DNA of 64,000 nt, from positions 167,980 to 231,979 of the forward strand of contig NZ_QGTS01000001.1 in assembly GCF_003182475.1 (NCBI RefSeq), in the 5' to 3' direction. This document shows, one piece after another, positions 1-64,000 of the stretch. The position numbers were made by a program, and so were the translations under genes. The stretch comes from Mangrovibacter plantisponsor. Lineage in GTDB: Bacteria; Pseudomonadota; Gammaproteobacteria; Enterobacterales; Enterobacteriaceae. The notes under the pieces were generated by a model that had not been told where the DNA came from, searched no databases, and saw nothing but the letters and a program-made list of their open reading frames with translations. Each line of letters opens with the position of its first letter. The first letter of the stretch is position 1.

Positions 1-225
1 ATTTGGGAAACCTTCCGTAACGGCGATATTGCGGCCTCACACCATGCACAGGAAGCCGTTACGGGATTACGCACTGACCTCTACAAAATTGCCTTTTCAC
101 CTGCCGTCGTTAAAGAGGCACTGGTGTTGATGGGCCATGACGTGGGGGCCAGCCGCTATGGTGTGAGCTTTACACCAGACCAACAACAGCAAATTCGCCA
201 GATAGTGAACCAGTACCTTCACTAA
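1..225 (+). CDS. C-terminal fragment of a DapA/NAL-family aldolase (dihydrodipicolinate synthase / N-acetylneuraminate lyase-like); 5' end lies outside the window
   Basis: Frame-1 translation ...LVLMGHDVGASRYGVSFTPDQQQQIRQIVNQYLH* resembles C-termini of DapA-family lyases. Stop TAA at 223-225. Lies directly upstream of the symporter/sialidase-like operon. Confidence 0.5.
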   Translation: MWETFRNGDIAASHHAQEAVTGLRTDLYKIAFSPAVVKEALVLMGHDVGASRYGVSFTPDQQQQIRQIVNQYLH

Positions 226-301
226 AGCCATTTGCGCTTTCGTCAAAAATGCAGTCGGGCATCCCAGGATGCCCAGGTCTGATACGCCCAAAAGAGAGGC
301 T

Positions 302-1720
302 ATGATGAATCATTTTACCACTGAAGATACCTTATATATTGTCGGTATCGTCGTTGCTTATATCCTGTTTACAACGTGGCTGACGTTCCGATTACGCAGT
401 AAAGATTCTGGCGATTTCATGGAAGGATCCAGAGCGATGCCGGCTTTTATTGTCGGGATCTTGTTGATGTCTGAATATATCGGTGCCAAATCCACTATCG
501 GTACCGCACAGGCAGCATTTGAATCCGGCGTTGCTGCCTCCTGGTCGGTACTTGGTGCCGCAATTGGTTTCCCTTTATTTGGTTTATTATTGGTGAAACG
601 GATTTACAACACCGGGAAAATCACTATTTCTGGTGCAATCTCTGAAAAATATGGCCGTTCAACCAAGAATATTGTATCCCTGATAATGATCTACGCGCTG
701 TTGCTGGTGAATGTCGGGAACTATGTCAGTGGTGCAGCAGCCATTTCCACGGTGTTGAAAATCAATCTTCCGGAAGCCGCCTTTATTACCGCAATTGTCA
801 GTACATTCTATTTTGCCTTTGGCGGTATGAAAGGCGTGGCGTGGGTAACAATGCTGCACAGTGCACTTAAATATGTCGGTGTTCTGGTTATTCTTGGTTT
901 TGCTCTGTACGAAACCCATGGTTTTGCACCTATGGTGAAAAACATGCCAGATTACTACTGGACATGGGATGGCAACTTTGGTGCCGGCACCATCGTCGCA
1001 TGGGTGATTGGTACGGTAGGCTCTATCTTCTGTACTCAGTTTGTTATTCAGGCGATATCGTCCACCAAAAATGTTGAATCTGCCAAACGTTCAACCTGGG
1101 TTGCGTTTTTCTTCTGCCTTCCCATTGCTCTGGCAATCGCCATTATTGGTGTCGCCGCAAAATACCTGCACCCGGAAATCCACAGTTTGTATGCACTGCC
1201 AGTATTCCTGCAGGACATGCCGGTCTGGCTGGCAGGGTTGGTAACGACTTCGCTGGTTGCTTCTATCTTTGTGAGCGTCAGTACCGTTGCGCTGGCGATT
1301 GCTTCGCTGGTAGTCAAAGACTTCTATGTGCCAATGAAAAACCCAACACCCGATCAGGAGTTCCGCGCCACACGCTGGATCTCACTGGTCATTGGTTTTC
1401 TGCCCCTTATCTTTGTCTTGTTTGTTCCTGAGGTTCTTAAACTGTCGTTCTTCACCCGTGCAATCCGTTTGTCGATATCGGTTGTGGCTGTCATTGCCTT
1501 CTACTCGCCGATGTTCAAAAGTACGCGCGGTGCCAACGCTGGTTTAATCGGTGCCTGTGTCATGACATCACTGTGGTACTTGCTGGGCGACCCATTTGGT
1601 ATCAACAACATGTATATCGCTCTGATAACACCAGCAGTCATCATGGTTATTGACCGCATCGTGCCTCATAAAAACAAAGTACAAAATCCACATACCGTAA
1701 TGAGTAATAACGGAGTCTGA
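302..1720 (+). CDS. sodium:solute symporter (SSS) family transporter
   Basis: ORF 269..1720, highly hydrophobic with about 13 TM segments and an SSS-like N-terminal region. Start placed at internal Met12/13 (302/305) behind a GAGAGG motif. Stop TGA lies 1 nt before the next ATG. Confidence 0.75.
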   Translation: MMNHFTTEDTLYIVGIVVAYILFTTWLTFRLRSKDSGDFMEGSRAMPAFIVGILLMSEYIGAKSTIGTAQAAFESGVAASWSVLGAAIGFPLFGLLLVKRIYNTGKITISGAISEKYGRSTKNIVSLIMIYALLLVNVGNYVSGAAAISTVLKINLPEAAFITAIVSTFYFAFGGMKGVAWVTMLHSALKYVGVLVILGFALYETHGFAPMVKNMPDYYWTWDGNFGAGTIVAWVIGTVGSIFCTQFVIQAISSTKNVESAKRSTWVAFFFCLPIALAIAIIGVAAKYLHPEIHSLYALPVFLQDMPVWLAGLVTTSLVASIFVSVSTVALAIASLVVKDFYVPMKNPTPDQEFRATRWISLVIGFLPLIFVLFVPEVLKLSFFTRAIRLSISVVAVIAFYSPMFKSTRGANAGLIGACVMTSLWYLLGDPFGINNMYIALITPAVIMVIDRIVPHKNKVQNPHTVMSNNGV

Positions 1721-1721
1721 T

Positions 1722-3374
<1,653 letters not shown>

Positions 3375-3375
<1 letters not shown>

Positions 3376-4052
3376 TGCCACATGCATTGGTCACTGGCGC
3401 CAGTTCAGGAATTGGTGCAGCCATTACAGAACGGCTTCTGGAAAGCGGCTGGTCAGTGACAGGAATCAGCCGTCGCCCGGCCAGCTACCCGAGCCAGGCA
3501 TTTCATAACCTGAATGTGGACATGAACGATTTACCCGCGCTCACCGCTGCGGTAACAGCCCTTGAAACAGTTGATGCTGTCATTCATGCTGCAGGTTTTA
3601 TGGCTGCTGCCCCACTGGGTATGCTGGATGCCGAACTCAGTGAACAATTGTGGCGCATCCATGTTCTGGCACCACAAGTATTACTTAATACCCTGGCACC
3701 ACGCATGCCCACAGGTGGGCGCATTGTGCTAATTGGCAGCCGTACCGCCCATGGTGCCGCCGGGCGTTCACAATATGTGTCCTGCAAAGCCGCAGTAATT
3801 GGTATGGTACGCAGTTGGGCCGCAGAATTGGCCCCCCGCGGCATAACAGCAAATATTGTGGCACCGGGTGCAACGCTTACACCAATGCTCTCTCAACCAG
3901 GCCGTGTTTCATCGCCACCTAAACTTCCCCCTATTGGCCGCTATATCGACCCAAAAGAAGTGGCTGCACTGGTCAATTTTTTGGTCTCGCCAGAAGCGGG
4001 GGCAATAACCGGCCAGGAATACATTATTTGTGGTGGCGCATCATTATCCTGA
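3375..4052 (+). CDS. SDR-family short-chain dehydrogenase/reductase
   Basis: N-terminal TGASSGIGAA Rossmann motif, 225 aa. ATG overlaps the upstream TAA (TAATG). Confidence 0.8.
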
Positions 4053-4571
4053 CCACTGTGCGCGTATATCGCTAAGGTTATACGCGCCATTTCAGCACCT
4101 TACCAGGCCAATAATCAGGCAGGAATTATTCTTTTAATTTGTCGATACCCACCACACAAAACACCCAGCCTAACGCATTGATATGTTTTATATTTTTTAA
4201 AACAAATAAAATATTACACTATATTCAATTGCAGGTAAAAATTGCCAACATTAGTTAGCCAGCCGGGAAAATTAAGCAGAATATTAGCACTTGCTTTGAA
4301 GAGAGATTATGGTAGGGTTGATATTAACAACATATTTACACAGGAAAAAACAAGATAACTAAAACACCCATCCTCATTTTAGCACAGTGCAAAAAACCGT
4401 TAAAAATTGATGGCGTTAATTTTGTTTTCACCATCATCCACATGAGCAAAAATCAATAATACGCCTGCTGCATATCAGCGCCGCCGCATTATTGATGTGT
4501 GCTCCAAAAAATCATAAATCCGCTCTGCTATGGCGGAGAATAATATGCACAACATCATAAGGAACCGTTCC

Positions 4572-5579
4572 ATGAAAAAGACCTTTCCTGTTGCACTCAC
4601 CTTAATTTCCACCGTACTGATGGCAACCGGGTCCGCAAAGGCTGCTGACTTACCCGGCAAAGGTGTCACTGTTTACCCTGTGCAAAGCCCACTCCCGGAA
4701 GAATCCTTTCAAACTGAACTGGTGAACCGCGCGCTTGAAAAATTAGGCTACGATGTTCAGCCAACCAAAGAAGTGGATTACAACGTTGCGTATACAGCCA
4801 TATCAGAGGGCGATGCCACTTATATGGCAGTCAACTGGGAGCCGTTACAGAAAGACATGTACAACTCGGCCGGCGGCGACAAGAAGTTTTACCGCAAAGG
4901 GACGTATATTAGTGGTGCCGCACAAGGGTATTTAATTGATAAGAAAACAGCAGATAAATACCATATTACTGATCTCTCACAGCTTAAAGACCCGAAAATA
5001 GCCAAACTATTTGATGCGGATGGCGATGGTAAAGCCGATTTAACCGGTTGTAACCCTGGCTGGAATTGTGGGTCGGTTATTGCCACACAAATAAAGGCAT
5101 ATGGGTTAAGCAATACTGTCGAGCAGAATCAGGGGAACTACTCCGCAATTATTGCAGAAACCCTGACTCGTTATAAAGCAGGCAAACCGGTATTATATTA
5201 TGCCTGGACGCCTTACTGGGTTAGTTTTGTATTAAAATCGGGTAAGGATGTGGTATGGCTCACCGTGCCATTCTCCGCTAATCCTGGCGGGTTAAAAGGG
5301 CTGGATACCACACTGCCAAATGGCAAGAATTATGGTTTCTCCGTTAATAACGAACACATTGTGGCAAATAAACAGTGGGCGGAGAAAAACCCGGCGGCAG
5401 CCAAACTGTTTGCCATTATGAAACTCCCCCTGGCAGATGTGAACGCCCAGAATCTACGGATGCATGAAGGCCAGGACTCAGCACAGGATGTTCAGCAACA
5501 GGTCGATGGCTGGATTAAAGCGCACCAAAGTACCTTCGATGGCTGGGTAAAACAGGCTATGGCTGCCGCGGGTAAATAA
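4572..5579 (+). CDS. proX: glycine betaine/proline betaine-binding periplasmic protein ProX (orphan; no proV/proW nearby)
   Basis: Near full-length similarity to E. coli ProX ([37 protein letters not shown]..). Signal peptide present. Start at Met15 of ORF 4530..5579 behind an AAGGAA motif. Confidence 0.85.
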
Positions 5580-5651
5580 CCTGGTTAATTGTGTTACCCC
5601 CCGCCAACTGCGGGGTAACCAAACTCAGAAAAGGTTACCTGAAGAGTACAA

Positions 5652-5690
5652 CCAGAAAGAAACCCGCGGGTTTCTTTCTGGTTTGTTTAT
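5652..5690. terminator. perfect 15-bp inverted repeat hairpin plus T-tract; bidirectional terminator between proX and the EF-hand gene
   Basis: ccagaaagaaacccg/cgggtttctttctgg followed by tttgtttat. Confidence 0.7.
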
Positions 5691-5727
5691 GTACCACATA
5701 CCACTGTGTATCACCGTATCGCGAATA

Positions 5728-6000
5728 CTAACGGTGGGCAGCGACAAATGATTCAATCTGCGCCTGAGTGATACTGCCCGTACCCTGGGTATCAATTTCA
5801 CTAAAATGCTTCGCCACCATCGGCATACCCGCCTGCGCTTCTTGCAATGTCAGCTTACCATCATGGTTGGTATCCGCTTGTGAAAACCGCTGAGCCAATC
5901 TTGCAGATTGAGTGGCAGCAACAGCCAGTGTGGTACTGCCAGCCAGTGTGGTACTGCCAGCCAGTAACAACCCGGCCATTAAAAATGTACGTATTTTCAT
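5728..6000 (-). CDS. small secreted EF-hand calcium-binding protein
   Basis: Signal peptide. Canonical EF loop DTNHDGKLTLQE plus a second degenerate loop DTQGTGSITQAQ. 90 aa. Confidence 0.7.
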   Translation of the reverse strand: MKIRTFLMAGLLLAGSTTLAGSTTLAVAATQSARLAQRFSQADTNHDGKLTLQEAQAGMPMVAKHFSEIDTQGTGSITQAQIESFVAAHR

Positions 6001-6319
6001 TGTAGCATCCTTTTATTTTCGCAGAATTGCGGCGCTATTTATTCACCACAATTTTATTTATGGTTACCAGAATAAAATTATGTCACCTGATGTCGCCATG
6101 AATAAAACCAGTGACATGCCATGACATAATTCACCACTTCTGAAGTATGGAAAATAAAAATAGAATAATCAGTGCAGAGCAAACTATGGCCAACTGAGCA
6201 CCACAAGCCATTATTTTCGGTAATAAACTTTTGGTAATAAATACAGCCCACACACAGCAACCACTTAATTATCAACCTAAAAACTGAAATTCATTATTTA
6301 TTAATAAAGGCTTAGCACG

Positions 6320-6748
6320 ATGAATAATAAATCAATGAATAATAAACGATGCCAGCAGCTTATCGGTGTCCTGGGGTTATTATGCACTTTTTTAACCGTG
6401 GCACCCAGGCTTATGGCTGAAGAGCCGGAGCACATCAACCTGGTTTCTCCTGCCAGGCTGGTTATTATTACCCCGGCACATCCCCCGCGTTTGTTAGTGG
6501 CAGCACCACCTCCTCCTGTAGGCTCCAGAATGCCCCGTGGAATGTATTGGAAACCCAGGCCCCCTCATGGGCCTTCTCAGCCAGGCCATCCCGGGCAGCC
6601 AATGGCACCCAATGGGCAACCAGGAATGAAACAGCAACAACCAGGGCAACCGGGAGGTTCGCCGCAACAACCCGGGCAGCCACAACAGCCAGAAGGCGCG
6701 CCACAACAAGGTGAGCCGGGGTATGTTGCTCCAGCCACACATGCCTGA
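6320..6748 (+). CDS. secreted Pro/Gln/Gly-rich low-complexity protein of unknown function; first gene of the efflux operon
   Basis: Signal peptide (..APRLMA-EE). C-terminal PGQP/QQP repeats with scattered His/Met. 15 bp upstream of the MFP gene. Confidence 0.5.
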   Translation: MNNKSMNNKRCQQLIGVLGLLCTFLTVAPRLMAEEPEHINLVSPARLVIITPAHPPRLLVAAPPPPVGSRMPRGMYWKPRPPHGPSQPGHPGQPMAPNGQPGMKQQQPGQPGGSPQQPGQPQQPEGAPQQGEPGYVAPATHA

Positions 6749-6763
6749 GGAACGGTAACGATA

Positions 6764-7951
6764 ATGCAGTGGCCTGTTACTCTCAAACAAACGTTACTCA
6801 ATAACGCGGGCAAAATCAGCGTGCTTTTGCTGCTGGCTGCCATGCTGTGCACTATTGGGTATCTGTTACCTAAACGCACCCAGGTGTTTCGCCCAACGCG
6901 TGAAGTCCTGCACCAGTCATTCAGCGGCGCAGGCGAAATGGCAGCACTTAACCAGGCACAACTGTCCAGCAAAACGCCATTGCGCCTGCAGTCTCTGCTG
7001 GTTGATACGGGCGATAAAGTCAAACGAGGTGAACTCCTTGCCCAGTTTGATGACCAGGAGCTGCAGGCAGATGAGCAGGCAGCCAAAGCCGCCCTTGATG
7101 GAGCAGTGAGTAGTGAAGCCGCGGCACACACCAACTGGCTGCGCCAACAGCATATTGAGCAACAGGCCAAAGATGATGACCGCCGCGCACATATTCTGGC
7201 CCGCACAGGTAAAGGCGCGATTTCACAAAGCGACCTGGAAAATGCCAAAACCAGCCTGCAGACAGCCCAGCTAGACCTGGCGTCAGCCCGGTTCCAGTGG
7301 CAGCAGGCACAACACGCCCATACAGAGGCACAGGCACAATGGCGCGCCGCTCAGTCGCGCCTTGCGGATACCCGAATGGTGGCGCCATTCAGCGGCTTAA
7401 TTACCGGCAGAAAGTGCAGTGAAGGCGACATTATCTCCCCCGGCACAGCCTGTATTGAGTTAACCGATACTCAATCGCTGTACATCAGTGCACGCTTTGA
7501 TGAATCAGTACTGGGCACCATCCAGGTGGGTGACAGTTGCGAGGTTTTTCTGCGCTCACACCCGAACCAGGCCCTGCACGGCTATGTGGAGCGGATAAAC
7601 CGCAGCGTAGACAGCGACACGCGCGAATTCACCGCCAATATTGGGTTACCGGCCCTGCCCCCTGGCTGGGCGCTGGGTGAGCGAGCGGTTGTAGTTCTTC
7701 ACCACACCAGTGCGCAGCCTGTGCTTACCCTGCCAGAGCACCTGCTCACCCATGCAAACAGAGAAACCTGGGTTTGGTTGCTGGACAAAGGGCATGCGGT
7801 CTTGCGCAAGGTGCAAATTGGGCAACACACCGAACAGGCCAGTGAAATCACACAAGGGGTAACACCAGACAGCCTGGTACTGCCACCGGCCCACTACCGC
7901 CCCGGGCGGCGTATCAGCCCGGTCAGGAGCGAAGATGAATCTCGCGATTAA
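6764..7951 (+). CDS. efflux periplasmic adaptor / membrane fusion protein (HlyD family)
   Basis: N-terminal TM anchor, coiled-coil region rich in Q/A, C-terminal beta-barrel-like region. Overlaps the permease gene. Confidence 0.75.
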   Translation: MQWPVTLKQTLLNNAGKISVLLLLAAMLCTIGYLLPKRTQVFRPTREVLHQSFSGAGEMAALNQAQLSSKTPLRLQSLLVDTGDKVKRGELLAQFDDQELQADEQAAKAALDGAVSSEAAAHTNWLRQQHIEQQAKDDDRRAHILARTGKGAISQSDLENAKTSLQTAQLDLASARFQWQQAQHAHTEAQAQWRAAQSRLADTRMVAPFSGLITGRKCSEGDIISPGTACIELTDTQSLYISARFDESVLGTIQVGDSCEVFLRSHPNQALHGYVERINRSVDSDTREFTANIGLPALPPGWALGERAVVVLHHTSAQPVLTLPEHLLTHANRETWVWLLDKGHAVLRKVQIGQHTEQASEITQGVTPDSLVLPPAHYRPGRRISPVRSEDESRD

Positions 7952-9074
7952 AGACATTCGCGCGGGTCTGTTTCGCTTTACGCTAACCTGCGTGGGGATT
8001 GGTTTAATGCTGATGACATCGCTGGCTATGACTGGGTTGTATCAGGGGATCGTGGCAGATGCATTGTCCATTATTGACCACGCCCATGCAGATTTATGGG
8101 TAATTGAAGCCGGAACCGAAGGCCCGTTCGCCGAAAGCTCACTCATTGACCGCAGCGTACTGAGCCGTTCTCTGGCCTTACAGGATGTCGCAACCGCCCG
8201 GCAGTTTACCTTGCAATCAGAGCGTTTCAGCGTGCACGGTAAAACAGTGCGCGCATCACTGGTTGGGCTGGATTACCCAACAGATACCGGCAGCACTATT
8301 CCATTATCCGCAGGCCGCCACCTGCGTGCCGGGCGCAATGAAGCCATTGCAGACCAAAGTACCGGCCTGCATACCGGTGACACACTGCGCCTCGGCACAA
8401 CAGATCTCACCGTGGTGGGTGTGGCAAAGAACTACCAGGACTACAACGGTAACCCCATGGTTGCTGTGTCGGTTAATGATGCGCTGGATATCCAGGCTCA
8501 TCGCCCGGAAGAAAGTGTGTATATCTCGCGCGATACCGGGCGCGTCCAGGTGCCCAGTAAAACAGCTAATATTGCCGCAGTCCTGTTAACTCTGGTCCCC
8601 GGTGCCAACCTGCAGCAAGTGCAGCAACAAATAAACCGCTGGGGAGACGTTATCGCTCTGACCAGCGAACAGGAGCGAGAAGTCTTTTTGTATGGCAGGC
8701 TGGAGCGTTTACGGGGCCAGATAGTACTGTTCACAGCCATTTTACTGGTAGTAACCGCCGTTGTAATTGCGGTGACGCTCTACACCATGACACTGGAGAA
8801 ACTCCACGAAATTGCGCTCCTCAAACTGATTGGCGCGCGCAACCGTGTCATCATCAGTATGATTTTACAGCAGTCTATTGCTCTGGGTGCTCTGGGTTAC
8901 ACCATGGCAGCCGTGCTCATTCCCGTGGTATCACCTTTCTTTCCACGCCGCCTGGTACTGACACTCAATGATTACCTGCTGTTTGCAGTTATTGTTTTGC
9001 TGTTATGCATTGTTGGAGCGTTACTCGGTATCCGCCGTGCCATGCAGGTAGAAGCACGTGAGGTGCTGTCATGA
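7935..9074 (+). CDS. ABC transporter permease, FtsX/MacB-like (4 TM, large periplasmic domain)
   Basis: Topology TM1, ~220-aa periplasmic domain, then 3 TM, typical of DevC/LolC/MacB-type permeases. 4-nt overlap with the ATPase gene. Confidence 0.8.
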   Translation: MNLAIKDIRAGLFRFTLTCVGIGLMLMTSLAMTGLYQGIVADALSIIDHAHADLWVIEAGTEGPFAESSLIDRSVLSRSLALQDVATARQFTLQSERFSVHGKTVRASLVGLDYPTDTGSTIPLSAGRHLRAGRNEAIADQSTGLHTGDTLRLGTTDLTVVGVAKNYQDYNGNPMVAVSVNDALDIQAHRPEESVYISRDTGRVQVPSKTANIAAVLLTLVPGANLQQVQQQINRWGDVIALTSEQEREVFLYGRLERLRGQIVLFTAILLVVTAVVIAVTLYTMTLEKLHEIALLKLIGARNRVIISMILQQSIALGALGYTMAAVLIPVVSPFFPRRLVLTLNDYLLFAVIVLLLCIVGALLGIRRAMQVEAREVLS

Positions 9075-9793
9075 AACGTGCGGTCATTGAGCTCAGCGGT
9101 ATTACCAAGTGCTATGGCCAGGGCCTCACCCAGGTTACCGCCATCGCCAATGTCACGACCACGCTGTATGCCGGTGAAGTTGTTGCCCTGCTCGGCCCCA
9201 GTGGCTCGGGTAAATCCACCCTGCTGATGATTGCCGGGTTACTGGAATCCCCAACCCAGGGCACAGTGACTATTAACGGGTTGTCCGCCAGTGGCCCTGA
9301 TGCCGCAATTGGCAACGTGCGCGATTTCCGCCGCAAGAATATTGGCTTCGTTTTCCAGAAACCCAACCTGATCCCCTTTCTTACCGCCCAGGAGAATATT
9401 CGCCTGGCAATGGAAATCAATGACGTGCCAGCACCACAGCAAGCCCGAACACTCGCGGATTTACTCAGCTGGCTTGAAATTGAGCACCGGGCCAATAACT
9501 ACCCCGGGCAATTATCTGGCGGTGAGCAACAACGCGTGGCGATTGCCCGGGCTCTGGCAAACCACCCGCCACTGCTACTGGCCGATGAACCTACCGCAGC
9601 ACTGGACAGCAAGCGCGGGCGCCAGGTGGTGTCGCTGTTTCATAACATTGCGCATGAGCGAGATACCGCAGTAGTGCTGGTTACTCACGACCACCGCTGT
9701 CTGGACCTGGTAGACAGAATTCTGGAAATGGAAGATGGCCAGTTAGTTGAACGCCCCATGAATAGCGTGATAACTCACGATAAGCGAAACTGA
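9071..9793 (+). CDS. ABC transporter ATP-binding protein
   Basis: Walker [10 protein letters not shown], signature [15 protein letters not shown], Walker B LLLADEPT. Confidence 0.9.
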
Positions 9794-9796
9794 ACC

Positions 9797-11248
9797 ATGC
9801 GTGTTATGAACACTCTGTGTGCCTCACTGACTGCCCTGAGTATTGCTCTGAGCCTTAGTGGGTGCCATGCCCCTGCGCTGCCAAAAGACACTACACTGGC
9901 AATCCCCAACCGGTTTAACGCAACCAGCAGCGCCTCCACAACAGCACAACTGCGCCCGGACTGGTGGGTTGAGTTTAATGACACAACACTCAACTCACTG
10001 GTTCACCAGGCGCTGGAAAATAACCCCAATATTGCCGCATCGGCAGACCGCCTGAGCGCCGCAATGGCTCAGACAGCCCAGGCCCATGCAGACCGGTTGC
10101 CACAACTTTCACTGTCGCCACAAACCAGCCGACGCAAAGCATCAACCGCAACGGATAAACCCTGGAAAGTCAGCAGCAACGGCCACGAAAGCGCCCTCAG
10201 CAGTAGCGGCCTGTTTCTGGACACTCAACCCTATGCCACCGACTGGCAGGCACCGTTACAATTGAGCTGGGAAGTGGATCTGTGGGGAAAACTGCAAGCC
10301 AGTGAAAATGTAGCCGGGGCACAAGCAGAAGCCAGCCAGGAAGACCTGCGCAACGCCCGGTTATCATTGGTTGCCTCGGTTGCACAGGGTTACATCCAGT
10401 TGCGGGCCGACCAGGCCAGTGCACAACTGCTCAGTAAACAACAAGCGGTACAACAGGCATTATTCGAAAACAGCCAGGCCAGCCAGTCGGCGGGAATCAC
10501 CGACCTGACCGCAGCAACTCAGGCACAAATGGCATTGTTTGCGCTGAATAACCAGCAACAGGCGATGAGCCTGCATATTAGTGACGATATCCATACACTG
10601 GAGGTACTGTGCGGGCTGATGCCAGGTAGTTTGGCCGGTTTACGCAGCTCACAACACTGGCCGCTCAATTTACCTCAGACACCCGCCAGCCTGCCTGCCA
10701 GCGTGCTCAAACAGCGCCCGGATATTCGCCGTGATACCGACCAGTTGAATGCTGCCCGTGCTCAGGTGAAAGTCGCCCGGGCTGATTTTTTCCCGTCACT
10801 GAATCTCACCACCAGCCTGGGTACCGAGTCATCGAGCCTCTCTTCTTTGCTGAGCGCCGGCAGTCTGCTGTGGTCGTTAGGTGCCAGAATATCTCAACCC
10901 TTGTTTGACGGCGGGCGCCTGCAGGCAAATTACCAGGCAGCAACGGCACAATTTGAAGAAGCCGCGCATAATTACCAGGCCACAGTGATTCAGGCATTAA
11001 GTGATGTCGATAAAGGGTTAACCGCTCTGCAAATCAGCAAAACCAGCAGCGAAACCGCCACCAGACTCGTCACCGCTTCGGCACAGCTTACTGCACAACA
11101 ACAGGCGCGGTTTAGTGCAGGAATGGGTACTCAGGATGCCGTAAACCAGGCCCGGCTGAGTGAATACCAGCAGCAGTCGGCGCTGGTCACATCACAAACG
11201 GCAGCCTTGCAGGCCTGGCTGACATTACGCCAGGCGCTGGGTGAATAA
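9797..11248 (+). CDS. outer membrane efflux lipoprotein, TolC/NodT family
   Basis: Lipobox LSGC, two repeat halves typical of outer-membrane factors, 483 aa. Confidence 0.85.
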   Translation: MRVMNTLCASLTALSIALSLSGCHAPALPKDTTLAIPNRFNATSSASTTAQLRPDWWVEFNDTTLNSLVHQALENNPNIAASADRLSAAMAQTAQAHADRLPQLSLSPQTSRRKASTATDKPWKVSSNGHESALSSSGLFLDTQPYATDWQAPLQLSWEVDLWGKLQASENVAGAQAEASQEDLRNARLSLVASVAQGYIQLRADQASAQLLSKQQAVQQALFENSQASQSAGITDLTAATQAQMALFALNNQQQAMSLHISDDIHTLEVLCGLMPGSLAGLRSSQHWPLNLPQTPASLPASVLKQRPDIRRDTDQLNAARAQVKVARADFFPSLNLTTSLGTESSSLSSLLSAGSLLWSLGARISQPLFDGGRLQANYQAATAQFEEAAHNYQATVIQALSDVDKGLTALQISKTSSETATRLVTASAQLTAQQQARFSAGMGTQDAVNQARLSEYQQQSALVTSQTAALQAWLTLRQALGE

Positions 11249-11319
11249 CAGACCCAGGGTGAATAACAGGGTATGGGCAAATCAATCGCCCTGACAAATG
11301 GCGTGAGCGGCAACCCCAT

Positions 11320-12621
11320 TTACCGGTTCAGCGGCAACAGAACAGCTACCGCCAGCCCGCCAGTCGCGGAGGCAGATAAACGCAGTTGCCCACCATGCTG
11401 GCGGGCGATGCGCTCAACAATCGACAACCCCAGCCCGGCGCCTTTATCCTGGCGCGCCTTACCACGGTAAAATGGCCGAACAATATCAGGCCATTGTTCT
11501 GGTGGGATCCCAGGCCCGCTATCTGCCACTTCCACCACAGCCATGGGCCCTTCAAGGCGCGTAGACACATGCAAACCCGTTTGGCCGTATTTCACTGCAT
11601 TTTGCATCAGGTTCATCAGCGCACGCTGAACGGAAACTGGCCGCCAGGTGAACTCAGGTAACTCTGCCAGTTGCACAGTGAAATCCACACCAAGGCCCGC
11701 GTAATCTGCCACCAGCGCTTCTACCAGGTGATTGAGGTTACCCGGTTGCGCCACTTCGTTATCTTCTTTACGGGCGAAATCAATAAACTGCCCCAAAATG
11801 GCGTCAATGGCCGCAATGTAACGCTCGGCGTCTTTCTGCCCGGACTGAAACAACGCAGGTTCTGCAACCACCATGCGTAGCTTGGTCAGAGGGGTGCGAA
11901 TATCATGTGAAATCCCCGCCAGCATCTCTTCCCGGGCAGCATCACTACGCGCCAGTGTACTCACCATATGGTTAAACGCGCGGGTGACTGTCGCCAGCTC
12001 TTCAGGGCCCTGTGGTGGAACCGGCGCAGGCCACTCCCCGGTTGCTACCGTGCGCGCAGCCGCAGCCAGTTGGTTCAGTGGGCGCGAAAGACGCCAGTGG
12101 ATCCACGCAGCGCACAAAACGGGAAACAGCATAATAATAAAAGCGACCAGAACACCGGCAGCAGGCATCTGGTTGGAAATATGCTGAGCCGAAAAGGCTA
12201 TCCACCAGCCATCATCTTTACGCAGGCGAACCCACAAACGCCGCTGCTCACCATATTCCCAATGCAGTGTCACACCGGGAGGTAACTGGCGCGACAGTTG
12301 CGCGAAAAAGTGATGCAGCATCATGCCTTCTGGCAGGCTGTCATGCCGTGCGGCTGTAGGCAGTTCGCTGTCAGGAATTCCATGCATATTGATTAATTGC
12401 TGGCGGCGCTCTTCGGGCGTCAGTGTTGCGAACAACTGGTTTATCATGCTGATCTGCTGGCTGACCAGTGCGGCTGCATCATCTACCCGGGGAAACTGCA
12501 CCAGGCGAATCCACACGAACCACGCAGAAGCAAAACAGAGCAAAACCATTGGGATAAGCAAAGCGAGGTTGCGGCCGAGTAGAGACCGAAATAAGCGTTT
12601 GTTGAACACAGAGCCTGGCAT
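11320..12621 (-). CDS. two-component sensor histidine kinase (2 TM, periplasmic sensor, HAMP, HisKA, HATPase)
   Basis: H-box AGISHDIRTPL plus N, G1 and G2 boxes (DSGPGIP, GAGLGLSIV). Confidence 0.85.
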   Translation of the reverse strand: MPGSVFNKRLFRSLLGRNLALLIPMVLLCFASAWFVWIRLVQFPRVDDAAALVSQQISMINQLFATLTPEERRQQLINMHGIPDSELPTAARHDSLPEGMMLHHFFAQLSRQLPPGVTLHWEYGEQRRLWVRLRKDDGWWIAFSAQHISNQMPAAGVLVAFIIMLFPVLCAAWIHWRLSRPLNQLAAAARTVATGEWPAPVPPQGPEELATVTRAFNHMVSTLARSDAAREEMLAGISHDIRTPLTKLRMVVAEPALFQSGQKDAERYIAAIDAILGQFIDFARKEDNEVAQPGNLNHLVEALVADYAGLGVDFTVQLAELPEFTWRPVSVQRALMNLMQNAVKYGQTGLHVSTRLEGPMAVVEVADSGPGIPPEQWPDIVRPFYRGKARQDKGAGLGLSIVERIARQHGGQLRLSASATGGLAVAVLLPLNR

Positions 12622-12722
12622 GTGTGCTCCTGTTACTCAGAATAACCAGGTGGGAATGAAGCCGGGCTTGTTAAGACCTGGCAGGTTTGAGCGCTAAAAG
12701 GCAGGTGAGCACTGGCACGTTG

Positions 12723-13496
12723 TCAGGCAATAACCTCACCGGATAACAAATAGCCTTTCCCCCACACAGTGCGCAACCAGCGTGGTTCGGACGGGTTCTG
12801 CTCAATGATTTTGCGAATACGCAACACCTGTACATCCACACTGCGGTCAAGTGCCACATAGCTGCGCCCGCGCGCGCGGGCAATTAAATTATCGCGGCTT
12901 ACCGGGCGGTTAAGCGTGGTCGCCAGCGCCACCAACAAGCTGATTTCTGCAGTATTGACCTCTACAGGCGTGCCCAAATGTGTCAGCAGTGACTGCGCCA
13001 GATCCAGCTCAAACTCACCAAAACGCACTTTTTTGGGCGCAGCCGGGTTTTCGCCCCCCAGCATACGCTGGCGGCGCAAAATAGCCCGGACACGAGCCAA
13101 CAGTTCCTGTGGAATAAAGGGCTTAGCGAGGTAATCATCAGCGCCACTTTCCAGGCCGGTTATCCGGTCTACCGGGTCGCCACGGGCGGTGAGCATCAAC
13201 ACCGGTAAAGTGTGCCCTTCTGCACGTATGCGGCGGCACACACTCAGGCCATCTTCCGGTGTCATCATTAAATCGAGGATAAGTAAATCCCAGGGAGAGC
13301 GGGCCAGCAGAACATCAAGCCGGGCGCTGTCCGCAATAGCCTGGACACGAAACCCATGCGCCTGCAGGTAATGCTGCAACATTTGGCGCAATTCACTTTC
13401 GTCATCCAGCACAATGATGCTGGCCTGGTTTTCCACTAAGCCCTGAGAGGTCACGCTGGTTTCTCCAACCTGAGTGTTACGGACTGACTGTAGCAC
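12723..13496 (-). CDS. OmpR-family response regulator (true start possibly the GTG at 13436)
   Basis: Receiver motifs (ILDLMMTP.DG, LTARG..D) and a winged-helix C-terminal domain. The N-terminal 20 aa of the ORF are probably not translated. Confidence 0.85.
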   Translation of the reverse strand: MLQSVRNTQVGETSVTSQGLVENQASIIVLDDESELRQMLQHYLQAHGFRVQAIADSARLDVLLARSPWDLLILDLMMTPEDGLSVCRRIRAEGHTLPVLMLTARGDPVDRITGLESGADDYLAKPFIPQELLARVRAILRRQRMLGGENPAAPKKVRFGEFELDLAQSLLTHLGTPVEVNTAEISLLVALATTLNRPVSRDNLIARARGRSYVALDRSVDVQVLRIRKIIEQNPSEPRWLRTVWGKGYLLSGEVIA

Positions 13497-13601
13497 CCGG
13501 GGCTAACAGGCCAAAGCGGGAAAATATGTCACAGTCTTACACGGCGGGATAAACGGGCAGACACCCGCTATCCCAACGCCTGGTTAAAACTGAACTGTAA
13601 C

Positions 13602-14888
13602 TTACTTGCGCCCAACAACACCGGCTTTTTCCAGCATGGCATGCAACAGCACATTGCCGCCTTTTTCGACCTGTTCTGGTGAGGAATACTCAATTTCGTT
13701 ATGGCTGATACCGTCTTTGCAGGGGATAAAAATCATCCCGGTGGGGGCGAGCATGCTCATATAGACTGCATCGTGCCCGGCGCCAGAAACAATATCCATA
13801 TGGGAATAGCCCAACTGCTGAGCAGCACGGCGCACGGCATCTTTGCAGGCCGGGTCGAAAGGCGCGGCCGGGTAGTGGGAAACTTGTTCCAGCTTAACGC
13901 TCAGGCCACTTTCCTGTTCCACTTTGGCAATAAAGGCTTTCAGGGCGGTATCCATGTTATCCACATCGGCATCGGTCATGTTGCGGAAATCAATGGAGAA
14001 CTTCACGCTGCCTGGCACCACGTTGCGGCTGTTAGGGTACACCTGCACCATACCCACTGTTCCCCGCCCATGGGGCGCAAACTGCCCGGCGATGGCGATC
14101 ACTTCCTGCATAATGCGGGTGGAGACCTGGAGTGCATCCTGGCGCATAGCCATTGGGGTTGGCCCGGCATGGGATTCCATCCCCGTTACAGTGCAGTCAT
14201 ACCAGCGGATCCCCAGCACGGCCTGCACCACGCCAATAGAAATATCCTGGTCTTCCAGAATCGGCCCCTGCTCAATGTGAGCTTCAAAATAGGCACCAAT
14301 CGGGTGTTGCCCGGGAACTGCCGGCCCGGCATAACCAATTTTATGCAGTTCATCTTTTACAGTTTTGCCGGTGGTATCGGTGGCGGCATAGGCCTGTTCC
14401 AGCGTGAAAATACCGGCAAACACCCCGGAGCCCATCATCACCGGAACAAAGCGGGAACCTTCTTCGTTGGTCCAGAACACCATTTCTACCGGTGCTTCAG
14501 TTTCAATACCGTAGTCATTCAGAGTGCGAATCACTTCAAGGGCGGAAAGCACACCGAAGTTACCATCGAACTTGCCGCCGGTGGGCTGGGTATCGATATG
14601 GCTGCCAGCGACAATAGGTGGCAGGCTGTTATCACGCCCGGCGCGGCGCATAAACACATTACCAATCTGGTCCACTTCTACAGATAACCCGGCTTCTTTG
14701 GCCCAGGACACCACCAGGTCGCGGCCCTGGCGGTCGAGATCCGTCAGTGTCAGGCGGCATACACCGCCTTTAGGCGTGGCACCAATTTCAGCCAGGCGCA
14801 TCAGTGAATCCCACAAGCGTTCGCCATTAATGCGCAGGCTCTGGGTATCTGCCGTTTTTTTCGTTGCGGATAATACTTCACTTGTCAT
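13602..14888 (-). CDS. Zn-dependent N-carbamoyl-amino-acid amidohydrolase / beta-ureidopropionase (M20, AmaB/HyuC family)
   Basis: 428 aa, M20 metal-binding His/Asp/Glu pattern. Last gene of the preTA-dihydropyrimidinase operon. Confidence 0.8.
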   Translation of the reverse strand: MTSEVLSATKKTADTQSLRINGERLWDSLMRLAEIGATPKGGVCRLTLTDLDRQGRDLVVSWAKEAGLSVEVDQIGNVFMRRAGRDNSLPPIVAGSHIDTQPTGGKFDGNFGVLSALEVIRTLNDYGIETEAPVEMVFWTNEEGSRFVPVMMGSGVFAGIFTLEQAYAATDTTGKTVKDELHKIGYAGPAVPGQHPIGAYFEAHIEQGPILEDQDISIGVVQAVLGIRWYDCTVTGMESHAGPTPMAMRQDALQVSTRIMQEVIAIAGQFAPHGRGTVGMVQVYPNSRNVVPGSVKFSIDFRNMTDADVDNMDTALKAFIAKVEQESGLSVKLEQVSHYPAAPFDPACKDAVRRAAQQLGYSHMDIVSGAGHDAVYMSMLAPTGMIFIPCKDGISHNEIEYSSPEQVEKGGNVLLHAMLEKAGVVGRK

Positions 14889-14927
14889 GACTTTCTCCTT
14901 CCTTCATTGAATTCGAATAACAGGGTA

Positions 14928-16400
<1,473 letters not shown>

Positions 16401-17705
16401 TCAGGCGGTGGTTGCCATCGGGTTATTGGGGTGCGTTGTCCAGTTGGCATACTGGTCGGTCACCACTTTACCGGTGCGTTTATCCACTTCGCCGGGTTGC
16501 AAACTACGCAGAGAAATACAGTTTTCTACCGGGCAGACAGAGGCGCACAGGTTGCAGCCAACGCAGTCTTCTTCGCGCACTTCAAAGTGGCGTTCACCGT
16601 CTTGTAAGGTAGAGATGGCCTGGTGAGAGGTGTCTTCACACACCAGGTGGCAACGCCCGCATTTAATACACAGGCTTTGATCAATGACGGCTTTATCAAC
16701 ATGATTAAGGTTGAGGTAACGCCAGTCAGTAACACTGCCCAGCGCCATGCCGCGGAAATCTTCAATGGTGCGGAACCCTTTCTGATCCATGTAGTTTTCC
16801 AGGCCGCTAATCATGTCGCGCACAATCTGGAAACCATTGACCATCACGGCTGTACACACCTGAACGTTGCCACAACCGAGCGCGATAAATTCCGCCGCAT
16901 CGCGCCAGGTGGAAATCCCGCCGATACCGGAAATCGGCAGCCCCTGGGTTTGCGCATCGCGGCCAATTTCAGACACCATATTCAGGGCAATGGGTTTCAC
17001 CGCCGGGCCACAATAGCCGCCGTGGGACCCTTTATTGCCGGTATGGGGCGTCATCAGCATGGAATCCAGGTCAACGCCCATCACGGAGTTGATGGTGTTG
17101 ATCAGTGAAACGGCATCTGCGCCACCAGCCCGCGCAGCTCTGGCGGGGTAGCGGATGTCGGTGATATTTGGGGTGAGTTTGACGATAACCGGCAGGCTGC
17201 AATACTGTTTGCACCAGCGGGTAACCATCTCAATATATTCAGGCACCTGGCCTACTGCCGCGCCCATGCCCCGTTCACTCATCCCGTGCGGGCAACCAAA
17301 GTTCAGTTCAATGCCATCAGCGCCGGTTGCTTCCACTTGCGGCAGAATAGTTTTCCAGGCGTCTTCTTCGCAGGGCACCATGATAGAGACCACAATCGCC
17401 CGGTCCGGCCAGCGTTTTTTCACCTGAGCAATTTCTTCCAGGTTAATGGCGAGGCTGCGGTCGGTGATAAGTTCAATATTATTCAGGCCAAGCACTTTGC
17501 GGTCTGCGCCGCGCAACGTGCTGTAACGCGGGCCGCTTACGTTAACGACATGGGGGTCAAGCCCGAGGGTTTTCCACACCACGCCACCCCAGCCAGCGGC
17601 AAATGCGCGTTCCACATTCAGGGCTTTATCGGTTGGTGGCGCAGAGGCGAGCCAGAAAGGATTAGGACTGTGGATGCCTAAAAAATTACTATGTAAATCA
17701 GCCAT
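16401..17705 (-). CDS. preA: NAD-dependent dihydropyrimidine dehydrogenase subunit PreA (DHOD-like domain plus 2x4Fe-4S ferredoxin domain)
   Basis: Start at Met58 of ORF 16401..17876 (MADLHSNFLGIHSPNPFWLASAPP, as in E. coli PreA). C-terminal CxxCxxCxxxCP motifs. 8-nt overlap (ATGGCTGA) with the preT stop. Confidence 0.85.
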   Translation of the reverse strand: MADLHSNFLGIHSPNPFWLASAPPTDKALNVERAFAAGWGGVVWKTLGLDPHVVNVSGPRYSTLRGADRKVLGLNNIELITDRSLAINLEEIAQVKKRWPDRAIVVSIMVPCEEDAWKTILPQVEATGADGIELNFGCPHGMSERGMGAAVGQVPEYIEMVTRWCKQYCSLPVIVKLTPNITDIRYPARAARAGGADAVSLINTINSVMGVDLDSMLMTPHTGNKGSHGGYCGPAVKPIALNMVSEIGRDAQTQGLPISGIGGISTWRDAAEFIALGCGNVQVCTAVMVNGFQIVRDMISGLENYMDQKGFRTIEDFRGMALGSVTDWRYLNLNHVDKAVIDQSLCIKCGRCHLVCEDTSHQAISTLQDGERHFEVREEDCVGCNLCASVCPVENCISLRSLQPGEVDKRTGKVVTDQYANWTTHPNNPMATTA

Positions 17706-19098
17706 GAGCGTGCTCCCCGGCGAAATCAGCATGAGATGTAGCAACAGAAAGTGCCTGTGCAATGGAAACTGCGGCGATTTTTCCCTGCCGCACCGCATCA
17801 ACCGTGAGATCAAGGCCACCGAAGCAACAGTCGCCCCCGGCCCAAACACCCGGCAACGAGGTCTGGCCCTGCTCATTGGTTAAGATGCGGCCCTGTTTAA
17901 GGGTTATCGCCGCTCCTGCCGGGGCCGGGTCGTAAGCCTGGCCAATCGCTTTCAGTACCCAGTCCGCCGCCAGGGTGTAACGCTCCCCACTGTCTGCCAG
18001 GCCGGTGTCACTTTGGGCCATCACACTGAATGTCACGCCAGTCACCTGGTTATTTTGCTGTTCATACGCCAGCGGCGCAGACCAGTAACGCAGCGTGACA
18101 CCGTTGTCTTTGGCAAACGCCTGTTCTTTGGGCGAAGCTTTCATGGATTCAGCCCCGCGGCGGTATACCAAAGTGACGTCACGCGCACCGAGCTTCTTCG
18201 CCTGAACGGCGGCGTCAATCGCCGTCATCCCACCGCCAATCACCACCACGTTACGGCCAACAGGCAACTGGCTGAGGTCCGTGCTCTGGCGCAGACGGGC
18301 AATAAAATCAACGGCATCCATAACACCTGTGGGTTCTGCTGAACCCAGGCTGGCATCGTTAACAGCCGCAAGGCCCAGGCCCAGGAAAACCGCGTCATAC
18401 TCTTCACGCAGTGTATTAAGCTGCACATCCAGCCCCAGACGGGTTTGTGGGTGAAAATGAATGCCGCCCACCGAAAGCAGCCACGCCACCTCTTTGCTGG
18501 CAAAATCTTCGCCCACTTTGTAGCGGGCAAGGCCATATTCATTCAGCCCACCCGCTTTCGGGCTGGCGTCAAACATATCCACTTCGTGGCCTGCAACTGC
18601 AAGTTGATGTGCAACAGCCAGGCCTGCCGGGCCTGCACCAACCACGGCCACACGCTTCCCGGTGGCAGGAGCACGAACAAACAGCGGCTTGCCGCCATCA
18701 GCAAAGAACTGGTCGGTGGCAAAACGCTGGAGCAATGCAATATTCAGCGGTTTGCCATCCTGAGCGTTACGCACACAAGCCTGCTGGCACAGGTTTTCTG
18801 TTGGGCAAACCCGGCTGCAAATACCACCCAGCACATTGGCTTTAAGGATCAGTTCAGCTGCACCGCGCGTATTGTTTTGTGCTACGCGGTGAATAAAGCC
18901 CGGAACATCGATATCTGCCGGGCACGCCTGGCTACAGGGTGCGTCATAACAGTAGTGGCAACGGTCAGCTTCTGTTACAGCCTGGTGTGCTGTGAGTGGG
19001 GCTTCGCAATCGGCAAACTCACGCGCGTAATCTGCCGGGGCTAATCGGCCAGCCTGTACACCAGCCAGATCAATACCCAAAGGTGCATGTTTATTCAC
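17698..19098 (-). CDS. preT: NAD-dependent dihydropyrimidine dehydrogenase subunit PreT (GltD-like)
   Basis: GltD-like FAD/NAD binding motifs (VAVVGAGPAGL, VVVIGGGMTAIDAA). GTG start at residue 23 of the ORF behind AGGAGG. Confidence 0.8.
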   Translation of the reverse strand: MNKHAPLGIDLAGVQAGRLAPADYAREFADCEAPLTAHQAVTEADRCHYCYDAPCSQACPADIDVPGFIHRVAQNNTRGAAELILKANVLGGICSRVCPTENLCQQACVRNAQDGKPLNIALLQRFATDQFFADGGKPLFVRAPATGKRVAVVGAGPAGLAVAHQLAVAGHEVDMFDASPKAGGLNEYGLARYKVGEDFASKEVAWLLSVGGIHFHPQTRLGLDVQLNTLREEYDAVFLGLGLAAVNDASLGSAEPTGVMDAVDFIARLRQSTDLSQLPVGRNVVVIGGGMTAIDAAVQAKKLGARDVTLVYRRGAESMKASPKEQAFAKDNGVTLRYWSAPLAYEQQNNQVTGVTFSVMAQSDTGLADSGERYTLAADWVLKAIGQAYDPAPAGAAITLKQGRILTNEQGQTSLPGVWAGGDCCFGGLDLTVDAVRQGKIAAVSIAQALSVATSHADFAGEHAHG

Positions 19099-19235
19099 AA
19101 GCCACCTCCTGCACTTGCCAAAAATGAAACAGGGGCAGCTCGGTGGGGCAACGAACAACAACATACTGCGGGACGTCTCTGCTCATTATGCTTCTCCTGA
19201 AAGATGCAGCTCACGAAAAGTCCGGCTGCAAATTT

Positions 19236-19251
19236 TTGACCAAATGGTTAA
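19236..19251. promoter_or_regulatory. RutR-box-like operator (TTGACCAAATGGTTAA) in the preT promoter region
   Basis: 15/16 match to the E. coli RutR consensus TTGACCAnnTGGTCAA, which I quote from memory of the literature. Lies between the RutR-like regulator gene and preT. Confidence 0.5.
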
Positions 19252-19429
19252 GTTTTCAGGAATACCCATGCGATTTGCATGCCATTTATTTCATCTTCCT
19301 TTAACCCTGCAGAAAACAAGGCTTAAGGCCACCAACACACGCTTATCAATGCACAACATCTCTTCATTTTGGTGCATTTCGCACCATTTTTGACACTTTT
19401 AGCTACATTAAGAGGCAACAGGCATGCCA

Positions 19430-20077
19430 TCACTCAAGACCACAAATCCGTAAAACACAACTCAGCACATGCTGGGTTGCACGCTCTTCAGCGCCTTCAC
19501 TGTGGGCATCACTCCCCAGAATTGCGGCTATCTGAATGTCAAAATCGGCGTAGGTCTGGGTCATCGACCAGACGGTAAAAAAGAAGTGAGTGGTATCAGT
19601 TGCGCGTAATTTTCCCTGCGCTATCCAGCCATCCAGCATGCGTGCTTTTTCAGCCACCAACTGGCGTAACTGATTTTGCAGTAACGGGTGCACCACCTGT
19701 GCGCCCTGCAATATTTCATTGGCAAACAGTTTTGAGGCATCCGGGCGCGTAAAGCTGAAGCGGATTTTTTTGCGTACATAAGCTTCCAGCGCCGCTTTAG
19801 GGTCTGCGTCCGCCACCATGACTTCGAGTGGCGCCAGCCAGTCATGGAGAATGCGCTCCAGTACCCGCAGATAAAGGTTTTGTTTATTGCCGAAGTAATA
19901 GTGAAGGTTGGGCTTGGGGAGTTGGGCTTCATCGGCTATTTGTTGCATGGTCGCACCGCGAAAGCCATAACGGGCAAACACCCGCTCAGCCGCAGGCAGG
20001 ATAACGGCTTCATTGTCCTGGCGAATGCGCCCTTTATCCGGGCTTTCCACCATGCCACTGAGCAATACATCATTCAT
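19430..20077 (-). CDS. TetR-family regulator, RutR-like (pyrimidine utilisation regulator homolog)
   Basis: Alignable over its length with E. coli RutR (..LYYFPSKE/LHYYFGNKQ.. ..WLAPL.. ..YADF..). HTH at the N-terminus. Confidence 0.8.
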   Translation of the reverse strand: MNDVLLSGMVESPDKGRIRQDNEAVILPAAERVFARYGFRGATMQQIADEAQLPKPNLHYYFGNKQNLYLRVLERILHDWLAPLEVMVADADPKAALEAYVRKKIRFSFTRPDASKLFANEILQGAQVVHPLLQNQLRQLVAEKARMLDGWIAQGKLRATDTTHFFFTVWSMTQTYADFDIQIAAILGSDAHSEGAEERATQHVLSCVLRICGLE

Positions 20078-20132
20078 CAGTTAACTTACGCCTCCGAAAC
20101 GAATGAAAAGCGCCCTCCCTGGCGCAAAAGCA

Positions 20133-21149
20133 TTACTGCAGTTTGGCAGCGGCATCCCATACTGCGTGGGACATAGCCGCATCGCCCGGGTCTTTCTTAA
20201 TCACCGGGGTATCGCCGCCACTGTGCAGCAGAACATCAATGGTGCGATGGTAGGCTGCCGGGTCAAGCCAGCCAATTTTTGGGGTGTTCGCGTTGGTTAT
20301 CAGTTTGGCGACATTTTCCATCTGGCGTGTTTGCCCTTCCACGGTGGAAGCACCAGAGGCATCTTCAGCAACCACAATTTTTGCTGCTTCTTCCGGGTGT
20401 TTAACGGCATAGTTCCACCCTTCAAATGACGCTTTCAGGAATTTCGCCATTTTGCTGACAAACGCCGGGTCCTTGAGGTCCGGGCCACGCACGTACAGGC
20501 CGTCTTCCAGGGTTGAAACCCCTTCGTCCTCATAGGGGAAATTAATCAGTTCATCTTTTTTCAGCCCGGCGTCAATTAACTGCCAGTATTCGTTGTAATT
20601 CATGGTGGAGATACAGGCAGCCTGGTCCTGTAACAATGGGTCAACGTTGAAGCCCTGTTTTAAGATGGTGATGTCTTTACCCGGTTTCAGCCCCAGTTTG
20701 TTCATCCAGTTAAAGAAGGGGTATTCGTTGCCGCCGAACCAGACACCGAGGGTTTTGCCTTTAAAGTCTGCCGGGGTTTTAATGCCACTGGCTTTTTTAC
20801 AGGTGAGCATCATGCCCGAGCGGTCATAGACCTGGGCAATATTCACTAATGGAACGCCGGCTTCGCGGGAAGCAAGCGCATCAGGCAGCCAGTCAACAAT
20901 GACATCTGCAGATTTACCGGCAATCACCTGGACTGGCGAAATATCCGTCCCGCCCGGCTTGATAGTGACATCCAGCCCTTCCTTTTGATAAAAACCTTTC
21001 GCCTGAGCCACGTAATAGCCAGCAAACTGCGCCTGCGGCACCCATTTTAACTGGAGTGTCACTTTCTCTGCGGCAAAGGTTTGAAAGGCGAGCGTCGCAG
21101 ACATTGCCGCCAGCAACAATCCCCGGCGAAAAGCAGAACGTTTTATCAT
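20133..21149 (-). CDS. ABC transporter substrate-binding protein, NitT/TauT (NMT1/THI5-like) family
   Basis: Start at Met15 behind GAGGAG. Signal peptide. NMT1-like fold signature. Confidence 0.75.
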   Translation of the reverse strand: MIKRSAFRRGLLLAAMSATLAFQTFAAEKVTLQLKWVPQAQFAGYYVAQAKGFYQKEGLDVTIKPGGTDISPVQVIAGKSADVIVDWLPDALASREAGVPLVNIAQVYDRSGMMLTCKKASGIKTPADFKGKTLGVWFGGNEYPFFNWMNKLGLKPGKDITILKQGFNVDPLLQDQAACISTMNYNEYWQLIDAGLKKDELINFPYEDEGVSTLEDGLYVRGPDLKDPAFVSKMAKFLKASFEGWNYAVKHPEEAAKIVVAEDASGASTVEGQTRQMENVAKLITNANTPKIGWLDPAAYHRTIDVLLHSGGDTPVIKKDPGDAAMSHAVWDAAAKLQ

Positions 21150-21281
21150 TGAGTAACTCCTCGGGTTAGGTATGTATATCCCCAGACTCATTCCGGCATA
21201 CCGCTACCAGCCGCCGGTATTAAAAAGGGAATACAAACGTGCTAAGCATCATTAATTAACGTTATTTTTCATTCACTTCGC

Positions 21282-22352
21282 TTACGACATACCACGCACT
21301 GTGGGATGCCAGAAATTCACCCGCCTGTCGAGGCGGACCACCAGGGCGTACATCAGCGAGCCGGCAACGGAGGCCACCACAATGGCAGACCACACCACCG
21401 GCATATGCATGCGCGCAGATTCAGTAGAAATACGAAAGCCCAGCCCGGCAGTGGGCGAGCCAAAAAACTCCGCAACAATGGCGGTAATTAATGACAGCGT
21501 CGCATTCACTTTCAGGGCACTAAAAATGAATGGCATGGCTTCAGGCAGGCGCAGGGAAAGCAGGCTCTGGCGCGGCGTGGCGGCATAGCAATACATCAGT
21601 TCCTGCTCCATTTTCCCGCAGGATTTCAGGCCAGCCAGGGTACTCACCAAAGCCGGGAAGAAGGTGACCAGGGTGACAACAGCCGCTTTGGAAGGCCAGT
21701 CGAAGCCAAACCACATCACCGCTATCGGCGCCACCCCCACTAATGGCACGGTACTGGTCAGGTTGGCCACTGGCAGCAATCCGCGTTGCAGGAACGGCAG
21801 GCGGTCTATCAACAAAGCAACCACAATACCCAGCCCGCTTCCCAGGACATAACCCGCCAGGACAGACTTAATCACCGTTTGCAGGACATCGCCCATCAGC
21901 ATACCTGAGCTGCTCACCAGCGCAGACACAATCGCCAGCGGCGCAGGCAAGATGACCTGGGGCACATCAAATGCCGTGACCAGGATTTGCCAGAACACCA
22001 GGATCCACAGCCCTAACAGGCTGGCAACCAGGCTTGCCGGTAGTGGCGTGCGGGCAAGGCGCTGCACACTGACCACCGCCAGTAATGCCACCGCCGCCAG
22101 AGTTAACCCGCTGAGCGGCAACCACGCAAGCCACACGGTACCTGCCGCCAGAGTGATAGCAAAAGCCGCCATGCGCCAGACCGGCAATGTGGGTGAACAG
22201 GCCAGCAGCGCACTGATAATCAGCACCAGGTTTACCGCCGCCAGCGCACCGTTCACCGGCGAGGCAACAGAGAGTTGGACCAGGGATAAAGCCAGTAACA
22301 GCAGTGCCAACAGCAGTGAGATAACACCCGGAATAGTTTTACTTTTCATCAC
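21282..22352 (-). CDS. ABC transporter permease (NitT/TauT family)
   Basis: Polytopic membrane protein with an EAA-like loop (..ATPRQSLLSLRLPEAMPFIFSALKV..). Confidence 0.75.
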   Translation of the reverse strand: MMKSKTIPGVISLLLALLLLALSLVQLSVASPVNGALAAVNLVLIISALLACSPTLPVWRMAAFAITLAAGTVWLAWLPLSGLTLAAVALLAVVSVQRLARTPLPASLVASLLGLWILVFWQILVTAFDVPQVILPAPLAIVSALVSSSGMLMGDVLQTVIKSVLAGYVLGSGLGIVVALLIDRLPFLQRGLLPVANLTSTVPLVGVAPIAVMWFGFDWPSKAAVVTLVTFFPALVSTLAGLKSCGKMEQELMYCYAATPRQSLLSLRLPEAMPFIFSALKVNATLSLITAIVAEFFGSPTAGLGFRISTESARMHMPVVWSAIVVASVAGSLMYALVVRLDRRVNFWHPTVRGMS

Positions 22353-23245
22353 GCCCCCTTACGCTTACGCATGACCAGGCGTTCAGCCAGTGTGACCATG
22401 CCGGTTAGTACCAGGCCCAGCAGCGACGCCATCACCAGAGCCGACCAAATCTGCACGGTATTACCGTAATAAGAACCGGTCAGCAGGCGAGCCCCTAACC
22501 CGGCCTGCGCACCTGTAGGCAGTTCTGCCACCATGGTGCCCACCAGCCCACTGGCAATCGCGACACGAAAAGCGGGGAACAAATAAGGCAAAGCGGAAGG
22601 CAGGCGCACCATCCAGAAGATATGGATCCGGCTGGCCGCCCAGGTGTGTACCAGTTCCATCTCCATTTTTTGCGGGGAACGCAGCCCCTGCACAGTGGCT
22701 ATCGTCACCGGGAAAAAGCACAAATACATGGCGATGGTGGCTTTCGGCAACATACCTGTTATCCCCATGCTGCCGAGAATGATCAGTACGATGGGAGCAA
22801 TAGCCAGTACCGGAATGGTTTGTGAGGCTACAATCCACGGCAGCAATGCTTTATCCAGGGTGCGAGAATGAACGATACACACTGCCAGCAAAATCCCCAA
22901 CACCACCCCCATGGCGAAACCGGTTAATGCGGCGCTGGCCGTTACCCAGGTGTGCAACAGCAGGTTACGCGGCGATGTTACCGGCCATTGAGTGAGGCTG
23001 TTCCAGATATCAGCAACAATTTGGTGGGGAGCAGGCAGTAACGGGCGAGTGGCATTCAGTGAGGCAACAATCAGATCTGCCGTGTTCCAGGAAGCCCGGT
23101 GGGACAACACCCGGTCAATGGTGCCATGGGCATTCAGCGCCACAGCCAGGGCGTACCACAGCACGACCACTGCCAGCAGTACCACACTGACGGGCAGCGT
23201 ATGGAACGTTAAACGCCTGCCCCAGGAGAGCGTTCTAGTGGTCAT
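22349..23245 (-). CDS. ABC transporter permease (NitT/TauT family)
   Basis: Second permease. 4-nt overlap with the neighbouring permease gene. Confidence 0.75.
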   Translation of the reverse strand: MTTRTLSWGRRLTFHTLPVSVVLLAVVVLWYALAVALNAHGTIDRVLSHRASWNTADLIVASLNATRPLLPAPHQIVADIWNSLTQWPVTSPRNLLLHTWVTASAALTGFAMGVVLGILLAVCIVHSRTLDKALLPWIVASQTIPVLAIAPIVLIILGSMGITGMLPKATIAMYLCFFPVTIATVQGLRSPQKMEMELVHTWAASRIHIFWMVRLPSALPYLFPAFRVAIASGLVGTMVAELPTGAQAGLGARLLTGSYYGNTVQIWSALVMASLLGLVLTGMVTLAERLVMRKRKGA

Positions 23246-24068
23246 GATGCCCCTCCACCAGCGCTTCCCTCACCGCCTGAGATAACTGCATAAATGCAGC
23301 TGTGTCGCGGATTGACAGGTCGCGCTCAGCAGGCAGGGGCGAATCAATCACTTTAATAATGCGCCCGGGCCGTGGAGACATAATGACGATTTTGGTGGAC
23401 AGGTACACTGCCTCAGAAATGGAGTGGGTCACGAACACCATAGTGCGTTGCTCGTGATACCACAGTTGCTGCAGTTGTTGGTTGAGGTTGTCGCGGGTCA
23501 GTTCATCCAGCGCGCCGAAAGGTTCATCCATCATCAATATTTTGGGTTCAAAACCTAAAGCACGGGCAATGGAGACACGCTGCTGCATGCCGCCGGATAA
23601 CTGCCAGGGGTACTTTTTCTCAAACCCTTTCAGCCCAACACGGGCCAGTTGCTCACGGGCAATTTCATCACACCGGCCTGGCGGCACACCCTGAATTTGT
23701 AACGGCAACATGACATTTGCCAGCACCGTGCGCCACGGGAGCAATACCGGTGCCTGGAAGACATAACCATAAGCCCCGGCCTGGCGGGCTTCAGAAGGAG
23801 ACATATCGTTGACCAGCAACTCACCTGAACTCACCTGTTCGAGATCGGCAATGGCACGCAGTAAGGTTGTTTTTCCGCAACCGGACGGCCCAATGAAAGA
23901 GACAAACTCACCCTGGCGAATTGTCAGATTCACATCTTTAAGTGCATGTACTGGCTGGTCTGCCGCCGGGTAAATGACATTTACATCACGCACCGTAACG
24001 GCTGGCCGTGCCGTGGCAGGCTTTAAGGACACCACGGCAGACTCTTCCTCATACATTAGCTGGCTCAT
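23235..24068 (-). CDS. ABC transporter ATP-binding protein (NitT/TauT family)
   Basis: Start at Met85 of the ORF (MSQLMYEEE..) behind GGGGAG. Walker A GPSGCGKTT, signature LSGGMQQRVSIARAL. Confidence 0.85.
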   Translation of the reverse strand: MSQLMYEEESAVVSLKPATARPAVTVRDVNVIYPAADQPVHALKDVNLTIRQGEFVSFIGPSGCGKTTLLRAIADLEQVSSGELLVNDMSPSEARQAGAYGYVFQAPVLLPWRTVLANVMLPLQIQGVPPGRCDEIAREQLARVGLKGFEKKYPWQLSGGMQQRVSIARALGFEPKILMMDEPFGALDELTRDNLNQQLQQLWYHEQRTMVFVTHSISEAVYLSTKIVIMSPRPGRIIKVIDSPLPAERDLSIRDTAAFMQLSQAVREALVEGHHDH

Positions 24069-24539
24069 TCCCCTGCTCCCCCTGTCAATTTTTGACTGGT
24101 TGGTTAAGTTTCTCTTGGTTATGCCATTTTTGTGCCAGAGTGAAAAACCGCAAGAACACAGCACGTTTAAAGCAATTGGCGGCAGGATATGAACTTTTAT
24201 TGACCATATGTGGTGCAAAAAACAGCAGAGTTGCTTTGTGATGGGGCAAGGAAAGTACGTGGGCAATAAAACTGTGGTCAGGGCTGCCCAAAAAGTGATG
24301 AAAAAGGCAGCAACTGCCATCCTATAAAAGGCTCGCAGTTGCAGTTAGTGACAGATGCCCACAACCGCTGTGGCAGTTGGTGGAAAAACCAGCAAAAATA
24401 CCGTCATGGCTATCAGAATGACTAATATCTGTAGCCCGATGCTGAACATTCTTTCTGCCAGAACAGCAACACTGGCATAACCGGCAAAAAACGGTATGGT
24501 TTGCTGATGAAAATTGTTGATGACTTTCAGGAACTCCCC

Positions 24540-25391
24540 ATGGAAAACCCGCTTACCTTCCACCGCTACCACGGCCTTGGCAACGACTACCTGGTCTGCC
24601 ACCACAGTGTGGCTGCGCAACTGACTAACCAGCAGATCCAGCGTATTTGTGACCGCCATTACGGCATTGGCTCCGATGGCCTGTTGGTGGATGGCGATGA
24701 CGGCGATATCCCCACATTGCGTATTATTAACCCCGATGCTTCAGAAGCCGAGAAAAGCGGAAATGGGCTCAGGATCTATGCCCGTTATCTGTTCGATTGC
24801 GGCCGTGTGGCGCACACGCCTTTTAAGGTAAACACCCTGGGCGGCCAGGTTTCCTGCCTGGTGGAAGAAGGGGCACATCAGGTAGTTGTCGATATGGGCG
24901 AAGCCCGTTTTAACCCTGCCGCCCTGCCAGCATTAGTAGAAGGCACAGAAGCACTGGCTCTGCCATTAATGCTGGGTGGCAAATCCTGGCAGGCAACGCT
25001 GGTATCTATGGGTAACCCACATTGTGTTATCCGTGTGGAAAAGCTCGACCTGGAGCTGGTCCGGCAGTTGGGTGGGCAAGTGGAAACCCTGCCATTATTC
25101 CCCCGGCGCACTAATGTGCAGTTTGTGGAAGTTGTGGACCGCAATAATATCAATATTGGTATCTGGGAGCGGGGAGCCGGTTATACCCTGGCTTCCGGCA
25201 GCAGCAGTTGTGCCGCCGCCAGTGCCATGTACAAACTGGGGTTAGTGGATGAACAAGTCACCGTGCATATGCCTGGCGGGCAGCTCACTATCACACTGAA
25301 TAAAGATTTCCAGGTCAGAATGCGCGGCCCGGTGCAGAAAGTTGCTACTATTCAGCTGGATAACGACTGTTTTTTTGATATGCACAGTTAA
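24540..25391 (+). CDS. diaminopimelate epimerase family protein (DapF-like paralog)
   Basis: GLGNDY, SMGNPHCV and GSGSSSCAAA catalytic Cys motifs alignable to E. coli DapF. Start at Met14 behind AGGAA. Confidence 0.7.
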   Translation: MENPLTFHRYHGLGNDYLVCHHSVAAQLTNQQIQRICDRHYGIGSDGLLVDGDDGDIPTLRIINPDASEAEKSGNGLRIYARYLFDCGRVAHTPFKVNTLGGQVSCLVEEGAHQVVVDMGEARFNPAALPALVEGTEALALPLMLGGKSWQATLVSMGNPHCVIRVEKLDLELVRQLGGQVETLPLFPRRTNVQFVEVVDRNNINIGIWERGAGYTLASGSSSCAAASAMYKLGLVDEQVTVHMPGGQLTITLNKDFQVRMRGPVQKVATIQLDNDCFFDMHS

Positions 25392-25549
25392 GCTCATACT
25401 AAGCCCGGTATATAACCGGGCTTCGCTTTTTGCTCACAAAACCCCACCGGATCAGTGTATTCCCTTCAAGTTATTCCCCGATTAGTCGATAGCAGATAGA
25501 TAAAAAAATAATTTCCTGCCTATAACTTGTTACTCACCGGGAGTTCAGA

Positions 25550-27148
25550 ATGAAAATGACCGTTCGGGCGCGTTTAATCGGTATAATTGGTTTTCTCTGT
25601 ATTTTACTAGTGATCACCTCCGTTTGGGGGATCTTTGGCCTGCACAGTGCAGAACAGCGAGCAGAAAGCACCTACCGTACTGAACTGCTGCCCTTGCAAT
25701 ACTCTTCCCGTTTGTACCGCATGGTGCAAAACCAGTCTTCTACATTATTCGAAGCGTTACGTTACTGGACCAGTGCCAGTGAAGTAGAAACTCGTCTGAC
25801 CGTTATTCAGGAAGACAGTGAAAAAATTGCCGCCGCCCGTAAAGCCTGGGCTGGCCTGGATACTCATAAAGACATTGCCGGGTTGCGCGACAGTTTTTTC
25901 CAGGATCTCGACAACTACCAACAGGCACTGAATGAAGCCGGGGGGTTGCTCAAACAAGGTAACCCTTCCGCTGCGCTGGTGGTGATTGAAACCCGCCTTC
26001 GGGTGCATTCACGGGCAATGGCAAAGAATATTGATACCCTCGATGCACAAATGCGCACGCTGGCAGAGAAGAATTACCAGCAAAGTAACAACGCCTATCT
26101 GCTGGCGCGTAACAGCCTGATAGTGATGCTGATTGTCGGGTTACTGGCAGGCATTATCGCAGGCTGGCTGCTGATTCGCTCATTACACCAGACACTTTCC
26201 CGCGCCCGTAACCTGGCGGAATCCATTGCCAATGGTGAACTGAACCACCGTGTCACCGCCAGCACACGTGACGAACTTGGGGAACTGATGCAGTCACTCG
26301 CCACGATGGATGTGCGCTTGTCAGATATTGTGCAGGATGTCAGTAGCAGCGCAGATATTCTGCGTGATGCGGCTCGCCAGATGGCTCAGGGCAACGACGA
26401 CCTTTCCGAACGCACTCACTCCCAAGCCAGTTCACTGGAGGAAACCGCTGCCAGCATGGAGCAAATGACGGCCACCGTGAAACACAACGCGGAAAATGCT
26501 TCACAGGCAGATGCACTGGCAACCACCGTGCGCGAACAGGCACAACGTGGTAGCGATGTCTTAAACAGCGCGGTAAGCGCCATGCGTGAAATTGAAGAAG
26601 CCAGTAACCAAATTGCCGATATCAACCGGGTGATTGATGAACTGGCCTTCCAGACTAACTTACTGGCACTGAACGCTGCGGTGGAAGCCGCAAGAGCGGG
26701 TGAGCAAGGGCGTGGTTTTGCCGTAGTTGCCACCGAAGTGCGCCAGTTAGCCCAGCGCTCAGCTAAAGCTGCAGCAGAGATCAAAACCCTGATAGACGCC
26801 AGCGTGAGCAAAATTAACACCGGGAGTAACCTGGTCAGCCGCTCCGGTGACATGCTGAATGAAATTAACCAGGGCGTTGAACGCGTGGTTCATATTGTGG
26901 GTGAAATTGCAGTTGCCAGCCGGGAACAATCAAGCGGCATTGAGCAAGTCAATGCGGCAGTAAACCTGATGGATACGGCTATTCAGCAAAACGCCTCGCT
27001 GGTACAGGAAGCAAGCCATGCCAGCCAGACTGTACGCCAGCACGCTGACTTGTTGGTGGAAAAAATGGCCTTTTTCCACACACAAAATAGTAAAGCCACG
27101 CGGCAGGGAACGGCAACGCACACTGCGATTGAATACAAGGAGGCATGA
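25550..27148 (+). CDS. methyl-accepting chemotaxis protein with periplasmic four-helix-bundle sensor, HAMP and MA domains
   Basis: 2 TM topology. Conserved MCP signalling hairpin (..AFQTNLLALNAAVEAARAGEQGRGFAVVATEVRQLA..). Confidence 0.9.
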   Translation: MKMTVRARLIGIIGFLCILLVITSVWGIFGLHSAEQRAESTYRTELLPLQYSSRLYRMVQNQSSTLFEALRYWTSASEVETRLTVIQEDSEKIAAARKAWAGLDTHKDIAGLRDSFFQDLDNYQQALNEAGGLLKQGNPSAALVVIETRLRVHSRAMAKNIDTLDAQMRTLAEKNYQQSNNAYLLARNSLIVMLIVGLLAGIIAGWLLIRSLHQTLSRARNLAESIANGELNHRVTASTRDELGELMQSLATMDVRLSDIVQDVSSSADILRDAARQMAQGNDDLSERTHSQASSLEETAASMEQMTATVKHNAENASQADALATTVREQAQRGSDVLNSAVSAMREIEEASNQIADINRVIDELAFQTNLLALNAAVEAARAGEQGRGFAVVATEVRQLAQRSAKAAAEIKTLIDASVSKINTGSNLVSRSGDMLNEINQGVERVVHIVGEIAVASREQSSGIEQVNAAVNLMDTAIQQNASLVQEASHASQTVRQHADLLVEKMAFFHTQNSKATRQGTATHTAIEYKEA

Positions 27149-28440
27149 TGAGCAAGTTACTGGCCTCACTTTGTCTGGTATTCCCGGTGCTCGGCTGGGC
27201 CGACACTACACTGAAAATCGCCACCATCAGTAATGGCGACATGACGATTATGCAACAACTTTCAGACCGGTATGAGCAGTCTCACCCGGGCGTCCATTTG
27301 CAGTGGCATGTAATGGACGATGGCACACTGAGAAAAACGATTTATTCCTCAATGGAAGGTAACGGCGAACGTTTTGATGTGATTACCGTCGGCACATACG
27401 AAGCACCGTTATGGGGAGAGAAAGGCTGGCTTGCGCCACTGAACAATTTACCCGACAGTTATGACGTGAACGATTTACTGCCCCCATTGCGCAAGGCACT
27501 TTCATGGCATAACACGCTGTATGCCCTGCCGTTTTATGGTGAAAGCAGTATGACGTATTACCGCAAAGATTTGTTTGCCGCAAAAGGGCTGAGCATGCCG
27601 GCAGAACCCACCTGGCAGGATATTCAGCATTTTGCAGCCGAACTGACGGACAAGAGCAAAGGCATTTATGGTTTGTGCCTGCGCGGGCAACCAGGCTGGG
27701 GCGATAACGTTGCGCTTATCAACACAATTGCCAACGCTTATGGTGCGCAGTGGTTCGATGAAAGCTGGACACCAACCATGAATACACCGGAGTGGCGGCG
27801 GGTTCTGACTGACTATGTCGCAATGGTGCATGAGTACGGCCCACCCGATACAGTAGACAACAGTTTTGGGCAGATCCTGCGCCTGACGGCACAGGGGGAA
27901 TGCGCCATGTGGGTGGACAGTACCGTTGCCGCCGGGCTGCTGACCAACCCGCAAATTTCGCTGGTGGCCGACAAACTGGGGTTTGCTTCAGCGCCCCATG
28001 ATATTACCCGCAATGGCTCTCATTGGTTATGGGCATGGGCGCTGGCGGTACCCGCTAACAGTTCCCAGCGGGAACAGGCAGTAGATTTCATCGCCTGGGC
28101 CACTTCACGTGGGTATATCCAGGAAGTTGCCAAAGTGGTGGGCTGGGGGTCTGTTCCTCCGGGTAGCAGGCAATCGACCTATGCTGAAGCAGGCTACCAG
28201 GCACTGGCACCCTATGCCAAACAAGTGCTGGCCGCCATGGAAACGGCCTCACCGGAAACACCGACACTGAACCCGGTACCCTACCAGGGGATTCAGTATG
28301 TCAGTATCCCCGGGTTTGACCAGATGGGCAGCCAGGTGGCACAAAACATCGCTAACCTGTTAACGGGCAAACTGACAGTGGATGAAACGCTGAGTGCCAA
28401 CCAGCAGGCTGTGCTGGATGTCCGGCAGAAAATCCACTAA
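27145..28440 (+). CDS. extracellular solute-binding protein family 1 (sugar/polyol-type SBP), orphan
   Basis: Signal peptide, ~43-kDa family-1 SBP. ATG overlaps the MCP stop (ATGA). RBS AAGGAGG lies inside the MCP 3' end. No ABC permease or ATPase genes adjacent. Confidence 0.8.
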   Translation: MMSKLLASLCLVFPVLGWADTTLKIATISNGDMTIMQQLSDRYEQSHPGVHLQWHVMDDGTLRKTIYSSMEGNGERFDVITVGTYEAPLWGEKGWLAPLNNLPDSYDVNDLLPPLRKALSWHNTLYALPFYGESSMTYYRKDLFAAKGLSMPAEPTWQDIQHFAAELTDKSKGIYGLCLRGQPGWGDNVALINTIANAYGAQWFDESWTPTMNTPEWRRVLTDYVAMVHEYGPPDTVDNSFGQILRLTAQGECAMWVDSTVAAGLLTNPQISLVADKLGFASAPHDITRNGSHWLWAWALAVPANSSQREQAVDFIAWATSRGYIQEVAKVVGWGSVPPGSRQSTYAEAGYQALAPYAKQVLAAMETASPETPTLNPVPYQGIQYVSIPGFDQMGSQVAQNIANLLTGKLTVDETLSANQQAVLDVRQKIH

Positions 28441-28453
28441 CCCCAAAGGATAA

Positions 28454-28488
28454 CTGCCCCATGCTTAATCAACTGGGGCAGTATTTTC
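28454..28488 (+). terminator. rho-independent terminator after the SBP gene
   Basis: ctgcccc-N14-ggggcag stem followed by tattttc. Confidence 0.6.
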
Positions 28489-28494
28489 AGGATG

Positions 28495-29511
28495 TTATTT
28501 ACCGCTGACGGCAGCCATACCTTTTAATAACGCGGCATTAAACACCGCCGGGTCCTGAATTTGTGGGGCGTGGCCCAGATTATCGAATTCAACCAACGTG
28601 GCGTGAGGCATTTTGCTGGCCGCTTCTTTGCCCAAAACCGCATAGTTACCCAGAGTGGCCTGCACCGAAGGCGGCGCACCATCTTTACCCGGCGCGGTAT
28701 TGTCTTTCTTACCCACCATAAGCAGCACTGGCATGTGTAAATCACCCCATTCATACATAACGGGCTGGGTGTAAATCATGTCGTACAGTTGTGCCGAGTT
28801 CCAGGCTATACGCTGTTTGCCCGGGCCGTTATACATACCCGCCAGCATGTTCACCCATTTATCCCATTCAGGTTGCCACTCACCGGCATAGTAAGTGTGC
28901 TGTTCATATTTGCGAATAGAAGCTGCCGTGGTTTTCAGCTCTTTTTGGTACCACTGGTCGATAGTACGGTAAGGTACGCCTTTGCGTTTCAGATCTTCCA
29001 GACCAACCGGGTCCACCAGAATCAGTTGCGACACGGAATCCGGGTACATCAGTGCAAAACGTGTCGCCAGCATCCCACCGGTAGAGTGCCCCATCAGGCG
29101 AAAGCGGGTTATTCCCAGGTGGTTCAGCAACTGGTGGGTATTTTCTGCCAGTTGCTGAAAACTAAACTGGTAAGCTGCCGGTTTGCTGGATTTGCAAAAA
29201 CCGATTTGGTCCGGTGCTATTACCCGGTAGCCCTGTTCTGACAACAAGCGAATGGTGCCTTCCCAGGTATCTGAGCAAAAGTTTTTGCCATGCATCAGTA
29301 CCGCCACCTGCCCATTCGCTTTTTCCGGGCGAATATCCAGGTACGCCATCTCCAGGGACTGCCCCTGGGAGGTAAAGGTAAAATGCCGGGCAGGCCAGGC
29401 GTAGTTAAAACCTTCCAGTTGCAGCCCATAGCTGGGGGTTTGCGTTTGTGCCCATACAGGAAAAGCACAACAAATCGACAGTAAAGCTGCAGGTAAAACA
29501 CGTATTCCCAT
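28495..29511 (-). CDS. secreted alpha/beta-fold hydrolase
   Basis: Signal peptide, nucleophile elbow GHSTGG. Confidence 0.8.
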   Translation of the reverse strand: MGIRVLPAALLSICCAFPVWAQTQTPSYGLQLEGFNYAWPARHFTFTSQGQSLEMAYLDIRPEKANGQVAVLMHGKNFCSDTWEGTIRLLSEQGYRVIAPDQIGFCKSSKPAAYQFSFQQLAENTHQLLNHLGITRFRLMGHSTGGMLATRFALMYPDSVSQLILVDPVGLEDLKRKGVPYRTIDQWYQKELKTTAASIRKYEQHTYYAGEWQPEWDKWVNMLAGMYNGPGKQRIAWNSAQLYDMIYTQPVMYEWGDLHMPVLLMVGKKDNTAPGKDGAPPSVQATLGNYAVLGKEAASKMPHATLVEFDNLGHAPQIQDPAVFNAALLKGMAAVSGK

Positions 29512-29638
29512 TATCCACCTCCATAGAAAAGCCAGGCACCAGGTATAACGGTTTCAGTTAAGTTACGGGGGGAAAACGTGCTATTTGCGGTGAGTGAGGC
29601 AAGAAATACACGGCCTGCTGTTATTGCAGGCCGTGGTT

Positions 29639-30475
29639 TCAGCGCGCAACATGAATGCGTTTTTTAACATCTTTCAGAAATAACGTGAGCGTGAAACTCA
29701 TTAATACCAGTAAACTCCATGAGCTCCATTTGCCCACATGAACCACTGACCAGGCACCCAGTTGGTTGGGGTAACGCCACACGCCCATAAATGTGCTGAT
29801 GTTCTCCGCCAGCCAGATAAAAAAACCGACCAGCATAAACCCAACCAGTAACGGCATTTTGCGGGGTTTATCGTAAGGCGTGAACACCACTTCACTACGC
29901 GCATACAGCCCAACCACCAGCGCAGTAATATACCAGCGGTAATCGCCAATATAATGATGAGTGAAAAAATTCAGGTAAATCAATAATGAGGCAATAACCG
30001 CAAACCCCAGAGGCGGGTGGTGGCGAATATGTAAATCCAGCAAACGCCAGGCCTGAATAATATAACTGCCAACGGCGGCATACATAAACCCGGCAAATAA
30101 CGGCACGCCGCCTACTTTACTCCAGGCAAAATCCGGGTAACTCCAGGCACCAATAGCAGAAGAGGTTTTAAATAACTCAAGAATAAACCCAACAATGTGA
30201 AACAAGGTGATGGCTTTAAACTCATCCCAGGTTTCCAGTTTGGTTGCCAGCATCAGTGCCTGAATACCCAGGGCAATAATCAGCAGCAGATCATAACGCG
30301 CCAGCGGGCCAACCCCGCTGCGTGGCACCACAAACATCGCCAGAAAGAAAAGCCCGGCAAACAAGCAGGCCCGGGCTTCTTTCAGGCCAAACCACAACAA
30401 TTCAAAGAAAAAGCGCCGCACACCGGACATCAACCGGTTGGAGCCCGGGTACGGAAGTAATTCGGGGGGTGTCAT
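29639..30475 (-). CDS. DUF817-family integral membrane protein
   Basis: Polytopic, 278 aa, sequence typical of the DUF817 family. Confidence 0.65.
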   Translation of the reverse strand: MTPPELLPYPGSNRLMSGVRRFFFELLWFGLKEARACLFAGLFFLAMFVVPRSGVGPLARYDLLLIIALGIQALMLATKLETWDEFKAITLFHIVGFILELFKTSSAIGAWSYPDFAWSKVGGVPLFAGFMYAAVGSYIIQAWRLLDLHIRHHPPLGFAVIASLLIYLNFFTHHYIGDYRWYITALVVGLYARSEVVFTPYDKPRKMPLLVGFMLVGFFIWLAENISTFMGVWRYPNQLGAWSVVHVGKWSSWSLLVLMSFTLTLFLKDVKKRIHVAR

Positions 30476-30618
30476 TTAGCTTCCCTGCATCTTAGTCAGG
30501 TAAATCGCCGCCAGGGTTTCTGGCGGCGGAAAAGTGTACTATTTTGCTATAAAACAATGGGTAATAATAGAAGATGCTCCCCACCAAAAAAGGTTGTACA
30601 GACCACAAACAGGTGCCG

Positions 30619-31404
30619 TTACCCCATTACCGTGCGGTACAGCAGGCTGTCGAGCGCCCCTGTTTTACCCGTTGCGCTCAGGGGTAATTCCGGTGGGATT
30701 TCCCCTCTTGCCAGTTCGTGTTCAATAAACGCATGCAAGTGCTCCCTGCGCGGGCCATACCCGGCTTCCCCGGTGCGCTGTTTAATTTCCAGTAACTGGT
30801 CTATTTCTGCCAGAAGGCTGGCATCAGTAACTGTTTTTGCCAGTAATTCGCGGAACAGTACGGGTGGTTGCCCCAGCCCGGCCTCAATCCAGCGCACTGC
30901 CAGTAAAGGCCGCAGCACATAAAAGTACTTTTTCAGTCGTACCGAGTCACCCTGCAAATAACCGCGAAAGTTTTTGCGCGCCATTGAGTAATAGTGCCAG
31001 CGAGCTCTGACAGGTGAAAACCAGTCTGGTTGCTGTGCACGCAACTCGGCCATCACACTTTCATCCTGCTGGTAAACCACCGGGGAGTTCAGCCATTCGA
31101 GCAATGTAGGGTTGGCGGCTTTTAATAGCCCCAGTGCTTTGCGCCACTCCCAGCCACTGACATCCAGCTCATCATCAATGGGAAGCTCGATGACATCGCG
31201 TTGCGGTTCAACCCGCAGGTACCACTCAGCCGGGTGAACATATAAAAACCGGACATCGTAGTCGCTGTCTGGTGAGGCAAAGCCCCACCCACGGCTCCCG
31301 GATTCACAGGCATAAAGCACTTTCACCCCAAACCGGCTTTCTACAGATTGTAATGTGTGCCGCACACGGCTTTGCATGGCGGCGTCCACTGCTAATATTG
31401 CCAT
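30619..31404 (-). CDS. pol-beta superfamily nucleotidyltransferase (RlaP/PF10127-like predicted NTase)
   Basis: Start at Met14 behind GGAG. NTase motif YACESGSRGWGFASPDSDYDVRF (hG[GS]...D.D). About 32 bp downstream of the SPFH gene. Confidence 0.7.
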   Translation of the reverse strand: MAILAVDAAMQSRVRHTLQSVESRFGVKVLYACESGSRGWGFASPDSDYDVRFLYVHPAEWYLRVEPQRDVIELPIDDELDVSGWEWRKALGLLKAANPTLLEWLNSPVVYQQDESVMAELRAQQPDWFSPVRARWHYYSMARKNFRGYLQGDSVRLKKYFYVLRPLLAVRWIEAGLGQPPVLFRELLAKTVTDASLLAEIDQLLEIKQRTGEAGYGPRREHLHAFIEHELARGEIPPELPLSATGKTGALDSLLYRTVMG

Positions 31405-31435
31405 TTTCTTCTCCTTTTTGTGGCCTGTTGCCGGG

Positions 31436-32566
31436 TTACACATTAATTTTCACTAAACCCTGTAATACCTGGTCCAGCCCGCCAAATACTGAAATTTTAT
31501 CAATACGTTCAGCCACTTTTTCCAGGGTTTCCATTTCTTTAAGCCGCAACGCGACCGGGTTGTTTTCCATCACTTTGGCTGTATTCAGCAAAGATCGGGT
31601 TGCTGCTGTTTCTTCACGACGGCGGATGACATTTGCCTGCGCTGATTTTTCCGCTTCCACCAGCCGGGTTAAAATCGCCTTCATATCACCAGGCAAGATA
31701 ATGTCCTTCACACCGACAGACGCAATTTCAATACCAAAGAGAGCCAGCCGCTGTGTTACCTGCTCACCCACGATGCCGTCCAGCACCAGTTTGTCTTCCA
31801 ACAATTCGTCCAGTGAGCGGGTTCCCACGGCCTGGCGCAGCGCGAACTGGACTTCGCGGTACAGGTATTCCAGTGGCTTAGTCAGTTGAGCAAATGCGCT
31901 CAATACATCCTGGTAGCGCCAGTTCACCGCCATATTCAGGCGAATGCTGACTTTATCTTTTGTCAGGATCTCCTGGCCGCTCACTTCCAGCGCCTGTAAG
32001 CGCATATCCACCACTTCGGCTTCCACCTGGTGGTTTACCTTCCAGTACGCATGAACGCCGGGTGGTAACAGTTCCTGGGTTACACCATCTATTTTCAGTA
32101 CCCCAGTATGCCAGGCAGGGACTTGTACGCTCAGCACAAGGTCGCGGCCTTTAACCGCTGCACTACCAGTGCGTGATTTCACCAGCAGGTTTTGCAGCGC
32201 TTCTGGCAACTTCACATCCTGAACTTCTACGCGTTCCAGGCGTAATGCGCCCTGGTTCTGCCAGTACAGACGGCGCGTTGAAGGGGGAATCAGTGCCTGT
32301 AACACGCCATCGCAGTACAACACACCCACTTCATCTTCACCGGTGTCTGCTTCCAGGCAATAACGCGCCACCCACTCGGGTTTGTAGTGGCGTAAATAGC
32401 CACTGAGTTCATCATCCACCATGCTGCCATCCAGTTTTATCAACTGCACTTCGGCAGCCGAAAACCAGGGTAAACGGTGCTGGCCCGCTTCCAGAATTTT
32501 TTCAATTTCTTCGTGTTGCGCCAGCAAACCAATCTGACCTTTCCGTATTGTGATTTTTTTAGCCAT
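31436..32566 (-). CDS. SPFH/band-7 (slipin-like) domain protein with a unique ~150-aa N-terminal domain; no TM segment
   Basis: Start at Met27 behind AAGGAAA. C-terminal half matches SPFH cores (..IRLNMAVNWRYQDVLSAF.. ..RLALFGIEIASVGVKDIILPGDMKAIL.. ..EAEKSAQANVIRRREETAA..). Confidence 0.75.
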   Translation of the reverse strand: MAKKITIRKGQIGLLAQHEEIEKILEAGQHRLPWFSAAEVQLIKLDGSMVDDELSGYLRHYKPEWVARYCLEADTGEDEVGVLYCDGVLQALIPPSTRRLYWQNQGALRLERVEVQDVKLPEALQNLLVKSRTGSAAVKGRDLVLSVQVPAWHTGVLKIDGVTQELLPPGVHAYWKVNHQVEAEVVDMRLQALEVSGQEILTKDKVSIRLNMAVNWRYQDVLSAFAQLTKPLEYLYREVQFALRQAVGTRSLDELLEDKLVLDGIVGEQVTQRLALFGIEIASVGVKDIILPGDMKAILTRLVEAEKSAQANVIRRREETAATRSLLNTAKVMENNPVALRLKEMETLEKVAERIDKISVFGGLDQVLQGLVKINV

Positions 32567-32733
32567 GTTGTTTTCCTTTTTCTTAATACCGGTGCAACCA
32601 CGGATGCAGGGGCGAAACCGCAGGGGAAACGTTGTTTTGCCCACGGCCCGGCACCATTACCGGTGGTTGCCTGGGGGCTACTCCATACTGGCTGTAACCC
32701 GTTGTACTGCGAAAGTTGTTTCACTCATTCAAT

Positions 32734-32810
32734 GTGAGGTGCGAACCCAGGAATCGAACCTGGCATGACCGACTTTTCGCTAATGCCGTTCTGCTGGCGG
32801 AACACACCCC
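32734..32810 (-). ncRNA. tRNA-like element (canonical T-arm plus acceptor-like helix) inside the ~310-nt leader of the SPFH/NTase transcript; candidate Y-RNA-like module or tRNA remnant
   Basis: Minus-strand CCAGG-TTCGATT-CCTGG (32763..32747) is a textbook T-stem/T-loop. Flanking GGGGUGU (32810..32804) can pair with GCACCUC (32742..32736), giving a ~77-nt tRNA-sized unit. D and anticodon arms are degenerate and there is no encoded CCA. Confidence 0.4.
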
Positions 32811-32890
32811 GGATAACGACCGTATCGTTCCTGGTGCGCTGGCGGAGAGTTATTAACTCCGGCAATTCCAGCATGCTGACGTAGATAACA

Positions 32891-32907
32891 TTGCCAGTTC
32901 CGTGCCA
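32891..32907 (-). promoter_or_regulatory. sigma54-type -24/-12 promoter (TGGCACggaacTGGCA) pointing away from rtcR toward the SPFH/NTase unit
   Basis: Minus-strand 5'-TGGCACGGAACTGGCAA-3' has GG and GC at the canonical 10-bp spacing. About 140 bp from the rtcR start, mirroring the rtcR/rtcBA arrangement in E. coli. Confidence 0.55.
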
Positions 32908-33043
32908 AAAACCAGAAAAGCGCAAAATAAATTCATAACCAATTGAAAAATATATTATTTATAATATAAAAGATGAATATCACTTGTTCGCCACCAGGCA
33001 TTTTTATATCCTTATTTATCGTATTTTATCTTTTGGGATAAAC

Positions 33044-34627
33044 ATGAATAAACGCCGGGTTGTGATAGGTGTACTGGGAACTGAACTGGACAGGCGAGGA
33101 AAACGCGCCAACCGGATGAAAAAGTGGCGCCCGACTGTTGGGTTGTGCATGCAGGAAGACATGCCGGTTGACCGACTGGAATTATTACACCAGCCCACAG
33201 ATATCAACCTGGTGTCTGCGGTGCAGCAGGATATTCAACAGGTTTCACCAAAAACGACGGTAAACACCCATGCTATTGCGATTAATGACCCGTGGGATTT
33301 TGAAGAGGTGTATGCCGCATTTCTCGATTTCGCCACACACTACCCGTTCGACACCGGGCATGAAGAGTACCTGGTGCATATCACCACAGGTACACATGTG
33401 GCACAGATTTGCTGGTTTTTGCTAACCGAGGCCCGCTACCTGCCCGCCAGCCTGTTACAAACCAGCCCGGCCAAACGCCAGGGAGATGAACCGGTTTCTC
33501 CCGCAGGCACCTGTTCCACAATTGACCTCGACCTGAGCCGTTACACTAAACTCACCAGCCGCTTTCAACATGAACAGCAGGAGTCGGTGTCATTTCTGAA
33601 ATCTGGCATTGAAACCCGCAATGCAGACTTTAACCGGACTATCGACCAGATTGAGCGGGTGGCACTGCGTTCATCTGCACCGGTATTGCTTACCGGGCCA
33701 ACCGGTGCCGGGAAGTCGTTTCTGGCCCGGCGTATTTACCAGTTACGCCAGGCCCGCCATTTAGTTAAAGGGCAGTTTGTCGCCGTGAACTGTGCAACTT
33801 TGCGGGGCGATAACGCCATGTCTGCGTTATTCGGCCATGTGAAAGGAGCCTTTACTGGTGCGCTACAGGCCAGAAGTGGCTTGCTACGTGAGGCCGACGG
33901 CGGCGTTCTGTTTCTGGATGAAATTGCCGAACTGGGGCTGGATGAACAGGCAATGCTTCTGAAAGCTATCGAAGAGAAAACGTTTTTCCCTTTTGGTTCA
34001 GATAAAGAAGTCCACAGTGACTTCCAATTGATTGCCGGTACGCACCGCAATATGCATGAATGGGTGGCTCAGGGCCATTTCAGGGAAGATTTATTCGCCC
34101 GTATTAATATGTGGACGTTCCGCTTACCTGGCCTTGCTGAACGCCGGGAAGATATCGCGCCAAATATTCGTTATGAGCTGGAGCGCTATGCCCGCGACCA
34201 CCAGGCACAAATTCGCTTTGATAAAGAAGCGCTCACCCGCTACCAGAATTTTGCCTGTTCAGCCGGAGCACAGTGGCGCGGTAACTTCCGCGAGCTTGGC
34301 AGCTCAATCGCTCGCATGGCAACCCTTGCAGAACAAGGGCGCATTACGGAATCACTGGTAGATGAAGAAATTGCCCGGCTGCAGGCAAACTGGAACCCTT
34401 CTGCACATTCAGCGCCGCCATTACCCGTCGATATCAGCCAACTGGATGTGTTCGACCAGCGCCAGTTAGAAACTGTAATTGAGGTTTGCCGGCGGTCCGC
34501 AACCCTTTCCCAGGCCGGGCGAGAATTATTTGCCGTATCACGGCAGAAAAAAGCCAACCCAAATGACGCCGACCGGCTTCGCAAATACCTGGCGCGCTTT
34601 GGGCTCAATTGGGATGATGTGAAATAG
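33044..34627 (+). CDS. rtcR: sigma54-dependent transcriptional regulator RtcR (CARF-like N-domain, AAA+ sigma54 activator domain, C-terminal HTH)
   Basis: Alignable along its whole length with E. coli RtcR (..KWRPT..LC.Q.....DRLELLH.. ..NPWDFEEVYA.. ..THVAQICWFLL.EARYLPA.L.Q.SP.. ..DLDLSRY.. ..GPTGAGKSFLARRI..Q..QARH.. ..GAFTGA.. ..DADRLRKYLARFGL.W..). Start at Met21 of ORF 32984..34627. Confidence 0.9.
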   Translation: MNKRRVVIGVLGTELDRRGKRANRMKKWRPTVGLCMQEDMPVDRLELLHQPTDINLVSAVQQDIQQVSPKTTVNTHAIAINDPWDFEEVYAAFLDFATHYPFDTGHEEYLVHITTGTHVAQICWFLLTEARYLPASLLQTSPAKRQGDEPVSPAGTCSTIDLDLSRYTKLTSRFQHEQQESVSFLKSGIETRNADFNRTIDQIERVALRSSAPVLLTGPTGAGKSFLARRIYQLRQARHLVKGQFVAVNCATLRGDNAMSALFGHVKGAFTGALQARSGLLREADGGVLFLDEIAELGLDEQAMLLKAIEEKTFFPFGSDKEVHSDFQLIAGTHRNMHEWVAQGHFREDLFARINMWTFRLPGLAERREDIAPNIRYELERYARDHQAQIRFDKEALTRYQNFACSAGAQWRGNFRELGSSIARMATLAEQGRITESLVDEEIARLQANWNPSAHSAPPLPVDISQLDVFDQRQLETVIEVCRRSATLSQAGRELFAVSRQKKANPNDADRLRKYLARFGLNWDDVK

Positions 34628-34645
34628 CTTATTGGGAAGAGCTAA

Positions 34646-34674
34646 GTGAACAACTCTGTATAAGAGTTGTTCAC
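34646..34674. terminator. 11-12-bp inverted repeat between convergent rtcR and the DUF3750-like gene (putative bidirectional terminator)
   Basis: gtgaacaactct-gtataa-gagttgttcac. Confidence 0.4.
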
Positions 34675-34710
34675 GATAATATTGCCAGCCAGGCCAGTGT
34701 GTGCGAACGC

Positions 34711-35490
34711 TTACCCTTGTTCGTTATCACCAGAATGACCACCCGCGCCAATGCTGCCAATAAACGGCAACCGCAGGCTCAACGGTGTAAAATCCAGCCC
34801 TAAATTCAGACCAAGAACGTTCACCTCAACGCCCTCTTCTGCGCCCACAGTAATACCCGCCACACCCAGTAACGACAACTGGACACCGCGCCCGGATGGC
34901 GGTAAGCCAACCGGGTTTAGCAACGAACGGTAATCCTTCCCTACCGCATTAGCCGGCATATCCAGTTTTAATGCCGGTACTTCCCGGCCGATATGGGCAA
35001 GAAACGTATTACTGTTAGGGCCCGGCCAGGCGTGGTAGGTATCCGGCCAGGGGTAAGAGGCAATCGCCGCTTCAATTTTAGGGATCAACGCAGCAGCTTC
35101 AGCACCACGATGCGACACCAGTAAGCGGGGTTTAGCGCCATACCAATAGCCATCCGGTGTATTACTGTTGCGCCGCACCTTGTCGCCAGAGCCCCAACTG
35201 ATGACTTCGTAGCGGGTGTACTGCGTTTCCCCGGCGCGTTTAAAAATAATCCACGGGTGTACTGCTACCGCCCCTTTCCAGCCCCAGGTTGGGGCTGCAT
35301 AAACTTGCACAATAGCTTGCTGAGCGTATTTCACCGGGTTGGGAGCGACGCCTGCCGAATCTCGCCGCGCGGACCACCATTGTGACTGACTCGTTGTTTC
35401 ACGCTGATGCACTGCCTGAGCGACACTGGCGGCCAGTGATAACAAAAAAATAGTTACTATGCCGAAGCCTGTGACTTTGCTCAGACTCAT
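34711..35490 (-). CDS. secreted hypothetical protein (DUF3750-like)
   Basis: Signal peptide. 259 aa, W/Y-rich, no catalytic motifs recognised. Confidence 0.55.
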   Translation of the reverse strand: MSLSKVTGFGIVTIFLLSLAASVAQAVHQRETTSQSQWWSARRDSAGVAPNPVKYAQQAIVQVYAAPTWGWKGAVAVHPWIIFKRAGETQYTRYEVISWGSGDKVRRNSNTPDGYWYGAKPRLLVSHRGAEAAALIPKIEAAIASYPWPDTYHAWPGPNSNTFLAHIGREVPALKLDMPANAVGKDYRSLLNPVGLPPSGRGVQLSLLGVAGITVGAEEGVEVNVLGLNLGLDFTPLSLRLPFIGSIGAGGHSGDNEQG

Positions 35491-36225
35491 AAATATTCAC
35501 CATGATGTTAGTTAAGACTGTTTAATCAGATGTAACCAGGAGCGGAACAAAAGTGCCCGCGTTTAACGGAGCACACCTGCTACGGGTTAGCCGTTCCCAT
35601 TGCAGGTATCTTTTTAAAATCCGGAGGTATTTTCTCATAAAATTTGGCTGTTTTCTCCACCACCTGAATACGGCTCAGTGTATATAAGAATGTTGAGTTG
35701 AGGTGTTTATGTGTGCGGTAGTGATATCTCTGGCGGTATAAACCTGATGGTGGTTGCACAATTTATTCACCGGTGGGTTTATCTGCGCTGCGGTAAAAGA
35801 TTAGCTTCGGACTCTGGAGTGAGGCGCTATTTACCGGGCCTGATTTGTTGAGCATCTGCCCGGTAAATGCATTTATGGCGAGGCCTTATCCGGATTATCT
35901 GATAATGGTCGAGTGTCTTTATGTTGACCTGCGTGATGTTTATTCCCAGGCTTTCGGGGGTGGATAACCCCATTGGCAACAGCACAATAAATTACCGGGT
36001 CGGCGTCATCATGTTCTGCCAGGCGGAAAGGTTTGGTTACCCCGGAAAGTAAACGACGTAAAAGTAACAGCCAGCTTCTGCTCATGTTCAGCCTGCTTTT
36101 GCTTTCTCAGATTCACCATCAGAATATGTTGCCAGCCCGATCGCCCACGTGCAGGCCAACCACCAGCGACAAATGACCATCTGAAGCCAGCGGGGGTTAA
36201 CCCACTGGCTTAACGTATTGGCCAG

Positions 36226-37353
36226 TTAAAATTCCACAATGACATTACCCTTCGGAATACTACAACACGACAGGATATAGCCCTCTTCAACATCCTCGTC
36301 GGTAATCCCGCCGTTATGGTTCATTTCAACTTCACCTTCGATACGTTTTACTTTACATGTTCCGCAAATGCCCATACCGCAGGCTTTAGGAATATGAAGC
36401 CCTAATTTAGCAGCTGCAGCATGGATAGTTTCACCAGGTGCGATTTGCACACTTTTACCTGTGCTCGCAAACGATACTTCAAGTAGTTCAGAGCTGGGTA
36501 AAGCTTCAGCCAGTTCTGCGGCTTCCTCCGCCCCTTGCACCACCTGCTCTTTAACAACGTCAGGGGTCGAGCCAAACGACTCTTCATGATAGCGAGACAT
36601 GTCAAAGCCAACATTTTGTAAGATGGCTTTTACCGCGCGCATGTAAGGTGTTGGCCCACAACAATAGATTTCACGTTCCAAAAAGTCCGGGGCAATCATT
36701 TGCAGCATTGCGTGAGTCAGGAAACCACTGTACCCACTCCAGTACTGACCAGATTCATAACGTTCACAAATAAGGCTGAGTTTAAAGTTGGAAATACGCG
36801 CGACCATATTTTCCAAATCACGTTTAAAAATAATATCTTGCGGTGTGCGGGCACTATGCACAAAAACCATATCAACATCGGCGTTAGTGTCGAAATACCA
36901 GCGAGCCATTGACATCATCGGGGTAATCCCTACCCCACCAGAGAGAAACAGCACTTTGTCACTGGGGAAGTCGATACAGTTGAACTGCCCCACCGGCCCA
37001 TGAACCGCAAGGTTTGAGCCTTCTGTCAAATTGTCATGCAGCCAGTTTGAAACCTGGCCTCCCGGCACACGCTTCACGGTAATAGAGAAGCTGTAGGGGA
37101 CAGAGGGTGAACTGGAAATGGTGTATGAACGAAACACTGGCTCGTTCTCTATCATCAGTTCCAGTGTGACAAACTGCCCGGGTTTGAAGAAGAACATCAC
37201 CGGTTGCTCAGCCATGAAGCAGAAGGTTTTTACATCCCATGTTTCCTGGATAACCTTGACGCACCGCACCGCATGGCGTCCATTACTCCAGGTCTGTGTC
37301 GTTACTGGCTCAAAGGCATTGGTATTCAGTACCGTGATATTTCTGTCTGTCAT
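36226..37353 (-). CDS. gbcB: Rieske-oxygenase reductase component (FNR-like FAD/NAD domain plus C-terminal plant-type 2Fe-2S ferredoxin), GbcB-like
   Basis: Start at Met22 behind AGGAAG. RSYSISS FAD motif, GGVGITP NAD motif, C-terminal CGMGICGTC ferredoxin motif. Divergent from the Rieske oxygenase gene. Confidence 0.7.
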   Translation of the reverse strand: MTDRNITVLNTNAFEPVTTQTWSNGRHAVRCVKVIQETWDVKTFCFMAEQPVMFFFKPGQFVTLELMIENEPVFRSYTISSSPSVPYSFSITVKRVPGGQVSNWLHDNLTEGSNLAVHGPVGQFNCIDFPSDKVLFLSGGVGITPMMSMARWYFDTNADVDMVFVHSARTPQDIIFKRDLENMVARISNFKLSLICERYESGQYWSGYSGFLTHAMLQMIAPDFLEREIYCCGPTPYMRAVKAILQNVGFDMSRYHEESFGSTPDVVKEQVVQGAEEAAELAEALPSSELLEVSFASTGKSVQIAPGETIHAAAAKLGLHIPKACGMGICGTCKVKRIEGEVEMNHNGGITDEDVEEGYILSCCSIPKGNVIVEF

Positions 37354-37722
37354 ACATACACTTCCTGTCGAAGGTAGATGGAAATAAACTGCCGATATCG
37401 ACTCTGGTGCAACCATTTACCTCTGAGCCGGTCATTTGATTTTCCGTTCAACCCTCCAACAACATTTATTTATTCGCGACATCGAAATATCTGAAAAAAC
37501 CACTTTTCAAATAAATTTTCTCTGCGCGTCTTTATCAGAGCGGTTTTATGTCGCAGTTAGAACATTGGCTAACGCTTAACAGGTGCAGCATGCATGCTGA
37601 CAGTTATCCATAACACCATTATGGACTTCCGGTAGACCGGGAGCTGGAGCTTTGTTGACAATCGGATGTGCCTGCAAAGGCACCGGACAATACAAAATGA
37701 ACAGCGCGAGAAGACCAACACT

Positions 37723-38988
37723 ATGAGCCACAACGATCTGCTGAATATAACTTGTGCAAGCCTTGTTGATGCGAGTGACCGAATGACTGAGTTGCTTGAA
37801 AAGCGCCAGCCGAACTACTCTCTGCCACAGGCTCTGTATAACGACCCAACACTGTTTCGCATTGATATGGAAGAAATTTTTCAGAAGGAGTGGTTGTTTG
37901 CAGGTATGAGTAGTGAGATTCCCAAAAAAGGCGACTATTTCACTCTGGAAATTGGGCAGAATCCTGTACTCGTAGTGCGTGATGCGGAAGGGAATATTAA
38001 TGCCTTCCACAATACTTGCCGCCATCGAGGTTCACGCTTGTGTTCACAGCATCGTGGAAAAGTTGCCAACCTGGTTTGCCCTTACCACCAGTGGACATAT
38101 GACCTCAAAGGTAACCTGCTGTTTGCCGGGACTGAGATGGGCCAGACCTTCGACATGAAACAACATGGTCTGAAAAAAGCGCAGTGTAAAACCGCCGGCG
38201 GTTTTATTTTTATCTGCCTTGCCGACACAGCTCCGTCTTCAGACTTTGACAGTTTTCTCGCGACGCTTGAAGAATACATGGCCCCTTACGATGTTGAGAA
38301 CACGAAACTTGCCGTGGAATCTCACATGTATGAGAAAGCCAACTGGAAACTGGTGATTGAAAATAATCGCGAATGTTACCACTGTGCGGGTAGCCACCCA
38401 GAACTGCTTAATACATTACTTGAGTGGGATGACACCAACGATCCCCGTGCACCGCAAACCTTCCTGGATTACTACAACCAACAGGCCGCAGATTGGGATG
38501 AGCAGGGTATCCCGCATCGCCATCAGAGCTTTGGTTTACGCAATCGTATTGTCCGTATGCCTCTGAAAGAAGGCGTAAAAGTTATGACCATTGATGGCGC
38601 TGAAGGGTGTAGTAAATTGCTGGGCCGTTTTACCAGCTACTTCCAGGGGTCGATGCGTATTCTGCATTTACCCAACTCCTGGAACCATATGCAAAGCGAC
38701 CATTTCATCGTTTTCCGTGTGTTGCCCATTTCAGCACAGGAAACTATGGTGACAACCAAGTGGTTTGTCCATAAAGATGCCGTGGAAGGGGTTGATTATG
38801 ATCCTGAGCGCCTGAGAAAAGTATGGGATGCCACTAACGACCAGGACCGCATTCTGGGTGAGGAAAACCAGCGTGGTATCAATTCAGTGGGTTATCAGCC
38901 CGGCCCTTACTCCGAAACTTATGAGTTTGGTGTGATTAACTTCATTGACTGGTATAGCGAAACTGTACTGAAAAACCTGAAAGAGTGA
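37723..38988 (+). CDS. gbcA: Rieske [2Fe-2S] non-heme-iron oxygenase, GbcA-like (glycine betaine demethylase oxygenase component)
   Basis: Rieske motif CRHRG..(17)..CPYHQW, mononuclear iron motif NRECYHC..H. ~420 aa as for GbcA. Start could alternatively be the ATG at 37666. Confidence 0.7.
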   Translation: MSHNDLLNITCASLVDASDRMTELLEKRQPNYSLPQALYNDPTLFRIDMEEIFQKEWLFAGMSSEIPKKGDYFTLEIGQNPVLVVRDAEGNINAFHNTCRHRGSRLCSQHRGKVANLVCPYHQWTYDLKGNLLFAGTEMGQTFDMKQHGLKKAQCKTAGGFIFICLADTAPSSDFDSFLATLEEYMAPYDVENTKLAVESHMYEKANWKLVIENNRECYHCAGSHPELLNTLLEWDDTNDPRAPQTFLDYYNQQAADWDEQGIPHRHQSFGLRNRIVRMPLKEGVKVMTIDGAEGCSKLLGRFTSYFQGSMRILHLPNSWNHMQSDHFIVFRVLPISAQETMVTTKWFVHKDAVEGVDYDPERLRKVWDATNDQDRILGEENQRGINSVGYQPGPYSETYEFGVINFIDWYSETVLKNLKE

Positions 38989-39192
38989 CACCTGCCTTCG
39001 GTGCCCATAAATATAAGATGCCAGGCATAACGCCTGGCATTTCTTTTGGCATTCAGTGTAATGACTAACCTCAGGTGGCAACACAGCGCCACCCCATATT
39101 CAGCACGCCAGGGCAACTCGCTGCCCTCATAAAAAAGCCAGCCTGGAAGCATAAACTCCAGGCTGGCGCGCAATAAACATCGTGCCGTTATC

Positions 39193-39966
39193 TTAGCGAA
39201 TCACACCTTCTTCAAGTAACAGGTCAAATATTGACTGAGCCATTTCAGCGACGGGTTTATCCTTCAGCACTTTTCCGCCTTCACTTTGTGACTTTGCGGT
39301 AGCAGCCCGGAAGCGGTCTGCCGCCGTTTTCGCTTTCACTACTTTCAGACGTTTTGGCTTTTTGCGTGCAGGTGCTTCTTCCCATTGCAGCATCGCCTCA
39401 TCAACAGCCTGTACGCCTTCATCATGAAAATCTATCTTTGCCCGGCTGGCAGGGCCATATGCACTTTGCCGTGGAGCTACTGCCGCCATATCTACACTGG
39501 CAATAAACGGCAGAGAAACCCTCAGTAAGCGGCGCTGGCCACGGGGTAATGCCTGCAACACCTCGGCTTCTGTACCAGTCATTCTGACGATTTCAGCCAC
39601 CCCAACCACCACCGGGATGCTGAGAGCTTCAGCCAGCAGAAACGGCAGCATACCAGATGACTCACCGCCTTCTGAGCGCACGCCAGTCAGAATAATATCT
39701 GGCTGTTTATGTTGCAGATAATGGCTCAGTACCTTAACGGCATCACCATTTTCATCCATCGACAGCACGCGCAAAGAGGAGATCCCCATCCCGGCGTAAC
39801 TGCGTAATGCTGAATCATATGGGTTGCCCGCATGCAGAACTTCCAACTGATCAACAGACAGACTCATTCCCATTTCTACAGCGCGCGCATCCTGTTCTGC
39901 ACGGCGGGCTCGTCCCGATTCCGGATGCTTACCTATCGAAACTAACGCAGTAATTTGGCAAGCCAT
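39193..39966 (-). CDS. etfB: electron transfer flavoprotein beta subunit (dgc-cluster type)
   Basis: Start at Met9 of the ORF. ETF-beta fold, atypical sequence as seen in the Pseudomonas dgcAB-etfBA clusters. Confidence 0.7.
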   Translation of the reverse strand: MACQITALVSIGKHPESGRARRAEQDARAVEMGMSLSVDQLEVLHAGNPYDSALRSYAGMGISSLRVLSMDENGDAVKVLSHYLQHKQPDIILTGVRSEGGESSGMLPFLLAEALSIPVVVGVAEIVRMTGTEAEVLQALPRGQRRLLRVSLPFIASVDMAAVAPRQSAYGPASRAKIDFHDEGVQAVDEAMLQWEEAPARKKPKRLKVVKAKTAADRFRAATAKSQSEGGKVLKDKPVAEMAQSIFDLLLEEGVIR

Positions 39967-39976
39967 ATTATGCTCT

Positions 39977-41215
39977 TCACGCTGCATCATTCAGTTCCTC
40001 TTTGCGCCAGGCCTGAGCAAGACGGGCCAGTTCAGCCATTATTTCGTCGCTATCCGCAATTACGCTTAATGACGCGCGTTTAACCATATCGCACCCCGGA
40101 TCAGTATTGATGGCAATCACCTTGTCGCACTGGCCAATACCCTGTAAATGCTGAATGGCACCTGAAATTCCGACAGCCAGATACACTCTGGCGGTAACCC
40201 AGGTCCCCGTTGCGCCAACCTGACGCAGACGTGGCATATGGCCGTTATCGACCGCTACACGGCTGGCACCTTCTGTCGCTCCTAATATTTCGGCTGTTTT
40301 ATGGAATTGCGACCAGTCGTTTACGCCATTACCTGCCGAGAGGATGAATTCAGCCTCAGCAAGCGGTACAGCCGCCGGGTCAACAGGTACCTGACCACAA
40401 TCCTTAATATGAACAGGTTTAACGCTCCACGGGCCAGGTACTACCGGGAGTGCTTCATGGCGTGTTTCATCTATGGGGTTAGCACACTCAGGTGCCAGCA
40501 ACAGCACCCGCGGGATCTGGCGCGTAATGTCCAGGGTTCCTCCTGCGGCACGGCCAGTGCATGTTTTCTCATCAACCCGCCAAACCTGAGTTGCCGGGCG
40601 CTCACCAACCCGGGCGGCAAAACGGCACCCTAATTCAAACCCGGCAGTCACACTATCTGGAAACAGCCAGAGAAGAGGAGCCAGTTCTTTTTCCACGGCG
40701 GCCAGTGCATTCGTGCAGTATTCCGGGCTGTAGCCCTGATACTGTTCACCAGTAAGATGAATAAGCCGGTCTACACCCGCAGTATCAAATGCCTCTTCTC
40801 GGTGTTCGCCAAAAACAATCGCCAGTACCGCCCCGGCTCCGCCCATGTGACGAATACGCTCGTGAGCCAGGCCAATGATATCTTTGTCATGGCTGGTCAG
40901 GCGGCCGCCGACCATATCGGGAACAACGGCAATATAATATTCTGGATTTTCAACACGATGCAGTGGCAGTTCAACCACCTTACTCACCGTAGCTGAACGC
41001 CGGCCTGCCGGATTCACAAAGGCACTAATATTCATCCGGTCAATTCGCTTAATACCGGCGGGGCCAATAAAACCCTGTGCATGTGGATTCTTACGCAGTA
41101 AACCTGTAGGGCCGCGAGTTTCCTGCCCAAACAAAGCCAACTCAGTATGCTGTGGGTGGAGCCGGTTACGCTGTATCCACTCAGCTCTGGGATCTCGACG
41201 AATAATTGAGTCCAT
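39977..41215 (-). CDS. etfA: electron transfer flavoprotein alpha subunit (with N-terminal extension)
   Basis: C-terminal FAD-binding region (..VAVGISGAIQHLQGIG..IAINTDP..). ATG overlaps the dgcB stop (ATGA). Confidence 0.8.
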   Translation of the reverse strand: MDSIIRRDPRAEWIQRNRLHPQHTELALFGQETRGPTGLLRKNPHAQGFIGPAGIKRIDRMNISAFVNPAGRRSATVSKVVELPLHRVENPEYYIAVVPDMVGGRLTSHDKDIIGLAHERIRHMGGAGAVLAIVFGEHREEAFDTAGVDRLIHLTGEQYQGYSPEYCTNALAAVEKELAPLLWLFPDSVTAGFELGCRFAARVGERPATQVWRVDEKTCTGRAAGGTLDITRQIPRVLLLAPECANPIDETRHEALPVVPGPWSVKPVHIKDCGQVPVDPAAVPLAEAEFILSAGNGVNDWSQFHKTAEILGATEGASRVAVDNGHMPRLRQVGATGTWVTARVYLAVGISGAIQHLQGIGQCDKVIAINTDPGCDMVKRASLSVIADSDEIMAELARLAQAWRKEELNDAA

Positions 41216-43173
41216 CAGATAACCTCCACTGCTATTTGTCGGTCACGGATCTTTTCGGGCAAAGTACTTTTCGTTTCGCTTAATGCATCAGCTACCAGCT
41301 CAGCAATGTCTTTCACTTCTGGATGCGGGCCAACCACGCCTTCAAGCATCGCCGTGCACTGTTGGCAACCTACGGCTATCATTTCTGCCCCTGTTTTTTT
41401 GGCATCATCCATACGCATATCGGCAATTCGCCGTTCTCCAGGGATATCGGTAATCGGTGCGCCGCCACCGCCGCCACAACAGCGTGAACGAAAGCCCGAA
41501 CGTTCCATCTCCACGAGTTTAATGCCCAATTCAGCAAGCAATTCACGGGGGGAATCATACTCACCGTTGTAACGCCCCAGATAACAGGGATCATGGTAGG
41601 TCACCTTGCCACCTTTATAATCTTTCAGTTCAAGCAACTGCGCTTTAACCAGCTCATTGATAAAGGTGGTGTGGTGCATAACTTCATAGCCGGGTTTTTC
41701 CTGTTCCGGGTAGAAATCAGGGTACTCGTTCTTTAAGCAATGGAAAGCATGGGGATCGGTGGTCACAATCCGGTCAAACTGATACTGATTCAGTGTCGCG
41801 ATATTGCTCTTTGCCAGGCGTTGAAATGTGGCATCATCGCCAAGTCGCCTTGCGACATCACCACTGTCGAGCTCTTCATCTCCCAATACGGCGAAATTCA
41901 CACCAGCAGCCCGCAGAATTTTTACGAAGGCACGCAAAATACGCTGGCTGCGCATATCGAAAGCGCCATCAGAGACCCAGAACAACACATCAGCCTGTTT
42001 AACATCTTTCATTAAAGGTAAATTCTGATCTGCAGCCCAATGAGTACGGTTGCGCGGATTAAAGCCATTTGGGTTATCGGTGACTATCAGGTTATCCAGA
42101 ACCTCTGCACCTTTTCCTGGCGTCTGTCCCTTTTCCATAGTCAGAAAACGGCGCATATCGACAATGGCATCAACATGCTCAATCATCATGGGGCATTCTT
42201 CAACGCAGGCCCGGCAAGTGGTACAGGACCACAGCGTCTCTTCGCTCACTAATCCGGCAGTTATTGGTTGATGTGGTGCCCCTTTCGCCTCGCCGATTTT
42301 CTTGCCTGGATATGGGCTGCCAGCAAACCGGGCATCCGAGCCACCGGCCATGCCAGTCACCATATCCTGAATCAATTTTTTAGGATTCAGGGGTTGCCCG
42401 GCAGCAAACGCCGGACACATAGCCTCACATTTCCCGCACTGGACACAGGCATCAAATCCCAGTAACTGGTTCCATTTAAAATCAACGGGTTTCTCTACCC
42501 CTAGTTTGGGCGCATCGAGATCAAGCCGCTTGAGCCCGGTGGAACGCCCACCACCAAAACGTTCAGAACGCCGATGAAATGCCAGATGCAAAGCCCCGGC
42601 AAAAGCATGCTTCATTGGCCCGCCCCAGGCCATACCCAGTACCAGTTCACCCAGCCCCCAAATGATACCAGCCAGCAGAATGGCGGAGAGTATCCAGCCA
42701 CCAGCGTTACCAAATACCGGGGAAACAGGTAGTGTTGTAATGAAAAACGTGATGGAAAATACCAACAGGCTCTTTGGCAGGCGCATCCACGGCCCACGGG
42801 ATAACCGGGAGGGTGGATGACGGCGGCGTTTATAAACGAACAGTGCGCCAATGAACATTAAGACAAGGGAAGCCGATAACGCGAGATCGACCAGATAGTT
42901 GCTGACACCAAACAGGTTGACCACCAGGATCAACACCATGGATAAAACAAACCCCCCTGCTGTCGCCACATGTGTTTTAGACATATATTTGTCGCGTGCG
43001 ACAACATGGTGTAAGTCCACCAGATAACGACGCGGCATCGCCAGCAGACCACGCAACAACGCGACCTTTTCAGGCTGGCCACGCCGCCAGAGCAGCGCTC
43101 GCCGGATCATACCTGTTACGGCCAGGATAACGGCGCAAATAAGTAACAGGGGGAGTAACCTCTCAAGTACCAT
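41215..43173 (-). CDS. dgcB: dimethylglycine demethylase Fe-S subunit DgcB (N-terminal membrane domain, 4Fe-4S cluster motifs, CCG domains)
   Basis: CxxCxxCxxxCP motifs (CVQCGKCEAMCP, CTTCRACVEECP) and heterodisulfide-reductase-like Cys-rich domains (..CCGGGGG..). 652 aa. Confidence 0.8.
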   Translation of the reverse strand: MVLERLLPLLLICAVILAVTGMIRRALLWRRGQPEKVALLRGLLAMPRRYLVDLHHVVARDKYMSKTHVATAGGFVLSMVLILVVNLFGVSNYLVDLALSASLVLMFIGALFVYKRRRHPPSRLSRGPWMRLPKSLLVFSITFFITTLPVSPVFGNAGGWILSAILLAGIIWGLGELVLGMAWGGPMKHAFAGALHLAFHRRSERFGGGRSTGLKRLDLDAPKLGVEKPVDFKWNQLLGFDACVQCGKCEAMCPAFAAGQPLNPKKLIQDMVTGMAGGSDARFAGSPYPGKKIGEAKGAPHQPITAGLVSEETLWSCTTCRACVEECPMMIEHVDAIVDMRRFLTMEKGQTPGKGAEVLDNLIVTDNPNGFNPRNRTHWAADQNLPLMKDVKQADVLFWVSDGAFDMRSQRILRAFVKILRAAGVNFAVLGDEELDSGDVARRLGDDATFQRLAKSNIATLNQYQFDRIVTTDPHAFHCLKNEYPDFYPEQEKPGYEVMHHTTFINELVKAQLLELKDYKGGKVTYHDPCYLGRYNGEYDSPRELLAELGIKLVEMERSGFRSRCCGGGGGAPITDIPGERRIADMRMDDAKKTGAEMIAVGCQQCTAMLEGVVGPHPEVKDIAELVADALSETKSTLPEKIRDRQIAVEVI

Positions 43174-43318
43174 GATATGCCCTTTCCAAACTGTTCTCTG
43201 TTATGTGCTGCAAGTGACAAAGCCTGAATTTGTACCTGGTGACAGGTTGTTTTTCCGCATCACCAGGTATGACACTCGGGGCTTTTTCGCTGACCACTCC
43301 CAACGATAATGTCAATAG

Positions 43319-45382
43319 TTACAGGTCTTTACACAGGCGTAGCGCATCATAGATCGCCGCATGGGTATTACGCTGAGAGACACAGTCCCCCAGACGCCAC
43401 AGAATAAATCCCTCACCAGGTTCAGACAGTACCGGCTGCGGCTTGATGTCAAACAGCGCTTCGGTATCAATCTGCCCCTGGTTACGCGACTCAGCTTTCA
43501 AGGCATAATAGAGTTCTTCGTTAGGACGCGTACCGTTCTCAACCACTATCTGGTCAACCACGCGCTCCTCTTTCTGGCCGGTATATTCGTTTTCAAGCAC
43601 CGCCACCAGCTTGTCACCTTCGCGGTACACTTTTTCCAGCGCCAGATCAGACGTCATAATGACGGACTTTTCATACAGGCTGCGGTAGTAAGTCGGGAAG
43701 GTTGTCCCCCCAATCCCTACACCTGGCTTAATATCACCGGTGACCAGTTCAACCAGAGCACCACGCGAGGCAAGGAAATCTGCGGCGGACATCCCAGAAA
43801 ACTCACAGATAGAGTCATAAATCAGCACATTTTTGCCCGGCTCAACCACTCCATTGAGAATATCCCAACTGGAAACCACCAGGCCTTCTGCAGCACCCCA
43901 TTCTGGATTTTGCTCAAGGAAAGGCTGCCCGCCAGTTGCCAGAATGCACACATCCGGTTGCAGGTCACGGATCATCGCAGCATCGGCCGTTGTCCCCAGT
44001 TGAATATTGACACCGAGCCGTTCAATTTCCATCGATAACCAGCGGGTAATACCGGCCATTTGGTCACGCTGGGGGGCTTTCGCCGCAATGGTAATCTGGC
44101 CACCCAGTTCTTCTGCACGCTCAAGTAATGTAACCCGGTGTCCACGTTCAGCCGCGACCCTTGCCGCTTCAAGCCCACCAGGACCACCACCTATCACCAC
44201 CACATTACGAACAGGCCCCTGGGTTTTTTCAATGATATGTGGCAACCCCATATACTCACGGGATGTCGCCGCATTCTGAATGCACAGTACATCAAGCCCC
44301 ATATACTGCCGGTCTATGCAGTAGTTGGCCCCGACACACTGACGAATCTGATCAACCTGGTTCATTTTGATCTTGGTAATCAGATGCGGATCGGCAATGT
44401 GCGCGCGGGTCATACCAACGAAATCAACATAACCAGCTGCAAGAATGCGCTGCGCCTGGTTTGGATCTTTAATATTCTGCGCATGAATAACCGGAACAGA
44501 GACTACCTCTTTAATACCCGCAGCTAAATGCAGGAACGGTTCTGGTGGGTAGCTCATGTTAGGAATAACGTTCGCCAGGGTATTGTGGGTATCACACCCG
44601 GAGCCGACGACGCCAAAGTAATCCACCATCCCAGTGGCATCGTAGTAAGCCGCAATCTGGCGCATGTCTTCATGGTTAAGGCCATCAGGATGGAATTCAT
44701 CACCAGTAATACGCATTCCCACCACGAAATCCGGGCCGACAGCGGCACGAACTGCTTTAAGCGCCTCCAGGCCGAAACGCATGCGGTTCTCGAAACTTCC
44801 GCCCCACTCATCGGTGCGCTTATTCACACGTGGTGACCAGAACTGGTCAATCATGTGCTGGTGGACTGCTGACAGTTCCACCCCATCAAGCCCACCTTCT
44901 TTCGCACGAACGGCAGCTTTAGCGAAATCACCGATAATCCGCCAAATTTCTTCTACTTCGATGGTTTTACAGGTCGCACGGTGCACCGGTTCACGAATGC
45001 CAGACGGAGACATCAGGTTAGGCCAGTTTTCACCATCCCAGCGGGAACGTCGCCCCATATGAGTAATCTGGATCATGATTTTTCCGCCATGCTTATGCAC
45101 AGCATCTGCCAGATTCTGGAAATGCGGGATAATGCGGTCGGTGCTCAGGTTGACTGAACTCCACCAGCTCTGTGGGCTGTCAATCGAGACCACGCTGGAA
45201 CCGCCGCAAATACACAGCCCACAGCCGCCTTTCGCTTTTTCTTCGTAATATCTGACGTAACGATCTGTCGTCATCCCGCCATCGGTGGCGTAAACCTCGG
45301 CATGGGCAGTGCTGACAATACGGTTACGAATGGTCAGTTTATTAATATTCAATGGCTGAAACAGGAGATCAAACTGTGACAT
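43319..45382 (-). CDS. dgcA: dimethylglycine demethylase flavoprotein subunit DgcA (OYE-like TIM barrel plus NAD(P)/FAD-binding domain; trimethylamine dehydrogenase family)
   Basis: 687 aa. N-terminal NADH:flavin oxidoreductase domain and C-terminal GGGPGGLEAA dinucleotide motif. Confidence 0.8.
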   Translation of the reverse strand: MSQFDLLFQPLNINKLTIRNRIVSTAHAEVYATDGGMTTDRYVRYYEEKAKGGCGLCICGGSSVVSIDSPQSWWSSVNLSTDRIIPHFQNLADAVHKHGGKIMIQITHMGRRSRWDGENWPNLMSPSGIREPVHRATCKTIEVEEIWRIIGDFAKAAVRAKEGGLDGVELSAVHQHMIDQFWSPRVNKRTDEWGGSFENRMRFGLEALKAVRAAVGPDFVVGMRITGDEFHPDGLNHEDMRQIAAYYDATGMVDYFGVVGSGCDTHNTLANVIPNMSYPPEPFLHLAAGIKEVVSVPVIHAQNIKDPNQAQRILAAGYVDFVGMTRAHIADPHLITKIKMNQVDQIRQCVGANYCIDRQYMGLDVLCIQNAATSREYMGLPHIIEKTQGPVRNVVVIGGGPGGLEAARVAAERGHRVTLLERAEELGGQITIAAKAPQRDQMAGITRWLSMEIERLGVNIQLGTTADAAMIRDLQPDVCILATGGQPFLEQNPEWGAAEGLVVSSWDILNGVVEPGKNVLIYDSICEFSGMSAADFLASRGALVELVTGDIKPGVGIGGTTFPTYYRSLYEKSVIMTSDLALEKVYREGDKLVAVLENEYTGQKEERVVDQIVVENGTRPNEELYYALKAESRNQGQIDTEALFDIKPQPVLSEPGEGFILWRLGDCVSQRNTHAAIYDALRLCKDL

Positions 45383-45480
45383 AGCTACACCTTAACTCGA
45401 TTCTAAAACTCAGCCCGCCAGCATGCGGCCCCGACATTGTTATGTGTTATACGCAGCGGGTAACCACTGCGATATTCTGA

Positions 45481-46014
45481 TTACGACAATGGTGAAACTT
45501 CGAAGATGCCGAATTCACAGCCTTCCTGAGCAGCGCTTTGTGTCTGCACTGCCTGTGTTCTGACGCTGTATCCCAGGCTTTGTGCTATCTGATCCATTGC
45601 ACCGGCAAACCATCCGGTAAACATGTAATCCACCTTGCGGTTCACTTTGCCATACTGATAAACAAAGGCGGAATGCTCAAGACGGATACGTGCAGTACCC
45701 TTTTCTAAATCCAGAGACTCCGTGATAAAAAAGCCCCATCCTCGCTGAGATAAGCGCTTCATATAGTGTTCAAACACTGCAGCGCCAGAGAGCCCGTGCA
45801 ACTCAGCTTCTTTTTCACACCAGTGAAACGCGGATTTGTAGCCCGCTTTATAAAGAATTGCCGCATAGCGTTCAGCGCCAATTTCTTCTTCAATTCCCAT
45901 ATGGTTATTGACGAAGAAATGACGTGGTACGTACAACATGGGTAATGCGTCAGTTGTCCAGACCCCGGTTTCACTGTCTACGTTGATAGGCATTTCAGGT
46001 GCATGTGAACTCAT
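45481..46014 (-). CDS. conserved hypothetical protein of dgc clusters
   Basis: Start at Met24 behind AGGAG. 177 aa. Position equivalent to the small hypothetical gene between the dipeptidase and dgcA in Pseudomonas. Confidence 0.5.
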   Translation of the reverse strand: MSSHAPEMPINVDSETGVWTTDALPMLYVPRHFFVNNHMGIEEEIGAERYAAILYKAGYKSAFHWCEKEAELHGLSGAAVFEHYMKRLSQRGWGFFITESLDLEKGTARIRLEHSAFVYQYGKVNRKVDYMFTGWFAGAMDQIAQSLGYSVRTQAVQTQSAAQEGCEFGIFEVSPLS

Positions 46015-46054
46015 TTGATTCTCCTGGAAATTTGCTTCATCCACTGGTATTGAA

Positions 46055-47032
46055 TTACTCGCCCCAGACATCAGCCAGAACATTCATCCAGTTCTCACCC
46101 ATAAACTTACGTACTTGTTTTTCACTAAATCCGTGGCGTAACAACGCCTCCGTTAAATTGGGGAAATCCCCCAGGGTACGAATACCTTCCGGATTAATGA
46201 TTTTGCCGAAGTCAGTAAGATGACGGGCATAGCCTTTGTCATGAGTTAACCACTCAAAAAACGCCTGACCATGGCCCTGAGTGAAGTCGGTTCCGATACC
46301 GATTTGGTCTTCCCCCACTAAGTTGAAGATGTATTTAATCGCTTCCACGTAGTCATCGATGGTTGAGTTAATGCCCTTTTTAAGGAAAGGAGTGAACATC
46401 GTGACGCCAACAAAACCGCCATGGTCTGCAATAAATTTCAGTTCTTCATCAGACTTGTTGCGTGGATGGTCTTTCAAACCAGAAGGGAGACAATGTGAAT
46501 AACAGACAGGTTTTTTTGATGCCAGGATCACTTCCTGTGAGGTTTTTGCACCAACATGGGATAAGTCACACATGATCCCGACGCGGTTCATTTCCTCAAC
46601 CACTTCATGTCCATAACCAGAGAGGCCCCCATCGCGCTCATAGCACCCGGTGCCAACTAAGTTTTGCGTGTTGTAGGCCATTTGCACCACACCGACACCC
46701 AGCTCTTTGAACACCTGGATATACCCGAGCTGGTCTTCAAACGCATGGGCATTCTGAAAGCCCATCAGTATCCCGGTTTTGCCTTCTTGTTTAGCCCGGC
46801 GAATATCCGCAGTGGTGCGAACTTTTGTCACCAGGTCAGCATTGAGGTCAATAAGGTTGTTCATATCAACAATATTATTGACGGTGCTTTGAAAACCTTC
46901 CCAGACGGATACGGTGCAGTTCGCTGCAGTTAACCCGCCACGTCGCATATCTTCAAACAACTCGCGGTCCCACTTCGCAATCACCAACCCATCAATCACA
47001 ATGGCGTCATTATGTAATTCTGTAGCGTTCAT
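46055..47032 (-). CDS. membrane dipeptidase (M19 family)
   Basis: Start at Met49 of the ORF behind GAAGG. M19 zinc-ligand pattern (HND..VIDGL...DLSH..H..D). Confidence 0.75.
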   Translation of the reverse strand: MNATELHNDAIVIDGLVIAKWDRELFEDMRRGGLTAANCTVSVWEGFQSTVNNIVDMNNLIDLNADLVTKVRTTADIRRAKQEGKTGILMGFQNAHAFEDQLGYIQVFKELGVGVVQMAYNTQNLVGTGCYERDGGLSGYGHEVVEEMNRVGIMCDLSHVGAKTSQEVILASKKPVCYSHCLPSGLKDHPRNKSDEELKFIADHGGFVGVTMFTPFLKKGINSTIDDYVEAIKYIFNLVGEDQIGIGTDFTQGHGQAFFEWLTHDKGYARHLTDFGKIINPEGIRTLGDFPNLTEALLRHGFSEKQVRKFMGENWMNVLADVWGE

Positions 47033-47400
47033 ACCTTCCCCTTCTGTTTTCACCCACAACTGGAAGTGACCTGATGAAGACAGAATAGGGTTAACAGCAA
47101 CACTGAATTGTTCTGAAAGCGTCACTCGCCATGCAGGTAGCGTAATCCACCGCAAGAGCGGAATAATGTTCATCACATTCCAGTGGTGGCACGGATAGCA
47201 ACGTCGGTGGTGTAACCTGCAGGGAGAGAGGAAACGTAACGGACAGGATTAGGCCCCGGCAATAACCTGTCATCATGACCAGGCTACCCCGGGGTTGGGT
47301 TGCGCTGCCAGTGGGCAGCGTTAATGGAAGCAAGTATTAGCCAGCCAGGCGCTCAACTGGCACACATATTATGATTCAGAGAACTGAGCCATATGTTGCC

Positions 47401-48549
47401 CTAAATATTCTGGTTCAGAACAACAGAGCCATAAGTCGGTTCGAAACGTGCCTCGCTTAACATCCGGATTGAAGCCGATAATGCGCTTTCCTGATGCGGA
47501 CTATTCAGGCCCGGTATTTCCGTCACAACCATTTGAGTCAGCGTATTACCGCTGCCCTGGCTACGAACCCCACGCCGTTCTTCCCGGGGAGGAACACCAA
47601 GATGTTCACGGTAACACTTACTGAAATGCGGCGTTGAAACAAACCCGCAGGCCAGCGCAATTTCTATAATTGACATTGATGTTTGCTTAAGCAGCTGTCG
47701 GGCACGAAACAAACGCAGTTTCATGTAATAGCGAGATGGCGAGCAATGCAAATACTTTTGAAACAACCGCTCCAGCTGACGACGGGATAACCCAACATAT
47801 CCTGCCAGTTCGTCCAGGTCGATGGCTTCTTCAATGTTTGCTTCCATTAATGATACCGCTTCGACCAGGCCTGGTTGAGCTGTACCAAGTACATGGCGTA
47901 AAGGAATACGTTGATAATCTGACTCATTGCGCACACGGTCGCAAATGAACATTTCAGAAATCGCGGCAGTAAGTTGGTAACCAAAATCCCGATGAATCAT
48001 GGTGAGCATCATGTCCATTGGCACGGTGCCGCCACTGCTGGTCATTCGGTCACGTTCAATAACAAACAGTTGATTGGTACAAATCACTTTGGGGTAAGCT
48101 TCCTGCATGGAAGCAATACATTCCCAGTGAGCACTGCAGTGATAACCATCAAGCAGCCCTGCTTCAGCCAGTAAATAAGGCCCGGTACACACGGCTCCGA
48201 TAAGTATTTTTCTGCGTGCCAGCCCCTGTAACCAGGTTACCTGGCGCACACTGTAGCTACGGGTAATATTGACCCCACCCACAACAATCAGTACATCCAG
48301 TGCCGGTACATCAGCCATGGAGTGATCGGGGGTAATAGAAATACCATCGCTGGCCATAACGGCACCGCCGTCTTCACTTACTGTGCACCAGTTGTATAGA
48401 TCTCGGGCACTCAGTTGATTAGCCATGCGCAAAGGTTCAACAGCCGTTGCAAGGGCTATCATTGTGAAATTATTCACCAATAAAAAACCGACAGTGCGTT
48501 TTTTTATGTTTTCAGAGGAACTCTTATGAACGGTGTTCAAGTCGAACAT
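47401..48549 (-). CDS. gbdR: AraC-family regulator with N-terminal DJ-1/PfpI (GATase1-like) domain, GbdR-like
   Basis: N-terminal class-I glutamine amidotransferase-like domain and C-terminal AraC HTH (..LSRRQLERLFQKYLHCSPSRYYMKLRLFRARQLL..IALACGF..HFSKCYR..). Confidence 0.7.
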   Translation of the reverse strand: MFDLNTVHKSSSENIKKRTVGFLLVNNFTMIALATAVEPLRMANQLSARDLYNWCTVSEDGGAVMASDGISITPDHSMADVPALDVLIVVGGVNITRSYSVRQVTWLQGLARRKILIGAVCTGPYLLAEAGLLDGYHCSAHWECIASMQEAYPKVICTNQLFVIERDRMTSSGGTVPMDMMLTMIHRDFGYQLTAAISEMFICDRVRNESDYQRIPLRHVLGTAQPGLVEAVSLMEANIEEAIDLDELAGYVGLSRRQLERLFQKYLHCSPSRYYMKLRLFRARQLLKQTSMSIIEIALACGFVSTPHFSKCYREHLGVPPREERRGVRSQGSGNTLTQMVVTEIPGLNSPHQESALSASIRMLSEARFEPTYGSVVLNQNI

Positions 48550-48870
48550 TTGCGCTAACCTCTATTATGCTTCACTGAAAGAACGAAAACGGTACATTGC
48601 TCTGAATCGTTTTCCATCACTTACAGAATAAGCAACAGACGTGCCATTTGTCGTTCACATAAACGCATTTAAAATGACACGCAGTTAACATAATGGGCGC
48701 AAATGTCACAAATCAGAATATATCGATCCTCCTTATAGGTTGGTCAGCCCCAGGATCGCCAATACAGTGCAAAAACTGATTCATTTTGGATATCCCCCCT
48801 GTTTTTTGCACTATTAACGCTCTTCTGGCGTTCACCGCTCAGACTGTTTTACCAAACTCAACAGTTTTTC

Positions 48871-50247
48871 TTAACATTCAATGGCATTTACAGCCAGCCC
48901 GCCACGCGATGTTTCTTTATATTTATCCTGCATATCACGGCCAGTATCACGCATTGTACGGATGACTTTATCCAGAGAAATAAAGTGCTGGCCATCGCCC
49001 CGCAATGCCATTTGTGCAGCATTGATTGCTTTCATGGCAGCAATAGCATTGCGTTCAATGCATGGCACCTGTACCAGACCACCGACAGGATCACATGTCA
49101 GACCAAGATTATGCTCCAGAGCAATTTCAGCCGCATTCTCCACTTGTTCGGGAGTGCCCCCTAAAACCTCAGTCAAACCCGCCGCTGCCATAGCACATGC
49201 AGAGCCGACTTCTCCCTGGCACCCCACTTCGGCGCCCGAGATCGATGCATTTTTTTTACACAGTGCTCCAATTGCTGCCGCGGCCAATAAGAAATCCACA
49301 ACATCTCGTTCACTGGCATGTTCATTAAATTGCATGTAGTACATCAATACGGCGGGAATGATACCGGCGGCACCATTGGTCGGGGCCGTTACCATGCGCC
49401 CGCCAGCCGCATTTTCTTCATTCACGGCCAGTGCGTAGAGATTAATCCAGTCCATTGCCGATAACGTTGAACTGATAACATTCGCAGCCGTTGCTTTCTG
49501 CAATGAGCGGTAAAGTGACGGTGCACGACGACGCACGTTCAGCCCTCCTGGTAACACGCCTTCATTTTCAAGGCCACTGGAAATACAGGCCTGCATAACC
49601 TGCCAAATATGAGCAAGGCCAGAGCGAATTTCATCTTCATTACGCCAGACTTTTTCATTCTCAAGCATCAACTGGCTTATTCGTAATCCCTGTTCGCGAC
49701 AGCGCACGAGCAGTGCTTCCCCAGTATTGAAATCATGAGGTAATTCACACTGTGGTACCAGATGAGCAGATGCAGTCGCTTCCTGTTCATCTAATACAAA
49801 CCCGCCGCCAACCGAGTAGTAGATGTTGGAAAATGTATTGTTATCTCTGAAAAATGCTGTCAGGCGCATGGCATTTGGGTGGTACGGCAATACTTCATCA
49901 ATGAATAACAGATCAGCATGCCATTCAAATTCAATATTCGCGCCCCAGGGAAGCGTCAAAGAGTCTGTCTCACAGACAGCTTTAATTGCAGAATCAATAA
50001 TGCGTGGATCAATAGTATCTGGCGATGCCCCCATCAGCCCCAGTAACACTGCCTTATCGGTACCATGGCCTACTCCGGTCGCACTTAATGAACCGAAGAG
50101 TTCAATTTTGATTCGGTGAAGCATGTGCCGTTCATCACTTTCGCGTAATTGTTCAGCGAAACGTTGAGCTGCACGCATCGGCCCTACAGTATGCGAACTG
50201 GATGGTCCAATTCCGACCTTGAACAAATCGAAAACACTGATACTCAT
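48871..50247 (-). CDS. L-serine dehydratase (4Fe-4S L-serine ammonia-lyase, single-chain)
   Basis: 458 aa, closely resembles E. coli SdaA/SdaB ([30 protein letters not shown]..). Confidence 0.85.
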
Positions 50248-50617
50248 TATGCTCTCCAGGGCTCAAGCCAGCTGTTCGTTAATCTCGTCATGAGAGAGCA
50301 TTATCGATGCCTGCACAAAATAATTAATGCCGGATAACGACGCATTCAGATATTAACTCGCCAGCAAATACGTTTTTCATCTTTTTTGTTTATCACCACC
50401 ACGCAGAGAACCACCGATTTACCCGGCAATTAACGCCCTCCCCCCCCTTTTCCGGGTATGTCGCAAATTGACATAGCCTGGACGCTCCCAAACATCATGG
50501 ATTTGTAGGCACTGGTTATCATCACCCAACATCAGAACCAACAGATGCCTTGATTCGCTGAATCCGTCAGCTCAAGCGCACCTTTGTTATTCGGCACGAA
50601 GGGGAAGGAGAGAAAGA

Positions 50618-51883
50618 ATGTTTGCGAAGAGCGATGATATCCAGAGCTTTGATAGCGAGCTTTGGGAAGCGATACAACATGAAGCCGTGCGTCAGGAAGA
50701 GCACATTGAACTTATCGCATCCGAGAATTATACCAGCCCGCGGGTTATGCAAGCTCAGGGAACAGTGCTCACCAATAAATACGCCGAAGGCTACCCTGCC
50801 AAACGTTATTACGGTGGTTGCGAATACGTCGATATCGTTGAGAAGCTCGCCATCGAACGCGCCTGCGCACTGTTTGGTGCCGACTACGCTAACGTTCAGC
50901 CACATTCAGGCTCTCAGGCAAATGCCGCTGTTTATATGGCGCTGTGCCAGCCAGGTGACACCATTCTTGGTATGAGCCTTGCTCATGGCGGGCATCTGAC
51001 ACATGGTGCTCATGTCAGTTTTTCCGGCAAAATCTACCACGCAGTCCAGTATGGTCTGAACCAGGAAACCGGTGAAATAGATTACGACCAGGTAGAAGCA
51101 CTGGCTCTTGAGCACAAACCGAAAATGATTGTGGCTGGTTTTTCTGCTTATTCCCGTATTGTCGACTGGGCAAAATTCCGCGAAATTGCTGATAAAGTCG
51201 GTGCCTGGTTATTTGTCGATATGGCCCACGTTGCCGGGCTGGTTGCCGCTGGCCTCTACCCGAATCCTTTGCCCTGGGCAGACGTAGTAACCACTACCAC
51301 ACATAAAACCCTGCGCGGCCCGCGTGGTGGATTAATTCTGGCTAAAGCTAACCCCGAGATTGAAAAGAAACTCAACGCGGCAGTGTTCCCGGGCGGACAA
51401 GGCGGCCCTTTGATGCACGTCATCGCAGCAAAGGCCGTTGCATTCAAAGAAGCGATGCAACCAGGCTATATCGAGTATCAAACGCAAGTTGTGAAAAATG
51501 CCCGCGCAATGGCCAGTGTGTTTATTGAACGTGGTTACGAGGTTGTTTCAGGTGGTACTGATAACCACTTGTTCCTGCTGAGCCTGATTAAACAAGGGCT
51601 GACCGGGAAAGCCGCCGACGCAGCATTAGGACGGGCCAATATTACCGTAAATAAAAATGCCGTTCCCAACGATCCGCAATCGCCGTTTGTAACATCTGGT
51701 TTGCGTATTGGTGCTCCTGTCATTACTACCCGTGGTTTCGATGAACAAAGCTGCCGCACGCTGAGTGGCTGGATTGCCGACATCCTGGATGTATTACATG
51801 ACGAAGTTCGACTGGAAGAAAAAATTACCCAGGTTAAACAACAGGTCCTCAGTCTGTGCGCTGACTACCCGGTTTACCGTTAA
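50618..51883 (+). CDS. glyA: serine hydroxymethyltransferase
   Basis: Near-identical motifs to E. coli GlyA (..[18 protein letters not shown].. PLP-lysine region ..[13 protein letters not shown]..). Confidence 0.9.
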
Positions 51884-51974
51884 TTCTCAGATGGTCCGAA
51901 TACTACCCTGAAACATTTTCGAACCCTGTGTAGTCGTCAGCCCGCATAAGCGGCTTAGTTATGGAGTAGATACA

Positions 51975-53228
51975 ATGCAACGGTATTCTGGATTTGGGCT
52001 GCTTAAACACAGTCTGAGCTATCACGAGAACTGGCAGAAAGTATGGCGTAACCCTACACCAAAAAAGAAATATGACGTCATCATTATTGGCGGTGGCGGT
52101 CATGGTCTTTCTACCGCTTATTATCTTGCTAAAGAGCACGGTGTCACCAATATCGCGGTGCTCGAAAAAGGGCATTTAGGTGGTGGCAATATCTGCCGTA
52201 ATACCACCATTGTGCGCTCCAACTATCTGTGGGATGAATCTGCAGCACTGTACGAGCACTCAATGAAGTTATGGGAAGGGCTTTCTCAGGATCTGAACTA
52301 CAACCAGATGTTTTCCCAGCGTGGTGTCTACCACACTTGCCACACCTTGCAGGACCTGCGTACCAACGAACGTCTGGTTAACGCTAACCGCTTACAGGGC
52401 GTAGACAATGAAATGGTGTACGCAGACCAGCTGCAAAAAGAGATCCCTGCACTGGATTGCAGTAAAGATGCACGCTACCCGGTATTAGGGGCATCCGTAC
52501 AACGCCGGGGTGGTAACGCGCGTCATGACGCCGTAGCCTGGGGTTATGCCCGTGCCGCCGACAGTTTGGGTGTGGACCTTATCCAAAACTGTGAAGTCAT
52601 CGATATGGAAATCAGTGACGGTAAGATTACCGGTGTAAAAACCCGCAATCACGGCATCATCAAAGCCGACCGCGTTGGCTGTGTGACTGCAGGCAACTCT
52701 GGTGTTATGGCAAAAATGGCCGGTTTCGAATTACCCGTTGAATCACACCCCTTACAGGCACTGGTTTCCGAACCGATCAAACCTTTTCTTGATACCGTAC
52801 TGATGTCAAACCATGTCCATGGCTATATGAGCCAGTCAGATAAAGGCGATTTGGTTATCGGTGCCGGTATTGATGGCTGGGTGGGCTACGGCCAGCGTGG
52901 TTCCTACAGCATTATTGAACACACTATTCAGGCCATTGTTGAACTCTTCCCCTGCACCAGTCGCGTTCGTATGAACCGCCAGTGGGGCGGGATTGTCGAT
53001 ACTTGCCCGGATGCCAGCCCTATTCTCTCTGCCACCCCGGTCAGAAATTTATTCTTCAACTGTGGGTGGGGAACGGGTGGCTTTAAAGGTACTCCTGGGT
53101 CAGGCAATTTATTCGCCCATATGTTAGCGCACGGCAAAGCTCACCCAATCGCCGAACCGTTTTCTATGTACCGTTTTTATACCGGTGCGTTAGTTGATGA
53201 ACATGGCGCCGCTGGCGTCGCCCACTAA
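51975..53228 (+). CDS. soxB: heterotetrameric sarcosine oxidase beta subunit
   Basis: FAD motif DVIIIGGGGHGLSTAYYLA, 417 aa. Confidence 0.9.
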   Translation: MQRYSGFGLLKHSLSYHENWQKVWRNPTPKKKYDVIIIGGGGHGLSTAYYLAKEHGVTNIAVLEKGHLGGGNICRNTTIVRSNYLWDESAALYEHSMKLWEGLSQDLNYNQMFSQRGVYHTCHTLQDLRTNERLVNANRLQGVDNEMVYADQLQKEIPALDCSKDARYPVLGASVQRRGGNARHDAVAWGYARAADSLGVDLIQNCEVIDMEISDGKITGVKTRNHGIIKADRVGCVTAGNSGVMAKMAGFELPVESHPLQALVSEPIKPFLDTVLMSNHVHGYMSQSDKGDLVIGAGIDGWVGYGQRGSYSIIEHTIQAIVELFPCTSRVRMNRQWGGIVDTCPDASPILSATPVRNLFFNCGWGTGGFKGTPGSGNLFAHMLAHGKAHPIAEPFSMYRFYTGALVDEHGAAGVAH

Positions 53229-53238
53229 GGACTTAAGC

Positions 53239-53526
53239 ATGCTGCATATCTACTGTCCTCACTGTGGTGAGTATCGTGAAGAAGAAGAGTTTCATGCCAG
53301 AGGACAGGCGCATATTGCCCGCCCTGCTGACCCGGACAATTGCACTGACGAAGAATGGGGTGCTTACCTGTTCTTCCGCAAAAACCCCCGGGGACTGCAC
53401 CATGAACTCTGGGTTCATAGCGCCGGATGCCGCAAGTTCTTCAACTTGTCCAGAGACACCCAGACTTATGAAATAAAAGAAGTTTATAAGATTGGCGAAC
53501 AACCACAAGTGGTTGAGAAAGGTTAA
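53239..53526 (+). CDS. soxD: sarcosine oxidase delta subunit
   Basis: Start at Met16 of the ORF (MLHIYCPHCGEYREEEEF..), Cys4 zinc ribbon, ~95 aa. Confidence 0.8.
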   Translation: MLHIYCPHCGEYREEEEFHARGQAHIARPADPDNCTDEEWGAYLFFRKNPRGLHHELWVHSAGCRKFFNLSRDTQTYEIKEVYKIGEQPQVVEKG

Positions 53527-53538
53527 GGAGCGGAGAGT

Positions 53539-56500
53539 ATGAGCCAGAAAAATCGTCTGCCATCTGGTGGCAGAATAGACCGTTCCAGAGCACTGAAATT
53601 TATGTGGAATGGCCGCCAGTATACCGGATATGAAGGTGACACTGTTGCCTCTGCTCTGCTGGCAAACGGTGTGGATATTGTCGGGCGGAGTTTCAAATAC
53701 AGCCGCCCCCGAGGGATTGTCGCAGCCGGAGCAGAAGAGCCAAATGCTGTATTACAACTGGGTGCGACAGAAGCCACTCAGGTGCCAAATGTAAGAGCAA
53801 CCCAGCAGTCACTTTACAATGGGCTGGTATGCTCTGCGACAAACGGCTGGCCCAGCGTAGAATCAGACCTGATGGGGCTGGTAGGCAATATCGGTGGCAA
53901 AATGATGCCTCCGGGGTTCTACTATAAAACATTCATGTACCCACAATCCATGTGGCCAACTTACGAGAAATTCATTCGTAAAGCTGCCGGGCTGGGTCGT
54001 GCTCCGCGTGAAAAAGATCCCGACACCTACGATGTAATGAATCAGCACTGCGATGTGATGATTGTTGGTGGTGGGCCTGCAGGATTAATTGCTGCACTGG
54101 TTGCTGCACGCAGCGGCGCACGCGTGATTCTGGCAGACGAGCAAAATGAATTGGGCGGGCACCTGCTTTCCAGCCGGGAAACCATAGATGGTAAACCTGC
54201 CGCAGACTGGGTGGCAGACATTGTCTCTGAGTTATCCGGGCTGCCTGAAGTCACTATTCTGACGCGTTCTGTCGTGAACGGTTACCACGACCATAACTTC
54301 CTCACCATCAACGAGAATAAATCAGATTTCCAGGGCGACCGGGCTTTGTCGGGTAAAGTTCGCCAGCGTATGCACCGTGTCCGGGCTCACTGGGTTATTC
54401 TTGCGACTGGTGCCCAGGAACGCCCTCTGGTTTATGGTAACAACGATGTCCCTGGTTGCATGGTGGCATCAGCTATATCAACCTATATCAATCGCTATGG
54501 TGTTGTGCCTGGCAGCCAGTTGGTGCTGATGACCACTAACGATAGCGCTTACCAGACGGCGCTGGACTGGGCTGATGCCGGTCGTGAAGTCATTGCTGTC
54601 GTGGATACTCGCGCCAACCCACAGGGTGAGCTGGCGGCAATGGCGCGTAAACGCGGCATCCGGATTATTACCGGCAGTGCAGTGATTGATGTTCAGGGCA
54701 AAAAACGCGTCTCTGGTGTGACCATCGCCAGTATCGATAGCAAAGGTGATGCCGTTACCGGCAATATCTCTACACTGCGCTGTGATACTGTCGCCAGTTC
54801 AGGCGGCTGGAGCCCGGTGGTTCACCTCGCCTGCCATACCGGCAGCCGGCCGGTTTGGAACGATGAGGTGATTGGTTTTCTCCCCGGGCCTACCCGCCAA
54901 AAACAGATCACGGCGGGAGGAATTAATGGCCAATATGCGCTAAGCAGCGTGTTACTGGAAGGCATTGAAGCCGGGCAAAATGCCGCCGCTAATTTGGGGC
55001 TGACTCCTGGCGAAATAGTGCTTCCGGAGGTGAAAACCTGGCGCGAAGACAAACCCGCAGCCCTGTTTTACATTCCGCATACTAAGCCGATTAGCCGTGC
55101 TCCCAAGCAATTCGTTGACTATCAGAATGACGTGACTGCCGCTGGCATTGCTCTGGCGGCACGTGAAGGTTTTGAAGCCATTGAACACATTAAGCGTTAT
55201 ACCGCAATGGGCTTTGGGACCGACCAGGGGAAACTGGGTAACATCAATGGCATGGCCATTGCTGCCAGAGTCATGGGGAAAAGCATTCCTGAAACCGGCA
55301 CTACCGTTTTCCGCCCTAACTACACGCCAATAGCATTTGGCGCGATTAGCGGGCGTAACTGTGGGCCGCTGTTCGAACCGAAGCGCTTCACTGCCATGCA
55401 TAAATGGCACGTGCAACATAACGCAAAATTTGAAGATGTCGGCCAATGGAAACGCCCGTGGTATTACCCCAAACCAGGCGAAACCATGCAGCAGTCCCTC
55501 GACCGGGAATGCCGGGCTGTGCGTTCAGGCGTTGGCATTCTTGACGCTTCCACTCTCGGTAAAATCGATATTCAGGGTAAAGATGCCCGTGAGTTTCTCA
55601 GCCGTGTGTACACCAATGCATGGGCGAAGCTTGGCGTTGGGAAGTGCCGCTACGGGCTGATGTGTGGTGAAGGCGGCATGGTGTTTGACGATGGCGTCAC
55701 CTCCTGCCTGGCGGAGAACCACTTCCTGATGACCACCACCACCGGGGGCGCGGCTCATGTTTTAGAGTGGCTTGAACTCTACCACCAGACTGAATGGCCT
55801 GAATTAGAGGTATTTTTTACCAGCGTCACTGACCACTGGGCAACCATGACTATCTCCGGGCCGGACAGCCGGAAATTACTGTCAGAACTGTGCCTGGATA
55901 TCGATCTGGATAAAGACGTCTTCAAATTTATGGACTGGCGCGAAGGCACGGTGGCTGGTGTACCGGCTCGGGTGTTCCGTATTTCCTTCACGGGTGAACT
56001 GTCATTCGAAGTTAACGTTCAGGCAAACTACGGATTGCACGTTTGGGAAAAACTGTTTGAACACGGTGCCAAATACAACCTCACGCCCTATGGCACGGAA
56101 ACCATGCATATCTTGCGTGCCGAGAAAGGGTTCATCATTACGGGCCAGGATACCGATGGTTCAGTCACCCCGCTTGATCTCGGTATGGGGTGGTGTGTCG
56201 CAAATACCAAACCTTTCAGTTATATCGGCAAGCGCGGCATGGCCCGGGAAGATTGCGTTCGCGAACAGCGCAAGCAACTTGTTGGTCTGAAAACACGCGA
56301 CCCGATGACCGTTCTTCCGGAAGGGGCGCAGGCAGTGGCAGACCCGAAACAACCGGTTCCAATGGATCTGCTCGGGCATATCAGCTCAAGCTACTGGAGT
56401 GCCAACCTTAATCGCAGTATTGCGATGGGATTTATCAAAGGTGGCCTGGATCGTATGGGAGAAACCGTTTACTACCCGCTGGCTGATGGCCGGGTGATCG

Positions 56501-56559
56501 AAGCTGAAATTTGCAGCCCTATCTTTCTTGACCCGAAAGGAGAACGTCAGAATGTCTGA
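53539..56559 (+). CDS. soxA: sarcosine oxidase alpha subunit
   Basis: 1006 aa. N-terminal NAD/FAD-binding domain and C-terminal aminomethyltransferase (GcvT-like) folate-binding domain. Confidence 0.9.
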   Translation: MSQKNRLPSGGRIDRSRALKFMWNGRQYTGYEGDTVASALLANGVDIVGRSFKYSRPRGIVAAGAEEPNAVLQLGATEATQVPNVRATQQSLYNGLVCSATNGWPSVESDLMGLVGNIGGKMMPPGFYYKTFMYPQSMWPTYEKFIRKAAGLGRAPREKDPDTYDVMNQHCDVMIVGGGPAGLIAALVAARSGARVILADEQNELGGHLLSSRETIDGKPAADWVADIVSELSGLPEVTILTRSVVNGYHDHNFLTINENKSDFQGDRALSGKVRQRMHRVRAHWVILATGAQERPLVYGNNDVPGCMVASAISTYINRYGVVPGSQLVLMTTNDSAYQTALDWADAGREVIAVVDTRANPQGELAAMARKRGIRIITGSAVIDVQGKKRVSGVTIASIDSKGDAVTGNISTLRCDTVASSGGWSPVVHLACHTGSRPVWNDEVIGFLPGPTRQKQITAGGINGQYALSSVLLEGIEAGQNAAANLGLTPGEIVLPEVKTWREDKPAALFYIPHTKPISRAPKQFVDYQNDVTAAGIALAAREGFEAIEHIKRYTAMGFGTDQGKLGNINGMAIAARVMGKSIPETGTTVFRPNYTPIAFGAISGRNCGPLFEPKRFTAMHKWHVQHNAKFEDVGQWKRPWYYPKPGETMQQSLDRECRAVRSGVGILDASTLGKIDIQGKDAREFLSRVYTNAWAKLGVGKCRYGLMCGEGGMVFDDGVTSCLAENHFLMTTTTGGAAHVLEWLELYHQTEWPELEVFFTSVTDHWATMTISGPDSRKLLSELCLDIDLDKDVFKFMDWREGTVAGVPARVFRISFTGELSFEVNVQANYGLHVWEKLFEHGAKYNLTPYGTETMHILRAEKGFIITGQDTDGSVTPLDLGMGWCVANTKPFSYIGKRGMAREDCVREQRKQLVGLKTRDPMTVLPEGAQAVADPKQPVPMDLLGHISSSYWSANLNRSIAMGFIKGGLDRMGETVYYPLADGRVIEAEICSPIFLDPKGERQNV

Positions 56560-57226
56560 AACCATAATACCCGAAACCAAATCACGGGATACCGTCAGGC
56601 AGGTTGCGGTCATGAACCAGAAAGCCGAGGGCGCAGTGCGTGCTGAATCCCCCCTTTACCACGCAGAGCTGGGTAAGTTAGCCACACAGAGCCCCAGGGA
56701 AGGGGGGGTAACATTACGTGAACTGGGCTTACTTGGGCACTTAATTGTGCGCGGCTCTCAAAGCAACCAAAGCTTCATGCAAGGATGTGCTGAAGTGTTG
56801 GGTACCGCCCTGCCCGTTAAACCACTCACCAGCACAGAAGAAGGTGATATTTCTGTACGCTGGCTGAGCCCTGACGAGTGGCTGGTTGTGATGCCCATGA
56901 ACCAGATTTTCCCGGTGGAAGAAGCATTACGCGCCACCATTCAGGGGCATTATTCCGTTGTGAATGTCAGTGGCGGGCAAACCATCCTGCTGTTGTCAGG
57001 CAAAAACGCAATCGATGTCCTGAAGAAAAGTACCGTGCTGGATCTCCACCCTTCTGCGTTCCCGGTAGGTAAAGTTGCTGCATCTGTTTTTGCAAAAAGC
57101 AGCGCAATTATTCGCCGTACAGGAGAGGAGAGCTGGGAGCTGGTCATTCGCCGCAGTTTTGCTGATTACATCTGGCTGTGGGTACAGGATGCCAGCCACG
57201 AGTACGGACTGATTATGAATAAGTAA
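56552..57226 (+). CDS. soxG: sarcosine oxidase gamma subunit
   Basis: Start at Met9 of the ORF behind GGAGAA. ~224 aa. 8-nt overlap with the soxA end. Confidence 0.8.
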   Translation: MSETIIPETKSRDTVRQVAVMNQKAEGAVRAESPLYHAELGKLATQSPREGGVTLRELGLLGHLIVRGSQSNQSFMQGCAEVLGTALPVKPLTSTEEGDISVRWLSPDEWLVVMPMNQIFPVEEALRATIQGHYSVVNVSGGQTILLLSGKNAIDVLKKSTVLDLHPSAFPVGKVAASVFAKSSAIIRRTGEESWELVIRRSFADYIWLWVQDASHEYGLIMNK

Positions 57227-57299
57227 GTGAAGAAGGTGCTGGCAAAACGGTGTCTCGCTTTGCCAGCACACGGCTATTCTGTGTACCTGGAGAACCCCA

Positions 57300-58163
57300 A
57301 TGAGCTCTCTGCCTGATTCGTGGATTTTCACCGCAAGTTGCCCCAGCAAACTGGGAACGGTTGATGTCGTAACTCGCTTTATGGCTGAGTCCGGTCACTA
57401 CATTAATGAAATTCACTCCTTTGATGACCGGGTGAGTAAGCAATTTTTTATTCGCATCGCTTTCCAACCAGCCCCAAACTTCAGTACAGATAATTTCCAA
57501 CAATATTTTACGCCACGAATCACAACATTTGACATGCAGTGGCAATTAACACCGCCCCAACATCGTGAGCGGGTCGCTATTCTTGTTTCTAAATTTGACC
57601 ATTGCCTGAATGATTTACTTTTTCGCCATCGCACTGGCCAGTTGAATATCGATATCCCACTGATTATTTCCAACCATCCTGATCTGCGCCCACTTGCACA
57701 ATGGCACGGTATTCCTTATTACCACCTGCCTGTAACGAATGCGACACGGCCACAGCAGGAATCCCAAATTCTGGACTTACTGGAACAGTACAGCATCGAT
57801 CTCGTTGTTTTGGCCCGATATATGCAAGTCCTCTCACCTGTAATGTGCGAAAAACTTGATGGTAAGGCTATCAATATTCACCACTCACTCTTACCGGGAT
57901 TCAAGGGAGCAAGGCCTTACCACCAGGCATGGGAAAAAGGCGTAAAAATGGTCGGGGCAACAGCCCACTATGTAAATAATGACCTGGATGAAGGCCCCAT
58001 TATTACCCAGGGTATTCAAAGCGTTGATCATGCACTTTACCCGGATGATCTGATAAGCCGGGGGCAGGATATTGAGCGTGTAACCTTGTTTAATGCCGTG
58101 CGCTATCACGTTGAGAAGCGCGTGTTTCTCAGTGGCAAACGCACCGTGGTGTTCAGCCATTAA
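57300..58163 (+). CDS. purU: formyltetrahydrofolate deformylase
   Basis: ACT-like N-terminal domain plus formyltransferase core (..HHSLLPGFKGARPYHQA..). Confidence 0.85.
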   Translation: MSSLPDSWIFTASCPSKLGTVDVVTRFMAESGHYINEIHSFDDRVSKQFFIRIAFQPAPNFSTDNFQQYFTPRITTFDMQWQLTPPQHRERVAILVSKFDHCLNDLLFRHRTGQLNIDIPLIISNHPDLRPLAQWHGIPYYHLPVTNATRPQQESQILDLLEQYSIDLVVLARYMQVLSPVMCEKLDGKAINIHHSLLPGFKGARPYHQAWEKGVKMVGATAHYVNNDLDEGPIITQGIQSVDHALYPDDLISRGQDIERVTLFNAVRYHVEKRVFLSGKRTVVFSH

Positions 58164-58395
58164 CCCGTCTTTGCTGCCCTGATACACCGCAAGCCACTTA
58201 CCAGTGGCTGCTGTATCAGCGCAAATGTTGTGACCGATGTTGTTGTATTTCAAGAAAACTATGCAGACACAGACCATCCCTGGCAACAGGGGTAAACGGA
58301 CGAGACGCAGACCATGATGGTTATATAAAACAAAGCTGCCTGTATTTCTAAGGATAGCTTTTAACAAAAACAAGCAGATCGCGAGGAAAGAGAAT

Positions 58396-60051
58396 ATGGC
58401 GGATTCAAAAGATCCAATGACACCGGATGGTGAAGTTACACCATACGATACGGATTATCAGGTCGGTCAGGATAATATTGTGGTAAATGTCGGCCCGTTT
58501 GGACTGGATATTCATAACCGGGTTTTCCTTATTTCAGGGTTAGCCGTTATTGCCTTTATCGTATTAACGCTGGTATTTCAGAGTGATGTTGCTCCACTTT
58601 TTAAAGGTATGCTGAACTGGCTTACCACCAAACTGGACTGGTTTTTTCTGAGTGCGGGTAATATTTTCGTTGTTATCAGCCTGGCATTAATTTTTACCCC
58701 ACTTGGTAAAGTGCGGCTTGGCGGTACACTGGCTCGCCCGGATTACAGTTATATCACCTGGTTTTCGATGCTCTTTGCCGCAGGTATGGGCATTGGCCTG
58801 ATGTTTTATGGTGTTTCTGAACCGTTATCGCACTTCTCCAGTTCCTTTGGTGGTGTACATCTTGAAAATGGGGTCCGTACCGACTGGGCTCCGTTGAATG
58901 CGGCCGCTGGCTCTTCAGAGAATGCGATCCACCTTGCCATGGCCGCCACTATTTTCCACTGGGCACTGCACCCATGGGCTATTTACGCCGTGCTGGCTCT
59001 GGGACTGGCTTTATTCTCTTTTAATAAAGGTTTACCACTTACCATACGTTCTGTCTTCTACCCTCTTCTGGGTGATGCAGTCTGGGGATGGCCGGGGCAT
59101 ATCATCGATATTCTTGCCGTACTGGCAACCTTGTTCGGGCTTGCCACATCGCTGGGATTAGGTGCTTCACAGACCGCCTCCGGTCTTAATTTCCTGTTCG
59201 ACGTACCACTGGGAGAAACCACACAGATTATCCTGGTTGTCGTGATTACCGGTATTGCAACATTCTCGGTAGTTGCCGGGCTGGATGCAGGCGTTCGGCG
59301 GTTGTCTGAAGCGAATATGATCCTTGCCGGGATATTACTGCTGTTTATTATTGTGGTAGGGCCCACACTGGCTCTGTTTACTGGCTTTTTCTCTAACCTT
59401 GCTTCATATATAGAATACCTGCCTGCCCTGTCTAACCCGATTAACCGCGCCGACAGTAACTTCGCCGGTGGCTGGACTTCATTCTACTGGGCATGGTGGA
59501 TTTCATGGTCACCGTTTGTGGGTATGTTCATTGCGCGTATATCCCGTGGGCGTACAGTTCGTGAATTCATTATTTCTGTGTTACTGGTTCCATCACTGGC
59601 CTGTGTACTCTGGATGACCGTATTAGGTGGCACTGCTATTCATCAGTATTTTGTTGAAGGGTTCAAAGCCATTGCGGATGCTGCACTGCCGCTGCAACTG
59701 TTTACTATGCTGGATACATTGCCAATGGCAAAAATTACCTGTGTGGTGGCAATTATACTGGTCGTGGTGTTCTTTGTGACTTCAGCGGATTCCGGAACGC
59801 TGGTTATTGATATTATCGCGTCCGGGGGTAAAGTCGAATCCCCCACATCACAACGTGTATTCTGGTGTATTTTTGAAGGGCTGGTGGCAATTACGCTGAT
59901 TATGGGAGGCGGGCTGGATGCCTTGCAGGCCATGGTGGTATCGACAGGGCTTCCTTTTGCTATTGTTCTGCTGGTCGCTTCGGTGGCCGTGATAAAAGGC
60001 CTGGCAACGGAGCCGCGCCCCGGCAAACACGTCTCCGTAAATAGTAAATAG
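58396..60051 (+). CDS. BCCT-family (betaine/carnitine/choline) transporter
   Basis: 12 TM. BCCT signature region (..WTSFYWAWWISWSPFVGMFIARISRGRTVREF..). Confidence 0.85.
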   Translation: MADSKDPMTPDGEVTPYDTDYQVGQDNIVVNVGPFGLDIHNRVFLISGLAVIAFIVLTLVFQSDVAPLFKGMLNWLTTKLDWFFLSAGNIFVVISLALIFTPLGKVRLGGTLARPDYSYITWFSMLFAAGMGIGLMFYGVSEPLSHFSSSFGGVHLENGVRTDWAPLNAAAGSSENAIHLAMAATIFHWALHPWAIYAVLALGLALFSFNKGLPLTIRSVFYPLLGDAVWGWPGHIIDILAVLATLFGLATSLGLGASQTASGLNFLFDVPLGETTQIILVVVITGIATFSVVAGLDAGVRRLSEANMILAGILLLFIIVVGPTLALFTGFFSNLASYIEYLPALSNPINRADSNFAGGWTSFYWAWWISWSPFVGMFIARISRGRTVREFIISVLLVPSLACVLWMTVLGGTAIHQYFVEGFKAIADAALPLQLFTMLDTLPMAKITCVVAIILVVVFFVTSADSGTLVIDIIASGGKVESPTSQRVFWCIFEGLVAITLIMGGGLDALQAMVVSTGLPFAIVLLVASVAVIKGLATEPRPGKHVSVNSK

Positions 60052-60133
60052 ATAGTCACCATAGCGTTGGTCGCGGATGGCCGTAACTGGCTGTCCGCTA
60101 TTCTCATTTTTCTTGAATTTGCCAGAGGTCTGA

Positions 60134-62017
60134 ATGCAGGCTGAGTATCAGGAAATCATAGATTTTCTCCGTCGCTACCCGCCTTTTAACGATCTGCCCG
60201 ATGTCGCTCTGGCCCGGATTGCCAGCAACATTGAAGTCAGCTATTTCAAGGCAGGGACCCAGATATTAACCTTTGGCCAACAAGTCGATGCCTGGTATGT
60301 GATTCGCAGTGGCTCTACCGAGGTATACCGCCGTAATGGTGATCTGTATAACCGCCTGAGTGCCGGGGGTTACTTTGGGCAATTTGGTTTATTACGGGAA
60401 AACAGTGTGCGCTTCCCTGTTACGGCACTCGAAGATACGCTGGCCTATTTAATACCTGCTCAAATTTTCCACGAATTATTTGAAAAGTACGAACATTTTG
60501 CAGATTTAGTAGAAGTAGAAGACAGAACCCGCCTGCGGCAAACCATCGCGCGCAATGAAGATGCTAACGGCCTGCTAAGCTCCCCAATTGAAACGCTCAT
60601 CAGCAGACCCCCGGTGACTGTTGAAGCAATGGAGACAGTGCGCGACGCAGCGTTAAAAATGAGTGCTGAAGGCGTGTCATCACTGTTGATTCTCTTACCT
60701 TCAGACACTAACCCGGCACCAGAGAACACCAAACTGGTCGGTATTGTAACGGACAAAGACTTACGTGATCGGGTGATTGCTCGCGGGTTAAGTTATACCA
60801 CGCCGTTGTCCAGTATCATGACATCGAAACTCATTCATGTTGAGCATTCGCAACTCGTTTTTGAAACCATGATAACCATGATGCAGCACAATATTCACCA
60901 TTTGCCTGTGCTGAAAAATGGCCAGCCCGTTGGGGTAATTTCGCAGTCAGATATTATTCGCTATGAGTCTCAAAACAGCCTGTTTATTGTCAGCCGAATT
61001 TTCCATTGCAACAGCACTGAAGAGCTCAGCGCACTGAAAAACGAAGTACGGGCCTGTTTTACGAGAATCGTGCGGGAAGATGCAAACTCCCAGATGATTG
61101 GGCGCGCGATGGCAGTTATTGCACGTAGTTTTATGCAACGTTTGCTGGCTCTTGCTGAAGAGGCGCTTGGCCCGCCTCCGGTGCCCTATTGCTTCATCGG
61201 GATGGGGTCAATGGCCCGCCAGGAACAATTACTGGTGACTGACCAGGATAATGCACTGATCCTCGACAACCGTTTCAACCCGACACGCCATGATGCCTAT
61301 TTCATGGCACTGGCTAAATTTGTCACCGATGGTCTGGCCGCTTGTGGTTACCACTATTGCAAAGGCAATATCATGGCAACCAACCCCCGCTGGCGACAGC
61401 CGCTTCATGTGTGGGAAAGTTACTTTGAAGAGTGGATTGACAGCCCTTCTCCACAAGCGCTACTGGACAGTGCCATCTTCTTTGATTTGGATGGTGTATG
61501 GGGAAAAGTGGAATGGGCTGAACACCTTAATTTATTTATTACTCGGAAAGTACGCCACAATTCCCGCTTTCTTGCCTGTATGGCACGTAATGCCTTGCTG
61601 CGTAAACCGCCGCTGGGATTTTTTAAAAACTTTGTGATGGAACCTTCCGGGCAGCATACTCAGTCTATTGATATGAAACGGCGAGGAACGGCACCTTTGT
61701 CTGATCTTGTCCGGGTTCATGCGCTGTCCGTTGGCTCAATGGCGCATAACTCTTTCGATCGCCTGAATGATGTTATTGCTGCTGATATTCTGCCTAACGG
61801 CCGGGGGCAGGATCTGCGTGACTCGCTGGAGTTCATTTCGATGGTACGTATTCGCCACCAGGCGCAGGATGTGGAAGCAGGCCAGAATCCGGACAATAAA
61901 ATTGAGCCGTTGAATTTATCTGATTTTGAAAGAAAAAATCTTAAAGATGCGTTTCAGATCCTGAGCAACGCACAGAAGTATCTCAAGTATCGCTACCAAC
62001 CCGGAAGAAAAGTTTGA
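60134..62017 (+). CDS. cyclic-nucleotide-binding / tandem CBS / DUF294 nucleotidyltransferase signalling protein
   Basis: N-terminal cNMP-binding fold, two CBS domains, NTase motif GMGSMARQEQLLVTDQDNALIL, DUF294_C-like tail. Confidence 0.8.
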   Translation: MQAEYQEIIDFLRRYPPFNDLPDVALARIASNIEVSYFKAGTQILTFGQQVDAWYVIRSGSTEVYRRNGDLYNRLSAGGYFGQFGLLRENSVRFPVTALEDTLAYLIPAQIFHELFEKYEHFADLVEVEDRTRLRQTIARNEDANGLLSSPIETLISRPPVTVEAMETVRDAALKMSAEGVSSLLILLPSDTNPAPENTKLVGIVTDKDLRDRVIARGLSYTTPLSSIMTSKLIHVEHSQLVFETMITMMQHNIHHLPVLKNGQPVGVISQSDIIRYESQNSLFIVSRIFHCNSTEELSALKNEVRACFTRIVREDANSQMIGRAMAVIARSFMQRLLALAEEALGPPPVPYCFIGMGSMARQEQLLVTDQDNALILDNRFNPTRHDAYFMALAKFVTDGLAACGYHYCKGNIMATNPRWRQPLHVWESYFEEWIDSPSPQALLDSAIFFDLDGVWGKVEWAEHLNLFITRKVRHNSRFLACMARNALLRKPPLGFFKNFVMEPSGQHTQSIDMKRRGTAPLSDLVRVHALSVGSMAHNSFDRLNDVIAADILPNGRGQDLRDSLEFISMVRIRHQAQDVEAGQNPDNKIEPLNLSDFERKNLKDAFQILSNAQKYLKYRYQPGRKV

Positions 62018-62024
62018 GGTTTCT

Positions 62025-62786
62025 GTGTTCTATCTTAGCAAAGAGCAAATGAGCGACCATCCCCCAGTCAGGCAGCATAAGATAACGCCGCCAGACTGGC
62101 CCTGCGCGATGGAAACTTTGGCCCTCCAGACACGCCATTTCGCACTACGCGAGTATTACAAGTCTGGTATTGTTTCCCCCGAAACGCCTTTATGTGACGT
62201 GCCCTTTCTGGCGATGGATTTTGAAACGACCGGGCTGAATACCCAGCACGATGACATTGTCAGTATTGGTCTGATCCCCATGAGCCTGTCGCGAATCCGG
62301 CTCCAGGAAAGCCAGCACTGGATACTCAACCCCCGCGCGGATTTACGCAAAGAATCGGTTGTCATTCATGGTATTACCCACTCCAAAATTATCAGTGCGC
62401 CAGACCTGAACGAAGTGATTCAGCAATTACTCGCGCTGATGGCTGGCAAAGTGATGGTGGTACACCATCGCAGTATTGAGCAAAACTTTCTCGATATTGC
62501 TCTTAAACGGCGTATTGGCGAAGGCATCATTTTTCCCTGCATTGATACGCTATACCTTGAGGCCTTACAGCTAAGCGCGCCTGATTCCACCAGCCTGATG
62601 AAAAAATTATTTCGCCGAAAACCCAAAATATCAGTACGCCTGCCTGAGTGCCGGGAGCGCTACCACCTTCCCCATTATCCTGCACATAATGCGCTGACTG
62701 ATGCCCAGGCCTGTGCCGAGTTATTTCAGGCGCAAGTTGCTCATCACTTCACGCCAGAAACAGCAATCGGCACATTGTGGTGTTAA
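62025..62786 (+). CDS. DEDDh 3'-5' exonuclease (DnaQ/DNA Pol III epsilon-like)
   Basis: Exo I FLAMDFETTGL, Exo II/III motifs (..VVHHRSIEQNFL.., ..HNALTDAQACAELF..). 7 bp downstream of the DUF294 gene. Confidence 0.75.
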   Translation: MFYLSKEQMSDHPPVRQHKITPPDWPCAMETLALQTRHFALREYYKSGIVSPETPLCDVPFLAMDFETTGLNTQHDDIVSIGLIPMSLSRIRLQESQHWILNPRADLRKESVVIHGITHSKIISAPDLNEVIQQLLALMAGKVMVVHHRSIEQNFLDIALKRRIGEGIIFPCIDTLYLEALQLSAPDSTSLMKKLFRRKPKISVRLPECRERYHLPHYPAHNALTDAQACAELFQAQVAHHFTPETAIGTLWC

Positions 62787-62846
62787 CAGGCAAGCGGGTT
62801 CCAGTGCCGCCACAACTTTTGCGGCACACTGGCGTTTTCGCCGAGG

Positions 62847-63395
62847 TTACCTGCCAGCAATGTGTGTCGCCATGCCATACACTGCAAACGTGGGTAATAC
62901 TTCCATGCCGGTGTAGAACAGTGTGCCGTGTGTGACAGGGAACAGAAGTTGCTCTAAAGGGCCATTAATTCCGCGTGGGGAGTAAGCCTGTTCTGGCCCA
63001 CCAACACTGACTGCCAACAGTGCGCGTTTGCCTGCAAAAGCGCCCTCTCCGTAGCGATGGGTATTACTTTTCCCCTGGTAGCCATATGCCAGGCCGTAAG
63101 CCCAGACGCGCTCTATCGAGCATTTCATTATTGCCGGCATGCCAAACCACCAGAGGGGAAACAACATGATCACGGCATCCGCCGCCAGGACTTTTTGTTG
63201 CTCTGCGCTGACATCAGGTGTCTGGCTACCATTGTGAAAAGCGTGCCCGGACTCTTCAATAAATGACAAGCGCGCCGGGTTAACACGCTCAGGAAAATCA
63301 TGGTTATCAAACACTGCCTTCCACCCCATGCCGTAGAGGTCGGATTGTTCGATATGGTGCCCCTGCTCCGTTAATACCTCAACAGCGATATTCAC
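62847..63395 (-). CDS. NAD(P)H dehydrogenase (quinone)-like flavodoxin-fold protein (Flavodoxin_2 / NQO1-MdaB-like), apparently lacking its N-terminus
   Basis: Aligns with NQO family from about residue 12 onward (..VAVETLTEQGH..). The only available start is a GTG. Upstream in-frame sequence (KRYLLYRETHRHL) still resembles the family N-terminus but has no ATG and is preceded by TAA. Confidence 0.5.
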   Translation of the reverse strand: MNIAVEVLTEQGHHIEQSDLYGMGWKAVFDNHDFPERVNPARLSFIEESGHAFHNGSQTPDVSAEQQKVLAADAVIMLFPLWWFGMPAIMKCSIERVWAYGLAYGYQGKSNTHRYGEGAFAGKRALLAVSVGGPEQAYSPRGINGPLEQLLFPVTHGTLFYTGMEVLPTFAVYGMATHIAGR

Positions 63396-63399
63396 CAGA

Positions 63400-63685
63400 T
63401 GGCGGTGGGTTTCGCGGTATAACAGATACCTTTTTGATGGAACAAGGGATTACCCGCAAAGTGTCACTGCCGGTTCCCCATTTTCTTTTCCTTTGTGCGG
63501 TGTTGACCAATACCGATATGGTGGCAATGGTGCCCTGAAGGCTGGTGCGGGAAAACATTGCGCTTCAGGTAATTCCCTTGCCTTCTGAGGTGCCGGGCTT
63601 CGAGATGCTTATGCTTTGGCCTGAACGGGTTCACCGGGATCCTGCGCATAAATGGTTACGCGAGCATATTACCAACCAGATATAA
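63400..63685 (+). pseudogene. remnant of a LysR-family regulator gene (C-terminal ~90 codons only) with an in-frame TGA
   Basis: Frame reads ..VPHFLFLCAVLTNTDMVAMVP*RLVRENIALQVIPLPSEVPGFEMLMLWPERVHRDPAHKWLREHITNQI*, a typical LysR C-terminal end. TGA at about 63526-63528. The N-terminal ~220 codons are absent and the position is abutted by the NQO-like gene. Confidence 0.5.
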
Positions 63686-63840
63686 ATCCTGGACGGGCTT
63701 TCCCAACAGCAAGTAGTGAAAGGCCACAGCTGCGTTCTTTTCGCTTAGCGGGAAATAGCGCACTTTTCAACCAATACACCTATTGAGCCGGATACAAACC
63801 CGAGCCATACTCTGTACAAGAAGGATTTCCTCCGGAGGCG

Positions 63841-64000
63841 ATGATGGCGGTAGGTTGGGCAGGTGATGGTGCCGTTCAGGCACAAATTGACAGCACTGTT
63901 GATGATGCAGTTGCCAGAGCGCGCAGTTCACTCCCGTCAGGGGAAAGCCTGGAGTTTTGTGCAGAGTGTGGCGAACCTGTTCCAGAGGCCCGGCGCAAGG
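63841..64000 (+). CDS. DksA/TraR-family C4 zinc-finger protein (YbiI-like), 5' part; continues beyond the window
   Basis: MMAVGWAGDGAVQAQIDSTVDDAVARARSSLPSGESLEFCAECGEPVPEARRK closely parallels E. coli YbiI (MASGWANDDAVNEQINSTIEDAIARAR..GESLDECEECGAPIPQARR). GGAGG RBS. Confidence 0.7.
   Translation, partial: MMAVGWAGDGAVQAQIDSTVDDAVARARSSLPSGESLEFCAECGEPVPEARRK

Follow-up and report, generated by a model that had tools for sequence, protein, structure and literature searches.

A glycine betaine catabolic island of predicted function, probably gained horizontally, in Mangrovibacter plantisponsor

Introduction

How does a member of the Enterobacteriaceae come to carry a compact set of genes for degrading glycine betaine (GB), a catabolic pathway first defined in Pseudomonas aeruginosa? 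The question is raised by a chromosomal locus of Mangrovibacter plantisponsor, which we analyzed in a window of 64,000 nucleotides (contig NZ_QGTS01000001.1; coordinates below are those of the window). Taxonomy places the host in the Enterobacteriaceae, and exact protein matches assign the flanks to M. plantisponsor itself, bearing out the enterobacterial look attributed to them in an initial annotation. We read the locus as a chromosomal genomic island of ~28 kb that was gained horizontally and encodes an aerobic GB catabolic pathway, with a probability of about 0.85.

Results

An empty site in three other assemblies

We delimited the segment by blastn against three assemblies (MFB070, DRR526049 and GCA_040777105.1) in which the island is missing and the DUF3750 gene lies directly beside the zf-dskA_traR gene.

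34,711-35,490, minus strand: DUF3750 gene, left backbone anchor (Pfam PF12570; identical protein in Mangrovibacter sp. MFB070)
35,722-63,730, no strand: whole segment read as acquired, ~28.0 kb (blastn against the three empty-site assemblies)
35,722-36,225, no strand: left spacer, non-coding, unique to the M. plantisponsor genome
63,844-64,000, plus strand: beginning of zf-dskA_traR (ybiI-like), which anchors the backbone on the right and runs past the end of the window (full gene, L001 20,306-20,572)

Homology of the left flank to the three assemblies (97.6-98.1% identity) stops at ~35,670-35,721 and restarts at 63,731 (91.5%), which places an insert of ~28.0 kb at about 35,722-63,730; the zf-dskA_traR gene is 91.6% identical to the MFB070 copy. 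The insert thus exceeds the ~24 kb first proposed, also taking in DUF294, exonuclease and Flavodoxin_2 genes. In M. plantisponsor, the insert stands in place of ~520 bp of intergenic sequence present in MFB070. Strains also diverge to the right of zf-dskA_traR; the locus is therefore a variable zone, and something more complex than a simple insertion may have happened. The left spacer (35,722-36,225) has no match in MFB070, CE90 or other islands, and it contains no repeats and no Pfam-bearing ORF.

Ten island proteins (SoxA, SdaB, EtfA, GbdR, DUF294, BCCT, GbcA, GbcB, GlyA and Flavodoxin_2) were followed in clusters at 90% identity, a threshold at which more divergent copies elsewhere in the genus could escape notice. 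No other Mangrovibacter falls in any of these clusters, that of GlyA included, and the SdaB and Flavodoxin_2 clusters contain M. plantisponsor only. The backbone dihydropyrimidinase and MCP clusters, in contrast, both include M. phragmitis and M. yixingensis, and MFB070 and SLW1 each occur in at least one of the two. Among 5,426 Escherichia coli genomes, the island is absent.

The composition of the segment gives almost no support for a foreign origin. Its GC content is 50.2%, compared to 50.43% for the genome, and its tetranucleotide correlation with the backbone is 0.948, compared to 0.950 between backbone halves; the sole shifted measure is GC3 (0.50 in the island and 0.57 in the local flanks). 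Comparing the island's composition with that of its flanks, the check proposed in the initial annotation, was thus uninformative, and taking a uniform signature as a sign of vertical inheritance would have misled, as the island is uniform with the backbone yet, on our reading, acquired. A search for features that could explain integration (integrase, transposase or tRNA genes, direct repeats at the flanks, conserved terminal sequences) found none.

An intact gene set for each predicted step from glycine betaine to pyruvate

The genes initially named at 36,226-60,051 (gbcB, gbcA, etfBA, dgcBA, DUF5943, M19 dipeptidase, gbdR, sdaB, glyA, soxBDAG, purU and a BCCT transporter) are all present, contiguous and uninterrupted. 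Each is intact, with no internal stops in island genes and with cofactor motifs preserved. Most island genes score above the curated NCBIfam equivalog cut-offs; no dedicated NCBIfam model exists for DgcA or DgcB. The functions listed are predicted from homology.

36,226-37,353, minus strand: gbcB, GB monooxygenase reductase (NF058606, 700 bits, cut-off 500; refined gene call)
37,549-37,575, plus strand: candidate GbdR-type operator TGTCGC-N15-TAACGC, 173 bp upstream of gbcA
37,723-38,988, plus strand: gbcA, Rieske-type GB monooxygenase oxygenase subunit (NF058607, 716 bits, cut-off 670; refined gene call)
39,018-39,167, no strand: convergent terminator hairpins in the gbcA/etfB gap (stems of 10 and 12 bp)
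39,193-39,987, minus strand: etfB, dedicated electron-transfer flavoprotein beta subunit (NF051844, 384 bits, cut-off 350)
39,977-41,215, minus strand: etfA, electron-transfer flavoprotein alpha subunit, long 412-aa form (NF051845, 649 bits, cut-off 600)
41,215-43,173, minus strand: dgcB, dimethylglycine demethylase Fe-S subunit (Pfam DUF3483, Fer4 and CCG)
43,319-45,382, minus strand: dgcA, OYE-like flavoprotein subunit of dimethylglycine demethylase (match to Vibrio natriegens DgcA)
45,481-46,014, minus strand: DUF5943 small protein, conserved dgcAB partner (PF19367; refined gene call)
46,055-47,173, minus strand: Peptidase_M19 (membrane dipeptidase-like), first dgc operon gene (PF01244)
47,401-48,549, minus strand: gbdR, AraC/DJ-1 (GATase1-like) activator (NF052371, 588 bits, cut-off 480)
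48,871-50,247, minus strand: sdaB, L-serine ammonia-lyase (TIGR00720, 697 bits, cut-off 345)
50,459-50,485, plus strand: candidate GbdR/SouR-type operator TGTCGC-N15-GGACGC, 158 bp upstream of glyA
50,618-51,883, plus strand: glyA, island-specific serine hydroxymethyltransferase paralogue (NF000586, 655 bits, cut-off 335)
51,975-57,226, plus strand: soxBDAG, heterotetrameric sarcosine oxidase (TIGR01373, TIGR01374, TIGR01372, TIGR01375)
51,975-53,228, plus strand: soxB (TIGR01373, 689 bits, cut-off 529)
53,239-53,526, plus strand: soxD (TIGR01374, 125 bits, cut-off 116.5; refined gene call)
53,539-56,559, plus strand: soxA (TIGR01372, 1466 bits, cut-off 1164)
56,552-57,226, plus strand: soxG (TIGR01375, marginal at 143.6 against a cut-off of 143.95, with an over-long ORF scored; refined gene call)
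57,300-58,163, plus strand: purU, formyltetrahydrofolate deformylase for THF recycling (NF004684, 374 bits, cut-off 223; TIGR00655, 304 bits, cut-off 286)
58,396-60,051, plus strand: BCCT-family transporter, presumed GB/dimethylglycine (DMG) importer (TIGR00842, 452 bits, cut-off 407.55)
60,134-62,786, plus strand: DUF294 protein and DnaQ-like 3'-5' exonuclease, part of the common cassette (Pfam domains; NF006602, 321 bits)
62,847-63,395, minus strand: Flavodoxin_2 / NAD(P)H oxidoreductase (Pfam PF02525), in the insert and missing from the CE90 cassette

GbcB combines an FNR-like domain with a plant-type 2Fe-2S ferredoxin and has the motifs RxYT, GxGxxP and C-x4-C-x2-C-x29-C; homology to the CE90 island begins exactly at its stop codon. 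GbcA has the Rieske motif CRH-x17-CPYH and an H-x4-H pair (H220, H225). It is 88% identical to its counterpart in P. gergoviae, 85% in Pantoea, 80% in Marinobacterium and 74-76% in Vibrio, and Pseudomonas is absent among its best 120 matches (down to 74%). Its closest PDB entries are 3N0Q, 4QUP and 3VCA (E-values 1e-112 to 1e-122), while its alignment with CntA is confined to the Rieske domain (1e-31). Beyond gbcA, a clean T run follows only the hairpin with the 12-bp stem (39,137-39,167).

Over 687 aa, DgcA shows 88% identity to V. natriegens DgcA, a protein validated genetically. In that species, deletion of dgcA abolished growth on GB and DMG, and deletion of gbcA abolished growth on GB, for which gbcA is specifically needed (PMC12093977). 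DgcB, with two CxxCxxCxxxC motifs, is 73-84% identical to orthologues of Enterobacterales, Oceanospirillaceae and Vibrio, and Peptidase_M19 is 75-91% identical to its orthologues. DUF5943 holds an equivalent position in all related islands; as the initial annotation had noticed for a membrane dipeptidase and a small hypothetical gene, the Peptidase_M19-DUF5943-dgcAB order is common to the island and the Pseudomonas dgc locus.

The BCCT transporter falls in a common 90% cluster with the CE90 protein. It scored 494 against the betaine_BCCT model, under the GB equivalog cut-off of 650, so its substrate is uncertain. The DUF294 protein (cNMP-binding, CBS and nucleotidyltransferase domains) and the exonuclease adjoin BCCT in CE90 and Rosenbergiella YN46 too.

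Together, these data support the complete GB-to-pyruvate route of the GbcAB/DgcAB/SoxBDAG type that had been proposed for this enterobacterial backbone, and suggest the following model. The BCCT transporter would import GB and possibly DMG. GbcA, with the NADH-dependent reductase GbcB, would use O2 to remove the first methyl group, giving DMG and formaldehyde; DgcAB would convert DMG to sarcosine and pass electrons to its own EtfAB; and SoxBDAG would yield glycine and 5,10-methylene-THF. The island GlyA would then join these into serine, from which SdaB would release pyruvate and ammonium, while PurU would turn 10-formyl-THF into formate and regenerate THF. No formaldehyde-detoxification gene was found in the island. 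Gene content, intactness, the insertion and phylogenetic placement are shown by the sequence data; which substrate is used, the flux through the pathway, its regulation and any growth on these compounds are predictions from homology.

GbdR, a predicted AraC/DJ-1-type activator (89% identical to the CE90 protein), would switch the operons on with GB or DMG, probably via the candidate hexamer-N15-hexamer sites upstream of gbcA and glyA-sox. Sites of this kind have been reported for CdhR/GbdR/SouR (PMC5806209), and the candidate upstream of gbcA matches their architecture; it and the one upstream of glyA may act as operators. In the candidate glyA operator, TATGTCGCAAAT(T/C)GACAT is better conserved than any other stretch between sdaB and glyA when Mangrovibacter is compared with CE90, Ca. 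Pantoea borealis and a Vibrio MAG, while only some bases of the second hexamer are kept. No such site turned up ahead of the dgc operon.

Relatives of the cassette

The gbcB-to-exonuclease cassette is also found, each time at another place in the chromosome, in Pectobacteriaceae bacterium CE90 and in genomes resembling Pantoea and Serratia. In CE90 (CP129114.1, about 1.17-1.20 Mb), its gene order is identical to that in Mangrovibacter, with 77-83% nucleotide identity over 36,226-62,761, where homology ends, and with SoxA and BCCT in common 90% clusters. The CE90 cassette differs in its site, between srmB/yfiC/nadB and a tRNA-synthetase-like gene plus ung, in its want of Flavodoxin_2 and in having etfB called as two ORFs. 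The same cassette adjoins gcvA/rlmM in a Pantoea sp. A4-like scaffold and cynTS in a Serratia-like genome.

In a neighbor-joining tree of SdaB and GbdR, the island grouped with CE90 (bootstrap 87), then with Ca. Pantoea borealis (84) and next with Rosenbergiella, Marinobacterium and Oceanospirillaceae (100), leaving Pseudomonas and Vibrio outside. GbdR, SdaB and DgcA rank their relatives alike: other Enterobacterales, then Marinobacterium/Oceanospirillaceae, then Vibrio, with Pseudomonas well below all of these. The core cassette (gbcB to exonuclease, 36,226-62,761) belongs to a lineage circulating among Enterobacterales, with members in Pluralibacter, Pantoea, Erwinia, Rosenbergiella, Pectobacteriaceae and the Serratia-like genome, and its nearest non-enteric relatives are Oceanospirillales such as Marinobacterium, not Pseudomonas.

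Discussion

Could the island instead be ancestral to Mangrovibacter and have been deleted from MFB070 and other lineages, making the empty site a deletion scar? Its backbone-like composition, the failure to find mobility genes or target-site duplications, and the variability of the locus would all fit, and MFB070 did lose MCP and SBP genes (25,424-28,366) that other species kept. Against this, none of the 10 island clusters at 90% identity holds M. phragmitis, M. yixingensis, SLW1 or MFB070, three independent assemblies have the same empty site, including the ~520 bp missing in M. plantisponsor, and E. coli is entirely without the island. The island also groups with other enterobacterial families and Oceanospirillales, at different loci, which is not the pattern expected of vertical descent within the Enterobacteriaceae. 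We therefore consider an ancestral island very unlikely; the empty site, the clusters lacking other Mangrovibacter and the cassette's presence at other sites in other families support horizontal acquisition, as initially suggested.

Arrival directly from Pseudomonas or Burkholderia, implied by the earlier label "Pseudomonas-type", has next to no chance of being correct, and Pseudomonas as proximate donor is effectively refuted by low identities and the tree split. The pathway's history in P. aeruginosa (cited in PMC12093977), a matched NCBIfam GbdR model built for Pseudomonas, and the shared M19-DUF5943-dgcAB order and sdaB-gbdR adjacency would speak for such an origin. The label fits the enzymology but neither ancestry nor layout. 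Of the relatives named, Pseudomonas is the furthest removed (GbdR 60-62%, SdaB 65-70%, DgcA 82%), whereas the same proteins reach 80-93% in Enterobacterales and 72-91% in Marinobacterium/Oceanospirillaceae; it does not appear among the best 120 GbcA matches, and its clade is split off with 100% bootstrap. Burkholderia and Ralstonia DgcA are ~63-64% identical.

A third alternative, which we regard as improbable, is that the Rieske enzyme, and with it the island, serves mainly to degrade a different quaternary amine, proline betaine (stachydrine, Stc2-like) or carnitine (CntA-like), or that only DMG and sarcosine are used and GB is not. The closest structures to GbcA are uncharacterised or stachydrine-type demethylases, BCCT falls under the GB-uptake cut-off, and V. 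fluvialis, which has a contiguous cluster, was shown to grow only on DMG and sarcosine (PMC12093977). However, GbcA exceeds its equivalog cut-off and GbcB lies far above its own, CntA aligns over the Rieske domain only, and the downstream dgcAB, soxBDAG, glyA, sdaB and purU, together with a GbdR-equivalog regulator, fit GB. Moreover, gbcBA adjoins betIBA-choXWV in Marinobacterium lutimaris, and V. natriegens requires gbcA for growth on GB specifically (PMC12093977).

The P. aeruginosa regulon, described by Wargo et al. in 2008 and including glyA1, sdaB and purU2, has homologous enzymology at each step, a GbdR equivalog and the same M19-DUF5943-dgcAB-etfBA order and sdaB-gbdR adjacency. Its genes, compact in Mangrovibacter, are scattered across PA5372-PA5421 (gbcAB PA5410-11, dgcAB PA5398-99, soxBDAG PA5416-19, gbdR PA5380), a stretch of ~50 genes in which carnitine and choline genes are interspersed, and identity to the island is much lower (GbdR 61%, SdaB 65-70%). 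The island is without souR, cbcXWV and fdhA and has a BCCT transporter in place of the P. aeruginosa ABC importer. The Pseudomonas gene set appears to be vertically inherited (PMC12093977).

The clusters of Vibrio (V. natriegens, V. fluvialis) and Pantoea/Serratia are equal to the island in gene set: gbcA, gbcB, pepD(M19)-hp(DUF5943)-dgcAB-etfAB(fixAB), glyA-soxBDAG-purU, sdaB, a GlxA/GbdR-type regulator and BCCT. Thomas et al. 2025 validated gbcA and dgcA genetically in V. natriegens, noted BCCT-containing clusters in Pantoea and Serratia, and found a patchy distribution consistent with HGT (PMC12093977). The Mangrovibacter version adds the DUF294-exonuclease pair and Flavodoxin_2, and its GbcA, GbdR and SdaB are closer to Marinobacterium/Oceanospirillaceae than to Vibrio. 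Clusters of V. fluvialis and V. ruber are flanked by integrases or IS elements, unlike the island, and the Serratia-like relative carries a toxin-antitoxin pair described in the same study (PMC12093977). An earlier case in which a sarcosine oxidase/GB catabolism island moved between orders into a gammaproteobacterium is the compatible-solute catabolism island of Colwellia psychrerythraea 34H, which spans 37 kb, is duplicated and stands out by its abnormally high GC, whereas the Mangrovibacter island is single-copy within the window and compositionally cryptic (PMC3691474).

The gene cassette is thus already known from Vibrio, Pantoea and Serratia, and the Mangrovibacter copy is a clean, fairly ordinary example of it. 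GB catabolism is unmentioned in a review of Mangrovibacter. What the locus adds is a genus with no earlier report of the cassette, and an acquisition documented at strain level through the empty site.

A predicted glycine betaine catabolic island in an enterobacterial genome

Exact-sequence look-up matched the proteins of the window to Mangrovibacter plantisponsor (accessions PWW126xx), and because Mangrovibacter is a genus within the Enterobacteriaceae, the initial annotation was correct in describing an enterobacterial-type backbone. An open reading frame (ORF) map and profile searches likewise bore out, in full, its gene list, gene order and coordinates for the glycine betaine (GB) catabolic island at 36,226-60,051, with gene starts and ends refined here via public annotations of identical sequence.

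Genes of the island (window coordinates, strand, identification)
36,226-37,353, - strand: gbcB; NF058606, 700 bits (cut-off 500)
37,723-38,988, + strand: gbcA; NF058607 equivalog, 716.4 bits (cut-off 670)
39,193-39,987, - strand: etfB; passes NF051844
39,977-41,215, - strand: etfA; passes NF051845
41,215-43,173, - strand: dgcB; DUF3483, Fer4 and CCG domains
43,319-45,382, - strand: dgcA; 88% identical to V. natriegens DgcA
45,481-46,014, - strand: DUF5943 gene
46,055-47,173, - strand: Peptidase_M19 gene
47,401-48,549, - strand: gbdR; NF052371, 588 (cut-off 480)
48,871-50,247, - strand: sdaB; above the NCBIfam cut-off
50,618-51,883, + strand: glyA; above the NCBIfam cut-off
51,975-57,226, + strand: soxB, soxD, soxA and soxG; TIGR01373, TIGR01374 and TIGR01372 above cut-off
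57,300-58,163, + strand: purU; above the NCBIfam cut-off
58,396-60,051, + strand: BCCT transporter; family model passed

Curated NCBIfam cut-offs were exceeded by GbcA, GbcB, EtfA, EtfB, GbdR, SdaB, GlyA, SoxB, SoxD, SoxA and PurU. The BCCT transporter passed its family model (452 vs 407.55) but scored below the cut-off of the glycine-betaine equivalog (494 vs 650). No ORF of the island is interrupted. GbcA carries the Rieske motif CRH-x17-CPYH together with an H220-x4-H225 pair of the type used for mononuclear-iron binding, the flavin, NAD and 2Fe-2S ferredoxin motifs were all found in GbcB, and 4Fe-4S motifs were found in DgcB. The convergent genes gbcA and etfB are parted by strong hairpins. 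GbcA, GbcB, DgcAB with its dedicated EtfAB, and SoxBDAG with GlyA, SdaB and PurU could all be assigned to the pathway, with SoxG as the marginal case (143.6 vs a cut-off of 143.95).

From homology to systems characterised elsewhere, we infer a route from GB to pyruvate. GB would be imported by the BCCT transporter and converted by GbcAB, with O2 and NADH, to dimethylglycine (DMG) and formaldehyde; DgcAB with EtfAB would then turn DMG into sarcosine, and SoxBDAG would turn sarcosine into glycine and methylene-THF. GlyA would make serine from glycine, SdaB would release pyruvate and ammonium from serine, PurU would recycle THF, and GbdR would activate the operons. No formaldehyde-detoxification gene was found within the island. 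In V. natriegens, deletion of gbcA abolishes growth only on GB, and deletion of dgcA abolishes growth on both GB and DMG (PMC12093977). No report of GB catabolism in Mangrovibacter was found in the literature searched; in a 2025 review that covers seven genomes of the genus, BetA, BetB, ProP and ProV are listed and GB catabolism goes unmentioned.

Identity of GbcAB as a carnitine monooxygenase of the CntAB (YeaW/YeaX) type was rejected for want of full-length similarity to CntA: CntA (6Y8J) and the window GbcA align over residues 31-231 only, the Rieske domain (E = 1.8e-31). The solved structures nearest to GbcA are instead 3N0Q, 4QUP and the stachydrine demethylase 3VCA, all full-length matches (1e-112 to 1e-122), so that sequence alone leaves some room for a GbcA specificity shifted towards another betaine.

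Candidate regulatory sites

Two direct-repeat elements in the island are suggestive of GbdR/SouR-type operators.

Candidate operators (window coordinates, element, position)
37,549-37,575: TGTCGC-N15-TAACGC, 173 bp upstream of gbcA
50,459-50,485: TGTCGC-N15-GGACGC, 158 bp upstream of glyA (glyA-sox)

Both share the hexamer-N15-hexamer layout that is known from CdhR, GbdR and SouR sites (PMC5806209). Following that description, this pattern replaced a palindromic reading, ATGTC-N7-GACAT, which was dropped after it gave four matches vs 1.8 expected and a promoter location for only one of them. In the whole window the direct-repeat pattern was found four times vs 2.1 expected, which is not significant, so the two elements stay candidates, for which only placement and cross-genus conservation count. 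In the intergenic region upstream of glyA, no block is better conserved across Mangrovibacter, Pectobacteriaceae bacterium CE90, Ca. Pantoea borealis and a Vibrio metagenome-assembled genome (MAG) than the first half of the glyA site. The region upstream of the dgc operon yielded no hexamer-N15-hexamer site, and a de novo search for motifs shared by five island promoters returned weak k-mers only.

An empty site in close relatives

The horizontal acquisition that had been proposed for the island is supported by an empty site at the orthologous locus in three assemblies of close relatives and by a phylogeny and synteny at odds with host taxonomy. A protein identical to that of the DUF3750 gene to the left of the island (34,711-35,490, - strand) is encoded in three further assemblies: Mangrovibacter sp. 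MFB070 (GCA_000705335.1), DRR526049 (Logan) and GCA_040777105.1. In MFB070, which was suggested in the 2025 Mangrovibacter review to be possibly a member of M. plantisponsor, and in DRR526049, the DUF3750 gene directly adjoins the ybiI-like zf-dskA_traR gene (its first part at 63,844-64,000, + strand, cut off by the window end) without an intervening island; the contig of GCA_040777105.1 has the same empty-site sequence. On the left flank, nucleotide identity is 97.6-98.1% to ~35,670, with a gapped continuation to ~35,721; on the right, it picks up again at 63,731, at 91.5%. These limits give an insert of ~28.0 kb (35,722-63,730), which replaces ~520 bp of MFB070 intergenic DNA and holds, beyond the 24-kb pathway, a DUF294 gene, a DnaQ-like exonuclease gene, a Flavodoxin_2 oxidoreductase gene and two unique spacers. 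The genomes diverge again to the right of zf-dskA_traR, which marks the locus as a variable zone.

A ~175-bp repeat (72-86% identity) lies at the edge of this zone: beside zf-dskA_traR just past the window end, at 20,594-20,766 of the M. plantisponsor record that extends beyond the window (L001), and twice in the MFB070 locus (L082), at 3,616-3,790 and 8,422-8,587. It may be a small element involved in rearrangements.

Conservation of the island throughout the genus, the pattern that the initial annotation had named as speaking for vertical inheritance, was not seen in 90%-identity protein clusters: no other Mangrovibacter shares the clusters of 10 island proteins (SoxA, SdaB, EtfA, GbdR, GlyA, DUF294, BCCT, GbcA, GbcB and Flavodoxin_2). 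Two backbone proteins, the dihydropyrimidinase and the methyl-accepting chemotaxis protein (MCP), do cluster with those of M. phragmitis and M. yixingensis, and MFB070 and SLW1 each appear in at least one of these two clusters. The island was present in 0 of 5,426 E. coli genomes. Carriage on plasmids was considered and rejected: there was no near match to the island among 72,556 plasmids (PLSDB), and a tblastn search with DgcA found no enterobacterial plasmid, its best matches being Halomonas, Burkholderia and Ralstonia replicons.

Composition and mobility marks

Comparison of GC content and k-mers between 36-60 kb and the flanks, which had been put forward as a check on acquisition, proved largely uninformative. 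GC content is 50.2% in the island, 52.7% in the local flanks and 50.43% in the genome of the type strain MSSRF40T (2025 Mangrovibacter review), and the tetranucleotide correlation between island and backbone (r = 0.948) is nearly that of a control comparing two halves of the backbone (0.950), so that composition leaves the island unmarked; only GC3 is modestly shifted (0.50 vs 0.57 in the local flanks, Mann-Whitney p = 2e-5). This is consistent with a compositionally similar donor, probably some other enterobacterium, or with the island having long been carried in genomes of that kind. Searches for tRNA genes, repeats and Rfam families came up empty both at the junctions and within the island, family scans found no integrase or transposase ORFs, and the junctions have no direct repeats.

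Related clusters in other bacteria

Relatives of the island were collected by a GbdR-based genome scan and tested for synteny with tblastn.

Related clusters (genome, layout, protein identity to the window)
Ca. Pantoea borealis UBA6694: gene order the same, 72-96%
Rosenbergiella sp. YN46: related layout
Pluralibacter MAG: related layout
Marinobacterium: related cluster, 70-93%
Oceanospirillaceae: related cluster
Vibrio: related cluster
Pseudomonas: related cluster; GbdR 60-62%, SdaB 65-70%, DgcA 82%

In Pectobacteriaceae bacterium CE90, the order from gbcB to the exonuclease is identical, with 77-83% nucleotide identity over exactly 36,226-62,761, and the cassette lies between srmB/yfiC/nadB and a tRNA-synthetase-like gene plus ung. 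On a Pantoea sp. A4-like scaffold it adjoins gcvA/ygdD/rlmM, and in a Serratia-like genome it adjoins cynTS and has a MazE/PIN pair inside. P. gergoviae has additional genes between gbcA and etfB, and in Marinobacterium lutimaris betIBA-choXWV adjoins gbcBA. The best 120 GbcA matches include P. gergoviae (88%), Pantoea (85%), Marinobacterium, Marinomonas and Amphritea (77-81%) and Vibrio (74-76%), with Pseudomonas absent from these 120. A neighbour-joining tree of SdaB plus GbdR (845 columns, 100 bootstraps) pairs the window with CE90 (87) and then with Ca. P. borealis (84); together with Rosenbergiella, Marinobacterium and Oceanospirillaceae they form a clade at 100%, with Vibrio and Pseudomonas outside. 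Phylogeny and synteny are thus discordant with host taxonomy: the nearest neighbours of the island are in Pectobacteriaceae, Erwiniaceae and Oceanospirillales, and the insertion sites differ between families. The closest relatives found reach at most ~83% nucleotide identity, with GbcA at 90% on a JGI metagenome contig (L091), and the direct donor of the island is unsampled.

The CE90 orthologue of etfB (15,398-16,193 of the CE90 locus, L087) is annotated as two separate ORFs (119 and 152 aa), which suggests a frameshift or a possible pseudogene, and because of this split the dgc step of CE90 may be impaired. The DUF294 gene (cNMP-binding, CBS and nucleotidyltransferase domains) and the DnaQ-like 3'-5' exonuclease gene lie directly 3' of the BCCT gene in Mangrovibacter, CE90 and Rosenbergiella sp. 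YN46; the pair is at 60,134-62,786 in the window, and at 16,519-19,165 and 3,755-6,386 in the loci L086 and L002.

Six enterobacterial islands showed no conserved non-coding termini downstream of gbcB, their homology halting at the gbcB stop codon. One could imagine that the whole gbcB-to-exonuclease module is a discrete cassette whose ends are gene ends, and that it landed at no fewer than four (at least four) unrelated sites in enterobacterial families without integrase, IS, tRNA or terminal repeats. Its spread would leave no signature, as with recombination in variable zones after transformation or transduction, and the DUF294-exonuclease pair would be an accessory of the BCCT transporter or of transfer rather than a passenger. 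We regard this scenario, taken as a whole, as improbable.

Gene content of the flanks

The flanks hold sialic-acid-like genes, an orphan proX, an ABC/MFP/OMF exporter, a two-component system, a reductive pyrimidine catabolism cluster, an ABC importer, a dapF paralogue, an MCP gene with a solute-binding protein gene, an RtcR-Band7-RlaP module and the DUF3750 gene. A block of low GC3 at 269-4,052, with a sodium/solute symporter, a BNR-repeat (sialidase-like) protein, a YhcH/N-acetylneuraminate anomerase-family protein and an SDR, may constitute a utilisation module related to sialic acid. The orphan ProX-type GB/proline-binding protein (4,530-5,579), ~30 kb from the island and with no adjacent proV/proW, scores 539 bits with the E. 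coli-type ProX model and is 65-70% identical to enteric ProX (tblastn).

The pyrimidine cluster (13,615-21,169) encodes a beta-ureidopropionase-like amidohydrolase, dihydropyrimidinase, PreA, PreT, RutR and an NMT1-type solute-binding protein. Plasmids of Klebsiella quasipneumoniae and K. pneumoniae, conjugative ones among them, bear a cluster that matches it at ~78% nucleotide identity, so this part of the backbone is itself mobile among enterics. In MFB070, ~256 bp take the place of the MCP gene and the adjacent solute-binding protein gene, SBP_bac_1 (25,424-28,366), and the left junction is also where GCA_040777105.1 breaks off. M. yixingensis, M. phragmitis and SLW1 conserve the MCP to 90% or more. 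The MFB070 lineage seems to have lost this segment by deletion, with polarity the reverse of that of the island. At 29,639-34,627, RtcR (833 bits) is divergent from a Band_7/SPFH, RlaP and DUF817 set, not from rtcBA; RlaP is an RNA-repair nucleotidyltransferase of the Pol-beta family, and this non-canonical RtcR-associated module is kept in MFB070.

Implications for Mangrovibacter

The overall reading of the initial annotation, an acquired GB-to-pyruvate island in an enterobacterial host, is therefore upheld with corrections. The same gene set occurs in Vibrio (Thomas et al. 2025, PMC12093977), and since the literature already documents the biological principle for Vibrio, Pantoea and Serratia, the advance is incremental. 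What is new is the host genus, Mangrovibacter; the strain-level empty site, which fixes the boundaries of the insert; and an enterobacterial cassette that runs through the pair of DUF294 and exonuclease genes and for whose movement no mobility functions can be recognised. For genome scans the island is a caution, as GC and k-mer methods miss it and it has no classical mobility hallmarks, and its acquisition is revealed by comparative genomics.

Enteric bacteria are textbook accumulators of GB that do not degrade it, and the M. plantisponsor type strain comes from roots of Porteresia coarctata, a plant associated with mangroves. As predicted from its genes, the island would give one Mangrovibacter lineage GB, DMG and sarcosine as sources of carbon, nitrogen and energy, and use of choline might follow too, via the genus-wide betAB genes. 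Genomes with and without the island, with flanks ~98% identical, provide a natural isogenic-like contrast for phenotype.
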